In this document: positions 1 to 64,000 of the stretch, piece by piece
Layout of the letters: each line of letters opens with the position of its first letter
Numbering within the stretch: position 1 is the first letter of the stretch
NCBI GenBank assembly: GCA_965223325.1
Contig: CBDCWI010000001.1
Coordinates: forward strand, 2,080,091 to 2,144,090
DNA: 64,000 nt
Reading direction: 5' to 3'
Origin: Candidatus Multivoradales bacterium
GTDB taxonomy: Bacteria; Acidobacteriota; Thermoanaerobaculia; Multivoradales; Multivoraceae
Program-made: the position numbers and the translations under genes
The notes under the pieces: generated by a model
Told to the model about the DNA's origin: nothing
Databases searched by the model: none
The model's input: only the letters and a program-made list of their open reading frames with translations

Positions 1-225
1 GGCTCGAGAACGACGTCGTCGCACCATCAGCTGGATCTCAACTACACCCAGCACTTCAAGCTCGGCGGTCGCTACGACCTGCAGCTACGTGCCGATCTGT
101 TCAACGCCTTCGACAGGCAGACCGGCTACAACATCCAGAACAAGGTCAATCAGGCCAACTTCGGAGAGCCGCGCAGTTTCTACCTACCGCGGCGCTTCCA
201 GGTCGCCGTGCGCTTCGAGTTCTGA
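1..225 (+). CDS. 3' end of TonB-dependent (Oar-like) outer-membrane receptor, partial
   Basis: Frame 1 reads ...LQLRADLFNAFDRQTGY...FGEPRSFYLPRRFQVAVRFEF*; terminal Phe and 'D.FN.F..PR.FQ...RF.F' beta-barrel C-terminus. Confidence 0.8.
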   Translation, partial: GSRTTSSHHQLDLNYTQHFKLGGRYDLQLRADLFNAFDRQTGYNIQNKVNQANFGEPRSFYLPRRFQVAVRFEF

Positions 226-267
226 TCGCGCGGGGGAACCGATAGGAATCCCAGAATCACCCCAGTC

Positions 268-322
268 AATTGCCCGGGAAACGCCCGGGAATTGCCCGGG
301 AAACGCCCGGGAGCTGCCCGGG
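268..322. repeat. Five tandem 11-bp units (A-N3-GCCCGGG)
   Basis: aattgcccggg aaacgcccggg aattgcccggg aaacgcccggg agctgcccggg. Confidence 0.9.
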
Positions 323-331
323 CTTCGTGAA

Positions 332-1384
332 GTGAGCGCCACCCGAAGAGAACTGCTTGTCGGAGCCGCTGGTGCGGTTGTGGCGCGACCGCTGTTGGCG
401 CGCTCGCCTGGCCGAGAGGAAGGTCCGCAGACTACGAACCGCCCGGCGATCATCAAACCGCGGCGTCTCGCACCGGGTGATCGCATCGGGATGATCAACC
501 CGGCACGAGCCGCGTTCAAGGAAGAACCGGTTGAGATTCAGAAGGAGACCTTGGAGGCACTCGGTTTCGAACCGGTCACCGGGCCAAACTTCTTCGCCCG
601 CCGTGGCTACCTCGCTGGAAGTGATGCCGAAAGAGCGGCCGACATCCACCACTTCTTCGCCGACCCCGGCATCCAGGGCATCTGGTCGATCGGTGGCTGG
701 GGATCAGCTCGCCTGCTGCCGCTACTTGACTACGACCTGATCCGCCGCAATCCCAAGGCGTTGGTTGGCTTCAGCGATGTGACCTCGCTTCTCAATGCGA
801 TTCATCACGAAACAGGGCTGGTGACCTTCCATGGGCCCTACCCCTACGACCGCAAGAGCGCCACCTACCTCGAGCGGGTGCTGATCAAAGGCGAGACCGT
901 TTCGTTCACGAATCCCTCTGACATTCTCGAGCGCGACATGGTGCAGCGCGAGAATCGCTTCGCCACCATTCGAGGCGGCAAAGCGAGGGGGCACCTGGTT
1001 GGCGGGAACCTGACGGTGCTCTCAGCAATCGTGGGGTCGCCCTACCTACCCGAGATGGAGGGCGCGATTCTTTTCCTCGAAGATGTCCGCGAAGCGGTCT
1101 ATCGGGTCGATCGCATGATCACTCAGCTCGCCCTCGCCGGCGTGCTCAAGAAGCTCGCCGGTGTTGTCTTCGGTCGCTGCACGGACTGCGAGTCGGGCAC
1201 GTCGTACGGCTCGTTGACCTTAGAAGAGGTCCTACGCGACCACTTTGAACCGCTCGGCGTTCCGGCCTTCCGGGGCGCCATGATCGGGCACATTCGCAGC
1301 CAGTTCGCCTTGCCAATTGGAACCGAGGTCGAGATCGACGCCGACGCGGGTTCGATTCGCATGCTCGAGCCAGCGGTCAGCTGA
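332..1384 (+). CDS. S66 family LD-carboxypeptidase (LdcA/MccF-like) with Tat-like leader
   Basis: GFSDVT nucleophile, GGNL, FLEDV.E and C-terminal GH motifs; GTG start at 332 gives 'SATRRELL'. Confidence 0.88.
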   Translation: MSATRRELLVGAAGAVVARPLLARSPGREEGPQTTNRPAIIKPRRLAPGDRIGMINPARAAFKEEPVEIQKETLEALGFEPVTGPNFFARRGYLAGSDAERAADIHHFFADPGIQGIWSIGGWGSARLLPLLDYDLIRRNPKALVGFSDVTSLLNAIHHETGLVTFHGPYPYDRKSATYLERVLIKGETVSFTNPSDILERDMVQRENRFATIRGGKARGHLVGGNLTVLSAIVGSPYLPEMEGAILFLEDVREAVYRVDRMITQLALAGVLKKLAGVVFGRCTDCESGTSYGSLTLEEVLRDHFEPLGVPAFRGAMIGHIRSQFALPIGTEVEIDADAGSIRMLEPAVS

Positions 1385-1391
1385 CGGTCCC

Positions 1392-2840
1392 TCAGTGCGC
1401 CGCGGCGGTGCGGAGACCCGAGTAGCGTGGCTGGTCGATGGCAGTCTGGTTGGCGACAGACTGCCTCAGGTGCTCGGCGAGTCCGGGCGCATCGAGCCCG
1501 ATCGAGCCGTCGCGAAGTCCGCGGGCCAAACGCCAACGGAGCGCCTCGAGATCCGCCTCGGAGTCGCCGAAGAAGGAGCGTAGGCGCTCGAGTTCCTGCG
1601 CCCGATGCAATGGCCCGACCTTCAGATCGCGCTCGACCACATCGAGTGAGTTCGCCGCCACCCGGGCGAGGAAGTTCATTCGTCCATGGGTGGCACTCAT
1701 GACGTCCTGGCGCAAGAACTCGACGACGCTCACGACCAGTTCCTCGACCCTCGGCATGTCGAGGTCACCACTCGACTCCGGAGCCTCGATCAGAGTCACC
1801 GGCCCCGGGATCAAGAGATTGACGCAGTCGATCTGACACTCCGTCGTCCGCCGGCCGATCGCCGGCCGCTCGACGCTCTGGTCCGGGCCCGTGCGATAGT
1901 GCTCCGCCATTCCCAGACAGCCAACCGCCCACCAGAAGGACCCGAAAACCTCCCACCACTTGACGTGCTCGGGATCGACCGCGTCACCGGTCACCGCTTC
2001 GTAGCCGGCGTAGAAGTCCTCGCGGCGTCCGAAGCCGCCGACCGCCAGCTCGGTCTTGCCGAAGCGCCACGAGTTGGTGCACACCCAGCCCAGGTCGCGC
2101 ATCGGGTCACCGATGTGGGCGATCTCCCAGTCGAGCACCGCAACGACGCCCTCGGGAGACACCATCACGTTGCCGTTGCGAAAGTCGTTGTGGACCAGCG
2201 TGCTTCGTGCGTCTGTCGGCAGGTTGGCAAGCAGCCACCGACCGGTGAAGTCGATCATCGGTTGCGGGGTGTCGAGCGCCTTGTAGCGATCCCAGGTCGA
2301 GTGCAGGTAGACCTCGGGGGTCATCGCAGAGAGCAGCGACCGCAGCCCCGTCGCGTCCAGGTCGATGGCGTGGATGCGCCCCAGAATCTCACCGAACTCA
2401 CGGGCCAGCTTCGGACGCACGTCGGCCAGAGCTTCTGAACGCACGATGCGTGCACCAAGCGTTTCGCCCTCGAGCCATTCCATCAAGAAGCCGTCACCGA
2501 GACCATCGTCCGGCTCGAGGATGCGGTAGACCTCGGGCTCGGGGATTCCCGCGGCGCGCGCCGCCTGCATCAACAGCGCTTCGGTTCGAAGGCCGGGTGA
2601 GGAGCTCCCCTCGAAGGCACTGGTGGCCGAGTCGGTACCGCCGGCAGCCCGGCGCAGACACAACAGTCGCTCTTCTCCGCCGGCCCGAACCGCGACCCGG
2701 TAGGTCTCCTGGCTGGCACCGCCAGAAAGACGCTCCGCCTGCTGCAGCTCCTCGAAACCGTCGATGCAGTCGGCGAGAAGTTCCGCCAGCCGCTCGTCGA
2801 AGTCTGTCGAAGAATCCTTCTTCTGACCCCCCGCCGCCAT
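1392..2840 (-). CDS. APH/choline-kinase-like phosphotransferase with C-terminal helical domain (acyl-CoA dehydrogenase associated)
   Basis: LSGGASQET, HNDFRNGN, LDWE.AH.GDP motifs. Confidence 0.88.
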   Translation of the reverse strand: MAAGGQKKDSSTDFDERLAELLADCIDGFEELQQAERLSGGASQETYRVAVRAGGEERLLCLRRAAGGTDSATSAFEGSSSPGLRTEALLMQAARAAGIPEPEVYRILEPDDGLGDGFLMEWLEGETLGARIVRSEALADVRPKLAREFGEILGRIHAIDLDATGLRSLLSAMTPEVYLHSTWDRYKALDTPQPMIDFTGRWLLANLPTDARSTLVHNDFRNGNVMVSPEGVVAVLDWEIAHIGDPMRDLGWVCTNSWRFGKTELAVGGFGRREDFYAGYEAVTGDAVDPEHVKWWEVFGSFWWAVGCLGMAEHYRTGPDQSVERPAIGRRTTECQIDCVNLLIPGPVTLIEAPESSGDLDMPRVEELVVSVVEFLRQDVMSATHGRMNFLARVAANSLDVVERDLKVGPLHRAQELERLRSFFGDSEADLEALRWRLARGLRDGSIGLDAPGLAEHLRQSVANQTAIDQPRYSGLRTAAAH

Positions 2841-4141
2841 CAGCGACTCGGGCGACTCTTCGGGGCGCTGTCGTCGGTTGTGACTCCCTTGGGTGCTCGC
2901 TGCTTCATGAAGCCAAACATGTAGCCGGCGACCCGGCGCATCTGGATTTCTTCGGCGCCTTCGGTGATGCGATAACGCCGATGGTGGCGGTAGATGTGCT
3001 CGAACTGGCGATGCCGTGAATAGCCCAGGCCGCCGTGCACCTGCATCGCGCGGTCAGCGGCTTCGCAGCACAGCCGATTCGACCAGTAGTTGCACATCGA
3101 CACCTTGTCGGAGACCGCGAAGTTGCCCTTGGTGTCCATCATCCAGGCTGTCTTGTGAATCAGTGCCCGCAGCATCTCGCACTGAGTCTGCAACTCGACC
3201 AGCGGAAACTGAATTCCCTGATTGACCGCCAGCGCTTTCCCGAACGGCTTGCGCACCTGGGCGTAGGCGACCGCTTCGTTGACGCAGTACTGGGCCGCAC
3301 CGAGGCTCGACGCCGCCTGGCGGATGCGATTCTCGTTGAAGAAGTGCTGCACGACCTGCAAGCCACGCCCTTCGCCGCCGAAGACCGTCGTGTCGTCGAC
3401 GTAGACGTCGGTGAGTGAAACGCGCCCATGATCGGTAGGCATGTTGAAAGTCCAAAGCATTTCTTCGACCTTGAAGCCTTCGCTGTCGGTGGGCACCAGA
3501 AAACACGTGATGCCGTGGCCGTCGCCCGCCTTGCCACTGGTGCGCGCGAAGATCAAGTCATGCTTGGCCTTGTGGATTCCGGTGTTCCAGGTCTTGGCAC
3601 CGTTGATACGCCAACCGTCACCATCTCGAACTGCAGTGGTGTCCATGTGGGTGGCGTCGGAACCGTGCTCTGGCTCCGTGATGCCAAAGGCAAACCCTTT
3701 GGTGCCCTCGAGCAGGCCTTCGACCCACTCCTCCTTCTGCGCGTCGGTGCCGTAGGCAAGCATCAGGAGCACGCCGACGTTGTTGCCTACGATCGAATGC
3801 TCGGTTTGCAGGTCGTTGTGTAGACCCAGACCCATCGCGGCGAAGTGCTCGCGGATGATAGCCATTCCAAGATTGGTGCCGTCTTTCCCGCCGTACGCAG
3901 ACGGCAACGGGTAGCGATAGTGCCCTGCAGCGTCCGCCCGCCGCCGAGCCTCGTGCATGAGCGCTTCCCATTGATCGTTGGGAAGGCCACCACGGTCCCA
4001 GTCGGTGCGGGCGTCTTCACGGCGGTGATCGAAGAAGCGAATGTTGTCGTCTTGCTGTTCGAGGGGCTTGATCTCGCGCTCGATGAACTCGTCGAGCTCT
4101 TTTAGATAGGCGACCAGATCAGCCGGAATGTCGAAGTTCAT
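2840..4141 (-). CDS. Acyl-CoA dehydrogenase
   Basis: FGITEPEHGSDA, INGAKTW, R.PFGK.L...QGIQF, MQVHGGLGY, RITEGAEEIQ; ATG at 4141. Confidence 0.95.
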   Translation of the reverse strand: MNFDIPADLVAYLKELDEFIEREIKPLEQQDDNIRFFDHRREDARTDWDRGGLPNDQWEALMHEARRRADAAGHYRYPLPSAYGGKDGTNLGMAIIREHFAAMGLGLHNDLQTEHSIVGNNVGVLLMLAYGTDAQKEEWVEGLLEGTKGFAFGITEPEHGSDATHMDTTAVRDGDGWRINGAKTWNTGIHKAKHDLIFARTSGKAGDGHGITCFLVPTDSEGFKVEEMLWTFNMPTDHGRVSLTDVYVDDTTVFGGEGRGLQVVQHFFNENRIRQAASSLGAAQYCVNEAVAYAQVRKPFGKALAVNQGIQFPLVELQTQCEMLRALIHKTAWMMDTKGNFAVSDKVSMCNYWSNRLCCEAADRAMQVHGGLGYSRHRQFEHIYRHHRRYRITEGAEEIQMRRVAGYMFGFMKQRAPKGVTTDDSAPKSRPSR

Positions 4142-4170
4142 CGATGTGCCTTTCGTGAGGGTTACGAACC

Positions 4171-5616
4171 CTACTGCGCCTTCGCCAGGCGATGGACGAT
4201 GTCGTAGTGGAAACGAGTGAAGCGGTAGAGCTCCTCCTCGACGATGCGCTCCTGATCGGAATGCGCGCCGAACCCCTTCGGGCCGTCTTCGACGTCGCGC
4301 ACCGGCCCGATGCCGTAGCACTGGATTCCCTTCGCACGCAGAAACGCCATATCGGTAGCACCGGTACTCATCGTTGGCAGGGTCACCACACCATAGTGAT
4401 CGGTGACGACCTCCTCAATGACCTTGAAGGCCTCGGTATCGAGTCGAGCATCGCCCGAGCCCGGCCGTACGTTGCGCTTGCCGAGTGACACTTCGACGGC
4501 GTCATCATCGACGACACGACGGACTTCCTCGAGGAACTCTTGAATGTCCTCGTCCGGAAGGGCGCGGGTGTCGACCGAGGCGCGCGCTTCCGAAGGAATG
4601 ACGTTGATCCGGTAGCCGCCGTCGATGATGTTGGGAGAGGTCGAGGTTCGAATCATCGAAGCGTAGAACGGCTCGTGGGTACGAAAATAGATGTCGACCT
4701 CATCGGCAGTCTCCGGGTCCTGAATCCTGCGGTAGCGCTCCGCCGCCTCAGGCGGGCTGATCGTCGCCAGGCGCTCGAAGTAGGCACTGGTGGTCTCGTT
4801 CAGGCGCACCGGCGAACGCCACTGGGCAATGCGCGTCACCGCACGCGAAAGGCGCACGACCGAGTTGGTCTCGAGTGGCACGGACCCGTGACCGGCAACA
4901 CCGCGCGCTACCAACTCGATGCGATACGGAATCTTCTCGAGCGTTTGCACGCTCGCAAAGCGCACCTCACCGGCCTCGCGCCGCACACTGCCACCCTCGG
5001 CGATACAGAACTCCGACTCGATCGCATCAAAGTGCTCGTTGGCCATGAACTCGATCCCGACTTTGGTATTGCCCTCTTCGCCGCTCTCGGCCAAAAAGAT
5101 CACGTCGCGGTCCAGCGGCACGCCCTGCCGCTTGAGCGTGAGCATGATCATGAGCGCCGCCGCGACATTGTCTTTGTCGTCGACCGTGCCGCGACCGTAA
5201 ATGTAGCCGTCCTCGCGCGCAGCGCTGAACGGCGGGTGGATCCATTTGGCTGGATCGACGTTGACCGTGTCGGTGTGGGCCATGATGAGGAGCGGCTTCT
5301 TTTTGCCCGAGCCTTCGAGGCGCGCGACCAGGTTGGGGCGGTTCTCCTCGTTCCAGAAGATCTCGACCGGAATGCCCTCCGCCTCGAGAACCCGCTGGAG
5401 ATACTCCACCACCGGCCGCTCGCCACCGGGCGGCTCGAGCGGCGGGTCGGTGGTGTCCATCTGGACGATGGCCTGGAAGTGCTCGAGAATCTCGGGCTCG
5501 AGCGCCGCCCAGTCCAGCGTTTGAGCAGCGCCGACGGAAAGGCCGGCCGACAGCGACAAGAGGCTCAGGATGGCGATCAGGACCCGAGAGAAGGAAGGAG
5601 GCTGTGTTGTCTGCAT
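4171..5616 (-). CDS. M20/M25/M40 family metallopeptidase, secreted
   Basis: Signal peptide; AHTDTV, GRG..DDK, GEEG, GATD, H...E motifs. Confidence 0.92.
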   Translation of the reverse strand: MQTTQPPSFSRVLIAILSLLSLSAGLSVGAAQTLDWAALEPEILEHFQAIVQMDTTDPPLEPPGGERPVVEYLQRVLEAEGIPVEIFWNEENRPNLVARLEGSGKKKPLLIMAHTDTVNVDPAKWIHPPFSAAREDGYIYGRGTVDDKDNVAAALMIMLTLKRQGVPLDRDVIFLAESGEEGNTKVGIEFMANEHFDAIESEFCIAEGGSVRREAGEVRFASVQTLEKIPYRIELVARGVAGHGSVPLETNSVVRLSRAVTRIAQWRSPVRLNETTSAYFERLATISPPEAAERYRRIQDPETADEVDIYFRTHEPFYASMIRTSTSPNIIDGGYRINVIPSEARASVDTRALPDEDIQEFLEEVRRVVDDDAVEVSLGKRNVRPGSGDARLDTEAFKVIEEVVTDHYGVVTLPTMSTGATDMAFLRAKGIQCYGIGPVRDVEDGPKGFGAHSDQERIVEEELYRFTRFHYDIVHRLAKAQ

Positions 5617-5859
5617 ACCCCGAAGATAGACCATGCCCGCTATCAACTAGCCGTCGTGGCGACGGTCGAGGGTCGGCCAGCGCTCGAGATGAGGGCCTTT
5701 GCACACGCGCTGCGCGCGCCCGGCCACGCTGACTGCCAGCCGAAACGGGGACCCGGGCGGCAAAGCGTCGCCTCACTCGGACACCCCGCCGCCACCGCTG
5801 TTGAATGAAGCGCCGGCGCATCGTTGTGTGACATGCATGCGTTGCAATACACTTGAGCC

Positions 5860-6306
5860 ATGGACATCACGATTCGAAACGTCGACCCGGAGACCTACCG
5901 CCGGATTAAAGCCCGCGCAGCCCTCGAGGGAAGGACGATTGGAGACCTGCTCAACGAAGCGATGCGCAGGCACCTCGAGCGATCGTCGAGTCACGGCGAG
6001 CTCGCCGCAATCACTGCGCGAGAGTCGCTCCGGAAACAACGTGTTCTGCGTGCTTGGAAAGAAGGCCAGAGTGATCCCGAGGTGCGTCGGTCGGCCCTGG
6101 AGTGGCTGGATCGACATCCATCGCACGTGCCCGAGATCAACGACCTCTGGCGAGACGCCCTCGAAGGGCACGGCCCACTCCAACGATGGCTCGACGGCGA
6201 CGAGTCCGCCCTGGAAGCTGCCGGCCAGCCGGTGCGCGCTATCCTCGCCTCGCACCCCTTCGTAGCGTACCTGCGATGCTCTCTCCAGACGACGTCCGCC
6301 GCGTAG
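5860..6306 (+). CDS. Ribbon-helix-helix-like DNA-binding protein, putative antitoxin
   Basis: N-terminus MDITIRNVDPETYRRIKARAALEGRTIGDLLNEAM is FitA/Arc-like; overlaps the next gene. Confidence 0.6.
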   Translation: MDITIRNVDPETYRRIKARAALEGRTIGDLLNEAMRRHLERSSSHGELAAITARESLRKQRVLRAWKEGQSDPEVRRSALEWLDRHPSHVPEINDLWRDALEGHGPLQRWLDGDESALEAAGQPVRAILASHPFVAYLRCSLQTTSAA

Positions 6307-6827
6307 TCGAAGACGCTTCCCGACTCGCTCTGCGCGGCGAACTCGTCGTATTTGGCAGCGGAGCCTTCGCCTTCTGGCTGGAATCGGCACCCGCCACACG
6401 CGATGTCGACGTCTATTGCCTACCGGCAGAAAGGGGTGACGCCATCGAGGCGCTGATGGGTGAACTCTCCTGGTATCACGAGCGCACAGGTGCCTACGTC
6501 GAGGTGTGGTCGCCTGAGACATTTCGAACCAGCTGCGATTGGCGAACCCGGGCCAAGATCCTCCGCAGCGAGGCAACCCCTGAACTGGTTGTAACGGTGG
6601 CTCATCCCCACGACGTTGTCGTAGCGAAGCTGGAGCGCTGCGATGAGCGCGACAAACAGCAGATCAAGTCAGTCCTCGAAGAGCTCCCTCTGTCGCTAGG
6701 CGAACTGGACATTCTCCTCCAGTCGAGCGCCCACGAACGAGGTGAGGTCAACGACCCCGAGCGGGTCTCGCGGTTTCGTCATTGGGCTGCCTGGCTGAAA
6801 GACCTCGTCAAAGACAGTCTGTGCTGA
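6276..6827 (+). CDS. Pol-beta superfamily nucleotidyltransferase (DUF6036-like), putative toxin
   Basis: VFGSGA...TRDVDV motif and 'HDVVVAKL.R..ERD' C-terminal motif; ATG at 6276. Confidence 0.7.
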   Translation: MLSPDDVRRVVEDASRLALRGELVVFGSGAFAFWLESAPATRDVDVYCLPAERGDAIEALMGELSWYHERTGAYVEVWSPETFRTSCDWRTRAKILRSEATPELVVTVAHPHDVVVAKLERCDERDKQQIKSVLEELPLSLGELDILLQSSAHERGEVNDPERVSRFRHWAAWLKDLVKDSLC

Positions 6828-7259
6828 CCCCTGATCCGGGAGGACCCTGGTAACTGCGTTCCAGGCTCTCGGCAACAACGACACCGCTCGCTCCCCCGCC
6901 TGGGTCGATCAGCAGCTCGATCCCGATTCGATCGACGACAGCGTTGCCGAGAGCTGCATTGCCAACGCGGGGTATACGACTCTCTCCAAGGGCCCGCAAA
7001 CGATCTGGCAGGAGCCTTTGGCGCCGGAGCCGGACGGGGACTTCTAGATGCTCCCGCTCATAGAAACGCTCATCGTGAGAACGACAATGTCAGTCCAAGG
7101 TGCCTCGGCTTTGGGGGTCGGAGCGACCATGCGGCCAGCGCTCGCCCGACGGTGCGTAGGGTAGTTCGTGCAGCGTCGTTCGAAGCTGAGAGGTTCGAGC
7201 TCAAACGGCGCCCCTGGTTCCTGACTCCAACAGGGATTCGCTCTCTGTAGAGTCGCGCA

Positions 7260-7721
7260 ATGAGCATCACGACGAGAAGCGCGACCCCGGAGGACGAAGC
7301 GACCTGCATCGACCTCCTGTCTGAGCTCGAGGCGGCGACGGGTTCGGGCGATGGTCCCCGGAGAGAGGTGAGTACCGCATTTCGTGAACTCTTGACTCGC
7401 ACACGCGGCGAGATCCACCTCGCCGAGGAAGCCACGTCTCGAGGCACCACCATCCTCGGCATGGCGACGGTGAGCTACAACGTCGCCCTGCGCTACAACG
7501 GCGAGTACTGCCAGCTCGAAGAGCTGATCGTGACGCCAGCCGCCCGCGGCAAGAGGGTAGGTGGCCTGCTCCTCGAGGCCGCCATCAACGGCGCCCGGCG
7601 CCGTGGTTGCTCCGAGATGGGGCTCTACCTTCTCGAGTCGACAGAGCACAACCGAACGTTCTACGAGAAGTACGGCTTCGAGCTCATCGGGAGCGAACTT
7701 CGCCAGAAGCTGGTGGACTGA
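7260..7721 (+). CDS. GNAT family N-acetyltransferase
   Basis: LIVTPAARGKRVGGLLL motif A and FYEKYGF. Confidence 0.9.
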   Translation: MSITTRSATPEDEATCIDLLSELEAATGSGDGPRREVSTAFRELLTRTRGEIHLAEEATSRGTTILGMATVSYNVALRYNGEYCQLEELIVTPAARGKRVGGLLLEAAINGARRRGCSEMGLYLLESTEHNRTFYEKYGFELIGSELRQKLVD

Positions 7722-7966
7722 GCGCCGCGGGAGCGGCCGCTTCCCGGGACTCGAGTATGTGCTCAGACCACGCTCACCACGGGGCCTCTGGGAGCAGCGC
7801 TTCCCTTCATCGTCGTCCCTCGAGAGCTCACGAGTTCGGCACTACGATCACTCCGCGCCGTCGGGTAGCGCGTCAATCTCGGCCGGCCTGTGCGCGGCTG
7901 CGAGTCGCCTCGATCCGACGGGCTGGGCTAGAGTGGCAGCAAGTCCGACAAAGTGAGGTTGCTGCG

Positions 7967-10900
7967 ATGTCTCTTCTTCCGTGGAGAAAGTCTTGTCTCG
8001 CCGTGCTGACGGCGATTCTTCTGTTCCCGTTCGGGCCGGCGCTCGCCCAGAACGATGCCGACCGCCAGGCCGAAGAGGTCGATCCCAACCAGACGATGGA
8101 TCCGAAGGCCTTCGAGGGCCTCGAGTTCAGCCACACCGGCTTCATGCGCGGTGGTCGGTCGACCGCCGTTTCCGGCATTCCCGACGACCCGCTGACCTAC
8201 TTCGCCGGCTACACCGGAGGCGGAGTCTGGAAGACCAGCGACGCGGGGATCAGCTGGGAGAACATCTCTGACGGGCACTTCAATGTGGCGTCCATCGGCG
8301 ACATCAAGATCGCACCTTCGGACCAGAACGTGATCTACGTCGGCACTGGCTCGGGCTGCCCGCGCGGCAACATCTCTATGGGCGACGGCATCTACAAGTC
8401 GACCGACGCGGGTAAGAGCTGGAGCCATGTCTTCCAGCCGGGCTTCGTGCAGATCCCCGAGATGGTGATCCACCCGCAGAACCCGGATCTCGTCTATGCG
8501 GCAGTGTTGGGCGACGTCTTCGGCCCCAACGAAGAGCGCGGCATCTACAAGACGACGGACGGAGGCGAAAGCTGGGAGAAGATCCTCTTCGTCTCGAACG
8601 AGACCGGCTTCAACGACATCGAGATGCATCCAAAGAACCCGCGCATCCTCTACGCTTCGGCGTGGAGCGTCTACCGCAAGCCGTGGACGATCCACTCGGG
8701 GAGTGAGGATGGCGGTATCTGGCGCAGCAAAGACGCCGGCGAGACCTGGGAGAAGGTCGAGGGTGGGTTGCCCAAGGGTGTTCTCGGCAAGATCGACGTC
8801 ACCATTTCGCCGGCGAACCCCGACCGGATCTGGGCTCTGATCGAAGCGCCCATGCCACTCGGCGGGGTGTACCGTTCCGACGACGGCGGAGAGACCTGGC
8901 GCCCGATGTCCAAGGAACGCAAACTCCTGCAGCGCGCCTGGTACTACATCCACATCTTCGCCGACCCGAAGGACGAGAACACGGTGTACGCCATGAACAC
9001 CGGCTTCTACAAGTCAATCGACGGCGGCAAGACGTTCTCCGAGTCCTTCAACCCGCGGCACGGCGACAACCACGACCTATGGATCAACCCCGACAACCCG
9101 CTGTACTCGGTGAGCGGCAACGATGGCGGCGTCAACGTGTCGCTCAACGGAGGAAAGACCTTCTCCGAGCAGATGAATCAGCCGACGGCCGAGTTCTACC
9201 GTGTCACCGTCGACGACGACTTCCCCTACAACGTTTATGGCGCCCAGCAGGACAACAGCACCGCAGCGATGAGAGCTGCGGCCGGAGGAGGCAGCTTCTT
9301 CGGGGGTGGCGGAGCCGACTTCTTCGAGGTCGGGGGCGGCGAAAGCGGGCACATCGCCGTCGACCCCCGCAACAACAAGGTGATCTATGCCGGCAGCTAC
9401 GGCGGCGCCATCACCCGGATGGACCGAGAGAGCGGCGTGACCCGAAGTGTGCGCGCCTACGAGGACTCGCCCACCGGCCAGCAGGCTGCGGACTTGAAGT
9501 ATCGCTTCCAGTGGAACGCGCCGATCCGGATCTCGCCACACGACCCCGACGTCGTGTACCACACGTCTCAATACGTACACCGCACCAGGAACGCCGGCAT
9601 CGACTGGGAAGTGATTTCTCCCGACCTGACGACCAACAACGGCGAATACCAGCTCTACTCAGGTTCGACCGGAATCACGCAAGACAACACCGGAGTCGAG
9701 GTCTACACGACGATCTTCGCCTTCGAAGAGTCTGCACTGACTGCGGGCCTGCTCTGGGCCGGCTCGGATGACGGCCGGGTTCACATCTCGCAGGACAACG
9801 GCGAGAGCTGGCAAGACATCACGCCAGCGAACATCCCGGAAGGCGGGACGGTCAACATGATCGACGTCTCCGCCCACGATCCTGGGCGCGCCCACCTGGC
9901 GGTCTACAAGTACCGCGAGCAGGACTATCGCCCCTACATCTTCCAGACGAATGACTACGGCGAGAGCTGGAAGCTGCTCACCGATGGCACCAACGGCATC
10001 CCCGAAAACCACTTCGTGCGCGTGGTGCGCGAGAACCCAGAACGCCGGGGCATGCTCTTCGCCGGCACCGAGTTCGGGATGTGGGTCTCGTTCGATGACG
10101 GAGAACACTGGCAGTCTTTTCAGCTCAACCTGCCGGTGGTTCCGGTGACCGACATGGTGATCAAAGACAACGACCTGGTCCTCGCAACCCAGGGCCGCGC
10201 CTTCTACGTGCTCGACGACTTCTCGGTGCTGTCGCAGCTGACCCCCGAGATTCTCGAGGCTCCGATTGCCCTCTTGGATCCTCTAGATGGAACGCAAGGG
10301 GCTGGCAGCACACAGATCGCCTTTGTCGTCAACGAGATCTCTCGCGATCCGATCAAGATGGTTATCACCGACCCTGAAGGCGAGGTCTTCCTGGACAAGG
10401 AGGGGTTCGTGACCGAGGGCGACGGCGGGGAGGAGAACATTCGCATTCCTTCCTTTGTGCCGGAAGAGATGAAGGAGCAGTTCATCGAGGCTGTAAAGCG
10501 CGGCGACACGATCGGCGGCTTCGACCTGTCGGTCTTCCTTGGCAGCGAGGACCAGCTCACCGTCAAGCCGGGCCTCAACCGTACCCCCTTCACCGCTCGG
10601 TGGCCGGCTCCCTACGAGGTGCCAGAAGGTACGGTGCAGTGGTCGTTCGGAGGAGGCGCCGGGCCGGCGGCGATCCCAGGGACCTACACGGTGACGATGT
10701 CGATGGGCGACTGGTCAGAGACCAAGACCTTCGAGTGGCACCCTCATCCCCGTTGGGAGGCCACCGACGCGCAGTACAGTGAGCAGCTTCGTCTCGCCAA
10801 GGAGATCGGAGCCGCCGGAAAGCTGCTCTACGAAGAACTGGCCCAGCTGCGCTCAGTCAAGAGTCAGGCAAGCGCGATCGGCAAGCAGCTCGCCGACAAC

Positions 10901-11260
10901 GGATACGGCGACGAGCCCCAGACTGCAGCCGCGGAGCTCAACAAGAAGCTCGAGGAGATCGAGGGAGAACTCACTCAGCTCAAGGGCGAGAGCAGTCAAG
11001 ACTCGTTGAATTTCCCGGGTCGCCTCGACCAGCAGGTCAACGGACTCTACGGCGGCATCGTGGGCAGTCCGCCACCGGTCGGCTCGGGAATCACCGAGCG
11101 CTGGGCCGATCTGGAACCGACGCTGAAGCCGCTATTCGACAGGATCCACGAGATCTACGACAGCGATCTGGTGGCATTCAACGAGATGGTGGCGGCGAAC
11201 GGGCAGCGGGTCTTGCTGAAGAACCCAGAGCCGGTCGAGGTGTCGGTAGAAGCCGAGTAG
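7967..11260 (+). CDS. Secreted BNR/Asp-box (VPS10/sortilin-like) beta-propeller glycosyl hydrolase-like protein
   Basis: Many S/T-x-D-x-G-x-S/T-W Asp boxes; signal peptide from ATG 7967. Confidence 0.88.
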   Translation: MSLLPWRKSCLAVLTAILLFPFGPALAQNDADRQAEEVDPNQTMDPKAFEGLEFSHTGFMRGGRSTAVSGIPDDPLTYFAGYTGGGVWKTSDAGISWENISDGHFNVASIGDIKIAPSDQNVIYVGTGSGCPRGNISMGDGIYKSTDAGKSWSHVFQPGFVQIPEMVIHPQNPDLVYAAVLGDVFGPNEERGIYKTTDGGESWEKILFVSNETGFNDIEMHPKNPRILYASAWSVYRKPWTIHSGSEDGGIWRSKDAGETWEKVEGGLPKGVLGKIDVTISPANPDRIWALIEAPMPLGGVYRSDDGGETWRPMSKERKLLQRAWYYIHIFADPKDENTVYAMNTGFYKSIDGGKTFSESFNPRHGDNHDLWINPDNPLYSVSGNDGGVNVSLNGGKTFSEQMNQPTAEFYRVTVDDDFPYNVYGAQQDNSTAAMRAAAGGGSFFGGGGADFFEVGGGESGHIAVDPRNNKVIYAGSYGGAITRMDRESGVTRSVRAYEDSPTGQQAADLKYRFQWNAPIRISPHDPDVVYHTSQYVHRTRNAGIDWEVISPDLTTNNGEYQLYSGSTGITQDNTGVEVYTTIFAFEESALTAGLLWAGSDDGRVHISQDNGESWQDITPANIPEGGTVNMIDVSAHDPGRAHLAVYKYREQDYRPYIFQTNDYGESWKLLTDGTNGIPENHFVRVVRENPERRGMLFAGTEFGMWVSFDDGEHWQSFQLNLPVVPVTDMVIKDNDLVLATQGRAFYVLDDFSVLSQLTPEILEAPIALLDPLDGTQGAGSTQIAFVVNEISRDPIKMVITDPEGEVFLDKEGFVTEGDGGEENIRIPSFVPEEMKEQFIEAVKRGDTIGGFDLSVFLGSEDQLTVKPGLNRTPFTARWPAPYEVPEGTVQWSFGGGAGPAAIPGTYTVTMSMGDWSETKTFEWHPHPRWEATDAQYSEQLRLAKEIGAAGKLLYEELAQLRSVKSQASAIGKQLADNGYGDEPQTAAAELNKKLEEIEGELTQLKGESSQDSLNFPGRLDQQVNGLYGGIVGSPPPVGSGITERWADLEPTLKPLFDRIHEIYDSDLVAFNEMVAANGQRVLLKNPEPVEVSVEAE

Positions 11261-11511
11261 CCTCGTGAGAGGCGTCGGGAGCTTTCCCGAACGCCCAGGG
11301 GACCTCCGCTGACCACGCCAACGTGTCGCCTGCTTCGAAGCCGTCGGGAAAACCACATCGCGGTCGTCGTCCAGAATCAGGCCGCGAGGTCTCGGGGTTG
11401 TAAGCGCCCTCGTCCGTGGAGCGCGTGTTCGAGCACATCGAGCACGTCGACGCATCGAGGTAGACACCACGCCACCTGGCCACCACGCCACCTGGCGACG
11501 GAACACCGAAC

Positions 11512-11562
11512 CTTCACGGTTTCTTTACGAGGTCTTCATAAAGAAGCGCCAGTCTTCTTCAC
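11512..11562 (+). promoter_or_regulatory. Pho-box-like direct repeats upstream of the porin
   Basis: CTTCAC (11512), CTTTAC (11523), CTTCAT (11534) at 11-bp period, plus CTTCAC at 11557. Confidence 0.6.
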
Positions 11563-11624
11563 ATACCCGTGGGAGCGGTGCTCCCCACTTCTTCTCCTCT
11601 AGCTTGACAACAGGAACAGACGGC

Positions 11625-12875
11625 ATGAACACCCTCAGCCAGGAGCCTTGCTCCCACCAAAGACGACGGCTCGGTCGCTCGCTTTCCGCATTCTTGCTCG
11701 CACCCTGCGCAGTCCTCGGTCTCGCGACCTTGCCCGTGATGGCACACGAGGATGGCCCGAAGGCGTACTGGAAGAACGGCACGCGCATCGAGGCCGCTGA
11801 CGGCTCCTACGCAATCAAGATCGGTGGTCGCATCCAGGCCGACTTCTCAGCGGTCTCGGCCGATGACGAACTCGACCAACTCTTCGACTTCGAGGGTGGC
11901 TCCGAGTTCCGCCGCGCGCGCCTATTCGTCGAAGGAACTGTCTACAAGCGCTTCGAATTCAAGGCGCAGTACGACTTCGCCGGAGGCAGCTCCGACTTCA
12001 AGGACGTCTACGTCGGCATCAAGGGCATTCCAACTCTCGGCGGTATCCGCGTCGGTCACTTCAAGGAACCATTCGGCTTCGAAGAGCTGACCAGCTCGAA
12101 GTACATGCCGTTCGTCGAACGCTCCTTGAACAGCACGACCTTCGCGCCCTCGCGCAACATGGGCGTGCAGGCAAAGAACACCGCGGCCGACGGTCGCATG
12201 ACATGGGCCTTCGGTCTGTTCCAGGACATGGACAACTTCGGCGAGTCGCGCGGTGACGAGGTCAACGCGACCGCACGCCTCACGGGGCTACCGGTCTACC
12301 AGAACGACGGCGAGCACCTCCTCCATCTCGGCCTCGGCCTCTCACACCGCGGGCCGGTCGACGACGCCCAGCGCTACCGCACGCGTCCCGAGGCGCATCT
12401 CGCTCCGCGCCTCGTCGACACCGGCTCCTTCAGCGCCGACGCCGTCGATCTGATCGATCTCGAATTGGTCGCAGTGCAAGGTCCGTTCTGGGCCCAGGGC
12501 TCGTACACCCAGGCCGACGCCGACGTCATCGGCTCGGGCAGCGCGACCCTCTCGGGCTGGAACGTCCAGGCGGGCTGGTTCTTCACCGGCGAAACCAAGG
12601 CCTACAAGACCTCCTCTGGGGCTTTCGATCGCCAGAAGCCGGCTTCCGACTTCCTGAAGGACGGCGGTCCGGGCGCCTGGGAGATCGCGGTGCGGTACTC
12701 CACGATCGACCTCAACGACGGTCCGATCACGGGCGGCGAGCAGGACGGCTTGACCTTCGCGCTCAACTGGTACATGAACCCTGCCTTCCGAACCCAGCTG
12801 AACTACGTCAAGGCCGATCTCGACGGCGTCGGCGAAGTCGACTATGCGCTGCTCCGTTTTGCGATGGATTTCTAG
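11625..12875 (+). CDS. oprP: Phosphate-selective porin OprO/OprP family
   Basis: GGRIQAD, EFRRARL, KEPF..E.LTSS...F.ER, GAWE...RYS..DL, terminal Phe; lies upstream of pstS. Confidence 0.88.
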   Translation: MNTLSQEPCSHQRRRLGRSLSAFLLAPCAVLGLATLPVMAHEDGPKAYWKNGTRIEAADGSYAIKIGGRIQADFSAVSADDELDQLFDFEGGSEFRRARLFVEGTVYKRFEFKAQYDFAGGSSDFKDVYVGIKGIPTLGGIRVGHFKEPFGFEELTSSKYMPFVERSLNSTTFAPSRNMGVQAKNTAADGRMTWAFGLFQDMDNFGESRGDEVNATARLTGLPVYQNDGEHLLHLGLGLSHRGPVDDAQRYRTRPEAHLAPRLVDTGSFSADAVDLIDLELVAVQGPFWAQGSYTQADADVIGSGSATLSGWNVQAGWFFTGETKAYKTSSGAFDRQKPASDFLKDGGPGAWEIAVRYSTIDLNDGPITGGEQDGLTFALNWYMNPAFRTQLNYVKADLDGVGEVDYALLRFAMDF

Positions 12876-12878
12876 AAG

Positions 12879-12914
12879 CTTCACGCCACCTTCACGGCAA
12901 CTTCGTAACTTCAC
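12879..12914 (+). promoter_or_regulatory. Pho-box-like direct repeats upstream of pstS
   Basis: CTTCAC (12879), CTTCAC (12890), CTTCGT (12901) at 11-bp period, plus CTTCAC at 12909. Confidence 0.65.
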
Positions 12915-12993
12915 TGACCAGACCCAAAAACCGGCTCTACGAGCCTGACCGAACAGCGCCGCCGCCCAGCCGGAGGGCGCAGGAGATCTCAAA

Positions 12994-14019
12994 ATGAACC
13001 CTCAGAATGCCAGGCGGCTGCTCAGCCTCTTCTCCATCGTGGCGCTCGCCACCTTCACCCTCGTGGCCTGCGACAACGATGCCGGCGCCGACCGCACCGG
13101 TGAGGCTGCGGCCGGAGACCAGCTCGAAGGCACCGTCTCGATCGACGGCTCGAGCACCGTCTTCCCCATCACCGAGGCGGTCGCGGAAGAGTTCCGCAAC
13201 GTCGAGCCTAGAGTCCGCGTCACGGTCGGCGTCTCGGGAACCGGCGGCGGCTTCAAGAAGTTCGCCGCGGGTGAGACCGACATCAACGACGCCTCCCGCG
13301 CCATCAAGGAAAGCGAGCGCAGCGCCGCTGCCGAAGGCGCCATCGAGTACATCGAACTGCCGATCGCCTACGACGGCATCTCACTCGTCATCCACCCGGA
13401 GAACGACTGGGTAGACCACCTGACCGTCGACGAGGTCCACCGCATCTGGATGCCGGACTCCGAAGTCACCACCTGGGCAGACGTGCGCGCCGGCTGGCCG
13501 GCCGAGCCCATCACGCTCTTCGGACCGGGTCCCGACAGCGGCACCTTCGACTACTTCACCGATGCGATCAATGGCGACGAGGGCGCCATCCGACCAGACT
13601 TCACTGCCAGTGAGGACGACAACGTCATCGTTGCAGGTGTATCAGGAGATCCCCATGCCCTGGGCTTCTTCGGTTTCGCCTACTACGCGGAGAACAAGGA
13701 CAAGCTCCGCGTCGTCCCGGTCGACAATGGCGCAGGGGCGGTCGAGCCCTCGAACGAGACCATCAACAACGGGTCATACGCGCCGCTGTCGCGCCCGATC
13801 TTCATCTACGTGTCGCCGGCAGCTGCCGAACGGCCCGAGGTCGACGCCTTCGTCGACTTCTACCTCGACAATGTTGCCGCCCTCGCTCCTGAGGTTGGCT
13901 ACGTGGCGCTGCCAGACGCCCTGATGGCAGCCGCCAAGGCCCGCTACGAAGGACGGGTGGCCGGTAGCGTCTTCCCAAACGCTCCCGAGGACGCAACGCT
14001 CCTCGAGCTCTTCCAGTAG
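12994..14019 (+). CDS. pstS: Phosphate ABC transporter substrate-binding lipoprotein
   Basis: LVAC lipobox, [35 protein letters not shown]. Confidence 0.95.
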
Positions 14020-14127
14020 AGGCCCTTCCCTTTCCCCCCCGGAAGACTGCCTCCCGCAGAGCTGTGCGGCACCGCAAGGTGCCGTACAGCTGTCCTTCCG
14101 GACCACACTCTCTAGCGACGAGACTCG

Positions 14128-15096
14128 ATGGCGCCTTCCGTCCCAACCAACGCTGAACGCTCCGCAAGCGCCACGCATGCGGCTCGTGGGGTCATCAGGA
14201 GCCGTGGCGAACGGCTGCGTGCACGGTGGCCCGAGGAACTCATCCGGTTCTTCCTGATCGCCTGCGCCTTCGTCTCGATCGCCACGACTTTCGGCATCGT
14301 CCTCGTCCTGGCGAGGGAGTCGGCCGGCTTCTTCCAGGAGGTGCCGCTCACCGACTTCCTCTTCGGCACCCGCTGGACCCCGCTGATCGAGCCACGTGCG
14401 TTCGGCATCCTGCCGCTGCTCGCCGGCACCATGATGATCGTGCTCGGTTCTTCGCTGGTGGCTCTGCCCATCGGGCTCCTGTCGGCGATCTACCTCGCCG
14501 AGTACGCATCCGACCGGGTGCGAAACATCTTCAAGCCGGTGCTCGAGGTCCTCGCGGGCATTCCGACCGTGGTCTACGGCTACTTTGCGCTCACCTTCGT
14601 CACACCGGTCATCCGCCGCGTCCTCCCCGACACCCAGATCTTCAACGCGGCAAGTGCTTCGATCGTCGTCGGCATCATGATCCTGCCGATGGTCGCCTCG
14701 CTCTGCGACGACGCCCTGCGCGCCGTGCCCGATCACCTGAGACACGCCGCCACCGCTCTCGGCGCAACGCGCATGGAGGTCTCCCTGCGCGTGGTCACTC
14801 CGGCCGCACTCTCCGGTGTCCTGGCCAGCTTCGTGCTGGCGGTTTCACGCGCCATCGGCGAAACCATGGCCGTGACGATCGCGGCGGGAGCGACCCCCAG
14901 CCTCGATTTCGATTATCTCGAAAGCATCCAGACGATGACCGCGTACATCGTCCAGGTCAGCCTCGGCGACACTCCGGCAGGCACCATCGAGTACCAGACG
15001 ATTTTCGCGGTCGGCGCCCTGCTCTTCCTGATCACCCTCGGCATGAACCTGATCGCCGACCGCGTTCTGCGCCGCTTCCGTGAGGTCTACGACTGA
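14128..15096 (+). CDS. pstC: Phosphate ABC transporter permease
   Basis: [20 protein letters not shown]; operon position. Confidence 0.95.
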
Positions 15097-15998
15097 TGGC
15101 CCGCCCCGTCGTGCGCATGACCGGAGCCACCCCGGTCGCCAGCCTCGCTCCGGGGCCGGGACTCGCCTGGCGACGCCGCAAGGCCGCCTTCTTCCGTGGC
15201 CTCTGCGCCTCGATGCTTCTGGTCGGCATCGTCTTCCTCGCCCTCCTGCTCTGGCAGGTGCTACGCCAGGGACTGCCGTGGCTCGATCTCCAGTTCCTGC
15301 AGAGCTTCCCGTCGCGCTTCCCAGAGAAGGCCGGCATCAAGTCAGCGCTCTGGGGAAGCATCTGGATGATCAGCCTCACCATCCTGATATCAGTGCCGGT
15401 TGGGGTCGGTGCGGCTCTGTATCTCGAGGAGTTCGCCAAGCAGGGTCGCTGGTCGACGTTCGTCCAGATCAACATTGCCAACCTCGCCGGCGTGCCATCG
15501 ATCGTCTACGGCATCCTCGGCCTGGTGATCTTCGTACGCTTCTTCGCCCTCGGGCGCAGCGTGCTGGCCGGTGCACTGACCATGAGCCTACTCATCCTCC
15601 CGGTGATCATCATCGCGGCACGCGAAGCGATCCGCGCCGTACCCCCCTCGATTCGACACGCCGCTCTGGCGTTGGGCGCAACCCGCTGGCAGGCCGTGCG
15701 CCACCACGTCCTCCCTGCCGCCGTTCCTGGCATCCTCACAGGAGTCATCCTCGCGATTTCGCGAGCGATCGGTGAGACCGCCCCCCTGATCATGATGGGC
15801 GCGCTGACCTATGTTGCCTTCGTGCCCGAGAGCCCGATGGACGCCTTCACCGCCCTGCCGATCCAGGTCTACAACTGGACCGCACGTCCACAGGCCGACT
15901 TCCACGACGTCGCCGCTGCGGGAATCATCGTTCTGCTCGTGGTGCTCTTCACCATGAATGCCGTGGCGGTCTTCCTTCGGCAGCGGGCCAGCCGCTGA
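15096..15998 (+). CDS. pstA: Phosphate ABC transporter permease
   Basis: [21 protein letters not shown]. Confidence 0.95.
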
Positions 15999-16063
15999 AG
16001 GTCTTGCAACCCCTTGAATTCACTTCCGCCCCGAGCCCGTCCTCCCGGAGAAGCCCCAAGTCC

Positions 16064-16945
16064 ATGTCAGACTCCATCCCGATGACCGATCGATCCCAGG
16101 AAGGCACGCCACAAGGCCCCGCGCAGAAGAGGCCAGGTTCGTCTCTAGGCAGCACCGCGGTCGAGAGCGGATCTCCCGTCCCCGACGCTTCGAGCCTCCC
16201 CACCGCGCTCGAGGTCCGTTCGCTGACCATCGCCTATGGCGACAACGTGGCGGTCGATTCGATCGATCTAGCGATCCCACAGAACCACGTCACCTCGATC
16301 ATTGGTCCGTCGGGCTGCGGCAAGAGCACGCTGCTGCGTTCGCTCAATCGGATGAATGACCTCATTCCCACGGTCAACATCGAGGGCAGCATCCTCTACC
16401 ACGGGCTCGACCTCTACGCTCCCGAGGTCGATCCGGTAGAAGTCCGACGTCGCATCGGCATGGTCTTCCAGAAGCCCAACCCATTTCCGAAGTCGATCTA
16501 CAACAACGTCGCCTGGGGGCCACGCATCAACAAGATCCGCGGCGACCTGGACGCACTCGTCGAAGACTGCCTGCGCAAGGCTGCGCTCTGGGACGAGGTC
16601 AAGGATCGGCTCAACGAGTCAGCTACCGGACTCTCGGGCGGCCAGCAGCAGCGGCTGTGCATCGCGCGCACCCTGGCGATGTCGCCAGAGATCATCCTGA
16701 TGGACGAACCATGCTCCGCGCTCGACCCGGTCTCGACCGCGCGCATCGAGGACCTCCTCGACGAGCTCAAGGCCGAGTACACCATCGCGATCGTCACGCA
16801 CAACATGCAGCAGGCCGCAAGAGCCTCCGAGTTCACCGCCTTCTTGGAGGCGGGCAAACTCATCGAATTCGGACCCACCGACCTCCTCTTCACCAACCCG
16901 AAGCATCAGCGGACCGAGGACTATGTCACCGGCCGCTTCGGCTGA
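16064..16945 (+). CDS. pstB: Phosphate ABC transporter ATPase
   Basis: [41 protein letters not shown]; start uncertain. Confidence 0.95.
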
Positions 16946-16967
16946 CCTGCTCACGAGGATTCATCCT

Positions 16968-17642
16968 GTGCGACGCCACCTCGACCGCGACCTCGACCAG
17001 ATCCGGACCTCGATTCTCGAACTCGGAGTGATGGTTGAGCAGGCCACCCACACCGCTGTGCGCTCGCTGGTCGAGGGCAAGGTTGCGCTCGCCCGTGACG
17101 TCATCGAGGGTGATCGCCGCATCGACGCTCGCGAAATCGAAGTCGAGGAAGAGTGCCTCAAGACCCTCGCTCTCCATCAGCCGGTGGCAGGCGACCTCCG
17201 TCTCGTCATCGCCATCCTCAAGGTGAACAACGACCTCGAGCGGGTCGGCGACCTGGCGCGGAACATCGCGGAACGTGCCATCGAGCTCACTCCAGCGCGC
17301 TCGGTCATCCTGCCGGATCAGGTCATCGAGATGGCGGAACGCTCCCGCACCATGCTGCGGGAGGCGCTCCAGTCGATCATGCGCGCCGACGCCAGCCTGG
17401 CGCGCAAAGTCCTTCGCGACGACGAGGACGTCGACAACCTCCATCGTGAAATGTACGGGCTGACCACCCGGGCGATCGTCGAGAAGCCGGAGGACGGCGA
17501 ACAGGCGATGCGGCTGCTCTCGGTGTCACGATGTCTCGAGCGCATCGCGGATCTCGCCACCAACATGGCCGAGGACGTTGTCTTCCTGGTCGACGGCGAA
17601 GTCATCCGCCATCAGGAGAAGCTGGCCATGAAGAAGGACTGA
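16968..17642 (+). CDS. phoU: Phosphate signalling protein PhoU
   Basis: QPVAGDLR, DLERVGD, LERIADLATN; GTG at 16968 after GAGG. Confidence 0.93.
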   Translation: MRRHLDRDLDQIRTSILELGVMVEQATHTAVRSLVEGKVALARDVIEGDRRIDAREIEVEEECLKTLALHQPVAGDLRLVIAILKVNNDLERVGDLARNIAERAIELTPARSVILPDQVIEMAERSRTMLREALQSIMRADASLARKVLRDDEDVDNLHREMYGLTTRAIVEKPEDGEQAMRLLSVSRCLERIADLATNMAEDVVFLVDGEVIRHQEKLAMKKD

Positions 17643-17800
17643 GCGAAACACCGACGACCCGAAATCGAGGACTTTCGGCCGATCTTGACATCTGCCTTAC
17701 ATCGCTTTCGTAGGCTTCGAACGTTGCTGTCCCACCGGAACGATCGGAGGGCGAGAAGCCCACGAGCATCAGAGAGCCCGAGAAAAGCCGAAAGCAGACC

Positions 17801-18529
17801 ATGAGCGTCACCGCACGTGAGCAAGCCGTCATGACCGCCCACCGCATCGTCATCATCGAGGACGAAGCAGACATCCTGGAGGTGCTGCGCTACAACTTCG
17901 CCCGCGAGGGATACGAAGTCTCGACCGCGACCAACGGAATGGAGGGAATCAACGCGGTCCGTGCTGCGCTTCCAGACCTCGTCCTGCTGGATCTCCTGCT
18001 CCCAGGCCTCGACGGCATCGAGGTCTGCCGCCGCCTGAAGAACCAGTCGACGACCAGGGACATCCCGATCATCATGATCACGGCCAAAGGAGAAGAGAGC
18101 GACATCGTCCTCGGTCTCGGCATGGGAGCCGACGACTACATCACCAAGCCTTTCTCGCCGCGCGAGGTCCTTGCACGAGCCGGGGCTGTCCTCCGCCGCA
18201 GTACAGCCGGGACCGCCAGCGACGAGGAGCGCCCCTACCACTTCGGCCGGGTGACCGTCGACACTGCTCGCCACCAGGTGCTCATCGACGGCGAGGAGCA
18301 ACGCTTCACGGCGACAGAGTTCCGCCTGCTCTCCTTCCTCGCTCGCAACCCGCAGCGTGTGTTCACTCGCGAACAGCTGATCGATCGCGTGATCGGCGAT
18401 GGCGCCGTGGTCATCGACCGCAACATCGACGTCCACGTCCGCTCGGTACGCAAAAAGCTCGGCAACGAACGGGGCCTGATCGAGACGATCCGCGGCGTAG
18501 GCTACCGCCTGGCCCCTCGGAGCGACTGA
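17801..18529 (+). CDS. phoB: OmpR-family response regulator
   Basis: Receiver (IEDE, LLD, KPF) plus wHTH (DVHVRSVRKKL, IETIRGVGY); pst context. Confidence 0.85.
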   Translation: MSVTAREQAVMTAHRIVIIEDEADILEVLRYNFAREGYEVSTATNGMEGINAVRAALPDLVLLDLLLPGLDGIEVCRRLKNQSTTRDIPIIMITAKGEESDIVLGLGMGADDYITKPFSPREVLARAGAVLRRSTAGTASDEERPYHFGRVTVDTARHQVLIDGEEQRFTATEFRLLSFLARNPQRVFTREQLIDRVIGDGAVVIDRNIDVHVRSVRKKLGNERGLIETIRGVGYRLAPRSD

Positions 18530-18614
18530 AGAAGGCGACAGAAGGTGACAGAGGGTGGCCGGCGCCTCCTCGAAGCCAAACCCACGATTCGCTCCGTGAA
18601 AGACTCCGCCTACC

Positions 18615-19937
18615 GTGGTTAGAGGCAAGATCGTTCGGGCTCTCGTGCTCGCCTTCCTGGTCGCGAGCCTGCTGGTCTCGCTGCCGGCCGCCGTGGGCGT
18701 CGGCCATCTGCTCTCCGAGCAGCGCATCGCGGAAGCCGAACGCTTGCTCGAGCGTTCGGCAGGCCTCCTGGCGCGAACCGTGGCGCGGAGCCTCGAGATC
18801 GATGAACGGGCGGAGCGCTCCGGACCGCTCCTCCGCCGGCTTTCGCAGGAGACTCTCCTCGAGATGGCGCTCTTCGACGCGGAAGGACGGATCGTCGCGG
18901 CCTCGAACGCCGAAGCGCTCCCCGAACTGGACCTCTCCCGCTTCCCAATCGGTGAACCATCTCAGACGGTCGCGGCCGATGCCCTCCGTGGCCGCCGAGA
19001 ACATCTCGCCGTCGTGGTTCCGCTACGACGCCCGGCGCCCGGGAACCGCGGGCCGACCCTGCCATACAACCTCCTCGTCTCCGAGTCCTTCGGCTCCCTT
19101 CGAGCGGCGATCAACACGGCACGGATCATCATCTTGCTAGGAAGCCTGCTCTCGGCGCTGATGGCGGTCGCCGTCTCTTTCCTGCTCGCGGACCGCATCA
19201 CCGTTCCGGTATTCACCGAGCTTCGCCGCCTCGAGAGCATGCGGCGCGACTTCGTGGCCAACGTCTCACACGAACTCAAGACACCGTTGACCGCTTCGCA
19301 GGGAATGGTCGAGACTCTGATCGACGACCCGGAGATGGAGCCCAACACCAGACGACTCTTCCTCTTCAAGATCCGCGATCAGACCACCCGGCTAGGCGCA
19401 CTGGTCGACGACCTCCTCACCCTTTCGCGCATCGAGCGCGCTGGCGAGGCGCTCGACGTACAACCCATCGATCTCGGTGACGTCATCCAGCGAGCCATTG
19501 CCTCGAGGCGTCATCAAGCCAGCAACGCAGGGGTCACGATCGCCACCAAGCTCCAGGGCGAATGCATCGAGCTCGAAGCCGACCCCGCGGCCCTCGAGAT
19601 CGCCATCGTCAACCTGCTCGACAACGGCATCAAGTACGCCGGAGAGGGCGAGAGGGTGGAGATCCGGGCGCGGCGCGACGGGCGCCTGGTGGTCGTCTCA
19701 GTTGAAGACAGCGGCCCTGGAATCGACGCCGTGCACCTCGATCGCATCTTCGAACGCTTCTATCGCGTCGACGCCGGCCGTTCGCGTGCCGTCGGGGGGA
19801 CGGGGCTCGGCCTCGCCATCGTCAAGCACGTCGCACTGGCCCACGGCGGCGAGGTCACGGTCGAGAGCGAACCCGAGCATGGCACCTGCTTTCGGCTTTC
19901 GATCCCGGTCGTGTTCTCGGCAACGCAAGCCCGTTGA
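18615..19937 (+). CDS. phoR: Sensor histidine kinase
   Basis: RRDFVANVSHELKTPLT, NLLDNGIKY, FERFYRVD, GGTGLGLAIVKH. Confidence 0.85.
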   Translation: MVRGKIVRALVLAFLVASLLVSLPAAVGVGHLLSEQRIAEAERLLERSAGLLARTVARSLEIDERAERSGPLLRRLSQETLLEMALFDAEGRIVAASNAEALPELDLSRFPIGEPSQTVAADALRGRREHLAVVVPLRRPAPGNRGPTLPYNLLVSESFGSLRAAINTARIIILLGSLLSALMAVAVSFLLADRITVPVFTELRRLESMRRDFVANVSHELKTPLTASQGMVETLIDDPEMEPNTRRLFLFKIRDQTTRLGALVDDLLTLSRIERAGEALDVQPIDLGDVIQRAIASRRHQASNAGVTIATKLQGECIELEADPAALEIAIVNLLDNGIKYAGEGERVEIRARRDGRLVVVSVEDSGPGIDAVHLDRIFERFYRVDAGRSRAVGGTGLGLAIVKHVALAHGGEVTVESEPEHGTCFRLSIPVVFSATQAR

Positions 19938-19992
19938 CCGGCCGGCGTTTCACGAAGGCCCGCCGCGCTCCCTTCTCGATGCGAAGAAAAGA

Positions 19993-20020
19993 AGGCCTCG
20001 GAAGGGCACTTCCGAGGCCT
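19993..20020. terminator. Stem-loop terminator after phoR
   Basis: Perfect 12-bp inverted repeat aggcctcggaag-ggca-cttccgaggcct, preceded by an A-rich tract. Confidence 0.6.
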
Positions 20021-20133
20021 CGTATTGGAACCGACGTGGGGTCGTGCTCACAGGGAGCGAACACAGCTGAGGACGCCGCCGATCCCTGACCTGTAACGCC
20101 CGGCGGTGAAACCGGAAGGACAGTCTGCAAGCC

Positions 20134-21996
20134 ATGACCCTTCTTCCGGAGACTCCGAGAATGAGCAGTACAACCACCGGCGGCTTCTGGAACACCGTGA
20201 GTGGCTGGTTTCAAAACGACCCGCCATCCTCTGATTTCGACGCTGGCCAAACCACGCCGCAGCAGGCAGGGCCGTGGCTACCCGGCGACAGCTACGAGGG
20301 CTCCGACGACTTCTCCGTGCCGTGGGCGCTCGATGCGCCCGAAACTGCGCCGTCACGCGACATCGAAAAGCAGAACGGCCTCTCCTTCGGCGATTGGCTG
20401 GGTGAAGCGCAACGGACCGTCGCCGATGGATTCGACTCGGCGCTTGAAAGCACAGCCAACTTCGCCATCGAACACGGGTTCGACGATCTGGTTGAGGGCT
20501 GGAACGAGCGCCTGACCAGTGCGCGCGACGAGACCGTCGCGGCGCTAGATCGAGTGGGCAGCGCCATCGAGGGCGCCTTCGACAAGGTCACCGAGCGCGC
20601 CGCCGAAGAAATCCTCGACGCCGAGGATGCTGCGATCCGCAGCGGCGAGTGGATTGAAGAGAAGGTCACAACCATGACCGATACGGCGCTCGACACTATC
20701 GACGACCTCACACGCCCCGTCGCTGAGGTGATCGCTGGCCGCGAATACATTCAGGAGGCAATGGCGAACACCGCTCACACCTTCGTCTCGATCGGCTTCG
20801 AAGTCGGCGTCGCCACCGCAAAGGTTGGCGAGTCGCTCTGGGAACACCGCGACGAGATCTGGAACGAAGGCGTCAGCACGGGAGTCGAGCGCCTCGAAGA
20901 CGGCTTCGACAGCACGGCTCCAGGCAAGATGTTCTCCGCCGCCATGGAAGCCGGCGCCTGGACCGAGAACCTGGAAGGCACCATCGACTTCTGGGCAGAC
21001 AAAGGTCGCGACCTGGCGCGCGAGAAAGGCACCGAAGCCTGGCGCGAGCACGACGGGGAGTGGATCTCGAACGCGAGCGAAGCCGCAGCCGACCACTTCG
21101 GCGACGTCGCACGTTCCGGCAGCTACCCGGGATGGCTCGCAGACCAGACCCGCGACTTTGCCAGCCGAATGGACGGACACATCGAGAAGATCGAGGAGGT
21201 CTTCTGGGAAGTCGACCACCGCATCGAAGCGCTCGAGCAGGAGGCCCGAGAGTGGCAGGTTGAGAACCCCGAGAACAGCTGGCGGGAATCCCTGGCGCTT
21301 GCGGCCTTCGGCGACGAGCACTACGAGCTCCTGGAGGTTCAAGGCGACCTGACCGACCCGAACCCCTCCATCTTCGTCAACGGAATCTGGAACAACGAGG
21401 GCCAGGCCACCGCTAACGCGAACACCGTCTACCGCGCTACAGGAGAGAACGTGCTGCCGTTCCACAACCCGACCGATGAGAGCAACAAGGTCATCGACCC
21501 GTTCTCCACGCAGTTCAACAACAAGCCCGACCTTCTGGATCGCTCCACGGAAGGGCTGGTCCTCCAGATCCGTCAGCAACTGGCAGAAAACCCCGGCGAG
21601 ACGGTGCGGCTTCACCTGCACAGCCAGGGTGCCGCCCTGGGGTCGGCAGCGCTCTCCTATCTCTCAGTGGAAGAACGAGCGCGCATCGACGTCGTCTCCT
21701 ACGGGGGTGCCGCCTACGCCTATCCACCGGGCCTTCGTTCGCTCGACGCTATAGTCAACGTCCGCGACACCGTGCCCAATCTGGTCGGCGCGGGATTCCC
21801 GGGGATGGCACAACTCGGGAACTACAAGCGCAATGGCTACTCGATTCGCTATATCGACTCAGGTGACGACGGCAACTGGGGAACGACCCACGGCATGGAG
21901 ACCTATCTCAGCGCACTAGAGAACGGCGCAACGCAAACGCGCTGGGGTGCCAGCCTGAAACGACTGTTGAGGCGCGGTGATGAGTCGACACGTTGA
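20134..21996 (+). CDS. Acidic helical N-terminus plus C-terminal alpha/beta-hydrolase (lipase-like) domain
   Basis: FVNGIWN, LHLHSQGAALG nucleophile elbow, VSYGGAA, N..D.VP, C-terminal H....Y. Confidence 0.65.
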   Translation: MTLLPETPRMSSTTTGGFWNTVSGWFQNDPPSSDFDAGQTTPQQAGPWLPGDSYEGSDDFSVPWALDAPETAPSRDIEKQNGLSFGDWLGEAQRTVADGFDSALESTANFAIEHGFDDLVEGWNERLTSARDETVAALDRVGSAIEGAFDKVTERAAEEILDAEDAAIRSGEWIEEKVTTMTDTALDTIDDLTRPVAEVIAGREYIQEAMANTAHTFVSIGFEVGVATAKVGESLWEHRDEIWNEGVSTGVERLEDGFDSTAPGKMFSAAMEAGAWTENLEGTIDFWADKGRDLAREKGTEAWREHDGEWISNASEAAADHFGDVARSGSYPGWLADQTRDFASRMDGHIEKIEEVFWEVDHRIEALEQEAREWQVENPENSWRESLALAAFGDEHYELLEVQGDLTDPNPSIFVNGIWNNEGQATANANTVYRATGENVLPFHNPTDESNKVIDPFSTQFNNKPDLLDRSTEGLVLQIRQQLAENPGETVRLHLHSQGAALGSAALSYLSVEERARIDVVSYGGAAYAYPPGLRSLDAIVNVRDTVPNLVGAGFPGMAQLGNYKRNGYSIRYIDSGDDGNWGTTHGMETYLSALENGATQTRWGASLKRLLRRGDESTR

Positions 21997-22705
21997 CGCG
22001 AGCGCCAGCTGTTCGCGCAGCATCGGGCGCCTTGTTCTCGTTTCAGTTTTGTTGGCATTGCTGGCGGGCGGCTGCTTCCGAGAACGTCGCCGACCGCCGG
22101 CTCCACCGGAGATCCAGGGCGAGACCGTACGCAAGAACATCATCGATGCAACCCAGGCTCCGGAGTACTCGTGGCTCGCGGCGCAATGCCTCGAAACAAC
22201 CACCTGGATCTACGGGGCAGAGAGCAACGATCTGCTTCCCAACGAACAGAACCCGGGCTCGAAGTCCTCGATGATGGGTCTCTACCGCGGTGTCCTCAAA
22301 GCCGCTGAGCTCGGTGGCGGCACACCAAGCCATCCCAGCGAGTACTTCTATGGCCTGAAGATCGACTCGTTCCAAGAACCGACCACCGACCCATTCAAGG
22401 GACGTCTGGTCCTCCTGATGCCTCCAGGAACGCAGTTCGAAGTCTCGACGATCTATATCGAAGACGAATGGCACGCCGCCCCTTTCCTCTACCCGATTGC
22501 CGACCTGGTCGACGACCGGGAGCAACCGTTCCGGGCGTACGTCGGGCGCCTCCTGACGCTCGACGCAAGGAATGTCGTCAAAGCCCACACCTACGGCGAC
22601 CGGGTCCGCGCAGGCGAAAGCCCGTTCGACGAGGACGTGCTCCGCTTCTGCGACGCTGCTTCTTCAGACGAACCCTCAGCCGAAGCCTCAGCTACCGAAC
22701 CCTGA
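21977..22705 (+). CDS. Hypothetical lipoprotein
   Basis: Hydrophobic leader ending LLAGGC; overlaps the upstream stop. Confidence 0.65.
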   Translation: MMSRHVDASASCSRSIGRLVLVSVLLALLAGGCFRERRRPPAPPEIQGETVRKNIIDATQAPEYSWLAAQCLETTTWIYGAESNDLLPNEQNPGSKSSMMGLYRGVLKAAELGGGTPSHPSEYFYGLKIDSFQEPTTDPFKGRLVLLMPPGTQFEVSTIYIEDEWHAAPFLYPIADLVDDREQPFRAYVGRLLTLDARNVVKAHTYGDRVRAGESPFDEDVLRFCDAASSDEPSAEASATEP

Positions 22706-22825
22706 TCTCGCCCACCCGCTCGAGGCTTCGAGGGTGCGGGAATCCGCACCGCCCTACCTGACGCTAGGCCAAAAACGCACTTTTGACTAGGTCATCGTCA
22801 ATTTTCCGCGTAAAATGACGGCGTC

Positions 22826-23995
22826 ATGGTCAAAAATGACAAATCAGCCTACCCTCGCATCCTCGAACGCCCGCCAGGAAGCTTCTTCCTGCTCGGCCCC
22901 CGAGGTGTCGGCAAAAGCACCTGGGTCCGTCAGCTAGACAAAGCCCATCGGTTCGACCTGCTCAACGAAGGGCTCTACCAGGAGCTTCTGGCCAACCCGT
23001 CGCTGCTCGCCGAAGAAGTCAACACTCTCGACTCGGGTTCATGGGTCGTGGTCGATGAGGTCCAGCGCATCCCCGGGCTCTTGAACGAAGTCCATCGGCT
23101 GATCGAGGAGCGCGGGCTTCGATTCGCCCTGCTCGGGTCGAGCGCGCGCAAGCTCAAGACCGCGGGGACCAACCTGCTGGCGGGCCGAGCAGTGCGCAAA
23201 CTCATGTTCCCCTTCGTACCAGAAGAACTCGGTGACGACTTCCATCTCGACGACGCACTACGCTACGGCTCCATCGCCGTCATCTCAGAAGCGCCCGATC
23301 GTGCAGAGGCGCTCGAGGCCTACGTACAGATGTACCTGAAAGAAGAGATTCGTGCCGAAGCCCTGGTGCGAAACCTGCCAGCATTCGCACGATTCCTCCC
23401 CGTTGCCGGCCTCTTCCACGGCCAAGCAATCAACGTTTCCGCCATCGCACGTGACGCCGGAACTGCGCGCAGCACCGTGAACGGGTACCTGGAGATCCTC
23501 GAAGACACCCTCTTGACCACCACCGTCCCAGGCTTCGACTCGAAGCTTCGAACCCGGGAGCGAAAGCACCCCAAGCTCTACTGGGTCGACCCCGGCCTGG
23601 CGCGCCAGGTCCAGAAGAGGCGCGGCCCTCTTTCACATGAAGAGCGAGGTCCACTTCTGGAGGGCTACGTCCTCGGCCTTCTCAGAGCCCACGCCGAAGT
23701 CTCTGACCTATACGACGACGTCTACTACTGGGCGCCCGCAAGAGCGAAGACCCTCGAGGTCGACTTCCTGCTGGAACGCCAGGGGCGGCACATCGCCATC
23801 GAAGTGAAGGCACAACCGCGATACAACACCGCAATGTTGAAAGGCCTACGCGCCCTTTCCGAACTGCCATCTCTGACCAGGAGCATCCTGGTCTACGGCG
23901 GGGAGAGATCGTTCCGAACGAGCGACGGCATCGAAGTATGGCCGCTGCTCAAACTGTCGGAAGCGCTGGCCGAGAAAACCCTCTGGCAGCCCTGA
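22826..23995 (+). CDS. AAA+ ATPase (AAA_14) with DUF4143 domain
   Basis: GPRGVGKST, VVDEVQR, LLGSS, LAGRA, PKLYWVDPG, EVDFL...IEVK. Confidence 0.9.
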   Translation: MVKNDKSAYPRILERPPGSFFLLGPRGVGKSTWVRQLDKAHRFDLLNEGLYQELLANPSLLAEEVNTLDSGSWVVVDEVQRIPGLLNEVHRLIEERGLRFALLGSSARKLKTAGTNLLAGRAVRKLMFPFVPEELGDDFHLDDALRYGSIAVISEAPDRAEALEAYVQMYLKEEIRAEALVRNLPAFARFLPVAGLFHGQAINVSAIARDAGTARSTVNGYLEILEDTLLTTTVPGFDSKLRTRERKHPKLYWVDPGLARQVQKRRGPLSHEERGPLLEGYVLGLLRAHAEVSDLYDDVYYWAPARAKTLEVDFLLERQGRHIAIEVKAQPRYNTAMLKGLRALSELPSLTRSILVYGGERSFRTSDGIEVWPLLKLSEALAEKTLWQP

Positions 23996-24337
23996 CAGTA
24001 TGGTGGCCTTTATCAAAGACCGATTTTGTCAACCATTGTTTGACCAAAATCGAGCTTCAGCAAAGCTCCTGGTGCTCTAGAAATCTCCTGGCACAGAGGA
24101 GGGAGCGAGTCGGCATCCCGAGTTCTATCGACGGAGCTCCCGGCGAAGAGGCTAAGCAGGCCTGAATAGCCCGGACACCGCGGACTCCAGATCCTGGATC
24201 CACGTCTCCACGCCACACCTGGCATCACCGGTAACAACTCCGGAGCAGTCCGGAACGAAACATGAGACACGGCACGAGGACCATCTCATGAGCGACGCAC
24301 GAACCAACCAGGACACCGACGCCCCAGGAGGCGACGA

Positions 24338-24769
24338 ATGAACCCACCCTCGACACCAAACCGGAGGGCCCGCTTCACCACCGCAACCGCCTTCGCAATC
24401 CTCGCCCTCCACGCCGCGGCCGCCCTATACCTCCAGAACGTCGGCCGTCGAGTCGTCGAGAACGGCGCCACTTCCCTGGCACCCGAGACCCTCGCCACCT
24501 ACCACGGCGCCCTCATCACAAGCGTCGTCATCTCAGGCCTACTCGCAGCGTGGTGTCTCTTTCGCCCACTCACAACACCAACGTTCCTCCAGCGTGCCGC
24601 CGCCGCAATCCTTCCGCTCCTCATGCTGAGTGGCATCGCTCTCACCGGCAGAATGCTGGAGTACAACGCCAGCGGCGAGGTCTGGGTGTGGCGCGTGAAG
24701 GACGAACCTCCCTACGACCTCTGCGACTACGCTCGGGGAGAGCTGGGGCCGAACTGGGGAGTTGAGTAG
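24338..24769 (+). CDS. Hypothetical membrane protein (3 TM)
   Basis: RBS aggagg; three hydrophobic segments. Confidence 0.55.
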   Translation: MNPPSTPNRRARFTTATAFAILALHAAAALYLQNVGRRVVENGATSLAPETLATYHGALITSVVISGLLAAWCLFRPLTTPTFLQRAAAAILPLLMLSGIALTGRMLEYNASGEVWVWRVKDEPPYDLCDYARGELGPNWGVE

Positions 24770-25067
24770 CTGACTGCGCTCGGTTCAGAACAACGACGAG
24801 AACGCGACCCGGCCGTGTGCCATGAGAGAGGGTCAAGACCGGCAAGAACGTCGCCGTGGCTGACAGAAGTAGAAAGACGATCTGGTTCGCGGAGAGCACG
24901 GTTGAGGTGCGTTCGAGGCGGTTCGACCGACTCGTTGGGTTTCTTGCTTCTCGAGGAGTCGACGAAGAGGCTCACCGAGCTTGCCTGCCCAACCGCCCCG
25001 TCTTCGAAGCCCGGAGTAGGCACGAGTCTCCGGTCCTTGGGCCGGAGTACGCAACCGAACGACTCAG

Positions 25068-25946
25068 CTAACTCGCCTTCAAGAAGTGCTCATACCGAGT
25101 CGCCAGGCGATCGCGATCCGGCCGTTCAGCCTTCTTCGACGGCACGACGATGCTCTCGCCGTTCATGTCCTGAAGCCCGTGCCTCAACATCGGGCCATCG
25201 ACTTCCATGAGAATGTCCTCACGAATCGTCACCACGTAGTCGGGAGACACGCCGAGAATGTTGCTGTCGTACGCAGCGTGATGGATCTTGCACAAAGCAA
25301 GACCATTGCGGACGAAGGGCTGGCCCTCGACTTCCGAGTCAGGAATGATGTGGCTGGCATCGAGCAACTCGCGGTGCCGAAGTCTGCAAACCGAACATTG
25401 GTCCCGGTAGGCCCTGAGCACCCTCTCCCGGAACGTCCGCTGGTGGAGGCGACGGCGGTAGGTTACCGATGAGTAGACGCGATCGGCCACCTCGTCACCT
25501 TGGCCTCTCGCCTGGGACATCCCCGGCTGAAGATCGGCGGTGAATGTCAGCGACTCCGGATCGTCGCCGACGATGTAGATCGGCCACGCTGCCAGATAGC
25601 GCCCTGGAACGAGCCCATGGAAGTGCACGAGTGGCACGTGTCGCCTCATCGCCTCACGGAGCCCGACATTGTCGCGGTGGAGAGGATCGCTACCGCGGTA
25701 CTTGTAGCCAAGCAGGTCGCCATCCAGCGTGTCTGTGTACGGCCCTTTGGGTGACGTCGTGATCGAGATCGGCCAAGTCATCATCCTTGGCGTGAAGATC
25801 CCCTGCGGGCCCATCAGATGGACCCGCTCGCCCGCCACTTCGAAGCCTGCCGTGAGGAGCGTCCTGGGCAAGACGTCGCCGAGAAGGTCGACCTGAGCGC
25901 GAAGCCAGTTGAAGGTGGCTTGTCGATGAATCTGATCCGGAGTCAA
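25068..25946 (-). CDS. HNH endonuclease with N-terminal SRA/PUA-like domain (putative type IV restriction enzyme)
   Basis: Q..FR..VL.AY...C..C, ASHIIP...NGLALC..HH..YD; N-terminal 'YKYRG.DP...DN..LR.AM' segment. Confidence 0.8.
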   Translation of the reverse strand: MTPDQIHRQATFNWLRAQVDLLGDVLPRTLLTAGFEVAGERVHLMGPQGIFTPRMMTWPISITTSPKGPYTDTLDGDLLGYKYRGSDPLHRDNVGLREAMRRHVPLVHFHGLVPGRYLAAWPIYIVGDDPESLTFTADLQPGMSQARGQGDEVADRVYSSVTYRRRLHQRTFRERVLRAYRDQCSVCRLRHRELLDASHIIPDSEVEGQPFVRNGLALCKIHHAAYDSNILGVSPDYVVTIREDILMEVDGPMLRHGLQDMNGESIVVPSKKAERPDRDRLATRYEHFLKAS

Positions 25947-26358
25947 GGCAGATGCTTCCCCTTAGGGCGATCTAGCGAACGGGGCGAGAAGTCGTCTAGA
26001 ACACGCGAGTCGAGCGGCGTTCGCTGGCGCGGCAACAACCCCGATGCTGCCCGCCCCGGCCCCGGTACGCAACCGCCGCCGGCACTACCGCCCCAGCCAG
26101 CCCAGAGCCGGCCTCTCCTTCCACCTATTGGCGAAAGCCCCGGACCTTTCGTCGTTTGACGATCTGCTGTCTCTTATATAGATTACCCATTATTCGAGTA
26201 ATTCTTCTATTGCTCATTTTTCCCGTCTCCTTTTCCACCTCTCCCAAGGCCTGCCTCCCTACTCCTCGTATCCCCAGCTAGCCCGTCACTGAAGGGCAAA
26301 TGACACCCTGGTCGACCTAGATCAGGAGGGTGGTGGCTCCCCCCAAAGGAACACCCTC

Positions 26359-29300
26359 ATGGCCGACGCGCCACTCCGCTTTCCCGAGCGATTGCCTCGC
26401 CCTGGAGAACTCGTCCAGGTGCGCTCTCGAAAATGGCTCGTCGAGGAGGTGATCCCCGGCCCCACACCGGAAGCCTCCCCGCTCGTGCGCATCGGGTGTG
26501 CGGACGACGACAATGTCGGCCGCCAGATGGAGGTCTACTGGAACCTGGAGCTCGACCGGCGGATTCTCGAGACTGAGGCCTGGGACGATCTGGCTGCCAA
26601 CGGCTTCGACCACCCCGCGCTGTTCTCAGCCTTCTTGCACACTCTACGCTGGAACTGCGTGACCGCGACGGATCCGAACCTCTTTCAAGCACCGTTTCGG
26701 GCGGGAATCAAGATCGACGCCTACCAGATGGAGCCGCTACGCAAAGCGCTCAAGCTACCTCGCGTCAATCTGTTCATCGCTGACGACACCGGCCTCGGAA
26801 AGACCATCGAAGCAGGTCTCATCGCACGCGAGCTGCTCCTGCGAAAGAAGGCGAAGACCATTGTCGTCGCGGCACCGCCTTCTGTTCTAGAACAGTGGCG
26901 CGGAGAACTCGAGCACCGCTTCGGGCTCGTCTTCGAGATTCTCGATCGCAGCTACGTCGCCCGCATGCGCCGCGATCGTGGCTTCGGAGTCAACCCCTGG
27001 CGTACCCATAGCCGCTTCCTCGTCTCCCATAGGCTCCTGGCCGAGCCCGCCTACGCGGAGCCAATGCGGGAGTGGCTCGGGGAACTACTTCCTGGAAGCC
27101 TGCTCATTCTCGACGAGGCGCACCACGCGGCGCCTTCGAGCGGTGGTCGCTACGGCATCGAGAGCAAGTTCACTCGGGCAGTCCGTGACCTGGCACGACG
27201 GTTCGAGCACCGTTTGTTCCTCTCAGCGACACCCCACAATGGCCACTCCAGCAGCTTCTCCACCCTGCTCGAGATCCTCGACCCGCATCGCTTCACTCGC
27301 GGTGTGAAGATCCGCGGCAAGAGCTCCCTCAACGAAGTAATGGTGCGCCGGCTGAAGGAAGACATCCGAGCGGTTCAGGGAGGCTTTCCCAAGCGGGTGG
27401 TTGAGCGCGTCGTGCTCGAAAACCTACCCGACGACTCACCAGAGCTCGTCCTTTCACGCCTGCTCGCCGACTACCGTGCTCTCCGAGAGACGCGGTTCAA
27501 AGAAGCAAGCCGCAGCGCTCGAACGGCTGCCGGGCTGCTCGTCGTGGGCCTCCAGCAGCGCCTTCTATCTTCCACGGAGGCCTTCGCTCGTAGCCTCCAC
27601 GTGCACCGTCGGACGGTCGAGCGCCACTGGGAGAAGGAACAAGAAAAGGCCCCTGCGAAAGCGGGGTTTGTCCAGGAGCAAGCCGAGCTGTACACCACTT
27701 CTTCGGACGCCGAAGACGAACGTGCGGATCTGCGCGACGACCAGCTGGAGGCCGAGGAGGTCTTACAGCTCGAAACCGTGACGGCCGCGAGCGAAGCTGC
27801 AATCGAACAACACGCGGCCGCGCGTGACTCCTGGCGGAAGGAGCAGGACCTGCTCGAGCGCATGACGGCGATCGCTGAAGAGCACCGCACCCTTCCAGAC
27901 GCCAAGGTCGGGTTCCTCCTCAATTGGCTTCGCGAGCACCTGTGCCCAGACCTTCCGCCTCTCGGCGAACGCCCGAGCGGCAATCCCCCTCGCTGGCTGG
28001 AACGTCGCGTTTTGATCTTTACTGAGAACCGGCAGGGCACGAAGAACTACCTGCGCGAGATCCTCGAACATGCAATCGAGCACACCGAGGAACCACAGCA
28101 CCGAATCGAAGTCATCGACGGGCTGGTCGCGAGCCAGCGCCGCAAGGAGATCCAGCGGCGGTTCAACACCCACCCGAGCAAAGACCCGCTTCGAATCCTC
28201 ATTGCCACCGATGCGGCACGCGAGGGGCTCAACTTCCAGGCACACTGCACTGACCTGTTCCACTTCGACCTACCGTGGAACCCGGGCCGCATCGAGCAGC
28301 GGAACGGACGCATCGACCGGAAGCTTCAGCCAGCTGCCGAAGTCCGATGCCACTACTTCGTTCTACCCCAGCGCGCCGAAGACCGAGTACTCGACGTTCT
28401 GGTCCGTAAGACGGAGACCATCAAGCGCGAGCTCGGTAGCCTTTCCAAAGTCCTCGAAGACGAGATCGAGTTGCAGCTCAACACCGAGGGCATCCGTCAC
28501 GAGGCGGCGGATGCCATGGCCGAGCGCATCGAAGCCGTCGACCTGGACGAGCAGGTCCGTCGAACCGCAGCCGAGGAACTCGACGCTGCCCGCGAACGCC
28601 AGGAAGACCTGAAGGGACAGATCGAGCGTTGCCGGACGCTCCTCGCGCGCTCCCGCGAGTGGGTACAGTTTCAGTCCGAACCTTTTCGCAAAGCATTGTC
28701 GGCGTCCCTCGAGATCCTCGGAGCTGAACCACTTCAGCGAGTGGAGACCGCAGACGGCGCCACCGCCTGGGAGTTTCCAAGGCTCGATCGTCGCGCCCAG
28801 ACCGACGCCAGCTGGGCGGCCACCATCGACACTCTCCGGCCGCCACGCCCGCCCGGCCAGAAGGTCCTCGAGTGGCGAAAGGAAGCACTCCCGCGCCCAA
28901 TCGTTTTTGAAGACGCCGGCGTCCTCACCGACGACACCGTGCATATGCACCTCGAGCAGCGGGTCGCGCAGCGCCTCCTCGCACGCTTCCGTTCGCAGGG
29001 CTTCGTCTATCACGATCTTTCCCGCGCCTGCCTCGCTCAAAGCCGCGACTCGATCCCCCGCCTCATTCTTCTTGGCCGGCTCTCGCTCTACGGGCGCGGA
29101 GCAGAACGCCTGCACGAGGAACTCGTCCCGCTCACCGCGCGCTGGATCGAGCCCAGCCAGCGCAGCGGCGCACTCCAGTGCTACGCGCGCGAAGCCGAAA
29201 ACCGCACGCTCAACCTTCTCGACGAGGTTCTTGAACGGGGCGGCCGCATTCCCGACGACGTCGTCCAGCGCCGGCTTCTCGAGTCAGCAGCCCAGGACAT

Positions 29301-29661
29301 AGGAGACCTCCTGCCACAACTCGAGGCTCGGGGCCGGGAGCTTGCAGCCGCGGCCACCAAAAAGCTTCAACAGCGTGGCGAACGCGAAGCGCGCTCACTC
29401 CACGAAACGCTCACCGTTCAGCGCAAGCGGGTGCTGCAGGAAGTCAAGCGGCACGAGAACGACTTCGACCAGCTGACCCTCGGCTTCAAAGAGGACGAGC
29501 GCCGCCAGCTGGAGAGCCATATGCGCTCCTGGCGGAACCGACTCGAGCAGTTCGACGCCGATCTCGAACAGGAACCGCAGCGCATCTCGAGCTTCTACGA
29601 AGTCCAGGCAGAGCGCCTGGAGCCCGTCGGGCTCGTCTATCTATGGCCCGACACCAACTAG
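26359..29661 (+). CDS. drmD: DISARM SNF2-like helicase
   Basis: ADDTGLGKT, DEAHH, SAT, EGLN, QRNGRIDR; first gene of the 5-gene operon. Confidence 0.92.
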   Translation: MADAPLRFPERLPRPGELVQVRSRKWLVEEVIPGPTPEASPLVRIGCADDDNVGRQMEVYWNLELDRRILETEAWDDLAANGFDHPALFSAFLHTLRWNCVTATDPNLFQAPFRAGIKIDAYQMEPLRKALKLPRVNLFIADDTGLGKTIEAGLIARELLLRKKAKTIVVAAPPSVLEQWRGELEHRFGLVFEILDRSYVARMRRDRGFGVNPWRTHSRFLVSHRLLAEPAYAEPMREWLGELLPGSLLILDEAHHAAPSSGGRYGIESKFTRAVRDLARRFEHRLFLSATPHNGHSSSFSTLLEILDPHRFTRGVKIRGKSSLNEVMVRRLKEDIRAVQGGFPKRVVERVVLENLPDDSPELVLSRLLADYRALRETRFKEASRSARTAAGLLVVGLQQRLLSSTEAFARSLHVHRRTVERHWEKEQEKAPAKAGFVQEQAELYTTSSDAEDERADLRDDQLEAEEVLQLETVTAASEAAIEQHAAARDSWRKEQDLLERMTAIAEEHRTLPDAKVGFLLNWLREHLCPDLPPLGERPSGNPPRWLERRVLIFTENRQGTKNYLREILEHAIEHTEEPQHRIEVIDGLVASQRRKEIQRRFNTHPSKDPLRILIATDAAREGLNFQAHCTDLFHFDLPWNPGRIEQRNGRIDRKLQPAAEVRCHYFVLPQRAEDRVLDVLVRKTETIKRELGSLSKVLEDEIELQLNTEGIRHEAADAMAERIEAVDLDEQVRRTAAEELDAARERQEDLKGQIERCRTLLARSREWVQFQSEPFRKALSASLEILGAEPLQRVETADGATAWEFPRLDRRAQTDASWAATIDTLRPPRPPGQKVLEWRKEALPRPIVFEDAGVLTDDTVHMHLEQRVAQRLLARFRSQGFVYHDLSRACLAQSRDSIPRLILLGRLSLYGRGAERLHEELVPLTARWIEPSQRSGALQCYAREAENRTLNLLDEVLERGGRIPDDVVQRRLLESAAQDIGDLLPQLEARGRELAAAATKKLQQRGEREARSLHETLTVQRKRVLQEVKRHENDFDQLTLGFKEDERRQLESHMRSWRNRLEQFDADLEQEPQRISSFYEVQAERLEPVGLVYLWPDTN

Positions 29662-29688
29662 CCCGGCACAACCAGAGCGAGGATCGAC

Positions 29689-32600
29689 GTGACAAGGACA
29701 GATTCGACGGTATCGGCACATCTGGAGTGGCTGGGTTTCGTGCAACCGAAAGGGCTGGTGGTTTCCCCCATTGCCCTCCAGCGAGCGGGCGCAACTCTCG
29801 AGAGTCGAGACACCGAGGGGCAGCGCCTCCTCCGGGAGTGCGTCGAATCCCGTCGTTTTGCGCCCGCCAACGACGACGCCCCCTGCCTGCCCTGTTTTCG
29901 ATCGTTCGCCCAACAGGTCCTCGGCTGGAGCTTCTCGCCAAGAGGCTACTGCGGAACCGAAGAACAGCCCGTACCCGACGAACTACGCGTCTTCCTGGCC
30001 GACTATGGAACGACCCTCGCCCCCGACTTCGCGGTTCGCGAGCTCTCCCCCGCCGAAGGTTCCTCCTCCTGGCAGCTGCTGGTTCAGGTACTCGAGCCCG
30101 GCCAGGACTTCGATACTGCAACGCGCGACAACGGCCAACTCGACGCCTCACCCCACGGCCGTATGGAGCGCCTGCTTCGGCAGACCAGTGTTCCCGCCGG
30201 CCTACTCTTCAATGGCCGATCCCTCCGCCTGATCTCCGCACCGCGAGGCGAGAGCTCGGGCTGGCTCGATTTCGCAGTCGCGGAAATGGTGGAAACAGCA
30301 GGCCGACCCATTTGCGCCGCCCTCCGGCTCCTCTTGAGCGAGCAACGCCTGCTGGCGCTGCCCACCGGCGAACGACTGGCAGCTCTACTGGCCGAGAGCC
30401 GGCTCTACCAGAACGAGGTCAGTGAGCGCCTGGCCGAGCAGGTTCTGCACGCCCTCTACGAACTCGTGCGTGGGCTCCAGGCCGCACATGACCAGAGCCG
30501 CGGGCAGCTTCTCGCCGACCTCCTCCGAGACCGCCCCGATGAGATCTACCACTCACTTCTGACCGTTCTCATGCGCCTGGTGTTCATTCTCTATGCGGAG
30601 GAGCGCGACATGTTGCCGCGCGACAACGCCTTCGTCGAGCACTACTCCCTCGCGTCGCTCTTTGAACGGCTGCGCGAAGACGCGGCGCTCTACCCAGACA
30701 CCATGGACCAACGGTTCGGTGCCTGGGCTCAGCTACTTGTTCTCTTCCGGCTGGTGCACGATGGAGACAGCCGCAACAACCTGAAGTTGCCCCCGCGCTA
30801 CGGAGTGCTCTTCGACCCCGACCGCTATCCCTTTCTCGAAGGGCGCATCGACGGCGGCGCCCGCCAGATCAACTGCGGCATCGAGGTACCCCTGGTTCCC
30901 GATGGCACTGTTTACCGTGCACTCAGAAAGCTCATGGTGCTTGAAGGGGAGCGGATTTCGTACAGGGCACTCGATGTCGAGCAGATTGGCTCCGTTTACG
31001 AGACCATGATGGGTTTCCGGCTCGAGCGAGCGACTGGCCGCTCAATCGCCATCAAAGCGCAGAAGAAGCATGGCGCACCGACGACGATCGATCTAGAAGC
31101 CCTGCTCGGCGTCGAGGGCGGGAAACGCAAGAAGTGGCTCGTCGACCGAACCAGCCGCAAGCCCTCCGACAAGGTCGCCAAAGCAACAAAGGCGGCCCGC
31201 ACCCTCGAAGAACTGCACGCTGCCCTCGAGCCCATCGCCGATCGCCAGGCGACTCCCGAGCTGGTACCCAAAGACGCCATGGTGCTGCAGCCCAGTGAAG
31301 ACCGCCGCAAGTCCGGCTCGCACTACACCCCGCAGACTCTGACAAGGCCCATTGTCCGCGCGACCCTCAGGCCTGTACTCGACAGTTTGCGTTCCGCCGA
31401 CGGCCAGAGCCCAGAACCCGAGCAGATTCTCGCGCTCAAGGTGTGCGACCCGGCCATGGGATCGGGCGCCTTTTTAGTGGAGACCTGCCGCCAGCTGGCA
31501 GACGCTCTCATCGAAGCGTGGCATACCCACAACGCGGTGCCCGAAATCCCTCCGGATGAAGACGAGGTTCTCCTGGCTCGTCGCATGGTCGCCAAGCGTT
31601 GCCTCTACGGTGTCGATCGCAACGAAGTCGCAGTCGACCTGGCCAAGATGTCCATCTGGCTTGTGACGCTGGCGCGCCAGCACGAACTCCTGTTTCTCGA
31701 CCACGCGCTGCGGCACGGGGACTCGCTCGTCGGTCTCGATCGCAGGCAACTCGACGCCCTGCACTGGGACGGTTCCCAGCCAGTCCTCGAACACCTCGGG
31801 GTGCGCGAGCCGGTAGAGCAAGCGCTGGAACAACGCCTGCAGATCCGGCAAGCGAGCGAATCGGTGCCTGACTGGGAACTGCGTGACTCCTGGAAGAACG
31901 TCGAGGAGGCGCTCGCCCTACCGCGGCTGGCCGGCGACCTCACCATAGCCGCCTTCTTCCGGGGCAAGACGAAGAAGGCGCGCGAGACTGCCCGACGCCC
32001 ACTCGCCGACGTCCTCAAGGGGCCCGACCGGGAGGTGTACCGCCAGCAGGTGCTCGAGCTCAAGCAAGCAGACCCGCCGCTCGTCCCGTTTCACTGGCAG
32101 ATCGAGTTTCCCGAGGTTTTCGAGGGGGCGAACGGTGGCTTCGACGCAATCGTCGGAAACCCGCCCTTCGCCGGCAAAAACACCATGGCCAATGCCAACG
32201 TGGAGAACTACCCCGCCTGGCTCCAGACCCTCCATGAAGAAAGCCATGGCAACTCAGACCTGGTGGCACACTTCTTCCGGCGCTCCTTCAATCTGCTCCG
32301 TGATGGGGGCACCCTCGGCCTGATCGCAACCAACACCATCGGCCAGGGAGATACGCGATCAACCGGCCTGCGGTGGATCTGCCAGAACGGTGGCTCGATC
32401 TACGAGGCAAAGCGGCGGGTGCAATGGCCGGGCCTCGCGTCGGTCATCGTCAGTGTGGTGCACATCGCAAAGGGTGATGTACCCCGCGCAGCGCGACTGG
32501 ATGACCGCGAGGTCGACAGGGTGACCGCCTTCCTGTTTCACCGCGGCGGCCACGAAGATCCAGCCCCTCTTGCCGCCAACGCCGGCAAGAGTTTTCAGGG

Positions 32601-33645
32601 GAGCATCGTCCTCGGAATGGGCTTCACGTTCGACGACACCGACAAAAAGGGCGCTGCGAGCTCGCTGGCCGAGATGCACCGGTTGATCGACAAGGACCCG
32701 CGCAATGCCGACCGGATCTTTCCCTACATCGGGGGCAAGGAGGTCAACACGAGTCCCACGCATGCGCACCATCGTTACGTCATCAATTTTGGGGATATGA
32801 CGGAGGAAGAGGCCAGGGCGTGGCCGGATCTGATGGCGATTGTCGAGGAGAAGGTCAAGCCGGAGAGGATGAAGAAGAAGCGAGAGAGCAACCGAGAGTA
32901 CTGGTGGAGGTACGGGGAACACCGGCCTGGGTTGAATGCCGCCCTCGAAACGAAAAGGCAGGTCCTGGTCACCGCTTCATCAGCGACGACCCACCACGCC
33001 TTCGCACGCCTCTCCGCGAGACTCGTGTTCTCGCACAAACTGATCGTACTGACCACCGCAGAGGATTCCGACTTTGCCGTACTGCAGAGCCAGACCCACG
33101 AGGCTTGGCGCCGCCTGATGGGAGCCACGATGGGCGATGCACTCACTTACAATCCAACTGACGTCTTTCTCACGTTTCCATTCCCCGCAAACGGGAGCAA
33201 TAGCCTGGACCTTGGAGACGCGGGACGAGAGTACGAGAAACTGCGCGGATCGATCCTAGCCGTAACGGGAGCGGGCCTCACCGCCACCTACAACCGCTTC
33301 CACGATCCACTGGAGTCGGACCCCGACATTGAGGCGCTGCGCGAACACCACAGCATTCTGGACCGCACCGTCCTCGACGCCTATGGCTGGACAGACATTC
33401 CTACCGAGTGCGAGTTCCTGCTCGACTACCCCATTGACGAAGAGACCTGGAGCCCTCGCAAGAAGAAACCCTACCGTTACCGCTGGCCCGATGAGGTTCG
33501 GGATGAGGTACTGGCGCGCCTCCTCGAACTCAACGCCGAGCGTGCGGCAGAAGAGCGGCAAGCCGGAGGGGCCATCGACTTTGACACGGCGGCAGGCGAG
33601 CACGCGACCGCCCAAGAAGCCGAGCTGGAGGAAAACGTCGCATGA
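29689..33645 (+). CDS. drmMI: DISARM class I adenine DNA methyltransferase
   Basis: G.HYTP, DPAMGSGAFL (motif I), GNPPF (motif IV), C-terminal TRD. Confidence 0.9.
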   Translation: MTRTDSTVSAHLEWLGFVQPKGLVVSPIALQRAGATLESRDTEGQRLLRECVESRRFAPANDDAPCLPCFRSFAQQVLGWSFSPRGYCGTEEQPVPDELRVFLADYGTTLAPDFAVRELSPAEGSSSWQLLVQVLEPGQDFDTATRDNGQLDASPHGRMERLLRQTSVPAGLLFNGRSLRLISAPRGESSGWLDFAVAEMVETAGRPICAALRLLLSEQRLLALPTGERLAALLAESRLYQNEVSERLAEQVLHALYELVRGLQAAHDQSRGQLLADLLRDRPDEIYHSLLTVLMRLVFILYAEERDMLPRDNAFVEHYSLASLFERLREDAALYPDTMDQRFGAWAQLLVLFRLVHDGDSRNNLKLPPRYGVLFDPDRYPFLEGRIDGGARQINCGIEVPLVPDGTVYRALRKLMVLEGERISYRALDVEQIGSVYETMMGFRLERATGRSIAIKAQKKHGAPTTIDLEALLGVEGGKRKKWLVDRTSRKPSDKVAKATKAARTLEELHAALEPIADRQATPELVPKDAMVLQPSEDRRKSGSHYTPQTLTRPIVRATLRPVLDSLRSADGQSPEPEQILALKVCDPAMGSGAFLVETCRQLADALIEAWHTHNAVPEIPPDEDEVLLARRMVAKRCLYGVDRNEVAVDLAKMSIWLVTLARQHELLFLDHALRHGDSLVGLDRRQLDALHWDGSQPVLEHLGVREPVEQALEQRLQIRQASESVPDWELRDSWKNVEEALALPRLAGDLTIAAFFRGKTKKARETARRPLADVLKGPDREVYRQQVLELKQADPPLVPFHWQIEFPEVFEGANGGFDAIVGNPPFAGKNTMANANVENYPAWLQTLHEESHGNSDLVAHFFRRSFNLLRDGGTLGLIATNTIGQGDTRSTGLRWICQNGGSIYEAKRRVQWPGLASVIVSVVHIAKGDVPRAARLDDREVDRVTAFLFHRGGHEDPAPLAANAGKSFQGSIVLGMGFTFDDTDKKGAASSLAEMHRLIDKDPRNADRIFPYIGGKEVNTSPTHAHHRYVINFGDMTEEEARAWPDLMAIVEEKVKPERMKKKRESNREYWWRYGEHRPGLNAALETKRQVLVTASSATTHHAFARLSARLVFSHKLIVLTTAEDSDFAVLQSQTHEAWRRLMGATMGDALTYNPTDVFLTFPFPANGSNSLDLGDAGREYEKLRGSILAVTGAGLTATYNRFHDPLESDPDIEALREHHSILDRTVLDAYGWTDIPTECEFLLDYPIDEETWSPRKKKPYRYRWPDEVRDEVLARLLELNAERAAEERQAGGAIDFDTAAGEHATAQEAELEENVA

Positions 33646-36600
33646 GCACGAGCGCAACCGAATCGAAGAGAGCAACCGCCCTCGACGTGCGACAGGAACT
33701 GGTTGAGGCGCTGGAGCTCGACCTGGTGGGCCCGGGTGGGGACCACTCGCTTGCAGCCGAGTTTCTCCCGGGGTGGACGCGCCCCTCCAACTGGTACCTC
33801 ACCGGGTTTCTGGTTCCCAGCGGGTCACCACCCGAAGATCGCAGCGATCCCGACGAGCAAGACGATCTGGGAGTCGCAGCCGAAACCGCCGGTCCACCCG
33901 AAGAGAGCGCAGAGGAACGAAGAGCAGCAAAGCGTGGCTTCTTTCCCTCGTCGATTGGCCTCAGCTTTCTCGTACCGCCAGGCGCCCGTTCCCTGGAAGT
34001 CGCGGTCCGCTGGGGAGACTACGCCCATCACGCTGAGGAACCCGCCGCCAGCCCTGACGGCGACACCCAGGAAACTGTTCCTCAAACGTGGCGCAGGACC
34101 CCCCGAGAGGAGCGCGTCGAGCTCGAGCTCGGGCCGTGCCAGGAGATCTGCACTCACCAGGTACCCGGTTCTCTTGGACTGGAACTCTGCTGCGTTGAGC
34201 GCACTCTCCTCTCCGAGGCCCTCGACGATCACCTGCCGAAAGGCACCCGCTCGGTTTCTGTTTTTCTGGTGAACCGCCGCGAGGCGCGGGCCCAGAGGCG
34301 CGACGAGGCGTTCTGCTTCCAGCCCCAACTCGAGATCTCATGCGCCTCCGGCTTCGTAGCGCGACCGGATCTGAGTGGGATGATCGACCATGAGTGGGAC
34401 GAGCAGGTCGCCGACCTGCACTACGCCGATGCGTCGGAGTACGCCTCGGGTCATGGAGTCTCGGCGGAGTGGCAGCTGCACGACGACCGCTGCGTGGCCC
34501 TGCGCACCGCCTGGATTCCTCGTGCCGAGGTCGAGAAGACGGAAACCGTGGCAATCCCTGACGTCGTGCTCGAGATGGACACCTTGGGGAGTCTGTCCGA
34601 CGGCGACTCGGCACGAAGCGCACTCTTGCCCCTGGTTGAGCGCTACCGCCGGTGGCTCCTCGACCAGCACGCATCGGTTGAAACGTCGTTGTCGACCTCG
34701 CAGCGCAGGCAAGACACGGCTCGCGAGCTGCTTCGCCAGGCCGGTCTTGCCGCCGATCGCATCGAACGAGGGATTGAGGTTCTGGCTGAAGATAACGACG
34801 CCCTCGATGCCTTCAGGGTCGCCAACCGGGCCGTTGGGCATGCGCTGCGCCAGCGACTCGACATCGAGCAACCCTCGTGGCGTGCCTTCCAGCTCGCCTT
34901 TGTCCTGCTCAATCTGCCAGGCATTGCGGACCCTGCCGACCCCAACCGGAAGACGGTGGACCTGCTCTTCTTCCCGACCGGTGGCGGTAAAACGGAGGCC
35001 TATCTCGGCCTGGCGGCCTTCACGATGGTGCTGCGGCGCTTGCGCCACCCCGGCGACGAGGGACTGGCCGGTGCTGGGGTCAGCGTCATCATGCGCTACA
35101 CCCTACGCCTACTGACCCTCGACCAACTCGGCCGCGCCGCAGGGCTCGTGTGTGCACTCGAACTCGAGCGTTCCGAGAACCCTCGCCGGTACGGCAGCTG
35201 GCCGTTCGAGATCGGCCTATGGGTCGGCCAGGCGGCGACGCCCAACCTGCTCGGTAAGAAGGGCGACAACAACGACCGCTCGGCGCGCGCCAAGGTGGCG
35301 CGCTTCAAGCGCAACCCTAAGGGAAACCCGGCACCGATTCCGCTCGAAGAATGCCCCTGGTGCAAAACCGAGTTCACCCCGCAGTCGTTCAGCATGCTCC
35401 CAAACAACGACCGGCCGCGGGACCTGCGAGTTGGCTGTGCCAACTTCGAGTGCGACTTCTCGGGTGACCGACCGCTTCCCATCGTGGGCGTCGACGAGCC
35501 GCTTTATCGCCGCTTGCCGGCCTTCTTGATTGCCACGGTCGACAAGTTCGCCTCGCTACCGTGGGTGGCCCAGTCCGGAGCCCTTCTCGGCGGAGCCGAA
35601 CGCTACGACCAGGAAGGCTTCTACGGGGCGGCTGAACCGGGCCGTGGCAAGAGACTTGCTGGCCCCCTGCCACCTCCCGACCTCGTCATCCAGGATGAGC
35701 TGCACCTGATCTCCGGACCCTTGGGAACCATGGCCGGGCTCTACGAGACAGCAATCGAAGGGCTTTGCTGCCACGAAGTGGAGGACCCTTCGAGGTCACA
35801 CCCGGTGCGCCCCAAGATCATTGCGTCAACGGCCACCGTGCGCCGTGCTCAGGACCAGATCCAGGCGCTCTTCGGGCGACCCCTCACGCAGGTCTTCCCA
35901 CCTCCGGGTCCCGACTGCCGTGACTCGTTCTTCGCCCGCGTCGTCGCGTCAAACGAGGCGCCGGCCAGGCTCTACCTCGGCATCGCTGCACAGGGTCGTA
36001 ACCCAAAGGTTCTGATGCGGCGCACCTGGCTAGCCTTGATGGGTGCGGCCGAAAGGGCATACCGCGAGCATGGCGGGCACGAGAACGAGAACAACCCCGC
36101 AGATCCGTACATGACGGTGCTCGGATACTTCAACAGCCTTCGTGAGCTTGGTGGTGCGCGCCGCATTCTCGAGGAGGAAGTCCAGAACACGGTCAAGAAG
36201 TACGGCTCCCGCCGGCGTATCGGAGAGACCGCCGATCTCTTCCGTAACCGCAGCACGTTCAGCCAGGTGGTTGAACTGACATCTCGGGTTTCGACCGACA
36301 AGGTCGCAGAGGCGCGGCGTCGCTTAGAGAGCGGCTTCCACGAAAGGGATCGCGTCGACTGCGCGATTGCGACCAACATGATCTCGGTTGGCCTCGACAT
36401 TCCCAGGCTCGGCCTGATGGTCGTCTTGGGTCAGCCCAAAACGAGCTCTGAGTACATCCAGGCGACCAGCAGAGTTGGGCGCGACCGCGAGAAGCCTGGT
36501 CTGGTCGTCACGCTGCTCAACGCTCACAAGGCACGTGACCGGTCGCACTATGAGCGCTTCCGCCACTACCACGACACGTTCTACCGCTCGGTGGAGGCCG

Positions 36601-37079
36601 CCAGCGTGACGCCATTCTCGGCACGCGCACTCGACCGCGGGTTCGCGGGTGCCATGGTGGCACTGGCTCGACATCTCGATCCTGTGCTCACTCCGCCGAA
36701 GGGAGTCGAGAGGCTGGCCTCGGTTCGCGTCGAGCTCGAGCGCCGGATTCTCGCCTTGTTTCTCGAGCGGGTCCGGCAGCAGCGCTTCGCCAGCGAAGAG
36801 GAGCTTGAAGAGAGATTGCGCGGTGTTCAGAACCGAGTCGTGGAGACACTCGATGCCTGGCAACGCATCGTGGCCGACAACCAGGAGGTGGGCGTCGAAA
36901 TGAAGTACCAACAGTACGAGGCTGCCAAAGGCCAGCCTCTCTTGCGGGAGATGCTCGAGAGGGAGTTCGAGTCCCTCAACCACCGGAAGTTCCGGGCCAA
37001 CAGATCACTGCGTGATGTCGAGCCCGAGGTCAACCTGATCGTCAAAGAACTCGACCGTTGGCAGGGAGACTCACGATGA
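33642..37079 (+). CDS. drmA: DISARM helicase
   Basis: FPTGGGKTEAY, RYTLRLLT.DQ, QDELHL, TNMISVG.D, QATSRVGR. Confidence 0.93.
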   Translation: MSTSATESKRATALDVRQELVEALELDLVGPGGDHSLAAEFLPGWTRPSNWYLTGFLVPSGSPPEDRSDPDEQDDLGVAAETAGPPEESAEERRAAKRGFFPSSIGLSFLVPPGARSLEVAVRWGDYAHHAEEPAASPDGDTQETVPQTWRRTPREERVELELGPCQEICTHQVPGSLGLELCCVERTLLSEALDDHLPKGTRSVSVFLVNRREARAQRRDEAFCFQPQLEISCASGFVARPDLSGMIDHEWDEQVADLHYADASEYASGHGVSAEWQLHDDRCVALRTAWIPRAEVEKTETVAIPDVVLEMDTLGSLSDGDSARSALLPLVERYRRWLLDQHASVETSLSTSQRRQDTARELLRQAGLAADRIERGIEVLAEDNDALDAFRVANRAVGHALRQRLDIEQPSWRAFQLAFVLLNLPGIADPADPNRKTVDLLFFPTGGGKTEAYLGLAAFTMVLRRLRHPGDEGLAGAGVSVIMRYTLRLLTLDQLGRAAGLVCALELERSENPRRYGSWPFEIGLWVGQAATPNLLGKKGDNNDRSARAKVARFKRNPKGNPAPIPLEECPWCKTEFTPQSFSMLPNNDRPRDLRVGCANFECDFSGDRPLPIVGVDEPLYRRLPAFLIATVDKFASLPWVAQSGALLGGAERYDQEGFYGAAEPGRGKRLAGPLPPPDLVIQDELHLISGPLGTMAGLYETAIEGLCCHEVEDPSRSHPVRPKIIASTATVRRAQDQIQALFGRPLTQVFPPPGPDCRDSFFARVVASNEAPARLYLGIAAQGRNPKVLMRRTWLALMGAAERAYREHGGHENENNPADPYMTVLGYFNSLRELGGARRILEEEVQNTVKKYGSRRRIGETADLFRNRSTFSQVVELTSRVSTDKVAEARRRLESGFHERDRVDCAIATNMISVGLDIPRLGLMVVLGQPKTSSEYIQATSRVGRDREKPGLVVTLLNAHKARDRSHYERFRHYHDTFYRSVEAASVTPFSARALDRGFAGAMVALARHLDPVLTPPKGVERLASVRVELERRILALFLERVRQQRFASEEELEERLRGVQNRVVETLDAWQRIVADNQEVGVEMKYQQYEAAKGQPLLREMLEREFESLNHRKFRANRSLRDVEPEVNLIVKELDRWQGDSR

Positions 37080-38899
37080 GCAACAAGGCCCATGCCCAGC
37101 TGCGGCGTAGCCAGGTGATCACAATCTGGGGACCCGGCTCCTTACTAGATCTGCCGCGCCACTCGGTGGTCATGGCCGGCCTCGAGACCTGGCCCACCCG
37201 CGACCTCGAGCCGGTACTCGAACCTCGCCTTGCCGCAAAGCTCGAGCAGATGACAGAAGTGAAGAACCCCCAGCTCTTCTCTCCACCGGCCGCCGACTCG
37301 GGCAAGAGCCACGGAAAGCTCAAAGCGATCGCTGCATACAGGTTCCCGCAGTGGTTCCTCACCCAGGAGCCAGCGAAGGACTCGAACGGTGATCAGATGG
37401 GCCTGCCGTCGTCGACGGTCGACCGCCCTCGACTGCTAGTCCATCGCAGGTCGCTTGACGAGAAGCTCCGGTTCGAAGGCCGACAGGTCGTGCCCACACG
37501 CTTCGTGAGTGCCTGCCCGCGCGGTCATGTCGACGACGTCGACTGGCGGACCTTTGTCCATCGAGGTGAGTCCGAGTGCCGCAAGGCACTCTCCCTCAGC
37601 GAGAGTGGTACTGGCGGAGACCTCAAGGACCTCTGGGTACGCTGCGGCTGCGGCGCGAGTCGGACGATGCTCGAGGCAACTGAACTCGATCAGCGCCCTC
37701 TTGGTACCTGCAAAGGCAAGCGCCCCTGGCTGGGCGACTACGCCCGTGAGTCTTGCGGTCAACCCGCGCGCCTTCTGATCCGCACCGGAAGTAACGCCTA
37801 CTTCCCTCAAGTCGTGAGCGTGCTGTCTCTTCCAGACCTCGGCTCGGAGACCGAGGCCGTCGTCCGCGAGGCATGGGACAAACTCCAAAACGTCGAGAAC
37901 CAGGGCGAGCTCGCGTTCGTCAAGAAAGACCAACAAATGGCCGAGAAGCTCGCACCGTTCTCGGACCAGGAGATCCTCGACGCTATCGAGTCGATTCGCT
38001 CTGGCGGCAACATCGACCGGCCCGTCAAGCTGGTTGAGCTCGACGCCATTCTGCAGGCGAAAGTCGGTTTTGGCGATGACGTACCGCTCAACGAGGACTT
38101 TCATGCGCGACGGCTTCCCGAGAGCGCATGGCGCAACTCCGAGGTGAGCAAAGGAATTGCCAACGTTGTGCAACTCCATCGGCTGCGCGAGGTGCTGGCC
38201 CTGGCCGGGTTCACCCGCTTCGAGGCCGAAACAGCCGACATTCAGGGCGAGTACCCTTCCGACGTCGAACGCGCCTCACTCGCCATTGAGCCATCGTGGT
38301 TTCCAGCGGTGGAAAACCGGGGCGAGGGCGTCTTCCTTCAGCTCAATGGTGACGCGGTTCAGGCGTGGCTCGAGCGCGATGCAGTGAAGCGCCGCATCGA
38401 AGACCTCGCCACCGGGCACGGCCGCTGGCGCGAAGAGCGCAAGTCGAAACGCGACTTCCCGGGTGGCCCCTACATCCTGCTGCACACCCTGTCGCACCTT
38501 CTGATCCAGTCCTTCGCCCTGCGCTGCGGCTACCCCGCCAGCTCGATCCGAGAGCGGATCTACAGCGATCCGGAGGGCGGGCGCTACGGGATTCTGCTTT
38601 TCACTGGGTCTCCAGATGCCGAGGGCACCCTCGGCGGGCTCGTTCAGCAGGCGCGCCACATCGAATCGCATCTGGCCCACGCTCTAAGGCGAGGAGCCCT
38701 CTGCTCCAGCGATCCCATCTGCGCTCAGCACACACCCTCTTCGAGCCTCGAAGAGCGTTGGCTTCAAGGCGCCTCTTGCCACCGCTGTTCACTTGTCGCT
38801 GAGACCTCCTGCGAAATGCGCAACGACTACCTCGACCGAGCCCTGGTAACGCCCATCATCGGCGTCGAAGACGCTGCCTTCTTCGGACCGCGCGAATGA
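37076..38899 (+). CDS. drmB: DISARM DUF1998 protein
   Basis: LRRSQ.IT..GPG, C..GH..D, LHTLSH, GTLGGL, CSSDP.C...CHRC....ETSCE..N. Confidence 0.93.
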   Translation: MSNKAHAQLRRSQVITIWGPGSLLDLPRHSVVMAGLETWPTRDLEPVLEPRLAAKLEQMTEVKNPQLFSPPAADSGKSHGKLKAIAAYRFPQWFLTQEPAKDSNGDQMGLPSSTVDRPRLLVHRRSLDEKLRFEGRQVVPTRFVSACPRGHVDDVDWRTFVHRGESECRKALSLSESGTGGDLKDLWVRCGCGASRTMLEATELDQRPLGTCKGKRPWLGDYARESCGQPARLLIRTGSNAYFPQVVSVLSLPDLGSETEAVVREAWDKLQNVENQGELAFVKKDQQMAEKLAPFSDQEILDAIESIRSGGNIDRPVKLVELDAILQAKVGFGDDVPLNEDFHARRLPESAWRNSEVSKGIANVVQLHRLREVLALAGFTRFEAETADIQGEYPSDVERASLAIEPSWFPAVENRGEGVFLQLNGDAVQAWLERDAVKRRIEDLATGHGRWREERKSKRDFPGGPYILLHTLSHLLIQSFALRCGYPASSIRERIYSDPEGGRYGILLFTGSPDAEGTLGGLVQQARHIESHLAHALRRGALCSSDPICAQHTPSSSLEERWLQGASCHRCSLVAETSCEMRNDYLDRALVTPIIGVEDAAFFGPRE

Positions 38900-39678
38900 C
38901 CCGAGCCCTTCTCGAGCTTCCGACCCATATGCGCCGTCGCCTGGCCGACGCGCTCGAGGCAGGGCAGCTCGGCGAACCCTATGGCGAGAGCTCCCTGCGC
39001 TCTGTTCTGCAGCTCCAGGATGGGGCGGGGAAAGTCTCAGCGGCACTCGAGGCAATGGCCAGAAACGGCCTCGACGGCCGTGCGGCCGCGGTCTTCTTGC
39101 GAGCGGTCGAAGAAGCAGGCCAACACGAACAGAAACCCGACCTCGTATGGTCGGGGCCATCTGTCCAAGGCGTCAACGCACGATCGACACGACAGGTCTA
39201 CGAAGAACTCCTCGGATCAGCCGAACACTCCGTATGGGCCAGCAGCTACGCATACTTCGACGGCCCAAGAGCATTCGAGGTTCTCGCGCGGCGCATGGAT
39301 GAGGTACCGACCCTTCAGGTCAAGCTGCTCCTCAACGTGCAGCGCCGGCACGGTGACACAACACGAGAAGACGACCTGGTACGTCGCTTCGCTGAGAGGC
39401 TCTGGCAGCGGGACTGGCCGGGCACACGAAGGCCGGATGTCTTCTACGACCCAAGAGCACTCGACCTGGACGGGCCCTCGGGAGTACTGCACGCCAAAGC
39501 CGTGGTCACCGACTACCGATCCGTCTACATCACCTCGGCCAACCTGACCGAGGCGGCCCTCGACCGCAACATCGAACTCGGGGTGCTGTTGCGAGATCAC
39601 GCGCTTGCCAAGAGCATCACTAGTCACCTACGCGCCCTACTCGAGGCGCGCCTTCTTGTTCCCCTGCCAAGCGAATAG
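38896..39678 (+). CDS. drmC: DISARM phospholipase D nuclease
   Basis: LVWSGP, HAKAVVTD (HKD), SANLT, N.ELG. Confidence 0.93.
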   Translation: MTRALLELPTHMRRRLADALEAGQLGEPYGESSLRSVLQLQDGAGKVSAALEAMARNGLDGRAAAVFLRAVEEAGQHEQKPDLVWSGPSVQGVNARSTRQVYEELLGSAEHSVWASSYAYFDGPRAFEVLARRMDEVPTLQVKLLLNVQRRHGDTTREDDLVRRFAERLWQRDWPGTRRPDVFYDPRALDLDGPSGVLHAKAVVTDYRSVYITSANLTEAALDRNIELGVLLRDHALAKSITSHLRALLEARLLVPLPSE

Positions 39679-39731
39679 CCCGCTACCCGCAGGTACTCAA
39701 TCTCATCTCACTTCGACCAAAGGAAAAGACA

Positions 39732-40256
39732 ATGTTGTTGAAGAACCTGGTGATTCTGGGAGCAGCGCTGCTTCTCGTAGGCTGCGGCGTGCACTCGGCA
39801 GCGAGCAGTTTCCAACCCCTCGAGCCGGGCGAGCGCCTGGCAATCGTTCCCTTCCGCGACTGCACAATCCCGGACCAGGAAGACTGCTCAGGTTCAGGGA
39901 ACATCGCCAGCTCTGTGTTTGCAGCCACATTGAACGAGAGTTCTCGCCTGAAAGTGGTCCCCATCTCTCGCCCCGCGCCGCCAGCGGAAATCGTTGCAGA
40001 CGAAGAAGCCTGCGCCACCGCCGCAGCCCGCAACTTCGCCTACGTCATCAACGGCGAAGTCAACGACTTCTATCGCGTGGCTCCGATGACGTTTCGAAAG
40101 GACCGCGCCAGTGTTACGGCCAGGGTCCTGGCCGTCGCTGATTGCTCGATCGTCGCAACCGCCATCGAATCGAGCGAGTCGATCACCAACGCAGCGACTC
40201 CCGAGGGCATGATCAAGCGAACCGCTCGCAAGCTGCGTACCAGTCTCGGCGGCTAA
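39732..40256 (+). CDS. Hypothetical lipoprotein
   Basis: LLVGC lipobox; RBS aagga. Confidence 0.7.
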   Translation: MLLKNLVILGAALLLVGCGVHSAASSFQPLEPGERLAIVPFRDCTIPDQEDCSGSGNIASSVFAATLNESSRLKVVPISRPAPPAEIVADEEACATAAARNFAYVINGEVNDFYRVAPMTFRKDRASVTARVLAVADCSIVATAIESSESITNAATPEGMIKRTARKLRTSLGG

Positions 40257-40278
40257 CTGTGCAGATCGGGGAGCTGAC

Positions 40279-40962
40279 ATGAAGACTTGCCCCTACTGTG
40301 CCGAGTCGATCCAAGAAGCCGCAATCAATTGCCGGTACTGCGGCGAGTGGCTGGTGGAGCCTGGCCGGGACGAGGAAAGGCCGGCGCCAAAGCCGAAGCT
40401 CCCAGCGGAGCCGGGGCTAGAAGCCCATGCCGACGGCCAGCCGCAGCAGCCCGAACCGGCGCAGCAGAGGCCCGCAGCGAACCCGGGGGCATGCCCGTAC
40501 TGTCGCGCAGAGCTTTCGGACCCAGCCGTCATCGCGTGCACAGCGTGCGGGCGGAAATGGGACAAGACCCAGAAGGAGTGGGCCCGGTCTTTCAGCCTCT
40601 GGCTAACCATCGCACTCATCGGAACCACACTCTCACTGGTCACAGCATGCGGCAACACCTTCTACGACCCGGCGCTCAACTACCGCGCTCGGTACAGGCC
40701 GGAGTGGTCCGCGTTCTTCACCATGATGCTGGTCAACCCAGTGGCATGGCTCAGCTACTTCTCCATTGGAATGCTGGTCATGGCGCACCTGGGGCGCCAA
40801 CGGACTTCTTCCCAGAGAACGGCCGGGCTAGCGGCATCCAATAACTCACCTCGGACCCCGAATGGCGTATCGGCGCTGCCTTTCCCTCCACCCGAAACGC
40901 CCGACCAGGAGAGTCCCCGCCTCCAACGAAGATCTTCGTGCTGGCCTTTGTGCTCGCCGTGA
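40279..40962 (+). CDS. Zinc-ribbon membrane protein
   Basis: CPYCAE...CRYCG and CPYC...C..CG ribbons, followed by TM helices. Confidence 0.7.
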   Translation: MKTCPYCAESIQEAAINCRYCGEWLVEPGRDEERPAPKPKLPAEPGLEAHADGQPQQPEPAQQRPAANPGACPYCRAELSDPAVIACTACGRKWDKTQKEWARSFSLWLTIALIGTTLSLVTACGNTFYDPALNYRARYRPEWSAFFTMMLVNPVAWLSYFSIGMLVMAHLGRQRTSSQRTAGLAASNNSPRTPNGVSALPFPPPETPDQESPRLQRRSSCWPLCSP

Positions 40963-41232
40963 TCTCCGCAGTCCTGATCGTCGCTCTCACCTCGCTATGA
41001 TCGCGCGCGGCGCCGAGCATGGTTGGCAGCATTCTTCCGAGACCGTTACTGGGTTCGGAGCGTGCGCCCAAGCCTCAAGTCAGCAATGGACTACTCCCTC
41101 GACGCAGTACGCGTCAGCGCAGCAGGCATCCGCACTCGACCGTGCTCGCCGCGCAAAGACCTCGGCCGGTGGGTACGTGTTCCAGAGGCGACACCATTCG
41201 GTTCACGAGCCCGTTCAACTGAGCCTCTCGAC

Positions 41233-41979
41233 GTGAGTAGATGCTGGGCCAAGGATCTCGGCAACTGCTCCAGCAAGATCTCAGCCGAACATCTCGTGTC
41301 TGCCGCGCTATTCGAGGGTCCGGCCATCGATGTGGAGGGGTTCCCTTGGTGCAAGGGTGAAAGCAAGCGCATTGGGTTGGGTAGCTTCACCGCCAACATT
41401 CTCTGCACAAAACACAACAGTGAACTGGCAGCCCTAGACCAAGAAGCAGCAGAAACCTTCCGGGCGCTCAGAAAGGCAACTCGGTTGGCAAACACGCGAA
41501 AGCAGTTGCCCAGGCGACGCTGGAACCGCCACCGGCACTATGTCGACGGGCGGCGACTGGAAAAGTGGTTTCTCAAAACGACCGTCAACCTCGTGCACAT
41601 TGGAGAGGCCGCCCCGTGGCCTGGCAAAGCCGCCGGAGACCCGCGACCGCCCAGACCTTGGCTGGAGGTCCTCTTTGGGCGCAGGGTCTTTCCCGACCGA
41701 ACGGGCTTGTACTCGGCCGCCACGGTTGGCGAGACATTCGACTCCACAGACACAGTCCGATTCGCTCCCCTTGGTCAAAGCCAAGTCCTAGCTGGGGGGC
41801 TCTTCGAGTTTCGGGGCCTGAAACTTCTCCTAGCGCTGCGGACCCTGCGTCACGATGCCGACTTGCGGGACTGGAACATTGCGGCAGAGTGGAAGAGTGC
41901 GAGCCTCACTCATCACCTTCGAAAGCTCAACTGGGAAGTTCAAGGCCACGTCTCGAGCACTATCGAATTTCGGTGGTAG
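41233..41979 (+). CDS. Putative HNH-fold nuclease
   Basis: C....C....S.EH.VS ... NILC..HNS.L..LD pattern; GTG at 41233. Confidence 0.55.
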   Translation: MSRCWAKDLGNCSSKISAEHLVSAALFEGPAIDVEGFPWCKGESKRIGLGSFTANILCTKHNSELAALDQEAAETFRALRKATRLANTRKQLPRRRWNRHRHYVDGRRLEKWFLKTTVNLVHIGEAAPWPGKAAGDPRPPRPWLEVLFGRRVFPDRTGLYSAATVGETFDSTDTVRFAPLGQSQVLAGGLFEFRGLKLLLALRTLRHDADLRDWNIAAEWKSASLTHHLRKLNWEVQGHVSSTIEFRW

Positions 41980-42130
41980 GAGCGTCGTGTCCGACCTGTC
42001 GACCGAATTCTGCGTGCGGTCGGAGGCAAGCCTCGTCGTTGACGCAGGCCTGCGGTACGTCGTCGAGATCGTCCGCCCTCCCAAACGACCGGAACCCAAG
42101 CCAGCGCGCCGAGCTTCTTTGCCGAGAGCC

Positions 42131-42444
42131 CGCGCGGCGATGCCGCGCACGGTAGGGGGTAAGTATTGACGGCAACGCCAGACAAGGCGACGCGCCGAGT
42201 TCCGAAGCACTCCATCGTCCTCTTTCACCGCCTCGATGGTTGTCGCGAGGGCAGTAACCTTGCCTTCGCCACCCCCTGACACCTCGGCACTCCGCCCGAA
42301 AGACGCAGCTCCGCCATCGCACCAGTAGGTGCGTCCCCCTCAACCTCGTCAACCACCTCTTTACCGGCGGGCTGGACCGTCAGGGGCCGTCGCGTGCACC
42401 CGGCCCAGGCACTTCCAAGGCCACAAACGGTGGCGGGCTTGGGA
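42131..42444 (-). mobile_element. Remnant of family A element (terminus, 3' non-coding end, last codons of transposase)
   Basis: Starts cgcgcggcgatgccgcgcacggtagggggtaagtattga and aligns with 45196-45495. Confidence 0.9.
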
Positions 42445-42898
42445 AGTCCCCGGCCTCCCCAGCCTCGTGAGCGTGCGCACGCGTCACGAAGAAGCGGGCG
42501 GGCGCATCCGGGCCGCTAGGCCTCAGCCGCGGCGGTTCCTCTGCGGAGCCTCTACGTCCGATCCCCCCGCAGTCGGGGTCGGGTTACGTGGAGCCCATGC
42601 TCCACATCTTGCCAGCCTCCCATTCAACACACCCCCAGGATTCCGTGGCCGGCACGAGGACGCGCTAGAACTCCCCGGCTCCAGGGTTCCACCTTTCAGA
42701 CCTCCGGTCGGCAAAGGCCGACGAGATGGTCCGCCTTTCCAACCGCCGGAATCTCGAACCCAGGACCCGAAGTGCAATGCCGCCCGGGTTTCCGAGCGAT
42801 CGTCGCCAGAGCCAGCGGTACAATTGTCTGGACGAGAGCAGCGGTGTTTGCTGCATCAGCTCCATTGAATAACACTGTTGTACTGCCAGGAGGGACCC

Positions 42899-43213
42899 GT
42901 GATCGATGCCGAAGCGATCGACTGGCTCCGGCCATGGGAGAAGGTCGGAGATTCGGCGCCCGGCCTAGAACGTCAGTTGATTCGGGAGGTCGCCGAGGGC
43001 CACCCACTCTTCGGCCTCAGCGTCACCGCGTTTGCCCGGCGCAGCGATACGGACGATGTCCTCTTTGGTGTAGGTGTTTCGAAGGAGCGCCTCGCTGCAG
43101 TCCACCTGACATGGGGCGGCCGCCAGGAGCCGCCCCTACCAGGCACCGATCTGTTCGAATCATTCGAGTCTTTCAAGACTCAAGTCATGGAGCCAGATAA
43201 TGTCGGGGCCTAG
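42899..43213 (+). CDS. Integron-cassette hypothetical protein
   Basis: RBS aggagg; 'HPL...ARR.D.DDVLF...AVHLTW'; bounded by GTTGTACTGCCA (42877) and TGGCAGTACAAC (43219). Confidence 0.7.
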   Translation: MIDAEAIDWLRPWEKVGDSAPGLERQLIREVAEGHPLFGLSVTAFARRSDTDDVLFGVGVSKERLAAVHLTWGGRQEPPLPGTDLFESFESFKTQVMEPDNVGA

Positions 43214-43223
43214 GGCGCTGGCA

Positions 43224-43306
43224 GTACAACAACCACGTGCACTGGACAAGAACCCGCGCTCGCTGCGCTCGCCCGGGCTCTTGCCAGTGACGTTCGTCCG
43301 TTAGAC
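43224..43306 (+). other. Integron attC site
   Basis: R'' GTACAAC, arms acgt(G)cactgg/ccagtgacgt with an extrahelical base, central cgctcgctgcgctcg, R' GTTAGAC; 83 bp. Confidence 0.85.
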
Positions 43307-43311
43307 ACCTG

Positions 43312-44034
43312 ATGAACCGCCGCCGAGCAAGACGAGTAGCCGCCTTCGTCGGTGCGCCAATCGTTGGAACCATCGTGCTTGTGTGTATCCAGCTGTTCAC
43401 CTTGGTTTCCAGCGGGGTCGGCGGCCTTCTCGAACCTGAGGTGTGGGCGGGATTCATCTGGATCGCGCCTTATGCTCTGTTCATTGGTGTGGCCGCACAG
43501 ACTCTCATCGGCCTTCCGCTTCTCAGGGCCTTTCGTAGTCGAGGCTGGCTTTCGTCGCCAGCCTTCGCCGCCGGCGGTGCGGCTGTCGGGCTGATCCTGT
43601 TCCTCCTGCTCTATTGGGGCGACCGGCCTTTCCTGCCACGCTTAGCGTTCTGTGTCCTCCCTGCTGTTGCTGCATCGGTGTACTTCGGCCTCGTCGGGGA
43701 CTGGACAGCATGGAGCCGACGTGAACCCGCAGCCGCTTCGCGGCTTCGTGTTCCCGCGGCTCATGCCAGTCCGTTGTGCGGCCCCTACGACACGGCTGAG
43801 GCTCTGGTAGCCTCCGGGGAGGAGGCGACCATGAAGCAACGCGAGATCGAGAAGGTCTTCGAGGTCCTTGGGCTTTCTGGAGACGAGGGTGCCGCCGCGC
43901 AGCTGAAGACGCCGCGTCAACCCCAGCCCAAGCGGCTCGTGTTCATCGCGGCAGAGTCAACGTCACAGGCAACCGAGACCGAGGTACATGCCCAACTGGA
44001 ACGAGATTCTCAACGAGCTGAAGGAGGCGGGTAG
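43312..44034 (+). CDS. Cassette membrane protein (4 TM, to about 43710) whose ORF reads through the next attC into a small ORF
   Basis: ATG 5 bp after R'; hydrophobic to about 43700; no stop codon before the attC. Confidence 0.55.
   Translation: MNRRRARRVAAFVGAPIVGTIVLVCIQLFTLVSSGVGGLLEPEVWAGFIWIAPYALFIGVAAQTLIGLPLLRAFRSRGWLSSPAFAAGGAAVGLILFLLLYWGDRPFLPRLAFCVLPAVAASVYFGLVGDWTAWSRREPAAASRLRVPAAHASPLCGPYDTAEALVASGEEATMKQREIEKVFEVLGLSGDEGAAAQLKTPRQPQPKRLVFIAAESTSQATETEVHAQLERDSQRAEGGG
43700..43779 (+). other. Integron attC site with degenerate R''
   Basis: gcatg(G)agccg/cggctcatgc arms, agccgc-ttc-gcggct centre, R' GTTGTGC at 43773. Confidence 0.7.
43831..44034 (+). CDS. Small protein (67 aa) overlapping the protease gene
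   Basis: Strong RBS ggaggagg before ATG 43831; MKQREIEKVFEVLGLS... Confidence 0.55.
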   Translation: MKQREIEKVFEVLGLSGDEGAAAQLKTPRQPQPKRLVFIAAESTSQATETEVHAQLERDSQRAEGGG

Positions 44035-44893
44035 CGCACACGATGTCGTACGTCGGCGATACCTCAAGGGTCTCCACGAGCTGACGTCGCGCAACGTGAT
44101 CATCTACTACTCGGGGTGGCTTCAGAAGCAGGGGCTCGCTGGCGTTGAGGTCAACGATGCCGACAAGAACGGCTTCATGTCGGTCATCCACCAGCTCGAC
44201 AGGTCAAAGGGCCTCGACCTCATCCTGCACACGCCTGGCGGCGACTCGGCGGCGACAGAGTCGCTAGTTCACTACCTTCACGAAATGTTCGGGAAGGACA
44301 TACGGGCCATCGTGCCGCAGCTCGCGATGTCAGCCGGTACCATGATCGCTTGCGCCTGCAAGGAGATCATCATGGGCAAGCACTCGAGCCTGGGCCCGAT
44401 CGACCCGCAGTTCGGTGGCATCGCAGCTCATGGAATCGTCGAAGAATTCGAGAGGGCCCGGAAGGAGATCAGTGAAGACCCTTCCACCATCCCGATCTGG
44501 CAGCCGATCATCGCAAAGTACAGCCCGACTCTAATTGGTGAGTGCGAGAAGGCGATTTCATGGTCCGAGGAAATGACACGATCGTGGTTGCTAGAGGGCA
44601 TGCTCGAGGGTGACGAAAAGGCCACGGAAAGGGTCGACACCATTCTTCACGAGCTCGGCGATCACGCTGTGACCAAGTCTCATGCTAGGCACCTCTCGAT
44701 CAGCCACTGCAAGAGCATCGGCCTAAACGTGTCGGCACTGGAGGAAGACGACGATCTCCAGGAGGCAGTATTGTCACTTCACCACGCCTGCATACACACC
44801 CTTGGCTCGACAGCTGCGTTCAAGCTCATTGAGAACCACAACGGTGTTGCCTTCATCCAGTCTGCGCAGAACGTCGTGGTTCAGCAGGCCTAG
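43988..44893 (+). CDS. SDH family Clp-fold serine protease (cassette-borne)
   Basis: LDLILHTPGGD, VPQLAMSAGTMIA, SSLGPIDPQ, SHARH motifs. Confidence 0.85.
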   Translation: MPNWNEILNELKEAGSAHDVVRRRYLKGLHELTSRNVIIYYSGWLQKQGLAGVEVNDADKNGFMSVIHQLDRSKGLDLILHTPGGDSAATESLVHYLHEMFGKDIRAIVPQLAMSAGTMIACACKEIIMGKHSSLGPIDPQFGGIAAHGIVEEFERARKEISEDPSTIPIWQPIIAKYSPTLIGECEKAISWSEEMTRSWLLEGMLEGDEKATERVDTILHELGDHAVTKSHARHLSISHCKSIGLNVSALEEDDDLQEAVLSLHHACIHTLGSTAAFKLIENHNGVAFIQSAQNVVVQQA

Positions 44894-44895
44894 GC

Positions 44896-44908
44896 GGGGC
44901 CGCACAAC
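44896..44908 (+). other. Truncated attC (R'' end only)
   Basis: GGGGCCGCACAAC is the exact complement of GTTGTGCGGCCCC (43773-43785); no hairpin arms follow. Confidence 0.7.
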
Positions 44909-45195
44909 ACCTATGAGGTCCCCTGACGTCAAGAGGCAAACGTCTCCTAGCGGACGAGGTCCGTAGCGGTTTTCGGTCAGGTTTCGAATTCTGACTTTGG
45001 TTTCAGAGTGGGTGCGAGGCGAAGCCTCTGCACCAAACACCTATTGGGCCTCTGCCCTCGCTTTCGCGACGACTGCTGGCAGTGCCAGCGGACCAGAAAC
45101 ACATCGGTGCCCTCGTACCGTCCGATTCAAACCGTGCTGGTCACGCCCGGGAGCGCGCCGGAGTTGGTTGCCTGGTTCGGGTGAGGGGCAGAGAT

Positions 45196-46582
45196 CGCGC
45201 GGCGATGCCGCGCACGGTCGGGGGTAAGTTTTGACGGCAACGCTGGACTGGACGAAGCGCCGAGCCTTCGCGCGCTCCATCGCCCTCTTCTCCGACCTCG
45301 AGGGGCGGTGACGAAGGCAGAAACCTCGCCTTCGCCACTCCTGAACGTCGGTACTCCGCCCGACAAACGGAGCTCCGCCAACACACCGATCGGTGCGTCC
45401 CCCTCAACCTCTTCGCCGGTGGCCTGGGCCGTCAGGGACCGTCGCGTGCACCCGGCCCAGGCACTTCCAGGGCCACAAACGGCAGCGGGCTTGGGAAAGT
45501 TCCGGGGGGAAACCGCGCCTCCAGGTCACCACCCCACAGAAGATCGCGCGCCGCACGATGCGCTCGCCTCACCGCATCAAGAACCGAAAGCAGCCGATTG
45601 CGCTCGTACGAGTCCGATGCGATGACCCGAGGCCTCGGCCCCCAATCGAGCTTCCTCGGACGGCGCATCGGACTCACCTGTGTCGTCTTGTAGGCACCGC
45701 GAGGCCTAGTCCCCTCTCGTTTGTGGCGCGCCCGCGTCTTGTCCTCGATCGCAACAATCATCCCGCGGGCCCAGTCGAAGTACTCCTCGTCAGGGAGGTC
45801 CTCGAAGCACGGAAGCTTCGATAAAACGACCGTCTCGCGGCTCGAGAAGTCCTTTTCGCTCAAACGACGACCGGCTTTCGAGAAACGGGCACGACGAAGC
45901 GCTGAACGATCGACCCAGGTGCCCTCGAGCTCGAAGGTCCCTGACCACAACGCCTCCCCTACCGACACGCCTGGCCACTTGCGAGGTGAAGACACCAACC
46001 CCGCCTTGCAACCCTGGGCAAGGATGTAGCGGAAACGACGGCAGAGGTCCTTCTTCGCGTGACCGGGAAACGACGTCTTGTACGGCCCTTCCCATTTCGG
46101 ACCCTTCCACCCGCGCAGGATCCGTAGTTCCACACTCGTCTGGTGCTGAATGCGCCGCATGAAATCGGCCAGCTGCTGGGCATCGCGAGCGCCCAGCAAA
46201 AGGTGAGCATGATTGACCTGGTAGTCCAGGGCGTAGATCCGGATTTCGGTCTTTCGCTGCGCGCGACCGATGATCCCGATCAGCAGTTCGCGTAGATGTG
46301 ACGATGGCGCCAACAGGAAGAACCCGTTGACGATGCGCACCGTCACTTCGACGACTCCCCAACCGCTCGAGTCGGTGGGGACATACCTCAGTTGATGGGC
46401 CATGACTCTTCGCACGGAACCATCGATGCCTTGCAGGGAGCCGAATCTTAGCGGATGACCCTCGCCATCGACCAACTGTCATTTGTGAATCGGGCTACAC
46501 GTCAGGTCGGTGGCGAGTCCCGGCCCTGCGCCACAACTTCGACTCAAAACTTACCCCCGACTGTGCGCGGCATCGCCGCGCG
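45196..46582 (-). mobile_element. Family A HUH/Y1 element, copy A1, 39-bp TIRs
   Basis: TIRs 45196-45234 and 46544-46582 (1 mismatch), each with hairpin GCGCGGC-N3-GCCGCGC. Confidence 0.9.
45432..46403 (-). CDS. HUH/Y1 (IS200-fold, RAYT-like) transposase, family A
   Basis: VNHAHLLL (HUH), FRYILAQGCKAGLV..P..WPG.S (catalytic Tyr helix), FPPGTF tail. Confidence 0.85.
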   Translation of the reverse strand: MAHQLRYVPTDSSGWGVVEVTVRIVNGFFLLAPSSHLRELLIGIIGRAQRKTEIRIYALDYQVNHAHLLLGARDAQQLADFMRRIQHQTSVELRILRGWKGPKWEGPYKTSFPGHAKKDLCRRFRYILAQGCKAGLVSSPRKWPGVSVGEALWSGTFELEGTWVDRSALRRARFSKAGRRLSEKDFSSRETVVLSKLPCFEDLPDEEYFDWARGMIVAIEDKTRARHKREGTRPRGAYKTTQVSPMRRPRKLDWGPRPRVIASDSYERNRLLSVLDAVRRAHRAARDLLWGGDLEARFPPGTFPSPLPFVALEVPGPGARDGP

Positions 46583-47047
46583 CTCCCCTTCACCGAGTGT
46601 GCCCATCTGTTCTGGCCTGGAAACATGGCCCAGACCATCGCCATTGCGGCAACAGATCAGAATGACGCTCATGTCCTAAACACCTGCTTCGCTCCAGCCT
46701 CCAACAACACAATCGACTTTTCAGCCCCGGGCCAGGACATCGCAACCGTAGACAGCGCAAGCGACACAGCGGACGATTTCGACACAACAACCGGCACCTC
46801 TTTTGCGGCTCCGCTCGTTTCGGCGACTGCAGCACTCGCACGAGCGCTCTACCCTTCGATGACCCAAGACCAGTTCTATGATTACCTCAAGGACACTGTG
46901 ATCGACCTTGCGCCCACAGGCAAGGACGGCGCTTTCGGATGGGGTCGCCTACAAGCCGACGATACGCTTGACGCCGTGCCACAACTACTCTTCGAGGACG
47001 GTTTCGAAAGCGGGGATACCACCAGTTGGTCATCAACCGTGCCATAG
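46583..47047 (+). pseudogene. C-terminal fragment of S8 subtilase with DGFESG tail, truncated by A1
   Basis: FWPG...IAIAATDQND, DFSAPG, GTSFAAP; ends LFEDGFESGDTTSWSSTVP*; catalytic Asp and His missing. Confidence 0.85.
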
Positions 47048-48381
47048 CGGGTGCCTTCGGTTCATTACTGCTCCTTCCTGCACTTCTGGTTGGCGTACAG
47101 AACCGGCTGGAGGTCAGGGTCGTCGCGTCTAGCTCCACGCCGCGGCCCGGAGACTCCGCCACTTTGTTCGTGGGTCGACAACAACCGCAAGTTGAAGAAG
47201 GCACCGTCGTTTTTCGAGCACTTAGAAACGGCCCGGCGCCCTTCCCTCAAGGCCTCTACGCGTGGAAGCGTGGGGGACTCACTACGGTACTTGATGAGAA
47301 CACCACCCTTCCAGGTGGCGGAACGGTCAAGCGCGTGGGCTTTGACTTTCTCATCTCGAATGGCACGATCGTCGCAACGGTCGATGATGATGCCGACCTG
47401 CGCCGGCTGGTCACCTGGACCAGCGGCACTATCGAGGTGCTCCTTCGACAAGAGGACGTCTCCCAAGAAACAGGAGAGCCCTTCGGACGTTTCACTACCG
47501 CCGCGGCGAGCCCGCCAATTGTTGCGATCGTCGACGACGCGAGCACAACGCTCTCCCTCCTCGGCCAGGGAAACGTCACTACTGTTGCCGGTCCCACTAC
47601 CCCGGTGCCAGAGAGTTTTTCAGTGGGCTTCGCTGGAATCCTCGAGGCGGCCATGAACGAGGCGCAGCTGGTATTCGCGGCCGCGACTCTAGACGGCCCA
47701 GGCACAGGACCGGACGGCCTCTACCGCTACTCGAGCGGTGCACTGACGCGCATCGTGGACAGGTCCACCGGAGGACCAGTACCCGCCTCCACACTCAGCG
47801 ACTTCTCCAACGTCGTTGTGTACCGGCAAGAGGTCGCTTTCACGGCATCATGGAACACTCCGCTCGGAACCCAGCAGGGCGTCTTCCGGGTCGCAGAATC
47901 CGACGGAGAACCCGTCCTCTGGCTCGCTGCCGAAGATGAAATCGAAGGAGTAGCCGGCAAGGTCACCAGCATTCGAAACGTAGGCTTCTTCGAGGGGAAC
48001 CTGGTCGCCGACGTCCTCACCGACCAAGGCGAAAGGGGGCTCACACTCACCACAGCTCCCGGCGCGTCGTGCCCGCTACTCCTACCGTTCTTCGAAGAGG
48101 GCTTCATTGCTGAAGGCGGACCAGAGGAGCCAAGCTGGACGTCTGACGGAAGCACAATCGCCTTCTGGCTCCGCCGCCTGCTCCCGGATGAAGGAGGACT
48201 AGTTGGCGCCCAAGGTATCTGGACCGCGCAACGCAGCACGCACGAGATACCCGCGTTAAGCCCACTCTCGCTCGGACTTCTCGTCACACTTCTCGCTGCC
48301 AGCGCACTCCGAGCACTGAAAGGTAGCAGACGTGAGTTTCGCCAGCGCAACGGCCGGTACTGCAGACGGCCTGATCGGTGA
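47026..48381 (+). CDS. Secreted beta-rich repeat protein with IPTL-CTERM-like sorting signal
   Basis: C-terminal EIPALSPLSLGLLVTLLAASALRALK plus basic tail; hydrophobic leader. Confidence 0.7.
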   Translation: MVINRAIAGAFGSLLLLPALLVGVQNRLEVRVVASSSTPRPGDSATLFVGRQQPQVEEGTVVFRALRNGPAPFPQGLYAWKRGGLTTVLDENTTLPGGGTVKRVGFDFLISNGTIVATVDDDADLRRLVTWTSGTIEVLLRQEDVSQETGEPFGRFTTAAASPPIVAIVDDASTTLSLLGQGNVTTVAGPTTPVPESFSVGFAGILEAAMNEAQLVFAAATLDGPGTGPDGLYRYSSGALTRIVDRSTGGPVPASTLSDFSNVVVYRQEVAFTASWNTPLGTQQGVFRVAESDGEPVLWLAAEDEIEGVAGKVTSIRNVGFFEGNLVADVLTDQGERGLTLTTAPGASCPLLLPFFEEGFIAEGGPEEPSWTSDGSTIAFWLRRLLPDEGGLVGAQGIWTAQRSTHEIPALSPLSLGLLVTLLAASALRALKGSRREFRQRNGRYCRRPDR

Positions 48382-48494
48382 GAGGTGGTGCTGCGGCGAC
48401 GGCCGAGAACACACAACAAGGTAGCAGAAAGCGATCACGTGTACCGGGTAGTTCGGGCAACGCCCGAGGCTTCGCCTCGGAGACGTTCTCGGAG

Positions 48495-49994
48495 ACGTTC
48501 CAGGCAACTATGTTTCATAGCCATGCGAGGTTCACGCGCATGCCGGAATTCACGACTCGGATCCCTGAGCGAAGTCCGCGGCCATACTGAACATGCGCAA
48601 GCAGATCCGCACCAAACACCTCCTCAACGCGGCTCGACCACACCTCAAACCACCGTCCAAGCCAGTCCAAGCCGCTGCGCGGTTGACTGCGCCATAGCTC
48701 GCGCCGCGATCTCGTGATCGCCGTCCCCAAAAGACGCAACACTGAAGTCCTTCTATCCAGGAGCGCGAGCCGCGTGCGGAACGAACGCGCCACGCGGCGG
48801 GAAGCAACCTCGCGGGAACGCGACGTTCTCTTCACCCGAACGCAACCTACGCGCCGCCCTCCTGTACGCCACAACAAAATGCCAGCGGTTGACGATGAAC
48901 GCGACGCGCTGTTCCCGGGTGTGGGCGTGGCAGGCCGGGGCGGGGCTGCGCTTCGAATGGCGCGGAGCGGCGTGAGGGTCCTGGGCGAGGATCTTCTCGC
49001 CCATGCTCCGCCCGCCTTCGAGATCGAGGCGTTGGCCTGTCTCTTCCTCGATGTCTTCGATCATCGAGACGAGCATCTTGCGGTAGGTTTCGGCGCTCAG
49101 GTCGGCAAAGTGCGGCAGGGGCTCGAGAGTGAGCTCCTCGAGCGTCTCGAACTCGGTGATGTCGATCTTGCGATTCGCCTCACGACGCTCGCTCCGGCTC
49201 AGCTGTTTGGATCGCGGGCCGATCACTCCTCGGCGGACGCGCTCGTGGTACAAGCCGGTGCGATCTAGCCAGACGCCGGAGAGCCTCATCGAACCGTCGG
49301 CAAGAGCGCGAGCACTCGTCACACCAGGCCAGTCAAGCGGCGAATCAATCAGCCCTTCTTTGCAGCCCTGCGCCAAGACGTAGCGAAGGCGCTGGTACGC
49401 CGCTTGCGGCTCGTCGGTGAGTTCGATGCCCTGGTAGCGGCGACACCAGAACCGCTCGCGCCAGCGCTGCAACCGGCCAACCCGTCTCGCGATGTTTCCG
49501 TTGGTGAAACCCATGAAGCGCGAGATGTGCCATTGCGATGCGGCGGACAGCAAGAGATGGCAGTGGTTTGAGCCGAACCAGAAGGCGTGGACGCTCACTC
49601 CGTAGAGCCGCTGCGCACGAGCGAGGACGGCGATGATCTCGTTGTTGACTTCTTTGCTCGGCCGCAGGAGGAAACGCGACTGGAGGCAGCGCGTGGTGAC
49701 TTCGACGACGCGGTTGGGCGTGTAGATCCTGGGTTTGGCGAAACGCATGGGGAGGAAGCTGCCGTTGTTTGGCGAACTGGTTGTCGTACCTCCCGAGAAT
49801 CTGCGCTCTTGTTACGGCCCCCACCTTAGAGTGCCGTTGCTCCAAGCGGCTCGCGGCGCGTCGCGTGGCAGCACTACGCCGGTGGCACGCCGCTGGAGGC
49901 AAGGTGGCTCACTTTCCTGATGGCCGCTGACGCTCGTGAATCTCGGCAGGCGCGTGAACCTCGCATGGCTGTGAAACATGGTTGCCTGGAACGT
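48495..49994 (-). mobile_element. Family B HUH/Y1 element, copy B1, TIRs of about 60 bp
   Basis: acgttccaggcaactatgtttcatagccatgcgaggttcacgcgcatgccgg... matches the reverse complement of about 49934-49994; hairpin CCGAGGC-TTC-GCCTCGG at 48464-48480 lies just outside. Confidence 0.88.
48753..49748 (-). CDS. HUH/Y1 (RAYT-like) transposase, family B
   Basis: EVTTRC.Q.RFLLRP, SNHCHLLL, LRYVLAQGCKEGL...P.DWPGV, FP.GCFPP. Confidence 0.85.
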   Translation of the reverse strand: MRFAKPRIYTPNRVVEVTTRCLQSRFLLRPSKEVNNEIIAVLARAQRLYGVSVHAFWFGSNHCHLLLSAASQWHISRFMGFTNGNIARRVGRLQRWRERFWCRRYQGIELTDEPQAAYQRLRYVLAQGCKEGLIDSPLDWPGVTSARALADGSMRLSGVWLDRTGLYHERVRRGVIGPRSKQLSRSERREANRKIDITEFETLEELTLEPLPHFADLSAETYRKMLVSMIEDIEEETGQRLDLEGGRSMGEKILAQDPHAAPRHSKRSPAPACHAHTREQRVAFIVNRWHFVVAYRRAARRLRSGEENVAFPRGCFPPRGAFVPHAARAPG

Positions 49995-50045
49995 AGCCCG
50001 CCGCCGCCGTAGCCCGCCGCCGCCGCCGCCGGTCCCGAAGGGTCG

Positions 50046-50535
50046 GTGACGGTCCACGACCATCGCGAGCGGCGTTGGCGTCACCTGGACACCTGCCAGT
50101 TCCAGACGATCCTTGTCGCTCGGGTTCCTCGAGTGCGGTGCAAGGAGCACGGAGTGAAGACGATCCATGTGCCCTGGTCCGATCCGGGTTCGGGGTTCAC
50201 GGCTCTGTTCGAAGCGCTGGTGATCGACTGGCTCCAGGCTGCGAACACGTCGGCCGTGTCCAGACTTCTCGGCTTGACGTGGGACGAAGTCGACGGGATC
50301 AAGCAGCGAGCGGTGGCCCGTGGTCTGGCCCGCAGGGAACTCACGGTGCCCGAAGACATCGGTGTCGACGAGACGTCTTTCCAGAAGCGTCACGAGTACG
50401 TGACGGTGGTCGCAGACACGCGGGCGAACGTGATCCACTGGGTGAGCGACGGCCGTGGGAAGGAGTCCCTGTCTTCGCACTTCGAGTGCTTCGAAGTGGC
50501 TGACCTGCAACAGGTTCGCAGCATCACGATGGGGT
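50046..50535 (+). pseudogene. Internal fragment of ISL3 family transposase
   Basis: HD.R.R.WRHLDTCQF.T...ARVPRV.C.EHGV....VPW, FT.LFE, IGVDETSFQKRHEYVT. Confidence 0.9.
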
Positions 50536-50687
50536 TCTTTCATCGATCACGGAGGGAATCGGCTGCCCGAACTACCCGGTACACGCGCGCCACATTGAGC
50601 AACAATCGCCGAGACCGGACTTCGACCGGGTACAGTGAGTACCATCCTCATATAGTGCCTAGTTCTTAGACCACGGGAGGTCGCTTC

Positions 50688-52556
50688 TTGTCCAACCATT
50701 TCTCTCGATTCAATCCACACTCGCGTCTACCCTGGCTCGCATCGGTTGCTGCCTCTGCCGTGCTTCTTGGCTCCTCGAATCTCCTGGCACCGACGCCCGC
50801 GTTTTCCAGCGCGCAAGAAGTCTCTTCGTCGGAAGATGTCGAGCTGTTCGCGCTCGAGATCCCTTTGTCGTACTCGAGTCCCACGGCCCTGGTGTCCTCG
50901 GAAGGGAAGTTGCTGCGCGAACCCGATCTGTCCAACGTACGCGTCCTCGGTGACTTCATTCGGGCACACAGCCTCACCGCGGACTCGAGGGCCGGGTTGC
51001 TCGACCGAACCGGCCAGAAGTGGGTCGTCGAGCCTGTCTTCAAGTCCATTCGTGACTTCAGCGCAGATGGACTCGCACGCGTCCAGGACGAGAACGACAG
51101 ATGGGGGTTCATCAATCGCACGGGCCAGACGGTGATCGATGCGAGGTACCCAGAGGCTCTGCCCTTCTCCCAAGGTCTGGCGGCGGTCCGAACTCGCCGC
51201 GGGTGGTCCTTCATTTCGACCGACGGCGAGGTTCGAATTCGAGGCCCATTTGTCGCAGCTCGCTCCTTCTCGGAAAACGGCCTGGCGGCTGTAGCAGACG
51301 CGGCGGGTCAGTGGGGGTTCATCAACCGCAGCGGAGACTTCGTTTTGTCCCCGCGTTTCGCGATGGCGTCCTCTTTCGGAACCGGGGGGCTGGCCCCGAT
51401 ATCTCTCGATGGGGAGAGCTACGGCCTGGTCACTGAGGCCGGCGAGTGGAGGGTCGAGCCTCGGTTCGACTCGATTGGCGCATTCAACAACGATGGCTGG
51501 GCCGCCTTTTCTGGCCCTGACGGGCAGGGCTTCTTCGATCCAGAGGGGCGGCAGGCATTCGTCGAAAAGACGGTGTTTGGCAACCGCACCGGCTGTGATC
51601 GGTTCTATTCGATCTACGAGCCGCACAGTTTTCGCGATGCCAGCGGCAAGATCGTTGCTGAGGTCGACTGGGCAACCCCGTTCATCGATGAGTGCATCGC
51701 CGTGGCGCACCAGGACGGAAGATTCGGCCTTCTCCGCCAAGACGGAACCCTGCTTCCTTTTGCCCACGAACTCGACGAGCCGATGACCGACCCCTGCTGC
51801 AGTCCGGAGGAACCTCTGTCGTTCCTCGGAACCAAGGGGCTCCTGCCGGTCTTCGCCCACGACGGTGTGATCGACTACTACGACGCCGAAGGCAAGGTTC
51901 GCTTCGAAATCCGCTGGCGAAATGACGACAAAGGGACCTCGCGCGCGGAGCTAGTGAATCAGGCAGGCCAGGTCATCTGGAAGGACCGGGCCAAGCAACC
52001 GAAGTTCACGCAGCCAGGTCGCTACAGCGATTTCACCGCGAAGGCCGTAGTGTCGGACCAGAGCGCGCTGACCGGCCTCGCGCCAACCGTCGCAGAGATG
52101 ATCAAGCAGCGCCCGAAGAAGATGGTGCTCGCGAACTGGCGCGACGACCCCTTCGAGTTCGACGAGTACGACTGGGACGATTCGCCAGAGCTGCGGGGCT
52201 CGTTTCGGACTCTGGTCTTCGCCGAGGGTGAGAGCGGGGCTTCCGTGGCGAACGTGTTGAAACTCAGAAGTCTAGCCACCGTGGCACCTCTGTTCGAGCG
52301 GCTGAAGGCCGAGCTGGGCGAGCTCCTCGGCTCGCCAGAAGTGCTTGGAGCGGAAGGTTTCTCCGAAGACGGGGGCGACATCATCTGGGATGACGTCTGG
52401 AAAGCGGCCGAAACTGGGAAGCTGGTCTGCCTCGGCGAAGACTTCGAACAGCTCACGTGGGTCAAGGACGGCAAGAGAGTCGTGCTCTGTGGGTCCTTCC
52501 ACGACGACCATCTCTACTTCCAGCGAGTGATCTGGCTGGCTGTGATCACAGACTGA
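50688..52556 (+). CDS. Secreted WG-repeat protein
   Basis: Repeated 'FS.GLA.V....WGFINR.G..VI.P.F' units; signal peptide. Confidence 0.85.
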   Translation: MSNHFSRFNPHSRLPWLASVAASAVLLGSSNLLAPTPAFSSAQEVSSSEDVELFALEIPLSYSSPTALVSSEGKLLREPDLSNVRVLGDFIRAHSLTADSRAGLLDRTGQKWVVEPVFKSIRDFSADGLARVQDENDRWGFINRTGQTVIDARYPEALPFSQGLAAVRTRRGWSFISTDGEVRIRGPFVAARSFSENGLAAVADAAGQWGFINRSGDFVLSPRFAMASSFGTGGLAPISLDGESYGLVTEAGEWRVEPRFDSIGAFNNDGWAAFSGPDGQGFFDPEGRQAFVEKTVFGNRTGCDRFYSIYEPHSFRDASGKIVAEVDWATPFIDECIAVAHQDGRFGLLRQDGTLLPFAHELDEPMTDPCCSPEEPLSFLGTKGLLPVFAHDGVIDYYDAEGKVRFEIRWRNDDKGTSRAELVNQAGQVIWKDRAKQPKFTQPGRYSDFTAKAVVSDQSALTGLAPTVAEMIKQRPKKMVLANWRDDPFEFDEYDWDDSPELRGSFRTLVFAEGESGASVANVLKLRSLATVAPLFERLKAELGELLGSPEVLGAEGFSEDGGDIIWDDVWKAAETGKLVCLGEDFEQLTWVKDGKRVVLCGSFHDDHLYFQRVIWLAVITD

Positions 52557-52665
52557 CCGACTCAAGTCAAGACCAGCCGGCTGCCATACAGTCGCGGGGC
52601 AAAGGGGTTCCGTTGGTGAAACCCATGAAGCGCCCCGCCGAGGCTTCGCCTCGGAGACGTTCCAG

Positions 52666-52948
52666 ATGAAATGAGTCGGTCGGCCTCCCAGGCAGCTGAC
52701 AAAGTAGTCAGCTCGGTAACAGTCACGGAAGGAGACCGACCATGAGTTACTTTGGCATCGACGTCCATCTGAAGACCAGTGCGATCTGTGAGATCTCCGA
52801 AGAGGGCGCGGTCGTAGAGCGCTGCGAGATTCCCACGACGCAAGAGCGCATGCGGCGCTTCTTCGCCGATCGCACATGCAGAGGCATTGCTCTGGAGGCA
52901 TGCGCGCAGAGCCCGTGGCTGAACCGACTCTTGAGCGACCTGGGGGGG
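52666..52948 (+). mobile_element. IS110 family element, left end and 5' part of transposase (CDS from 52742), truncated by A2
   Basis: MSYFGIDVH...IALEAC.QS.W (DEDD RuvC-like N-terminus); RBS aaggag. Confidence 0.85.
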
Positions 52949-54343
52949 GCGCGGCGATGCCGCGCACGGTCGGGGGTAAGTTTTCATGGCAACGCCAGAC
53001 AAGGCGACGCACCGCGTTTCCGAAGCATTCCATCGTCCTCTTTCACCGCCTCGATGGGTGTCGCGAGGGCAGAGACCTCGCCTTCGCCACCCCTGAAACC
53101 TCGGCACTCCACCCGACAGACGCAGCTCCGCCACCACACCTGCCGGTGCGTCCCCCTCAACCTCGTCAACCTCTTCGTCGGCGGCCTGGACTCAGGGACC
53201 GTCGCGTGCACCCGGCCCAGCCACTTCCAGGGCCACAAACGGCAGCGGGCTTGGAAAAGTGCCGGGCGGGAACTTCGCCTCCAGGTCACCACTCCACAGA
53301 AGATCGCGCGCCGCGCGATGCGCTCGCCTCACTGCATCGAAAACCGAAAGCAGCCGATTGCGCTCGAACGAGTCCGACGCGATGACCCGAGGCCTCGGCC
53401 CCCAATCGAGCTTCCTCGGACGGCGCATCGGACTCACCTGCGTTGTCTTGTAGGCGCCGCGAGGCCTCGTTCCCTCCCGTTTGTGGCGCACCCGGGTCTC
53501 GTCCTCGATCTCAACAATCATCCCGCGGGCCCAGTCGAAGTACTCCTCGTCAGGGAGGTCCTCGAAGCACGGAAGCTTCGATAAAACGACTGTCTCGCGG
53601 CTCGAGAAGTCCTTTTCGCTCAAACGACGCCCCGCTTTCGAGAAACGGGCACGACGCAGCGCTGAACGATCGACCCAGGTGCCCTCGAGCTCGAAGGTCC
53701 CTGACCACAGCGCCTCCCCCACCGACACGCCTGGCCACTTGCGCGGTGAAGACACCAACCCCGCCTTGCAGCCCTGGGCAAGGATGTAGCGGAAACGACG
53801 GCAGAGGTCCTTCTTCGCGTGACCGGGAAACGACGTCTTGTACGGCCCTTCCCATTTCGGACCCTTGAACCCGCGCAGGATCCGTAGTTCCACACTCGTC
53901 TGGTGCTGAATGCGCCGCATGAAGTCGGCCAGCTGCTGGGCGTCGCGAGCGCTCAGCAATAGATGCGCGTGATTGACCTGGTAGTCCAGGGCGTGAATCC
54001 GGATCTCGGTCTTTCGCTGCGCGCGGCCGATGATCCCGATCAGCAGTTCGCGTAGGCGTGACGATGGCGCCAACAGGAAGAACCCGTTGACGATGCGCAC
54101 CGTCACTTCGACGACTCCCCAACCGCTTCCGTCGGTGGGGACATACCTCAGTTGATGGGCCATGACTCATCGCACGGAACCATCGATGCCTTGCAGGGAG
54201 CCGAATCCTAGCGGATGACCCTCGCCATCGACCAACTGTCATCTTGTGAATCGGGCTACACGTTGGGCCGGTGGCGAGTCCCGGTCCTGCGCCACGACTT
54301 CGACTCAAAACTTACCCCCGACTGGGCGCGGCATCGCCGCGCG
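52949..54343 (-). mobile_element. Family A element, copy A2
   Basis: TIR with hairpin at both ends (from 52949 and 54305-54343). Confidence 0.9.
53192..54163 (-). CDS. HUH/Y1 transposase, family A
   Basis: Near-identical to 45432-46403. Confidence 0.85.
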   Translation of the reverse strand: MAHQLRYVPTDGSGWGVVEVTVRIVNGFFLLAPSSRLRELLIGIIGRAQRKTEIRIHALDYQVNHAHLLLSARDAQQLADFMRRIQHQTSVELRILRGFKGPKWEGPYKTSFPGHAKKDLCRRFRYILAQGCKAGLVSSPRKWPGVSVGEALWSGTFELEGTWVDRSALRRARFSKAGRRLSEKDFSSRETVVLSKLPCFEDLPDEEYFDWARGMIVEIEDETRVRHKREGTRPRGAYKTTQVSPMRRPRKLDWGPRPRVIASDSFERNRLLSVFDAVRRAHRAARDLLWSGDLEAKFPPGTFPSPLPFVALEVAGPGARDGP

Positions 54344-54406
54344 ATCAGCGACGGCACGGTAGGCTTTCCCCTTTGGGACGACCCAGAACCGCCGGCTGTG
54401 AGCTAA

Positions 54407-54895
54407 CTACTGTGGCGGCCATCCTCCTCCACCACCACCACCGCCGCCGGGTGGCGCTTCACAAGGGCAAACGCAGTTTCCGTTTTTGGAGGACGCAGGG
54501 ATCTCGGTTCCACTAAAAACACCCTTGGTCTTGAAGGACAGACCGCCAACTCCGCCACCACAGGTACCGTTCTTTCTCAACAGGGCTTCTACCTTGAAAG
54601 GAGTCGGCTGGTAGGGGAGGATTATCCACGTCTTATCGTCCTGGCCGAGGTTGTTCACATTGAGAATACAAGCGTTGTAATAGCCGTATCCTATCGCCGT
54701 GGCCTGGATAACGTCGAGCCAATCCAATTCCGTAATCTGAGTCACATTCACCCACGCCGTAAAGTCGACGGTCATGCTGAAGTTGTTGCCGATGGCCGTC
54801 GTCGCTACGTGTGTTGAATAGGTCAGCGCCTGGCTGGGGGTGCCGGCAATTGCCAGCAGCATTGCTACAAGGAGGCATCCTCTCGTCAACATCAT
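54407..54895 (-). CDS. Small secreted protein with Cys-rich and poly-Gly C-terminus
   Basis: Signal peptide; ends GNCVCPCEAPPGGGGGGGGGWPPQ; lower GC. Confidence 0.6.
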   Translation of the reverse strand: MMLTRGCLLVAMLLAIAGTPSQALTYSTHVATTAIGNNFSMTVDFTAWVNVTQITELDWLDVIQATAIGYGYYNACILNVNNLGQDDKTWIILPYQPTPFKVEALLRKNGTCGGGVGGLSFKTKGVFSGTEIPASSKNGNCVCPCEAPPGGGGGGGGGWPPQ

Positions 54896-55497
54896 CGGTT
54901 TCCTCTGTCAGTGGTGTCAAAGTCCTCTTGCATTCCGTCTCTGAAAGTATCAAAGAGGTCCAACAGGTCGGGATCAAACGACTCGTCGGTCGTGTGCAAA
55001 GCAACGCCCTCGCAGATTCTTCCGCCCGGGAACTCTGCCTTCATTAGAGCTCTTGACTCGTCATCGAGACCTCGATAAAGCGATGCTACGAGTCGTCGAA
55101 CGGCAGCGGCATCCCGCCTGGATCCCTCAAGGCTGTAGGAACGAAGGGCTTGTTCAGGGATAGTCGCGGCCCTCGCAGGGTCGCTCAGCCCCAAAGCCTC
55201 GTAGCGGTTCCTCATATGAGCAGCCAGCCCATTCCGATGAGACTCGTAGTCTGCTTGCCGCGCAGACAAGCGATCCCTTTCGGCCTGGTCGAGATCGAGA
55301 ATCTCGCGCAGTGTCTGAACGTCCGGAGTCTGGAGGAGGTGCTGTGCGCACGTGTAGGCGGGAAGATTGCTTCCTTTGAGGGTGAGGCGCACTTCCTGTT
55401 GGGTAACGCCTTGTGCGCTAGCTAACCCGGTGGTTAGCACGGCCAATGCTATGAAAACGAAGCCGATTCGAAACAGCGCCGATTGTTCGACAATCAT
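54892..55497 (-). CDS. Secreted helical hypothetical protein
   Basis: Signal peptide (..GLASA); 4-bp overlap with the downstream gene. Confidence 0.6.
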   Translation of the reverse strand: MIVEQSALFRIGFVFIALAVLTTGLASAQGVTQQEVRLTLKGSNLPAYTCAQHLLQTPDVQTLREILDLDQAERDRLSARQADYESHRNGLAAHMRNRYEALGLSDPARAATIPEQALRSYSLEGSRRDAAAVRRLVASLYRGLDDESRALMKAEFPGGRICEGVALHTTDESFDPDLLDLFDTFRDGMQEDFDTTDRGNR

Positions 55498-55647
55498 CTG
55501 ATCGCCCCCTTATGGTTGTTCGACATTGGGTTAGCCGACCATATACGGCGGCGAAATCGGCTGTCAAACGCGAATTCAGGAATAGCGTGTACCGAGTGTG
55601 CGGGAATAGCGTGTACCTCCCCGAGGCTTCGCCTCGAGACGTTCCAG

Positions 55648-55693
55648 ATGAAATGAGTCGGTCGGCCTCCCAGGCAGCTGACAAAGTAGTCAG
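55648..55693 (+). mobile_element. Second IS110 left-end fragment
   Basis: Same as 52666-52711 (atgaaatgagtcggtcggcctcccaggcagctgacaaagtagtcag), with the same upstream hairpin context. Confidence 0.8.
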
Positions 55694-55725
55694 TTCGCGC
55701 GGCGATGCCGCGCACGGTAGGGGAT

Positions 55726-57110
55726 CGCGCGGCGATGCCGCGCACGGTCGGGGGTAAGTTTTGACGGCAACGCTGGACTGGACGAAGCGCCGAGCCTTCG
55801 CGCGCTCCATCGCCCTCTTCTCCGACCTCGAAGGGCGGTGACGAAGGCAGAAACCTCGCCGTCGCCACTCCTGAACGTCGGTACTCCGCCCGACAAACGG
55901 AGCTCCGCCAACACACCGATCGGTGCGTCCCCCTCAACCTCTTCGTCGGCGGCCTGGACTCAGGGACCGTCGCGTGCGCCCGGCCCAGCCACTTCCAGGG
56001 CCACAAACGGCAGCGGGCTTGGAAAAGTGCCAGGCGGAAACTTCGCCTCCGGGTCACCACCCCACAGAAGATCCCGCGCCGCGCGGTGCGCTCGCCTCAC
56101 CGCATCAAAAACCGAAAGCAGGCGATTGCGTTCGTACGAATCCGACGCGATCACCCGAGGCCGCGGCCCCCAATCGAGCTTCCGCGGGCGGCGCATCGGA
56201 CTCACCTGCGTCGTCTTGTAGGCACCGCGAGGCCTCGTGCCCTTTCGCTTGTGGCGCACCCGGGTCTCGTCCTCGATCTCTACAATCATGCCGCGGGCCC
56301 AGTCGAAGTACTCCTCGTCCGGGAGGTCCTCGAAGCACGGAAGCTTCGATAAGACGACCGTCTCGCGGCTCGAGAAGTCCTTTTCGCTCAAACGACGCCC
56401 CGCTTTCGAGAAACGAGCACGTCGAAGCGCGGAGCGGTCGACCCACGTGCCCTCGAGCTCGAAGGTCCCTGACCACAGCGCCTCCCCCACCGACACGCCT
56501 GGCCACTTGCGCGGTGAAGACACCAACCCCGCCTTGCAACCCTGGGCAAGGATGTAGCGGAAACGACGGCAGAGGTCCTTCTTCGCGTGACCGGGAAACG
56601 ACGTCTTGTACGGCCCTTCCCATTTCGGACCCTTCCACCCGCGCAGGATCCGTAGTTCCACACTCGTCTGGTGCTGAATGCGCCGCATGAAGTCGGCCAG
56701 CTGTTGGGCGTCGCGAGCGCCCAGCAGAAGGTGAGCATGATTGACCTGGTAGTCCAGGGCGTGAATCCGGATCTCGGTCTTTCGCTGCGCGCGGCCGATG
56801 ATCCCGATCAGCAGGTCGCGTAGGTGTGACGATGGCGCCAACAGGAAGAACCCGTTGACGATTCGAACCGTCACTTCGACAACTCCCCAACCGCTCGAGT
56901 CGGTGGGGACGTATCTCAGTTGATGGGCCATGACTCTTCGCCCGGAGCCATCGATGTCCTGCAGGGAGCCGAATCTTAGCGGATGACCCTCGCCATCGAC
57001 CAACTGTCATTTGTGAATCGGGCTACACGTCCGGTCGGTGGCGAGGCGTCGCACTGCGCCACAACTTCGGCTCAAAACTTACCCCCGACCGGGGGCGGCA
57101 TCGCCGCCCG
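55726..57110 (-). mobile_element. Family A element, copy A3 (extra terminal hairpin unit at 55696-55723)
   Basis: TIRs present; right hairpin is GGGCGGC-ATC-GCCGCCC. Confidence 0.9.
55960..56931 (-). CDS. HUH/Y1 transposase, family A
   Basis: As A1 and A2. Confidence 0.85.
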   Translation of the reverse strand: MAHQLRYVPTDSSGWGVVEVTVRIVNGFFLLAPSSHLRDLLIGIIGRAQRKTEIRIHALDYQVNHAHLLLGARDAQQLADFMRRIQHQTSVELRILRGWKGPKWEGPYKTSFPGHAKKDLCRRFRYILAQGCKAGLVSSPRKWPGVSVGEALWSGTFELEGTWVDRSALRRARFSKAGRRLSEKDFSSRETVVLSKLPCFEDLPDEEYFDWARGMIVEIEDETRVRHKRKGTRPRGAYKTTQVSPMRRPRKLDWGPRPRVIASDSYERNRLLSVFDAVRRAHRAARDLLWGGDPEAKFPPGTFPSPLPFVALEVAGPGARDGP

Positions 57111-57270
57111 CCTCCTTGACGACGATCGTCTCTTGCCAGCCTCGTCGCTCGAGGAACTCGCGCAGCTGGTGCAGCTGCATGGCGATGGTGTGCTGATGCG
57201 GGGTAGAAACCCGCGCATACAGACCGACCCGAGGCGAGGCCTCGGGTCGGCTGGGGGAGGGGTGGCCAAA
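57111..57270 (-). pseudogene. N-terminal fragment of serine recombinase (resolvase), truncated by A3
   Basis: RVGLYARVSTPHQ.TI.MQL.QLREF.ERRGW motif with catalytic Ser. Confidence 0.8.
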
Positions 57271-57377
57271 AACCCCCTCGTCAGACGGCGATTTCAGGCC
57301 AGTGTTTCCGGGGGTCGAGGGAGGTCGGTTTCGGCATGGCCGAAACCTATACCTTTTGGCCATTCGCGGGTCGTAGA

Positions 57378-58022
57378 TCACATGAGTCTACGTAGCCCTA
57401 GAGCAGCAAGGACGAGCACGAGCAGGGACAGTGTCAGTGGCTGGAGGGTTGGGATAGGGGCTGAGGTTGGTGTTGGGCCCGTGATGATGACGTTGTCGAA
57501 GAGGCACTCGCCGGGAGACCCACCCGTCTGGGCTAGCAACACGCGATATGCCTTCTTGCCCAATTGGGGGGGCAGACTGACGCTGATGCGAGCCCAGCCA
57601 TCATTACCGTTGTCCTCGAAAGAAGCCGTCTCTCCATCAGTACATCCCACTTCGTCGTACGTGAAGATCGCGACGGCGCACCGGCCGAACTCTGATAACC
57701 GCCGAGTATCTGCATCGACACGCAGAGGACTCTCATCAGTAGAAGCGCAGGGAGTCCGGCCTGCGATGCGAGCAGATCCGAAACCGCTTCCCTCTCGAGA
57801 CACCCTGAGGGCTCCGCCCGGGTTGCCCGAAGCAGAGAAGCCGATGGAGCCGGTTACGTTCTCAGAGAGAGTCTCTACTTCAAGTTCCCACAGCGCGACA
57901 TCTTGGGGCTCGTCGAACTCGAATCTGACCTCGGCAGCTGCGGCGCTGATGCAGCCGGTCAGCAGGACCACGGCTAGGACGAGGCAGGGGATGTATCTAG
58001 GGAACAGTTGAGGACCACTCAT
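57378..58022 (-). CDS. Secreted protein with IPTL-CTERM sorting signal
   Basis: Signal peptide from ATG 58022; ends APIPTLQPLTLSLLVLVLAALGLRRLM*. Confidence 0.8.
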   Translation of the reverse strand: MSGPQLFPRYIPCLVLAVVLLTGCISAAAAEVRFEFDEPQDVALWELEVETLSENVTGSIGFSASGNPGGALRVSREGSGFGSARIAGRTPCASTDESPLRVDADTRRLSEFGRCAVAIFTYDEVGCTDGETASFEDNGNDGWARISVSLPPQLGKKAYRVLLAQTGGSPGECLFDNVIITGPTPTSAPIPTLQPLTLSLLVLVLAALGLRRLM

Positions 58023-59937
58023 TGGTATCGCCCGTTTCGAAGCCGTCCACCCAGACATAGCCGTCGGCAACATATACCGCTGCCCCAGCGTCGACCAGAC
58101 CGCATTCGGGCTCGGGTTCTGGCGGAGATTCCTGGGCCCAGTTAGGAAGCTTCCGCGACGTGGCACACATGATGATCTCAACCTGGGACGGACTGAGGGA
58201 GCCCTCCGTTGCCAACACCAGAGCTGCCGTTCCGGCCACGAATGGCGCAGCGAAAGAAGTGCCGAACGCTCCCCTTGTGTAGTTCCCGTCGTACAGCTGC
58301 GTGTCCGAGCATGTGGTCTCCCCTCCGGGGAGGGTATTGACCGCGCCGTCGCGACAGTCAGGATCTGTCGTCAGAAGACCTTTCCCCGGGGCGGCGAAGA
58401 GCACCCTAAAGCCGGGCGCTGGTGATGTGTTCCAGTTGCTTCCATTCGAGGCGTCGTCGCGCTAGCGAGCTCCTGTTATGTCGATGGCCCCAACGGCATT
58501 GACGCTCTCCAGGTTCGCAGGAAACGTTGGCTCGGGAAAGTTGTTGTTTCCAGCCGAAGCGAACGCGATGACTCCGGCATCACGGATCTGGTTGTAGGCG
58601 AGTTCGATGGCGTTTCCTGTGAAGAGTTGCCAGCTGTGCACGGTGACCTGTGCTCCGCCCATGCCGCCAGACCAGGTGATCGCGCTCGCTACTTCGTCAG
58701 CATCTTGATTGGCTTGCCAGCCGCACGACACGGTTGTGCCTGGCCCCGGATCCTCCAGCCAGTCGATCCAGTGAGCTCGTGCCGCCACGACCGAACCTTC
58801 AGGAACTACGCCGATACCACCGATCTGTGCGCCGGAATCAGTGTTGTTCATCATCCCAACCATCCCCGCGACGTGGGTTCCGTGCCACTCACAGTTGACG
58901 GGATCATCATCTGGATCGGGAAGCCACTTGTCTGCATCGTGCCGATGGTGGCCTGTCCCTGTGGCGGTGCCGCCTTCGCCCGCGAAGTTCTTTCCGGCCA
59001 GCGCCTGAAGATCTGGATGCTCAAGGTCGATGCCGTTGTCGATGACGGCTACCCTGACGAGAGGGTTGTTCGAGGCATCGCCACCGGCGCAGAGGTCCCA
59101 CGGGCGCGCTCGCCCCCCGCGGCCGGGACGACGCCCCCGGTGGATCTCAACTTCCCTCAGGACGTCAGCGAACTGCCGCTCTTCGCCTTGGTTTCTCTCT
59201 AGCTTCGGTGCGAATCGCGCTCTTCCAGATGGTCCAGCTCCCACTAGACGCGAAGACTCGAGGTACAGAACCGGGGAGTTCTGGTTGACCCAAGTGTCTT
59301 CCAGGAAAAGGAGCATCTGATCACCCTTCTTCGGTGGCGCCTGCCAGTGCTCGTCTACAACGCACAGGCTTCGGCTTCGCATCTTGATGCGCCCGGCCGG
59401 CACGAACACATAAACTGCTTCGCGCGGTGCAAGCTCTCCGTTCCGAACTTTGATGTCCTCGAGCTCAAGTAAGGTCCCAGCTTCTTGAAACAGGAATCCA
59501 CCTTTGCTTCTTGAGACGCGGGCATGGACGACGATTTGTGTCTCCGCGATCACGTCGTCCAAGCGTTCGTGGCTTTCCGGGGGTTTCGTTCGATCAAGGT
59601 GGGTTCTTAAGCTCGGACAGCCACTGTCCGACGAGGTCGCCTGTCTGAAATATCCCTCAACACTGGACTGAGTCGCGTCGCTGGCTCCCACCAACGTAAC
59701 TTCCCCATTGGGCCCCTCGAGGATCCGGTCTTCGGAGAAGAAGATCGGATCGTTGCCGTACACCGCTTCAAAGAAAACGAGATCGGGAAACGGCGACGCT
59801 TCGTCAGTCGCGACGGCCCCGGCGGCGTGCATGACGGCGGCGGTCACGATAACCGCAACCAGATACTTGAACGGTAGATACGACTTCTGGCGGTCGTGGT
59901 CTCTCAAGGGCACTCCTCCTTCATGTTGAGGGAACAA
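57997..59937 (-). pseudogene. S8 subtilase with DGFETG tail, split by one in-frame TAG
   Basis: VAVIDNG, HGTHVAG, SAGN before the TAG at 58462-58464; AAPG, GTSFAAP and VDGFETGDTNEWSSTVP* continue in the same frame. Confidence 0.85.
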
Positions 59938-60142
59938 ACTCTGGGGCCGTGAACGCAGACCCTTAGGGCTGTTGTGGTTCTACCCTGCCGGTATGAGTCA
60001 CTCGATCTGTTGATGGCAAGGGGTCCCGGCTGAAGGAGGGGCCAGTCGGGATGATCCGCGGGATGAATAGCGTGCCACGTGGCAGCCGCTGTGTCCAGAA
60101 GCGGTTAGAGGGCGATCGGCCCCCAACCCATCGGAGACCCGA

Positions 60143-61635
60143 GACGCTCCAGGCACCCATGTTTCATAGCCATGTGAGTTTCACGCGCATGCCGAGATTC
60201 ACGAGTCGGATCCCGGAGCCAAGTCCGCGGCCCCTACTGAACATGCGCAAGCAGATCCGCACCAAACACCTCCTCAACGCGGCGCGACCACGCCTCAAAC
60301 CACCGTCCAAGCCGGTCCAAGCCGCGGCGCGGTTGACTGCGCCATAGCTCGCGCAGCGATCTCGATCGCCGTCCCAAAAGACGCAACACTGAAGTCCTTC
60401 TATCCAGGAGCGCGAGCCGCGTGCGGAACGAACGCACCGCGCGGCGGGAAGCAACCTGGCGGGAACGCGACGTTCTCCTCACCCGAACGCAACCTACGCG
60501 CCGCCCTCCGGTACGCCACAACAAAACGCCAGCGGTTGACGATGAACGCGACGCGTTGTTCCCGGGTGTGGGCGTGGCAGGCCGGGGCGGGGCTGCGCTT
60601 CGAATGGCGCGGAGCGGCGTGAGGGTCCTGGGCGAGGATCTTCTCGCGTCCCATGCTCCGCCCACCTTCGAGATCGAGGCGTTGGCCTGTCTCTTCCTCG
60701 ATGTCTTCGATCATCGAGACGAGCATCTTGCGGTAGGCCTCGGCGCTCAGCTTGGCAAAGTGCGGCAGGGGCTCGAGAGTGAGCTCCTCGACCGTCTTCG
60801 AACTCGGTGATGTCGATCTTGCGATTCGCCTCGCGACGCTCGCTCCGGCTCAGCTGTCTGGATCGCGGGCCGATCACTCCTCGGCGGACGCGCTCTTGGT
60901 ACAAGCCGGTGCGATCTAGCCAGACGCCCGAGAGCTTCCTCGAACCGTCGGCAAGAGCGCGAGCACTCGTCACACCGGGCCAGTCAAGCGGCGAATCAAT
61001 CAGCCCTTCTTTGCAGCCCTGCGCCAAGACGTAGCGCAGGCGCTGGTAGGCGGCCTGCGGCTCGTCGGTGAGTTCGATGCCCTGGTAACGGCGACACGAG
61101 AACCGCTCGCGCCAACGCTGCAACCGGCCCACGCGTCTCGCGATGTTTCCATTGGTGAAACCCATGAAGCGCGAGATGTGCCACTGCGATTCGGCGGACA
61201 GCAAGAGATGGCAGTGGTTTGAGCCGAACCAGAAGGCGTGGACGCTCACTCCGTAGAGCCGCTGCGCACGAGCCAGGACGGCGATGATCTCGTTGTTGAC
61301 TTCTTTGCTCGGCCGCAGGAGGAAACGCGACTGGAGGCAGCGCGTGGTGACTTCGACGACGCGGTTGGGCGTGTAGATCCTGGGCTTGGCGAAACGCATC
61401 GGGAGAAAGCTGCCGTTGTTTGGCGAACTGGTTGTCGTACCTCCCGAGAATCTGCGCTCTTGTTACGGCCCCCGCCTTCGAGGGCCGTTGTTCTAAGCGG
61501 CTCGCGGGGCGTCACGTGGCGTACTAACGCCGCTGGAGGCAAGGTGGCTCACTTTCCTGACGGCCGCTGACGCTCGTGAATCTCGGCAGGCGCGTGAACC
61601 TCGCATGGCTGAGAAACATAGGTGCCTGGAACGTC
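60143..61635 (-). mobile_element. Family B element, copy B2
   Basis: TIRs 60143 to about 60205 and about 61573 to 61635; colinear with B1. Confidence 0.88.
60400..61399 (-). pseudogene. Family B HUH/Y1 transposase, frameshifted
   Basis: Extra base at about 60797 (gtcttcgaac vs gtctcgaac in B1) splits the ORF. Confidence 0.85.
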
Positions 61636-61680
61636 GCCATGCCAGGCGAAGTCTCGGCGACGGCGATACGATGGGACACG

Positions 61681-62481
61681 ATGCTTGTATTGCACTCTGG
61701 GTCGGGCGCCCAAGATGTCGAAGTGGTGGAGGGAGAGGTACTTGAGGCCTCCGACCTTGACGAGATCTTCTTCACAGCAACCCGTCTGCTGACCGCCCGC
61801 GCTGAGCTTGAGGCTGCCGCGCTACTCCTCACGACCGGCTTCGGCGTTCGTGCGGCACAGAACCACTTTGGCGACGAGTTCGAGGTGCTACATGCGACCG
61901 TCTCTCTTGAGCACTACGAACACCTCAGGATCGCGTCGCAGGACGATAGCTACCGGCGCAGCTTCGGTCTGGTAGCTGACGCCGTCAATGAGATCGCACG
62001 CTATGTCCACGTACGCCATGTGGTCGTCGAGCTCGAGCGAGTAGTCCCTCCTCGGGACTGGCACCGAGACTTCGAGAAACTGATGGTACGGCTGACGGCA
62101 AACCAAGCCCTCTTCTCCTTCCAAGACGCTTCGAAGATCCGCTATCAGGGGCTGAACTTCCGGTCGAGAACGGAGATTCGTGTGTTCGACAAGCTCGTCT
62201 CGGCGGGACTCCTTGTGTTCCCGCTCCCAGTTAGCGTCATGGGGGCGCCTCGGACATACAAGGAGCCAGACTTCGTCGTCGTCAAGGACGGCAAGGTTGG
62301 GATCTTGGAGATTCATGGCGACAAGTGGCATCCACCAGAGACGGCTGCGAAGGAACACGAGCGGCGCCGCGAGTTCACCGCCCTGGGGATAGGTGCCTAC
62401 GAGATCTTCGATGCGAAGCGATGCCAGCAAGACCCCGCGGGCGTCGTAGCGGAGTTTCTCAAGGCGATGGAGAGAGCCTAG
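61681..62481 (+). CDS. PD-(D/E)XK nuclease (Vsr/DUF559-like C-terminus), cassette-borne
   Basis: FRS..E.R, EPDFVV, LEIHG..WH....A.E..R; attC directly downstream. Confidence 0.7.
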   Translation: MLVLHSGSGAQDVEVVEGEVLEASDLDEIFFTATRLLTARAELEAAALLLTTGFGVRAAQNHFGDEFEVLHATVSLEHYEHLRIASQDDSYRRSFGLVADAVNEIARYVHVRHVVVELERVVPPRDWHRDFEKLMVRLTANQALFSFQDASKIRYQGLNFRSRTEIRVFDKLVSAGLLVFPLPVSVMGAPRTYKEPDFVVVKDGKVGILEIHGDKWHPPETAAKEHERRREFTALGIGAYEIFDAKRCQQDPAGVVAEFLKAMERA

Positions 62482-62493
62482 CTCGTCATGGCC

Positions 62494-62576
62494 ACACGAC
62501 AACCAGCTGCACTGGATGTGAACCCGCGCTCGCTTCGCTCGCTCGGGCTCGCACCAGTGAGCTTCGTCCGCTAGCG
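62494..62576 (+). other. Integron attC-like site (degenerate core sites)
   Basis: 83 bp, colinear with 43224-43306 with compensatory arm changes; R'' ACACGAC, R' GCTAGCG. Confidence 0.75.
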
Positions 62577-62586
62577 GGACAGGTAC

Positions 62587-62664
62587 ATGACGAGTCATTC
62601 AGCAGCATCTCTCTTCGAGAAGAACATCGAGAGCGCGGAGCACTGCCTCCACGTTTATGACATC
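62587..62664 (+). pseudogene. 5' end of the next cassette ORF, interrupted by A4
   Basis: ATG 10 bp after attC: MTSHSAASLFEKNIESAEHCLHVYDI, then the A terminus. Confidence 0.5.
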
Positions 62665-64000
62665 CGCGCGGCGATGCCGCGCACGGTCGGGGGTAAGTTT
62701 TGACGGCAACGCTGGACTGGACGAAGCGCCGAGCCTTCGCGCGCTCCATCGCCCTCTTCTCCGACCTCGAAGGGCGGTGACGAAGGCAGAAACCTCGCCG
62801 TCGCCACTCCTGAACGTCGGTACTCCGCCCGACAAACGGAGCTCCGCCAACACACCGATCGGTGCGTCCCCCTCAACCTCTTCGTCGGCGGCCTGGACTC
62901 AGGGACCGTCGCGTGCGCCCGGCCCAGCCACTTCCAGGGCCACAAACGGCAGCGGGCTTGGAAAAGTGCCAGGCGGAAACTTCGCCTCCGGGTCACCACC
63001 CCACAGAAGATCCCGCGCCGCGCGGTGCGCTCGCCTCACCGCATCAAAAACCGAAAGCAGGCGATTGCGTTCGTACGAATCCGACGCGATCACCCGAGGC
63101 CGCGGCCCCCAATCGAGCTTCCGCGGGCGGCGCATCGGACTCACCTGCGTCGTCTTGTAGGCACCGCGAGGCCTCGTGCCCTTTCGCTTGTGGCGCACCC
63201 GGGTCTCGTCCTCGATCTCTACAATCATGCCGCGGGCCCAGTCGAAGTACTCCTCGTCCGGGAGGTCCTCGAAGCACGGAAGCTTCGATAAGACGACCGT
63301 CTCGCGGCTCGAGAAGTCCTTTTCGCTCAAACGACGCCCCGCTTTCGAGAAACGAGCACGTCGAAGCGCGGAGCGGTCGACCCACGTGCCCTCGAGCTCG
63401 AAGGTCCCTGACCACAGCGCCTCCCCCACCGACACGCCTGGCCACTTGCGCGGTGAAGACACCAACCCCGCCTTGCAACCCTGGGCAAGGATGTAGCGGA
63501 AACGACGGCAGAGGTCCTTCTTCGCGTGACCGGGAAACGACGTCTTGTACGGCCCTTCCCATTTCGGACCCTTCCACCCGCGCAGGATCCGTAGTTCCAC
63601 ACTCGTCTGGTGCTGAATGCGCCGCATGAAGTCGGCCAGCTGTTGGGCGTCGCGAGCGCCCAGCAGAAGGTGAGCATGATTGACCTGGTAGTCCAGGGCG
63701 TGAATCCGGATCTCGGTCTTTCGCTGCGCGCGGCCGATGATCCCGATCAGCAGGTCGCGTAGGTGTGACGATGGCGCCAACAGGAAGAACCCGTTGACGA
63801 TTCGAACCGTCACTTCGACAACTCCCCAACCGCTCGAGTCGGTGGGGACGTATCTCAGTTGATGGGCCATGACTCTTCGCCCGGAGCCATCGATGTCCTG
63901 CAGGGAGCCGAATCTTAGCGGATGACCCTCGCCATCGACCAACTGTCATTTGTGAATCGGGCTACACGTCCGGTCGGTGGCGAGGCGTCGCACTGCGCCA
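62665..64000 (-). mobile_element. Family A element, copy A4 (second TIR beyond the window)
   Basis: Appears identical to A3 at a constant offset of 6939 bp. Confidence 0.9.
62899..63870 (-). CDS. HUH/Y1 transposase, family A
   Basis: Translation identical to the A3 ORF. Confidence 0.85.
   Translation of the reverse strand: MAHQLRYVPTDSSGWGVVEVTVRIVNGFFLLAPSSHLRDLLIGIIGRAQRKTEIRIHALDYQVNHAHLLLGARDAQQLADFMRRIQHQTSVELRILRGWKGPKWEGPYKTSFPGHAKKDLCRRFRYILAQGCKAGLVSSPRKWPGVSVGEALWSGTFELEGTWVDRSALRRARFSKAGRRLSEKDFSSRETVVLSKLPCFEDLPDEEYFDWARGMIVEIEDETRVRHKRKGTRPRGAYKTTQVSPMRRPRKLDWGPRPRVIASDSYERNRLLSVFDAVRRAHRAARDLLWGGDPEAKFPPGTFPSPLPFVALEVAGPGARDGP

Follow-up and report, generated by a model that had tools for sequence, protein, structure and literature searches.

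Insertion sequences of the IS200/IS605 group have no terminal inverted repeats (TIRs), carry the subterminal hairpins of both ends on one strand and encode a TnpA of about 150 aa devoid of extra domains; they move as single-stranded DNA by "peel and paste", passing through a single-stranded circle. Their relatives, the RAYT-type enzymes, tend to be portrayed as domesticated derivatives of IS200 transposases that occur in one copy, and TnpAREP has been reported as a monomer. IS91/ISCR elements use an HUH enzyme with two catalytic tyrosines and possess distinct ori and ter ends, and TIRs of about 40 bp are characteristic of DDE insertion sequences. The TIRYTs, RAYT-like genes that lie between TIRs, have to our knowledge never been studied biochemically. 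The TIRYT/TIRtron was named in 2013 by Di Nocera, De Gregorio and Rocco for RAYT-like genes with flanking TIRs, and one named TIRYT group is acidobacterial (PMC3733652). The classification of Quentin et al. (2018) places most TIRYTs in subclass 2.1 of TnpAY1, with a median length of 238 aa, a Y[IV]xLNP motif, an HTH-like C-terminus (Bac_DnaA_C, HTH_23 or HTH_28) and about 1.9 copies per genome sharing 49% identity. [quoted passage not shown]

The window, a stretch of 64,000 nucleotides from a Candidatus Multivoradales bacterium, was found by sequence comparison to contain four copies of about 1.39 kb and a 0.32-kb remnant of one element, family A (Table 1). A preliminary description of this DNA had reported these copies and, in each, a 323-aa HUH ORF with NHAH and YILAQG; both observations were borne out, with the starts refined to those in Table 1 and the ORFs read from ATG. 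Each element carries a single gene, an ORF scan leaving room for no other in 1.39 kb, and A4 is 100% identical to A3 across 1336 bp although their left flanks differ. We put at roughly three in four the probability that family A is an autonomous, IS-like element of the TIRtron type, its sole gene encoding a RAYT-like HUH/Y1 single-stranded DNA (ssDNA) transposase of a distinct clade of about 310 aa.

Table 1 Family A and family B features in the window
Feature	Position	Strand	Details
Family A remnant	42128..42454	+	Transposase-distal tip (GCCC replacing GATC, hairpin intact, core) and about 280 bp of interior; 80-89% identity to first ~320 bp of other copies
A1, family A copy, 1393 bp	45193..46585	-	TIRs 45193-45235 and 46543-46585; right tip tetranucleotide GCTC
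A1 transposase ORF, 323 aa from ATG	45432..46403	-	Frame open up to upstream TTG at 46475
Family B element, IS-like	48464..50005	-	331-aa Y1 protein, 36% identity to P0001; ORF 48753-49748; ~40-bp TIRs unrelated to those of family A
A2, family A copy, 1402 bp	52945..54346	-	Left tip GGGG replacing GATC; right tip GATC
A2 transposase ORF (P0001, 323 aa)	53192..54163	-	HUH N64-H65-A66-H67; catalytic-type Tyr Y126 in YILAQGCKAGLV
Partial tip (GTTC, hairpin, ACGGTAGGG)	55692..55722	+	Immediately before A3; uninterrupted paralogue C2:4472298-4472250
A3, family A copy, 1391 bp	55723..57113	-	Right hairpin with compensated stem GGGCGGC/GCCGCCC; ORF 55960-56931
Second family B copy	60140..61648	-	94% identity to first; Y1 reading frame broken
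A4, family A copy	62662..64000	-	Ends at window edge, the end of contig C1; ORF 62899-63870

Every complete family A copy is flanked on both sides by an inverted 43-bp TIR made of GATC, a GC hairpin with a 7-bp stem and a 3-nt loop (GCGCGGC-GAT-GCCGCGC at both ends) and a GGTCGGGGGTAAG core. The inverted repeat and hairpin had been recognised previously as a 39-mer, a length that becomes 43 bp with the GATC included. A genome-wide count gave 43 TIR-like instances, most of which belong to copies or fragments of the element. In 22 of the 43 the hairpin is preceded by GATC, and the base ahead of this tetranucleotide varies. The compensatory change noted in the right hairpin of A3 is genuine, both sides of the stem being altered and pairing remaining complete. 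As evidence of covariation, however, this single compensated event is weak when set against two half-changed and at least eight disrupted stems among the 43, and the folding energy of the hairpin is not unusual at this GC content (z -0.71 relative to shuffled sequence). A functional hairpin is better backed by the tip of family B, where CCGAGGC-TTC-GCCTCGG at 48464-48480 reproduces the geometry of family A with a different stem sequence. Altogether the genome holds three related Y1 subfamilies, each with its own ends. GGGGTAAG of family A and GGGGGGAC of subfamily 2 each agree with seven of the eight positions of the published GGGGWSAS, a motif of many, though not all, published TIRs.

With a length of about 40 bp, typical of DDE insertion sequences, the TIRs could be taken for substrates of a DDE-type transposase acting in trans, the Y1 gene being a passenger. 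We regard this as very improbable: the element has no second ORF, the ends of the three Y1 subfamilies change along with the protein, and a G-rich core akin to GGNGACTT recurs beside homologues in other genomes. Moreover, no direct repeat of flanking bases was seen at any family A copy, in agreement with the earlier observation that target duplication is absent.

The protein was characterised through the A2 product, P0001, and 65 family members. The Pfam Y1_Tnp family (PF01797) was matched by P0001 with 26.3 bits (cut-off 23), and 55 of the 65 members also hit it. The NCBIfam models REP_Tyr_transpos (NF047646; 33.6 bits, cut-off 80, E 3e-8) and IS200 (NF033573; 17.7 bits, cut-off 55, E 0.003) both matched below their cut-offs, and a family profile gave 2.5e-6 for ISDra2 TnpA and 1.9e-4 for TnpAREP 4ER8. 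All 65 members keep H65 and Y126, and nearly all keep H67; the one invariant tyrosine, Y126, corresponds in the alignment to the Tyr of YTLLNPVRAGLV from this genome's canonical RAYT-like gene. Its surroundings, YILAQG in family A, follow the pattern Y-x-L-x-[QH]-G, the family consensus being Y-L-L-x-x-G, and lack N-P. The structure model of P0001 (pLDDT 94.9) found 4ER8 as its top structural match (Foldseek E 3.3e-6, TM 0.73; VIA-align Z 14.5, rmsd 2.8, 156 aligned), with a VIA-align Z of 8.4 for IS608 TnpA and further fold matches to 2XM3 and 2VHG. Judged by its modelled fold and profile matches, the family A protein is an HUH/Y1 enzyme of RAYT-like type. The preliminary description had considered the IS class intermediate between IS200 and RAYT, a placement we do not retain, as both the fold (Z 14.5 versus 8.4) and the profiles (E 3e-8 versus 0.003, both sub-cut-off) put the protein on the RAYT side.

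The C-terminal part of P0001 comprises 175 aa with no Pfam or PDB match. Folded alone (pLDDT 82, pTM 0.50) it gave a best VIA Z of 3.5 and nothing in Foldseek at E≤0.001, which does not prove a new fold. None of the 65 members matched an HTH Pfam family at E≤0.01, and the lack of a PDB match for the isolated C-terminus is still compatible with a diverged HTH. The family shares a conserved C-terminal FPxGxFPP tail, which is predicted to make a homodimer: modelling on an alignment built for this analysis gave an ipSAE of 0.60 against 0.00 for the best of three controls, a mark reached in a benchmark by 20 of 30 one-chain-pair structures and by one of 23 single-chain structures. The dimer runs agreed in at least 96% of contacts with a partner pLDDT of at least 87, and the predicted interface involves residues 297-313 together with 25-27, 73-76, 99-102 and 105-106. 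In-frame TAG codons in many homologues were considered as recoding and rejected, being the natural stop read through by the aligner in the genome search.

These properties allowed us to compare family A with the systems described above. It resembles TIRYTs/TIRtrons in having a RAYT-like HUH/Y1 gene between TIRs rather than REPs, a G-rich TIR core and a few extra scattered ends. It differs from subclass 2.1 in its 323 aa, its YILAQG motif, the lack of a detected HTH, its 10 copies at 88-100% identity and the position of the hairpin at the extreme tip of the TIR. With RAYT/TnpAREP it has in common the best structural match, a KAGLV segment after the catalytic Tyr with the next W, and inverted GC-rich hairpins; however, it lacks Y-x-x-x-N-P, is twice as long, is multicopy and stays below the NCBIfam RAYT cut-off. 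The family A hairpins sit within 43-bp TIRs, whereas RAYT REPs form a high-copy, dispersed REP/REPIN population with usually one gene copy per genome, and the dimer predicted here contrasts with the monomeric TnpAREP. IS200/IS605 elements share the HUH/Y1 core fold, profile similarity, a multicopy one-gene organisation, near-end hairpins, the absence of target duplication and, apparently, a short target motif akin to the terminal sequence of the element itself. They are set apart by the 43-bp inverted ends, the 323-aa protein scoring below the IS200 cut-off and the closer fold to TnpAREP, and IS200 TnpA has no tail such as that forming the predicted dimer interface. Class 3 is similar in its acidobacterial host range and a Y motif ending in Q, and subclass 2.3 in length and copy number, but by their published descriptions family A fits neither. 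The earlier claim of a new IS class gives way to the naming in 2013 of TIR-flanked RAYT-like genes as TIRYT/TIRtron (PMC3733652); the novelty lies in the clade of the protein and in TIRs that are tipped by a hairpin.

In the genome as a whole, family A amounts to 10 full copies, in nine of which the 323-aa ORF is intact, together with at least 16 fragments. Eight full copies lie in one repeat-dense region spanning two contig ends, the other two being far away at C1:1727145 and C2:2354593. A2 and C2:4473644-4475038, as well as A3 and C2:4462507-4463885, are segmental duplicates with a common flank. Since several copies stem from segmental duplication and divergence reaches 12%, much of the amplification is old. 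The elements also appear to have driven the rearrangements that split the assembly into two contigs. The arrangement of the copies recalls domesticated RAYT-like paralogues with recognition repeats, not or no longer mobile and multiplied mainly by segmental duplication in one unstable region. The clustering, the flank-sharing duplicates of A2 and A3, the 5-12% divergence between copies, paralogues elsewhere that are often similar only across the ORF with long TIRs rare (3/17), and the general view of RAYTs as domesticated (PMC5581495) are all in its favour. Nevertheless, copies set in unrelated flanks remain similar up to one fixed base at each tip, the outermost of the terminal GATC; the genes broken by insertions include one of IS110 type and one for a subtilase, and a further repeat and family A copies themselves are interrupted too; two copies lie far from the cluster; and A3 equals A4 in sequence while reads hold flanks missing from the assembly. 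We therefore judge immobility improbable. The claim of an autonomous IS-like unit stands, on the strength of its one gene, precise tips, at least eight junctions, the identical A3 and A4 with different left flanks and an internal word depth reaching about 12x that of the flanks.

The genome-wide alignment of copies and flanks that had been proposed defined at least eight distinct junctions, including insertions into other repeats and into family A copies themselves. In all eight junctions with an uninterrupted paralogue, the uninterrupted sequence begins with G where the GATC tip starts, and in three of the eight it reads GGTC. The accompanying search for empty sites in relatives gave no clean site: for a dispersed subfamily-2 copy (L013) the left flank is conserved in five of five related genomes and the right flank maps elsewhere. 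The assembly, the relatives and four contig-only public runs yielded no excision product, no circle junction and no clean pair of an empty and a filled site with both flanks. Truncated genes had been reported next to the ends, of which the IS110-type gene (a 69-aa N-terminal fragment at the left end of A2; Pfam DEDD_Tnp_IS110, E 0.0012, sub-cut-off owing to its shortness) and the subtilase (a C-terminal fragment at the right end of A1; Peptidase_S8 profile 172-288 of 288) were recovered, whereas the "resolvase" and "cassette ORF" found no Pfam match in the scanned end-adjoining ORFs. The partial tip before A3 could be what is left of an older copy into which A3 inserted; otherwise it is a 31-nt "stutter", the tip having been duplicated.

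The public runs, from one study and probably from the source sample, consist of contigs only, which cannot show rare forms. In these independent contigs the element-internal word depth rises to about 12x that of the flanks, and contigs break at the tips, adding two flanks that the assembly lacks; in one of these the IS110-type ORF cut short by A2 goes on. No contig skipping an element and no tip-to-tip joint was seen among these four runs, in which rare forms would be invisible. One joint, 52975->52949 'ATC', matches the duplicated tip before A3; the sides of the three listed joints are 21-27 letters long.

All eight interpretable junctions lie at the transposase-distal end, in a sample limited to junctions falling in repeated DNA, a bias not expected from simple cut-and-paste transposition. 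On the transposase-proximal side, the flanks of the three testable full copies (A1, A2 and C2:4460884-4462283) fail to resume the sequence that is broken at the distal tip. A one-ended replicative, rolling-circle-like HUH mechanism, as in IS91/ISCR, would account for this one-sided picture by one precise active tip with copying past, or deletion of, the other, instead of IS200-type excision and insertion. It would also suit the 2.8-kb unit (A2, 1.38 kb of flanking sequence and the beginning of the following copy) duplicated at C2:4475033-4472267, whose left border falls exactly at the tip with differing left flanks, and the many fragments that retain one tip and end at variable internal points. 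Yet, unlike IS91/ISCR, family A has one invariant tyrosine and two equivalent inverted-repeat ends; fragments with only the other tip also exist, the junction sample is restricted to repeated DNA, and about 20 copies of like orientation are packed into one region, where homologous recombination or deletions between them would produce the same picture. We thus consider one-ended transposition unlikely, if the least unlikely of the alternatives.

For family A as an autonomous TIRtron-type element, we propose that a homodimer joined through the conserved FPxGxFPP tail would hold one single-stranded element tip per subunit, recognising the 7-bp hairpin and the adjoining GGTCGGGGG core. Y126 would cleave just outside the terminal GATC, exactly where the copies are seen to lose their similarity. 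Rejoining would occur, with no target duplication, at targets starting with G, often GGTC, which is the tetranucleotide following the hairpin within the TIR. Owing to the inverted ends, either strand would offer the same pair of substrates, unlike the one-strand hairpins of IS200/IS605. Later recombination or end-mediated deletion among the many same-oriented copies may then have scrambled one flank of most of them.

Beyond this genome, the family of about 310 aa comprises 144 clusters at E≤1e-30 and, in 27 of the 41 related genomes, is present in several copies, the named relatives all being Acidobacteriota. A contig scan for homologues was seeded with eight close sequences, its reach being near relatives that carry two motifs. 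Among 17 loci from other Acidobacteriota, three had inverted repeats of 18-20 nt within 450 nt; none of nine loci from relatives had long TIRs at E<0.003, with only short recurring motifs, and in another genome (G032) the 10 copies are for the most part similar only across the ORF. Judged by these two sets of loci, long TIRs are not a family-wide trait. A literature search of openly accessible articles found no description of the clade. More tentatively, and we would sooner doubt than assert it, the Y-x-L-x-[QH]-G clade might be an unclassified true IS family of Acidobacteriota, Myxococcota and Bdellovibrionota, in which a tail-swapped dimer would act on hairpin-tipped inverted ends and select G-N-T-C, preferably GGTC, targets by the read-out used for its own GATC/GGTC end, leaving one-sided junctions. 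If so, it would represent a single-tyrosine HUH transposition pathway that differs from the peel-and-paste of IS200/IS605 as well as from the behaviour of RAYTs and REPINs.

Its three subfamilies with dissimilar ends, the high number of copies, the insertions nested in one another and a protein modelled with confidence make this genome a good natural test set. It bears on how a single-tyrosine ssDNA enzyme handles inverted ends, on the roles of the tip hairpin and the GATC/GGTC tetranucleotides, and on whether the C-terminal tail makes a dimer. Subfamily 2 has no tip hairpin. Its dispersed genes are co-directional with the leading strand, as determined by GC skew, in six of eight cases, a bias that is not significant.

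Family A is a real IS-like element of the TIRYT/TIRtron kind (a RAYT-like gene bracketed by terminal inverted repeats, TIRs), and it is probably still mobile. A direct-repeat search together with BLAST returned, in agreement with the preliminary description, four copies of its unit of about 1.39 kb and a remnant in the window, each copy carrying one 323-aa open reading frame from an ATG. When all full copies were aligned with their flanks, similarity ended at the identical base at both borders. The terminal inverted repeat with its hairpin is indeed inverted at both ends, but it measures 43 bp and not the 39 bp first proposed: it consists of GATC, the hairpin GCGCGGC-GAT-GCCGCGC and then AC-GGTCGGGGGTAAGTTTTGA, inverted at the opposite end, and the tip is laid out as N-GATC-hairpin-ACGGTCGGGGGTAAG... 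Of the 43 TIR-like instances in the whole genome, 22 have GATC ahead of the hairpin, and because the base before GATC varies, the element border was set outside this tetranucleotide. As previously noted, none of the family A copies has target bases directly repeated at its two sides.

Positions of family A, family B and subfamily 2 copies and of tip stutters (C1 and C2 are the two contigs of the source genome)
Feature	Sequence	Position	Description
Family A remnant	window	42128-42454	0.32 kb
A1	window	45193-46585	family A full copy
A2	window	52945-54346	family A full copy
A3	window	55723-57113	family A full copy
A4	window	62662 to contig C1 end	family A copy cut by contig end
Family B (B1)	window	48464-50005	~1.5 kb; 331-aa Y1 protein, 36% identical to family A's
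Family B	window	60140-61648	~1.5 kb; Y1 reading frame broken
Subfamily 2 (L011-L018)	source genome	C1:205213, 581177, 904523, 970231, 1242649, 1917428; C2:785095, 1927916	
Stutter	window	55692-55722	31 nt, ahead of A3
Stutter	window	48481-48492	12 nt, B1
Stutter	C2	4462492-4462540	10 nt, right tip of A3 duplicate

The window forms the final 64 kb of contig C1. The source genome (G000; two contigs, 6.69 Mb, 64% GC) holds 10 full-length family A copies, 88–100% identical in nucleotide sequence, nine with an uninterrupted 323-aa frame (96–100% amino acid identity among the nine proteins) and one with a broken frame, as well as at least 16 fragments and solo tips. Eight of the 10 lie in one repeat-dense region, part of which is at the end of C1 and part at that of C2. 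The copies are not all independent, because A2 has 2.8 kb in common with C2:4473644-4475038, right flank included, and A3 shares its right flank with C2:4462507-4463885. Over 1336 bp the sequences of A3 and A4 show 100% identity, and their left flanks differ; A4, at the very end of its contig, is counted as a provisional copy. C1 has negative GC skew throughout, and C2 has positive skew in its final 1.05 Mb; the two ends (the window end and C2:4438000-4546094) therefore probably join head to head, in what would be a single repeat-dense region that exceeds 100 kb and is crowded with family A and family B copies, all of one orientation. Since the contig ends face each other, family A elements probably caused the assembly break between C1 and C2. 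Contigs from four public runs of one study, probably of the source sample, break at family A tips, with the flanks of other copies present as loose ends, and word depth inside the element reaches about 12 times that of the flanks. Two loose-end flanks are not present in the assembly. One loose-end flank carries on the IS110-type reading frame truncated by A2, and thus represents an unoccupied form of the A2 site.

Matches were found in 27 of 41 genomes of the same order (the source genome counted), often many in each and up to 24. All 18 loci in named records belong to Acidobacteriota MAGs (Thermoanaerobaculia, Holophagales, Marinacidobacterales and Multivoradales), and the ESM Atlas neighbours form clusters of ~300–323 aa in which few members are classified, mostly as Acidobacteriota, Myxococcota or Bdellovibrionota. 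The 51 translated matches in the source genome fall into at least three subfamilies: family A; subfamily 2, with eight dispersed copies and a protein 60–65% identical to that of family A; and family B, 34–38% identical to family A, with two copies in the window. Seven to eight family B copies were observed genome-wide, mostly in C2:4438300-4483425 and often within or beside family A copies.

Among the 43 family A stems, 22 are canonical and 27 fully paired with G-T allowed, while at least eight are disrupted. The compensatory change reported at the right end of A3 was recovered, with both sides of the stem altered; it is the one such case among the 43, and two instances carry only its 3' half. 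Family B has TIRs of ~40 bp unrelated to those of family A, and its tip is again a hairpin of 7 bp with a 3-nt loop and another stem: CCGAGGC-TTC-GCCTCGG at five of eight left ends, CCGAGG-CCG-CCTCGG as another tip hairpin, and CCGAGGC-GAA-GCCTTGG and CCCCGC-CAG-GCGGGG at right ends. This equal geometry with different sequence in the two families supports a functional tip hairpin better than family A alone. The hairpin is absent from subfamily 2, where one end bears a tandem pair of CAGTCGGGGGGACTTTCCC motifs and the opposite end bears one or two in inverted orientation; a small stem, CCCAC/GTGGG or CCCGC/GCGGG, follows the outer motif. Short tandem duplications of tip sequence ('stutters') occur in three places. 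In other genomes the flanks have shorter inverted or arrayed motifs with the related core GGTGCCAGGCGAyTT, and long TIRs are exceptional (3 of 17 loci). At a separate locus (L047, G000:C2:2016000-2027500) we observed four to five repeats of ~300 bp in one orientation, each ending in a family-A-like tip, made up of GATC and a hairpin that differs slightly, fused to the subfamily-2 core GGTCGGGGGGACTTTCCC. These repeats have no Y1 gene between them and could represent solo ends or derivatives that lack the gene.

For the mechanism of cutting and joining, which we infer, the junction set comprises eight tips with uninterrupted paralogous sequence in the genome, one of which was identified through a weak match (86%). 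Read from the border between N and GATC, the uninterrupted sequences are GGTC, GCTC, GGTC, GGTC, GAGC, GGTA, GCGC and GAAG, all eight beginning with G. GGTC, found at three of the eight, also occurs within the TIR as the four bases after the hairpin, and it can base-pair with GATC of the tip, one of the pairs being G-T. In IS200/IS605 elements the target is the left cleavage site; the G-first and GGTC junctions suggest a similar target choice, by a read-out that would recognise the element's own end. All eight junctions are at the transposase-distal tip, and in the three testable full copies (A1, A2 and C2:4460884-4462283) the other flank does not carry on the interrupted sequence. Recombination or end-mediated deletion among the many same-oriented copies would explain these one-sided junctions, as would a one-ended replicative mechanism; both fit the confinement to the distal tip and the non-continuing other flank. 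Next to A1, a 300-bp piece of another repeat (window 44886-45197) is cut off by the left tip, and five fuller copies of this repeat lie on C2 at about 3820231, 3825914, 4167695, 4171097 and 4400496. The S8 domain of the subtilase gene at window 58380-59937 (minus strand) runs into a stop and resumes downstream in another frame, which points to a frameshift or sequencing error; no element cuts the gene.

The family A protein scored just above the cut-off of Pfam Y1_Tnp (26.3 bits versus 23) and far below those of both the NCBIfam RAYT and IS200 models. An exhaustive search returned 2153 cluster representatives at E≤0.001, of which 825 reached E≤1e-10 and 144 reached E≤1e-30, and the best 150 matches are nearly all 290–330 aa long and align end to end. 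In 65 family members H65, Y126, W143-P144-G145 and F298-P299 are invariant and H67 nearly so, and the residues around the catalytic-type Tyr have the consensus RLRYLLxxGxKEGLV. A confident AlphaFold model (pLDDT 94.9, pTM 0.91) had E. coli TnpAREP (4ER8) as its top match both in Foldseek (E 3.3e-6, TM 0.73) and in VIA-align (Z 14.5, rmsd 2.8, 156 residues), followed in the latter by IS608 TnpA (Z 8.4). With 4ER8 best by both structure searches, the enzyme is RAYT-like in its predicted fold, and the earlier placement as an intermediate between IS200 and RAYT has to give way, as these Z scores do not put it halfway. The C-terminal 175 residues had no Pfam match, none of the 65 members matched any family but Y1_Tnp, and structure searches with the C-terminal part folded alone found no PDB match. 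A homodimer was predicted with an ipSAE of 0.60, against 0.00 for the best of three controls; of proteins solved as one-chain pairs, 20 of 30 attained the ipSAE mark, as did 1 of 23 of those solved as single chains. The homodimer runs share at least 96% of contacts, with a partner pLDDT of at least 87, and the predicted interface is formed by residues 297–313, the invariant FPxGxFPP tail; that the protein dimerises through this tail is a prediction rather than proof.

RAYT-like genes with TIRs were named TIRYTs, and their loci TIRtrons, by Di Nocera et al. (2013, PMC3733652), who report that many TIRs contain a GGGGWSAS motif and that one TIRYT group is acidobacterial. The family A element agrees with the definition of a TIRtron published there. 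As described by Quentin et al. (2018, PMC6006769), most TIRYTs belong to subclass 2.1 (238 aa, NP motif, HTH tail, about 1.9 copies per genome) and all class 2 proteins have the signature Y-x-x-x-N-P, while the RAYT groups described by Bertels et al. (2017, PMC5581495) have 1.3–1.8 copies per replicon. In contrast to class 2, the family A protein lacks this signature and, compared by description, it fits neither class 3 nor subclass 2.3 of Quentin et al. What separates the element from TIRtrons as published is the clade and length of its protein, the Y motif and C-terminal part, the hairpin at the tip and a copy number like that of an IS. Some members of the protein family may already be in the data sets of those two studies (2013 and 2018). 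The only canonical RAYT/TIRYT-like gene of the source genome (247 aa, YTLLNPVRAGLV) has a Tyr that aligns with Y126, at 22% identity. It was observed as a single copy at 542-1282 of locus L046 (G000:C1:1305500-1307300), with an identical array of CCCGGGCGyTT units on both sides that ends in GACTGGGGTGATTCTTGGGAATCTCGGG and is in direct, not inverted, orientation.

Follow-up and report, generated by a model that had tools for sequence, protein, structure and literature searches.

We analysed a 64,000-nucleotide stretch of DNA (hereafter the window) from a Candidatus Multivoradales bacterium, the end of which is also the end of contig 1. As found by comparison of the window with itself, positions 42131-64000 contain seven copies of two element families, A and B (Table 1). 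Family A (~1.39 kb) is represented by four copies and one 324-bp stump, and family B (~1.5 kb) by two copies; together they make up 8853 of the 21870 bases (40%). An earlier note on this DNA had described seven co-oriented copies with the transposase on the minus strand, and this was confirmed by the self-comparison and an ORF scan: the Y1-HUH gene lies on the minus strand in every gene-bearing copy of the array, and the two-sided probability of all seven copies sharing one orientation by chance is 0.016. The A copies are 91-94% identical to each other, with the exception of A3 and A4, which are 100% identical over 1336 bp, while B1 and B2 are 94.4% identical. The stump A0 covers A positions 4-305; its identity with the left ends of other A elements is 80-88%. 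A1 encodes a transposase of 323 aa (counted from MAHQLRY) that matches Pfam Y1_Tnp, and its terminal hairpins are present. For B1, the match in the self-comparison spans 48492-49998, and the outer left hairpin, CCGAGGC-TTC-GCCTCGG, lies at 48464-48480.

Table 1. Elements, remnants and cargo in the array at the end of the window.
Feature	Position	Strand	Remarks
A0, A-element stump	42131..42454	-	Left inverted repeat and ~285 bp; transposase gene absent
attC-like 88-bp repeats (two), block 1	43221-43306, 43706-43781	+	E 5.9e-18, 6.6e-11
Truncated integron cassette	44899..45197	+	First 300 bp of a 1.44-kb multi-copy cassette, interrupted by A1
A1, complete A element	45193..46590	-	CDS 45435-46403, intact 969 nt
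Block 2	46625..48381	+	C-terminal 140 aa of a subtilase; 451-aa protein
B1, complete B element	48464..49998	-	CDS 48753-49748 (331 aa)
ISL3-family transposase gene fragment	50036..50669	+	Both ends truncated; begins 38 bp from B1 right end
WG-repeat protein, block 3, 622 aa	50688..52556	+	WG_beta_rep, E 1.4e-39
Nested remnant	52638..52948	+	B left hairpin and 12 nt, then left 280 bp of an IS110-like element, cut by A2
A2, complete A element	52949..54343	-	CDS 53195-54163
Shared tract	54097..55723		From inside the A2 gene through A2 right end and block 4
Stacked remnants	55621..55723	+	B left hairpin and 12 nt, 50 nt of an IS110-like end, A left repeat 3-31
A3, complete A element	55723..57117	-	CDS 55963-56931; mosaic with a contig-2 copy
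Subtilase pseudogene	57378..59937	-	Three frames (two frameshifts); ends in IPTL and membrane helix
B2, B element	60141..61638	-	Transposase gene frameshifted near codon 201
Block 6	61576..62573	+	301-aa ORF; attC-like site 62495-62573 (E 1.1e-14)
A4, A element	62665..64000	-	Breaks off at its position 1341, where contig 1 ends

The six blocks between the elements (2738, 1901, 2950, 1379, 3023 and 1026 bp) consist of unrelated DNA. Block 1 is a fragment of a cassette array with no integrase. The attC-like sites, three in the whole window and confined to blocks 1 and 6, were identified with an nhmmer profile made from 27 repeats beside a contig-2 tyrosine recombinase, the genome's own integron repeat family. 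The cassette piece interrupted by A1 matches three cassette copies of the contig-2 integron at 95-96% identity. The subtilase gene of block 2 (46625-47047) is 5'-truncated, matching only positions 172-288 of the Peptidase_S8 profile, and its neighbour, the 451-aa protein, carries an IPAL-type C-terminal sorting signal and a membrane helix. The earlier note suggested looking elsewhere for the missing halves of such genes, and a genome-wide search did not find the 5' half of this subtilase. The ISL3 fragment, 98% identical to contig-2 copies, retains the Zn_ribbon_ISL3 and HTH domains and positions 1-60 of 240 of the DDE profile. In the nested remnant before A2, the IS110-like piece matches DEDD_Tnp_IS110 below the cut-off (E 1.2e-3); the loose end at 52945 continues as an intact IS110-like gene. 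Short-read contigs of three runs match 57256-60209, which includes the subtilase pseudogene, without any difference.

The cargo list proposed in the earlier note stands for the integron cassettes, the subtilase with IPTL and the WG-repeat protein, but not for a nuclease, as family searches with the block 6 ORF (61576-62481) gave no known family, nuclease included. The proposed secreted pair is upheld to the extent that two ORFs of block 4 (54407-54895 and 54892-55497, both on the minus strand) begin with a hydrophobic, signal-peptide-like stretch, as judged by eye. The view of the cargo as secreted and defence genes was not sustained: none of the 10 window cargo ORFs scanned matched a PADLOC model, and three of the six blocks hold broken genes, the decayed cargo including the 5'-truncated subtilase, the ISL3 fragment, the frameshifted subtilase and the IS110-like fragment. 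A complete DISARM operon does adjoin the array, as had been stated.

Both element families have the same layout, one RAYT-like Y1-HUH gene of ~320 aa between inverted ends of ~40-60 bp, each with a GC-hairpin at its outer tip. The terminal inverted repeats are 39-46 bp long in A and 61-63 bp in B, and the hairpin has a 7-bp stem. Folding gave -11.4 kcal/mol (z -3.5) for the A right end and z -2.8 for the B left end, the A left-end hairpin being weaker (z -1.05 on the plus strand and -1.84 on the minus strand). The proteins are 323 aa (A) and 331 aa (B) long, and tnpB is absent. All six scanned ORFs matched Pfam Y1_Tnp (PF01797) at 25.4-34 bits against a cut-off of 23; the HUH motif is NHAH in A and NHCH in B, the tyrosine motif is RYILAQG, and H65, H67 (nearly invariant) and Y126 are conserved across 19 homologues. 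Profile matches in the PDB were ISDra2 TnpA (2e-5) and TnpA-REP 4er8 (2.9e-4), and the predicted structure had its best Foldseek match in 4er8 (E 1.3e-6, TM 0.71 on the target). The C-terminal half, ~150 aa extra relative to RAYTs, is conserved and was assigned no fold.

The published description of TIRtrons, or TIRYTs (TIR-associated tyrosine transposases; Di Nocera, De Gregorio and Rocco 2013, PMC3733652), places A and B as units of this type. Like the TIRtrons described there, they have a RAYT-like Y1-HUH gene longer than RAYTs, long TIRs, no genome-wide REP family, and solo TIR copies at moderate number. The passages of that paper devoted to TIRtrons report a sharply defined acidobacterial TIRYT group, the motif GGGGWSAS in some TIRs and self-complementary tracts in some; they do not treat arrays, orientation or recombination. 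The motif is only approximated here, the A repeat carrying GGGGTAAG, which differs from it at the sixth position, while a GGGGWSAS-like run is absent from the B repeat. In contrast to the units described in those passages, the present ones belong to two families, whose copies and fragments, at least 20 in number, are concentrated in two dense clusters of co-oriented members; identity between copies is 91-97%, and purifying selection acts on all of them.

We compared the elements with other systems. RAYT/REPtrons (4er8; PMC6006769) offer the best structural match and likewise have a GC-rich inverted hairpin on each side of the gene. The A and B hairpins (37 and 13), however, lie mostly in clusters, unlike REPs, which are dispersed between genes at high copy number, and the gene is multi-copy rather than single-copy, with nine intact A genes. 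RAYT class 2 was rejected as well: the tyrosine motif here is YILAQG, not Y---NP, and the NCBIfam RAYT model (REP_Tyr_transpos) scored 31.6-36.7 bits, under the cut-off of 80. With IS200/IS605 elements (IS608, ISDra2) A and B share the Y1-HUH core, a sequence-specific target beside one end with no target duplication seen, and orientation-specific insertion, comparable to lagging-strand targeting as described in PMC5027513. According to the account in PMC6006769, IS200/IS605 elements have no terminal inverted repeats, different subterminal hairpins at each end and a transposase of ~150 aa, and copies in the same genome are ~99% identical (Table 1 of that paper). This family was thus ruled out by the inverted repeats of 39-63 bp, the protein length of 323-331 aa, the absence of tnpB and the identity of 91-97%. 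ISCR and IS91 elements encode a larger transposase with two tyrosines (Y2), and their ends, ori and ter, differ from each other and lack inverted repeats. A and B resemble them in HUH chemistry, and in that the tracts described below carry, along with the element, neighbouring DNA from the side upstream of the gene, but the co-travelling DNA here has a recombination boundary inside the element. The ISCR-like mechanism invoked in the earlier note is not supported: Y1_Tnp was the only such domain in the Pfam scan, there is one conserved tyrosine motif, and the elements are bounded by TIRs, not of the ISCR/IS91 rolling-circle kind.

Junctions with known uninterrupted sequence show where new copies settle. 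A inserts 3' of a G run, as seen at four targets (^, insertion point): GGGGCAGAG^GTCGAG, as in the uninterrupted contig-2 cassette copies, where GGGGCAGAG is followed by GTCGAG; CCGGGG^GTCGAGG; GTAGGGG^GTAAG; and CTGGGG^CACACGG. No target duplication was visible at A insertions. The left target is kept at A2, A3, B' and Ac4461 (a full A copy on contig 2, ~4.461 Mb), and the right target at A1, B1 and the copy at contig 1, 1727145. No insertion was found with both flanks intact. As the earlier note observed, the two flanks cannot be joined back together at A1, A2 or A3. Elements also insert into each other: A3 into the A left repeat of the stacked remnants (at position 31), A into A at 744, B into A at ~555 and B' into A at 113. 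An IS110-like remnant received two different A types independently, 12-14 bp apart, and stuttered left ends (A positions 1-72, 4-47 and 3-31) directly precede full copies. Every nested junction is co-oriented. These observations show that new copies settle near resident ones, frequently within them, and invariably adopt their orientation.

A second, denser cluster of both families lies at 4439684-4491093 of contig 2, and nearly all A and B sequence of the genome is found in it and in the window array; 13 of 13 B hairpins and 24 of 37 A hairpins (at most one mismatch) fall in the two clusters. The two may adjoin on a single chromosome or represent alternative forms of the same locus; both contig junctions sit in large near-identical repeats, which makes the assembly uncertain.

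Three recently exchanged tracts are 100% identical between the two clusters. Each begins inside an element and continues through the right end of that element into cargo, so that the elements concerned are mosaic, with 100% identity from an internal point through the right end and flank, and 66-98% identity in the remainder. On the right, all three tracts stop at the left end of the following element or just short of it: one 28-31 nt inside the repeat, 10 nt 3' of the hairpin, one exactly at the end and one 4 nt ahead of the B' hairpin. The tract at 54097-55723 reaches 28 nt into an A left repeat that was already in place. Right boundaries of this kind are predicted by an end-specific reaction and are not required by plain crossing-over.

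The left boundary lies inside the element in three of three tracts, which is the signature of homologous recombination and not of end-to-end transposition. The tracts show that homologous recombination between co-oriented copies moved element-plus-cargo DNA between the clusters. The reshuffling of DNA between copies that the earlier note foresaw is borne out, and it bears the mark of recombination between direct repeats, the note's own simpler alternative. The end-driven HUH capture of cargo that it favoured is not supported: no cargo block moved between two element ends was found in the source genome.

It is also conceivable that the hairpin ends act as single-strand recombination sites, with the Y1 protein cutting and rejoining the left ends of two co-oriented copies, so that circles of an element and its right-hand cargo are excised and re-inserted at other left ends in an integrase-free cassette system. 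The ending of all three tracts at the next left end, the stuttered left ends and a co-orientation that is strict only at short range would fit such an exchange. We nevertheless regard it as quite improbable: besides the internal left boundaries, no cargo block lies elsewhere between two ends without a mosaic, paralogues of cargo genes elsewhere have no adjoining A or B ends, and stuttered ends are also expected from nested insertion followed by recombination of overlapping copies. Integrons offer a likeness in their co-oriented modules bounded by hairpin-forming sites, and three attC-like sites are present, but each A or B unit, unlike a cassette, brings its own transposase gene. An integron proper was rejected, as the attC-like sites are limited to two blocks and all nine Phage_integrase matches of the genome lie outside both the window and the contig-2 tail. 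That TIRtron ends are an HUH-based, integrase-free counterpart of integron cassette arrays, diversifying variable islands of Acidobacteriota, is likewise quite improbable. If ends were indeed joined, selection for a functional recombination module in each unit would account for the deep divergence and strong purifying selection of the copies, and an end-specific reaction would make this a new kind of cassette system.

We examined orientation relative to replication, with dnaA at the skew minimum. Of the 17 gene pieces in the clusters, 16 run in the direction of replication, whereas those elsewhere in the genome divide 10 to 10 by orientation (Fisher p 0.004). Co-orientation is real and local, and replichore alone does not explain it. 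Indeed, A/B pieces outside the clusters are split into two co-directional and three opposite, and a mini-cluster on contig 1 (1720749-1728533) has three co-oriented A pieces opposite to the replication-direction bias, so that replication-strand bias is not the whole story. The earlier note held that random orientation and simple insertion of copies elsewhere, with an invariant block order, would speak against shuffling; what we found is mixed, since copies elsewhere do vary in orientation, while the single intact copy outside the clusters is not a simple insertion and block order differs between the window array and the contig-2 cluster.

All nine full A genes have an open CDS, with dS of 0.08-0.39 and dN/dS of 0.03-0.14; they are far older and better conserved than typical copies of an insertion sequence in one genome. 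A simple recent local burst does not explain such deep divergence of intact genes. Diverged alleles with intact genes could instead have come, together with neighbouring DNA, from a population of active elements in related strains, by repeated gene transfer; copies would then not be multiplied in place, but received by double crossover in resident copies, whose portable homology would keep the array co-linear. This would account for the mosaic elements with their two types of left region, only 66-85% identical, for cargo that is almost all unique, and for the flanking pst-pho operon, 99.88% identical on the two contigs although the arrays beyond it differ. Yet outside the source genome no relative of A exceeded 65% protein identity in the search, leaving no donor visible, and the nested independent insertions show that transposition in place occurs. 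We consider accretion by transfer unlikely.

The array is probably a long-lived, local colony of two related, insertion-sequence-like elements of the TIRtron type in a defence and integron-cassette island of an acidobacterial chromosome, reshuffled by recombination between its copies; the shuffled genes are best explained by ordinary recombination between copies rather than by transposase-driven capture. The variable island also holds DISARM, integron-cassette fragments and other insertion sequences. [quoted passage not shown] Recombination between direct repeats would then maintain the common orientation. It may also have deleted one flank of nearly every insertion, which would leave non-rejoining flanks and truncated genes at element ends. 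The 'cargo' would be whatever island DNA sits between copies rather than DNA captured by the transposase.

Since 2013 TIRtrons have hardly been more than a name, and this locus shows the behaviour of one: multi-copy, inserting next to G runs and into its own ends, local, co-oriented and intact over long divergence. The colony is unlike both ordinary insertion sequences, with their near-identical copies, and single-copy RAYTs. The dense direct repeats provide many crossover points in a defence and cassette island and are thus a plausible driver of its rapid turnover. On present evidence this is a useful, moderately unusual case and not a new mechanism.

Similar clusters recur in three further acidobacterial genera. 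Tight co-oriented clusters with intact copies were found in two (G012 and G008), and a third (G031) has a tight co-oriented cluster that is mostly fragmentary; all gene pieces in tight clusters are co-oriented (3 of 3, 3 of 3 and 6 of 6, respectively). At 15-50 kb the count was four in the same and five in the opposite orientation. Intact copies in G012 and G008 have dS of 0.13-0.23 and dN/dS of 0.07-0.20. Purifying selection on every intact copy, here and in these two genera, would also be expected of a gene family, rather than a set of transposons, whose Y1 genes are kept for a host function such as ssDNA processing at their own hairpins. The large size of the family (1359 clusters at E <= 1e-30) and the conserved C-terminal half of unassigned fold agree with domestication, and Quentin et al. 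(2018, PMC6006769) argued that the non-IS200 Y1 subclasses mostly fall outside the classical insertion sequences. However, solo ends are numerous, as are copies with truncations, frameshifts or internal deletions, and elements are nested in each other and in other insertion sequences; moreover, low dN/dS is expected for any transposon lineage where only working copies leave descendants. Domestication is thus very unlikely. In the G008 cluster, the 'cargo' is PEP carboxylase.

Self-comparison of the window and genome-wide BLAST defined two element families, A and B, in which a Y1-HUH gene lies between inverted repeats. The co-oriented array described in the earlier note was confirmed and extended: there are seven copies, and each of the six ORFs scanned passes the Pfam Y1_Tnp threshold and lies on the minus strand. 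Elements make up 40% of 42131–64000 and are separated by six blocks of cargo DNA of 1026–3023 bp each. Family A is ~1395 bp long and family B ~1507 bp, or ~1535 bp counting the outer left hairpin. Inverted repeats of 39–46 bp flank each A copy, and of 61–63 bp each B copy. The outermost part of every end is a hairpin (7-bp stem, 3-nt loop), GCGCGGC-GAT-GCCGCGC in A and CCGAGGC-TTC-GCCTCGG in B; most B copies carry it on the left and some on the right. Target duplications were looked for at the A and B copies, and none was seen at any. Two types of A left region (250–300 bp, situated downstream of the gene) occur, mutually only 66–85% identical (A0 and A2 versus A1, A3 and A4; 52949–53200 versus 45193–45450), which makes the elements modular or recombinant.

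Features of the A/B array, the targets of A copies (insertion point at ^) and associated loci
Feature	Position	Description
A0	42131–42454	324-bp stump of A left end
Block 1		two attC-like repeats; initial 300 bp of a multi-copy cassette (1.44 kb)
A1	45193–46590	gene on minus strand; from self-comparison
Block 2		C-terminal 140 aa of a subtilase; protein with IPAL-type sorting tail
B1	48492–49998	gene on minus strand; from self-comparison
Block 3		ISL3 transposase fragment at start; remnant stack at end
A2	52949–54343	gene on minus strand; from self-comparison
Block 4		two small ORFs; N-termini hydrophobic, signal-peptide-like (read by eye)
A3	55723–57117	gene on minus strand; from self-comparison
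Block 5		subtilase pseudogene, two frameshifts
B2	60141–61638	gene on minus strand; from self-comparison
Block 6		closed by third attC-like site
A4	62665–64000	gene on minus strand; cut at element position 1341 by end of contig 1
A1 target		GGGGCAGAG^GTCGAG, in cassette
Ac4461 target	contig 2, ~4.461 Mb	CCGGGG^GTCGAGG
A3 target		GTAGGGG^GTAAG, in A repeat itself
A2 target		CTGGGG^CACACGG, from read contig continuing the IS110-like gene
IS110-like left-end fragments	52638–52948; 55621–55697; contig 2, 4483986–4484271; contig 2, 4472293–4472369	
pst-pho operon	8588–20079; contig 2, 4534597–4546094	porin O/P, PstSCAB, PhoU, PhoB, PhoR
5.1-kb-type unit	20086–24089	
PDC-S01/DUF4143 ATPase gene	22826–23995	
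HNH endonuclease gene	25068–25946	minus strand
DISARM	26359–39678	complete, class-1: DrmD, DrmMI, DrmA, DrmB, DrmC
Mini-cluster	contig 1, 1720749–1728533	three A pieces
Integron	contig 2, 3806500–3836499	tyrosine recombinase at 3807612
Second attC-like group	contig 2, 4160148–4170443	14 repeats
Second A/B cluster	contig 2, 4439684–4491093	majority of remaining A/B sequence
A/B fragments	contig 2, 4533034–4534218	
Second DISARM-like set	contig 2, ~4491000–4530000	UvrD-type helicase, 2229-aa DEAD/MZB helicase, 1743-aa Eco57I-type methylase

The A and B proteins (323 aa, from MAHQLRY, and 331 aa, respectively; 33–35% identical) both carry NHAH or NHCH and one tyrosine motif, RYILAQG. A PDB search with a profile of 19 homologues found TnpA of ISDra2 (2e-5) and 4er8, a REP-associated transposase of E. 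coli (2.9e-4). The latter was also the best fold match of an AlphaFold model with pLDDT 84 (TM 0.71 on target), followed by ISDra2 and IS608 TnpA; the C-terminal half (~150 aa) had no PDB match in this fold search. That half (residues ~158–300) is modelled confidently as two strands and long helices, contains invariant L197, P198 and G236 and nearly invariant F298 and P299, and is common to more than 1300 protein clusters of ~310 aa. The whole family counts 1359 clusters (50% identity, E ≤ 1e-30), almost all of ~310 aa, and the closest relative of A beyond the source genome is 59% identical. Both proteins score far under the cut-off of the NCBIfam RAYT model. Their anatomy matches that of TIRtrons, RAYT-like Y1-HUH units bounded by terminal inverted repeats, and of TIRYT proteins in the available text of Di Nocera et al. 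(PMC3733652), which singles out an acidobacterial TIRYT group, and fits none of the subclass signatures tabulated in the part of Quentin et al. (PMC6006769) available to us. A and B are thus members of the little-studied TIRtron kind. The same anatomy rules out an ISCR/IS91-type identity. A genome-wide REP family is ruled out by the number of hairpins (≤1 mismatch) and their concentration in two clusters, which hold 24 of 37 A hairpins and 13 of 13 B hairpins in the genome. An Rfam search of the window returned zero matches.

The two clusters are the array of the window and a second, denser one on contig 2. Cumulative GC skew and dnaA (at 3505930) place the origin on contig 2, which implies that beyond its end contig 2 is continued by contig 1, read in reverse from its own end; in this frame the copies of both clusters point one way, with their genes co-directional with replication. 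The pst-pho operon of the window recurs as the terminal 11.5 kb of contig 2, the two copies differing at 14 places (6 single-base indels), and the other contig junction is also within large repeats (10–50 kb). These repeats are either a large tandem duplication or variable loci in two versions assembled from a mixed sample. Because the junctions lie in repeats, the two clusters would be either neighbours with the duplicated operon between them or one locus in two versions; under either reading the arrays are related but differ in content. The flanking operon is ~73% identical at the DNA level in a same-genus genome. Among public reads, the stretch is present in four runs of one study as short-read contigs. 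These revealed no cargo circle or alternative block order, which is uninformative since they break at every A/B copy; their only joints were B1–B2 switches, one contig passing from 52945 to 60151, and one stretch-boundary artefact. Block depths varied up to ~fourfold within a run and do not represent copy numbers.

We compared the orientation of the copies with the direction of replication, as the earlier note had proposed. Of the 17 transposase-gene pieces in the two clusters, 16 run in that direction (binomial p 0.0003), but beyond the clusters the wider family is split 10 versus 10 and A/B pieces 2 co-directional versus 3 opposite, and a co-oriented mini-cluster on contig 1 points against replication. 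The 10/10 split and the opposite mini-cluster show that replichore bias alone does not account for the shared orientation. The family is present in 25 of 40 relatives, three of which, from other genera (G012, G008 and G031), have tight clusters (spacing <10 kb) with co-oriented gene pieces (3/3, 3/3 and 6/6, respectively); neighbours spaced 15–50 kb apart in relatives have the same orientation in four cases and the opposite in five. Together with the outside split and the opposite mini-cluster, this mix indicates that co-orientation holds over short distances and is more than a replichore effect. The mini-cluster (in contig 1, 1719000–1732000) consists of A positions 4–213 and 697–908 and a full intact copy. 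In G008 (contig 448), three co-oriented family copies bracket the PEP carboxylase gene, whose Pfam match reaches profile position 807 (of 919) and ends where a partial family copy starts.

Nested junctions are co-oriented in every case. A3 lies 31 nt into the left repeat of a resident A; A elements also host another A (at position 744), a B (at ~position 555) and B′, a B-type copy (at position 113). Left-end stumps (positions 1–72 and 4–47) stand ahead of a full copy, and an IS110-like remnant was entered independently by two different A types, 12–14 bp apart. Wherever the uninterrupted target is known (four targets), the left end follows a G run. Transposition is, thus, sequence- and orientation-specific, and a target lies in the element's own end. 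A insertion resembles that of IS608 and ISDra2, which, according to the available text of PMC5027513, target the lagging-strand template next to a short sequence that is fixed, and prefer stalled forks. By analogy, the same chemistry may operate in A and B. All left-end fragments of the IS110-like element join B at a single point, just past the hairpin and 12 nt into the left repeat, suggesting that the B end was a target of this element. The IS110-like gene is continued intact in read contigs of two runs, so whole copies exist in the sample.

The earlier note had proposed an ISCR-like capture of cargo by the HUH ends of neighbouring copies, with homologous recombination between direct repeats as the simpler alternative. 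Only a few non-A/B stretches are common to the clusters or repeated within them, and the three recent ones are mosaics. In the first, window 54097–55723 is 100% identical to contig 2 from inside the A2 gene through the A2 right end and block 4, while the remainder of A2 is 66–98% identical to the partner. In the second, A3 is 89–94% identical to its partner on the left and 95–100% (mostly 100%) from mid-gene to 200 bp beyond the right end. The third involves two B copies of the second cluster, 87–95% identical over the first 250 bp and then 100% over 1.7 kb, including 480 bp of flank. A boundary inside an element fits homologous recombination between copies, not movement between two ends; the simpler alternative is therefore supported, and ISCR-like capture is not. 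All three tracts, however, stop at the left end of the next element, which goes beyond the prediction of plain crossing-over and keeps an end-specific reaction in play. The original target is found on the left only at A2, A3, Ac4461 (a full A copy on contig 2) and B′, and on the right only at A1 (subtilase), B1 (ISL3) and the contig-1 copy at 1727145, which abuts a 5′-truncated outer-membrane beta-barrel gene. One-sided junctions of both kinds are expected if simple insertion was each time succeeded by deletion, by crossover with a co-oriented neighbour, and this would explain why the flanks do not rejoin. The earlier note had proposed to look elsewhere in the genome for the missing halves of truncated genes; that of the block 2 subtilase is nowhere in it. 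Segmental duplication as the sole cause is ruled out by the scarcity of common flanks and by the independent nested insertions.

The cargo list of the earlier note was largely right, but half of the window blocks hold broken genes. The repeats and cassette of block 1 belong to repeat families of the chromosomal integron on contig 2, where the recombinase is followed by 27 co-oriented 88-bp attC-like repeats, 450–900 bp apart; at least five copies of the cassette occur across the integron arrays. A recombinase match is absent beside the second group of such repeats. By an nhmmer profile of the integron repeats, the window and the second cluster contain three attC-like sites each; these few sites, none of them split by an element, rule out attC-targeted insertion of A and B. 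The stack in block 3 consists of the B left hairpin and 12 nt, then the left end of the IS110-like element, cut by A2. Short-read contigs from three runs show the block 5 pseudogene without a single difference. At least five kinds of mobile DNA are nested in the region. PADLOC gave strong matches for all components of the window DISARM and none for the 10 window cargo ORFs scanned. By Pfam, the second cluster carries defence-type cargo (GmrSD, an SbcCD-like pair, PIN and Fic proteins, a methyltransferase), preceded by the second DISARM-like helicase and methylase set. The stretch with that set also contains an IS256-type transposase and three paralogous 5.1-kb units (HTH protein, 620–625-aa protein, DUF4143 ATPase), and the window has one unit of this type. 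Genes for an HNH endonuclease and a PDC-S01/DUF4143 ATPase lie ahead of the window DISARM.

All nine full-length A genes are open across 969 nt, with pairwise dS of 0.08–0.39 and dN/dS of 0.03–0.14; A3/A4 is the sole identical pair. Four of seven near-full B genes align in one unbroken piece, as read from tblastn alignments. The dS and dN/dS values indicate that the clusters are old and have been kept functional. For comparison, same-genome copies are 99.4% identical in IS200 and 36–75% in RAYT-like subclasses (Table 1 of PMC6006769, in the part available). Old clusters kept functional are consistent with a transposon lineage whose descendants all come from working copies, and which either persisted locally for long or was acquired repeatedly; use of the A/B genes by the host is also possible. 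Dense, co-oriented clusters, long-lived and with targeting of G runs and of the elements' own ends, are a new form of the TIRtron kind. In age and selection the G012 and G008 clusters resemble those of the source genome, with dS of 0.13–0.23 and dN/dS of 0.07–0.20.

Follow-up and report, generated by a model that had tools for sequence, protein, structure and literature searches.

An insertion sequence of an under-described family: a RayT-like Y1 transposase gene between terminal inverted repeats in Acidobacteriota

The 64-kb stretch of DNA analysed here (hereinafter, the window) contains two elements, B1 and B2, in which a gene for a RayT-like transposase of the Y1 (HUH) type lies between terminal inverted repeats (TIRs), and we regard B as an ordinary insertion sequence whose family is under-described. 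In textbooks, Y1 HUH transposases exemplify transposition by way of single strands and asymmetric hairpin ends; in the clade considered here, which is large and clearly mobile, the same catalytic core is combined with a different end architecture, symmetric TIRs. The joint reading that we favor, namely, that B is a mobile insertion sequence of a Y1 clade, that its TIRs would be nicked symmetrically and that tandem stuttering of the TIR tips is a by-product of the nicking, appears probable (roughly 70%).

Alignment of B1 (48492-49998) with B2 (60141-61638) spans 1512 columns with 94.4% identity. The original prediction, two elements of approximately 1.5 kb that each encode a 331-aa HUH protein, is accurate with respect to both elements and to the B1 open reading frame (ORF), but not to the B2 protein because the B2 gene is broken by a 1-bp insertion into ORFs of 301 aa and 108 aa (Table 1). 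B1 is presumably the autonomous copy, and B2, being frameshifted, could be mobile only with transposase supplied in trans. The predicted TIRs of about 60 bp are present in both copies, and their arms are imperfect, with 92% complementarity over 61 nt in B1 and 89% over 63 nt in B2. A 30-nt pattern internal to the TIR occurs in the window only at the four B ends, compared with an expectation of 0 from shuffled sequences. An Rfam scan of positions 42000-64000 (E <= 1) revealed no known RNA in the untranslated parts of B; its sole match was a chance microRNA at 48104-48187, outside B. We also considered, and rejected, a DDE transposon that has captured a Y1 passenger gene: the 1.5-kb element has no second family-matching ORF, the TIR core lies at a constant distance from the Y1 gene throughout the clade, and target duplication is lacking.

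Table 1. Coordinates of the B elements and of related features in the window
Feature	Position	Strand	Remarks
B1 element, TIR to TIR	48495..49994	-	intact
B2 element, decaying copy	60143..61635	-	
B1 transposase gene, 331 aa	48753..49748	-	intact
B2 transposase pseudogene	60400..61399	-	frameshifted; ORFs 60494-61399 (301 aa) and 60400-60726 (108 aa)
B1 left TIR arm, 3' side of gene	48495..48555	.	61 nt
B1 right TIR arm, 5' side of gene	49934..49994	.	61 nt
B2 left TIR arm	60143..60205	.	63 nt
B2 right TIR arm	61573..61635	.	63 nt
Hairpin CCGAGGC-TTC-GCCTCGG, 7-bp stem, 3-nt loop	48464..48480	+	outside TIR; absent from the segment shared by B1 and B2
Hairpin relic	61641..61657	-	14/17 bases, non-folding; 6 nt outside B2 right TIR
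Tip stutter, 12-nt unit TCGGAGACGTTC in two perfect tandem copies	48477..48500	+	final base is base 5 of the TIR core (CGTTC/CA)
Degenerate counterpart of the B1 stutter, TCGGAGAC-CC-GAGACGCTC	60131..60149	+	
Two tandem copies of the 16-nt unit GTAGCCCGCCGCCGCC, spanning the B1 right junction	49993..50024	+	GCC-rich tract; includes 2-3 nt of TIR
Orphan B-type tip	52638..52665	+	same hairpin, then AGACGTTCCAG, then IS110-like left end
Second orphan B-type tip	55621..55647	+	AGACGTTCCAG and the same IS110-like sequence after a hairpin with one deletion

The B1 protein matches the Pfam family Y1_Tnp (PF01797) with E = 3.5e-8 and 34 bits, above the cut-off of 23, and consists of a Y1/HUH core (approximately residues 1-130) and, C-terminal to it, a conserved domain of about 180 aa. 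Residues H62, H64 and Y123 are invariant among 32 aligned sequences, and a profile of the family detects ISDra2 TnpA at 1e-6 and the TnpA-REP of E. coli at 0.008, with the HUH motif and the tyrosine aligned. The best fold match of the predicted structure (pLDDT 91.5) is TnpA-REP (4er8; TM 0.68 on target), followed by the TnpA proteins of ISDra2 and IS608 (2xm3, 2vjv), and for the C-terminal domain of the model, no match among solved structures was detected. The top matches in an ESM Atlas search with residues 140-331 (score 0.91, 166 shared features) were hypothetical proteins without a name, about 200 aa long, and are probably fragments of B's own family. Homodimer prediction gave a best score of 0.23 against a mark of 0.42, which speaks neither for nor against dimerisation. 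The B1 protein and that of family A, the other Y1 family in the window, are 33% identical (E 3e-43), and the motifs EVT.R, NH.H, RY.LAQGCK.GL, WPGV and FP.G.FP, which had been noted as common to the two families, align.

The clade to which this protein belongs is sizeable: among 50%-identity clusters, 3638 representatives are related to it at E <= 1e-3 and 360 at E <= 1e-30, and 575 of 588 candidate stretches from species-representative genomes encode a relative, that is, there are at least 575 such loci. The clade comprises RayT-like Y1 enzymes of about 300-330 aa, most of them from Acidobacteriota (Thermoanaerobaculia), and a related genome encodes a 98%-identical protein. Several genomes carry 3-5 loci each, and 34 locus pairs show 80-96% DNA identity over at least 900 nt, in homology blocks of about 950-1310 nt that end near the TIRs. 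In the window, family A is represented by four copies and a fragment; two of the copies match at every position along 1336 nt (100% identity), and an IS110-like gene is interrupted by an A copy. All of this bears on the alternative that the Y1 gene is a domesticated, immobile host gene of the RAYT/TIRYT type that maintains dispersed TIR- or REP-like repeats, so that the unit is no insertion sequence. The names are on the side of such a gene, in that "REP element-mobilizing transposase RayT" is the label of many relatives in source records and the top-scoring model in NCBIfam is that for REP-associated tyrosine transposases, and so are the gene-less orphan B-type tips and the mostly low copy number of published TIRYT genes (PMC6006769). 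The match to that model (REP_Tyr_transpos), however, amounts to 36.7 bits, far under the cut-off of 80, and the entire 1.5-kb unit is duplicated in different flanks, with one copy decaying. Together with the multiple copies of family A, the genomes with several loci and the pairs ending near the TIRs, this makes domestication a highly improbable explanation.

That TIRs are general to the clade, as had been proposed, is borne out by the homologues. In 80 homologous loci, mostly from Thermoanaerobaculia/Acidobacteriota, the gene lies between inverted copies of a GGT[GT]CCA core, which is concentrated 50-250 nt ahead of the gene on the forward strand and 200-300 nt behind it on the reverse strand; among the 70 loci with enough flank, the left core is present in 42, the right core in 40, and both in 27. 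The family TIR consensus is (G)AA(G)A-GGTGCCA-(G/C)CCGATT, and the corresponding B sequence is GAGA-CGTTCCA-GGCAAC; at the non-anchor positions, the four B ends fall among the best 0.2-7% of positions in the window, a modest match. A strict ungapped inverted-repeat scan of the homologue flanks reached a score of 18 or more in 4 of 71 loci, which might be taken to mean that homologues lack TIRs; we rejected this interpretation because positional motif analysis demonstrates short conserved TIRs. Together with the exact core on both sides in 27 of 70 loci, the scan indicates that the TIRs of many members are short or degenerate; B and A, whose TIRs are much longer, score 42-46 and 30-36, respectively, and every homologue 24 or less. 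As for the target site, no direct repeats surround B1, B2 or the A copies, and across 27 loci, flank sharing is 4.30 within the same locus versus 4.49 between mismatched loci.

The tips of the TIRs are often repeated in tandem. The B1 left tip is a perfect duplication with a degenerate counterpart at B2 (Table 1), so that the similarity between B1 and B2 extends about 14 nt beyond the TIR on the left side. At the B1 right junction, the duplication stops at +2 to +3 and is located in a GCC repeat, and so may be plain slippage. Among homologues, an extra tip copy is present at 28 of 85 ends, compared with 1/85 and 2/85 in controls, and an unbiased scan detected a short tandem repeat at 36/85 ends versus 2-5/85 in controls, with a peak of boundaries at +5; such boundaries can be placed only to within a few bases, and just 18 of the 36 fall at +4 to +8. 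The cleavage site may lie at this preferred end of the repeats, five bases inside the core. We infer a scheme in which the transposase would recognise the conserved block of each TIR and nick the two ends symmetrically, in each case after about five bases of the core (GGTGC^CA; CGTTC^CA in B), with the HUH histidines holding the metal and Y123 forming the 5'-phosphotyrosine link. The short tandem tip copies would be by-products of the nick, produced, perhaps, when resealing slips or when a sibling copy inserts at the nick site and then recombines. A more specific version, put forward only tentatively, is that B represents an undescribed insertion-sequence family in which a Y1 enzyme with a fold-novel domain of about 180 aa nicks within two symmetric TIRs, the stutter (tips of 10-17 nt) being the footprint of the nick. 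If this is true, the mode of nicking differs from the one-strand peel-and-paste of IS200/IS605, and the cleavage site can be read from genome sequence alone.

The hairpin with a 7-bp stem and a 3-nt loop that had been noticed beside the B1 end is present, and it overlaps the first stutter unit of B1 by its last 4 nt; no T-run follows it, which speaks against an intrinsic terminator of the upstream gene. The proposal that a TIR-plus-hairpin design is general to the clade is not supported, however, with regard to the hairpin: it is intact at one of the four B ends and missing from B1-right and B2-left, and no enrichment was detected at the ends of homologues, where stems of at least 6 bp next to the tips occur at 5/85 ends on the outside, 4/85 on the inside and 5/85 in the far control. 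Conceivably, the hairpin is nonetheless a real recognition structure, as in IS200/IS605 or REP/RAYT, in which case the full B end would consist of the hairpin, AG and ACGTTCCAGG..., and the hairpin would have been lost from B2 and B1-right. The resemblance to family A, all nine end copies of which start with a hairpin of the same geometry, forming the TIR tip, followed by ACGGTC, is compatible with this possibility, as are the relic in matching orientation next to the B2 right TIR and the fact that the closest fold match of the enzyme is a transposase bound to a REP hairpin. Moreover, the hairpin followed by AGACGTTC occurs three times in the 64 kb, at 48464, 52638 and 55621, and the hairpin precedes three of the four B-type left tips in the window, so it could belong to a full-length end that B2 has lost. 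The two orphan tips, however, share 78 bp, the IS110-like end included, and may therefore reflect one event rather than two. In addition, the homology between B1 and B2 ends 4 nt inside the hairpin, without a counterpart at B2-left or B1-right, and only the B1 left region folds better than shuffled sequences (z -3.26), the other three B ends (z from -0.67 to +3.4) folding no better. Given these observations and the homologue counts, a recognition role appears rather unlikely. The hairpin at B1 belongs to a "hairpin + B-type tip" unit that is repeated at three sites in the window and is not a required structure of the B end; B1 either landed in such a unit or still carries it.

The original prediction further held that the two ends of each element co-vary, being homogenised or obliged to pair. 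The sequences on which it was based are located as described, CAGGCAAC at both ends of B1 and CAGGCACC at both ends of B2, and at the copy-specific site CAGGCA[A/C]C, the base differs between the copies and agrees within each. This match involves a single base, one of 11 variable positions among the 62 nt of the TIR quartet (the four B ends), and is no more than expected by chance: seven of the variable positions are singletons, two are split by side, one by element and one crosswise (B1-left = B2-right), the latter two bases from the A/C site, and, because the by-element and crosswise patterns each require two hits, one against one is a chance outcome. The claim of homogenisation or pairing is not supported either, inasmuch as the left and right ends of the same element differ at 6 (B1) and 7 (B2) of 62 positions, whereas the closest pair, the two right ends, differs at 3. 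In 28 homologous loci, the ends of the same element agree at 330 of 700 positions (shuffle mean 270, maximum 307), an excess that would be expected from any TIR element, and at the A/C site (+11), left and right agree in 14 of 28 elements compared with 12.4 expected from shuffles. A by-element versus crosswise count in 14 homologue pairs (about 15 versus 18) was not used because many ends are mis-anchored and most columns non-homologous.

Matched substitutions would be expected if the ends of one element underwent conversion or had to pair, for instance in a panhandle of single-stranded DNA such as has been proposed for REPIN doublets. Besides the copy-specific base, the length of the B TIRs, a compensatory pair change in one terminal hairpin of family A and the action of Y1 enzymes on folded single strands (IS608 and ISDra2, whose DNA complexes are among the fold matches of B1) are in keeping with such a constraint. 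Nevertheless, given the by-element behaviour of just one variable position, with a crosswise site two bases off, the closer similarity of the two right ends and the +11 agreement no higher than in shuffles, pairing or conversion seems improbable. Most simply, the shared A/C base is a parallel change at a moderately conserved TIR position, and the co-varying ends of B should not serve as evidence for pairing or homogenisation.

Among known systems, IS200/IS605 (IS608, ISDra2) shares with B the catalytic fold, the HUH histidines and single tyrosine (Y-x3-Q in B), and the lack of target duplication. The ends of IS200/IS605 elements are asymmetric subterminal hairpins on one strand, without TIRs, whereas B has TIRs of 61-63 nt and no conserved hairpins. 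The B protein, at 331 aa with the extra domain of about 180 aa, is also not a small transposase like those of IS200/IS605, which comprise the core only, at about 130-155 aa (Table 1 in PMC6006769), and it scores 19 bits against the NCBIfam model transpos_IS200, with a cut-off of 55. RAYT/TnpA-REP, which ranks first both in structure (4er8) and among the NCBIfam models, likewise has its gene between inverted repeats. Unlike the class 2 proteins of Quentin et al. 2018, however, the clade lacks Y---NP and instead has Y-[IV]-L-[AS]-[QHN]-G, in which G128 replaces P; the repeats flanking B are not GTAG-type palindromes; and the whole B unit is multi-copy in the window (two copies and two orphan tips), as are its relatives, which would set it apart from a single gene with hundreds of REPs. 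The class 3 TnpA-Y1 proteins of Planctomycetes and Acidobacteria (Quentin et al. 2018) are characterised by NHVH, W[TA] and YV[VI][AENY]EQ, with a median of 178 aa, and B differs from them in having NHCH, FWCRRY, YVLAQG and 331 aa.

RayT-like genes flanked by TIRs have been known since 2013 as TIRYT/TIRtron, described as a RayT-like Y1/HUH gene between TIRs unrelated to REPs, of which solo copies may be dispersed in the genome, with Acidobacteria as prominent hosts (Di Nocera, De Gregorio and Rocco 2013, PMC3733652). B, a RayT-like Y1 gene flanked by non-REP TIRs, agrees with this description, and so does its clade. Published TIRYTs belong to subclasses 2.1, 2.2 and 2.5, with the motif Y---NP, those of 2.1 having C-terminal HTH-type domains (PMC6006769); by these motif descriptions, the B clade, with Y-x3-[Q/H/N]-G and an invariant G128, is set apart, and, unlike TIRYTs, it is clearly multi-copy, with stuttered tips. 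The HTH-type domains of subclass 2.1 (Bac_DnaA_C, HTH_23, HTH_28) have no Pfam match in B1 at E <= 0.1, and the 2.1 TIR motif GGGGWSAS has 13 matches in the window, none inside the B or A TIRs. The literature searched, in which TIRYT is named in two works and TIRtron in one, contained no experimental follow-up, and the conserved core and stuttered tips supply biochemists with defined substrates and a predicted position of the cut. Stuttering of the TIR tips in tandem is a new feature. Judging by its sequence motif, the B clade (about 300 aa) fits no published subclass, and the layout of B is of the TIRYT/TIRtron type, not that of the asymmetric hairpin ends of IS200/IS605.

Family B, a two-copy Y1 (HUH) element, comprises an intact copy (B1) and a frameshifted copy (B2) of ~1.5 kb each, whose alignment (48492-49998 against 60141-61638, 1512 columns) shows 94.4% identity; as originally predicted, both are bounded by terminal inverted repeats (TIRs) of about 60 bp. 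In a scan of the window, the internal 30-nt piece of the TIR was found solely at the four B ends, where shuffled sequences lead one to expect 0 occurrences. The 331-aa protein that both elements had been thought to encode is intact in B1 but not in B2: compared with B1, the B2 coding region carries two insertions, of 3 bp and 1 bp, and the gene is broken up, leaving two ORFs (301 and 108 aa); B2 is thus a pseudogene. The Y1 gene and the TIRs form a mobile unit whose HUH/Tyr core is unbroken in B1, and we consider it about 90% probable that family B is an insertion sequence belonging to a Y1 clade with TIRs.

Features of family B and its surroundings (window positions)
Feature	Position	Strand	Description
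B1 TIR arms	48495-48555 / 49934-49994		61 nt, 92% complementary, imperfect
B2 TIR arms	60143-60205 / 61573-61635		63 nt, 89% complementary, imperfect
B1 transposase ORF	48753-49748	minus	intact, 331 aa
ISL3 transposase fragment	50046-50669		right of B1; profile positions 23-185 of 370
Family A left fragment	42131-42454		325 nt
Serine-resolvase N-terminal fragment	57079-57381		adjoins family A copy 3 at its right end
78-bp repeat	52638-52715 / 55621-55697		97% identical; hairpin, B-type tip to CCAG, IS110-like left end

The B1 protein matches the Pfam Y1_Tnp profile above the cut-off (3.5e-8) and, weakly, the NCBIfam REP-associated tyrosine transposase (36.7 bits; cut-off 80). It shares 33% identity (E 3e-43) with the protein of family A, a related Y1 element in the same window, and the motifs reported as common to the two families align in this comparison. 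In an alignment of 32 sequences, H62 and H64 of the HUH motif and Y123 are invariant, the tyrosine motif having the form Y-[IV]-L-[AS]-[QHN]-G-x-K-E-G-L, and the profile of this alignment matches the solved structures of ISDra2 TnpA (1e-6) and E. coli TnpA-REP (0.008). The AlphaFold model of the B1 protein is confident (pLDDT 91.5, pTM 0.88), and its N-terminal third superposes on REP-hairpin-bound TnpA-REP (4er8, target TM 0.68), followed by ISDra2 TnpA and IS608 TnpA as the next fold matches. The C-terminal domain (residues ~140-331; 48753-49330, minus strand) is conserved and is modelled with high confidence as two beta-strand segments plus long helices (219-244 and 278-303); a Pfam search assigned it to no family, the C-terminal ~180 residues of the model have no counterpart in the PDB, and the matches in the ESM Atlas were unnamed ~200-aa proteins alone. 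At E-value cut-offs of 1e-3, 1e-10 and 1e-30, the clade numbers 3638, 1734 and 360 cluster representatives, and relatives are encoded in at least 575 of 588 candidate stretches from species-representative genomes; Thermoanaerobaculia and other Acidobacteriota supply most of the named matches, and Myxococcota or "delta-proteobacterial" MAGs a few.

In the homologue flanks, a strict ungapped inverted-repeat scan was convincing in 4 of 71 loci, with modest matches at constant positions; a positional search of 80 loci for the core, a conserved 7-nt motif near the TIR tip, then brought out short TIRs. The 34 within-genome copy pairs yielded homology blocks of ~950-1310 nt at 80-96% identity, the longest of which (~1230-1310 nt) terminate in a common motif. 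The core, GGT[GT]CCA, clusters sharply in two zones: ahead of the gene at 50-250 nt, in forward orientation (~61 matches in four 50-nt bins, against a background of 1-2 per bin), and behind it at 200-300 nt, in reverse orientation (49 matches in two bins); among the 70 loci with enough flank, it is present on the left in 42, on the right in 40 and on both sides in 27. The prediction that the TIR design is general to the clade is thus upheld by a core that flanks the gene in inverted orientation and is conserved in sequence and spacing. The consensus of 85 core-anchored ends is (G)AA(G)A-GGTGCCA-(G/C)CCGATT, and the B ends, GAGA-CGTTCCA-GGCAAC, rank in the top 0.2%, 2.0%, 2.6% and 7.1% of window positions when compared at the non-anchor positions, a resemblance that is suggestive rather than strong. 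By the same scoring, TIRs reached 42-46 in B, 30-36 in A and at most 24 in the homologues (71 loci). Much longer TIRs than those of the homologues, with arms of 36-63 nt (for example, 48495-48555 and 45193-45234), are thus found in both A and B, a trait shared within one genome by families that are only distantly related. Neither the B nor the A copies in the window show a target duplication, and among the homologues none is detectable either: the longest word shared by the left and right flanks averaged 4.30 at the same locus against 4.49 in mismatched loci (n=27).

The two ends of each B element had been proposed to co-vary and to be homogenised or obliged to pair. When the four ends were aligned from outside to inside across the 62-nt repeat, 11 positions proved variable: seven are singletons, two split left from right, an ancestral asymmetry, one varies by element and one crosswise. 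The by-element position is the A/C base of CAGGCA[A/C]C behind the original prediction, so that base does distinguish the elements, but it is one of 11, and the crosswise site (B1-left identical to B2-right, B1-right to B2-left) lies two bases away; each of these patterns requires two changes to have happened independently, and a tally of one apiece is what unlinked mutation produces. Pairwise differences agree with this: left and right ends differ at 6 positions in B1 and 7 in B2, the two left ends at 8 and the two right ends at 3, so that an element's own two ends are held no closer to each other than corresponding ends of the two copies. Both ends were identified in 28 homologous elements, and there left and right match each other more often than ends taken from different elements, at 330 of 700 non-anchor positions where 1000 shuffles gave 270 on average and never more than 307. 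This contrast does not translate into a probability because the loci are related; such agreement is expected of any TIR element. At +11 from the core start, the counterpart of the A/C base, agreement is 14/28 against 12.4 expected, and neither homogenisation nor obligatory pairing finds support in these comparisons.

The hairpin reported beside B1, CCGAGGC-TTC-GCCTCGG (48464-48480), is real in sequence and fold, the B1 left region folding better than 200 of 200 shuffles (z -3.26), and has the geometry seen in family A, but it lies outside the TIR and is not shared with B2, the similarity between the copies stopping four bases into its 3' arm. A counterpart is absent at B1-right and B2-left, and at B2-right there is a relic (61641-61657, 14/17) that does not fold. 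The same hairpin recurs at 52638 and, with one deletion, at 55621; at both sites it precedes the B TIR tip, AGACGTTCCAG, whose ...CCAG gives way to a common IS110-like left end. This unit of hairpin and B-type tip is thus present three times within the window: B1 may be seated in one of them, or B2 may be the copy from which the unit has gone. In family A, the hairpin GCGCGGC-GAT-GCCGCGC constitutes the extreme TIR tip at all nine end copies. At the right end of A copy 3 (57093-57109), it reads GGGCGGC-GAT-GCCGCCC; the two substitutions fall at paired positions and keep the stem, a compensatory change, therefore, within a single end. Among the homologue ends, stems of at least 6 bp with loops of 3-6 nt occur just outside the core in 5/85, just inside it in 4/85 and in a control window 300 nt from the cores in 5/85, and the predicted generality of the hairpin finds no support in the wider clade.

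The surroundings of family B are a graveyard of mobile DNA. Some members of IS110/IS1111 target transposon ends, and by analogy B-type TIR tips may be the target of the IS110-like element; its N-terminal ORF, with a match below the Pfam cut-off, begins at 52742 and is interrupted at 52949 by a family A copy. Family A itself is represented by four copies and one fragment; the copies at 55726-57061 and 62665-64000 are 100% identical over 1336 nt (the others, 91-94%), which points to very recent transposition or duplication. The ISL3 and resolvase fragments look truncated by neighbouring elements, and a palindrome with a 10-bp stem (~57226-57248) precedes the resolvase N-terminal fragment. A 79-nt direct repeat with 82% identity (43226-43304 / 62496-62574) belongs to neither family A nor B.

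Just outside many TIR cores, the outermost 10-17 nt of the repeat are present in 1-4 additional tandem copies, a stutter that the original prediction did not list; examples among the 80 homologous loci are the left ends of L004 and L015 and the right ends of L022, L056 and L074. Using the six flank bases and first five core bases as the search unit, an extra tip copy was found within 60 nt outside in 28/85 ends (23/59 loci), compared with 1/85 inside the element and 2/85 for a unit taken from 300 nt away. Because only repeats that extend to the core can register in such a search, the scan was redone without that condition (period 9-25, exact run of at least 9), giving a tandem repeat near the tip in 36/85 ends against 2, 3 and 5/85 in three control windows. 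The inner repeat boundary peaks at +5, directly after GGTGC (7 ends), with 18 of the 36 between +4 and +8. At B1-left, TCGGAGACGTTC stands in perfect tandem (two copies, 48477-48500), followed by CAGGCAAC, which places the boundary after CGTTC; B2-left has a degenerate stutter (60131-60149), the opening ~30 nt of the A tip are repeated at the left end of A copy 3 (55697-55725), and a 16-nt duplication at the right junction of B1 covers just 2-3 TIR bases, within a GCC tract. The position of the boundary after GGTGC may be the footprint of a cleavage site. In the likeliest mechanism, the enlarged transposase would bind the conserved block of each TIR and nick both ends at an equivalent point, Y123 taking the 5' phosphate; placing that nick ~five bases into the core is a tentative proposal, somewhat less probable than the contrary. 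The stutter could then arise at the nick, either by the freed 3' end slipping back on short TGC(C)-type microhomology and resealing, or by integration of a sibling copy at the nick of a resident one followed by recombination between the two; the substrate may be single-stranded, as in IS608, or a duplex.

A 2013 paper introduced the name TIRYT for TIR-flanked RayT-like genes and TIRtron for the corresponding units, and termed an Acidobacteria group the most sharply defined (PMC3733652); a 2018 classification of TnpA-Y1 proteins assigns those TIRYTs to subclasses 2.1, 2.2 and 2.5 (PMC6006769). Within the literature searched, TIRYT occurs in these two papers alone and TIRtron in the first alone, and among the matches listed from 2014 onward that combine HUH, Y1 transposase and TIR, none describes such an element, to judge by title and opening of the abstract. 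The combination that characterizes the clade of family B (NH-x-H, FW-x-RRY, Y-x3-[QHN]-G, a length of ~306-331 aa and no HTH match in the C-terminal domain) differs from all 12 subclasses of the 2018 scheme, as these are described in print. The TIR-flanked design is therefore already known, whereas the protein clade, set apart by the published descriptions, and its multi-copy, stuttered-tip behaviour appear to be undescribed.
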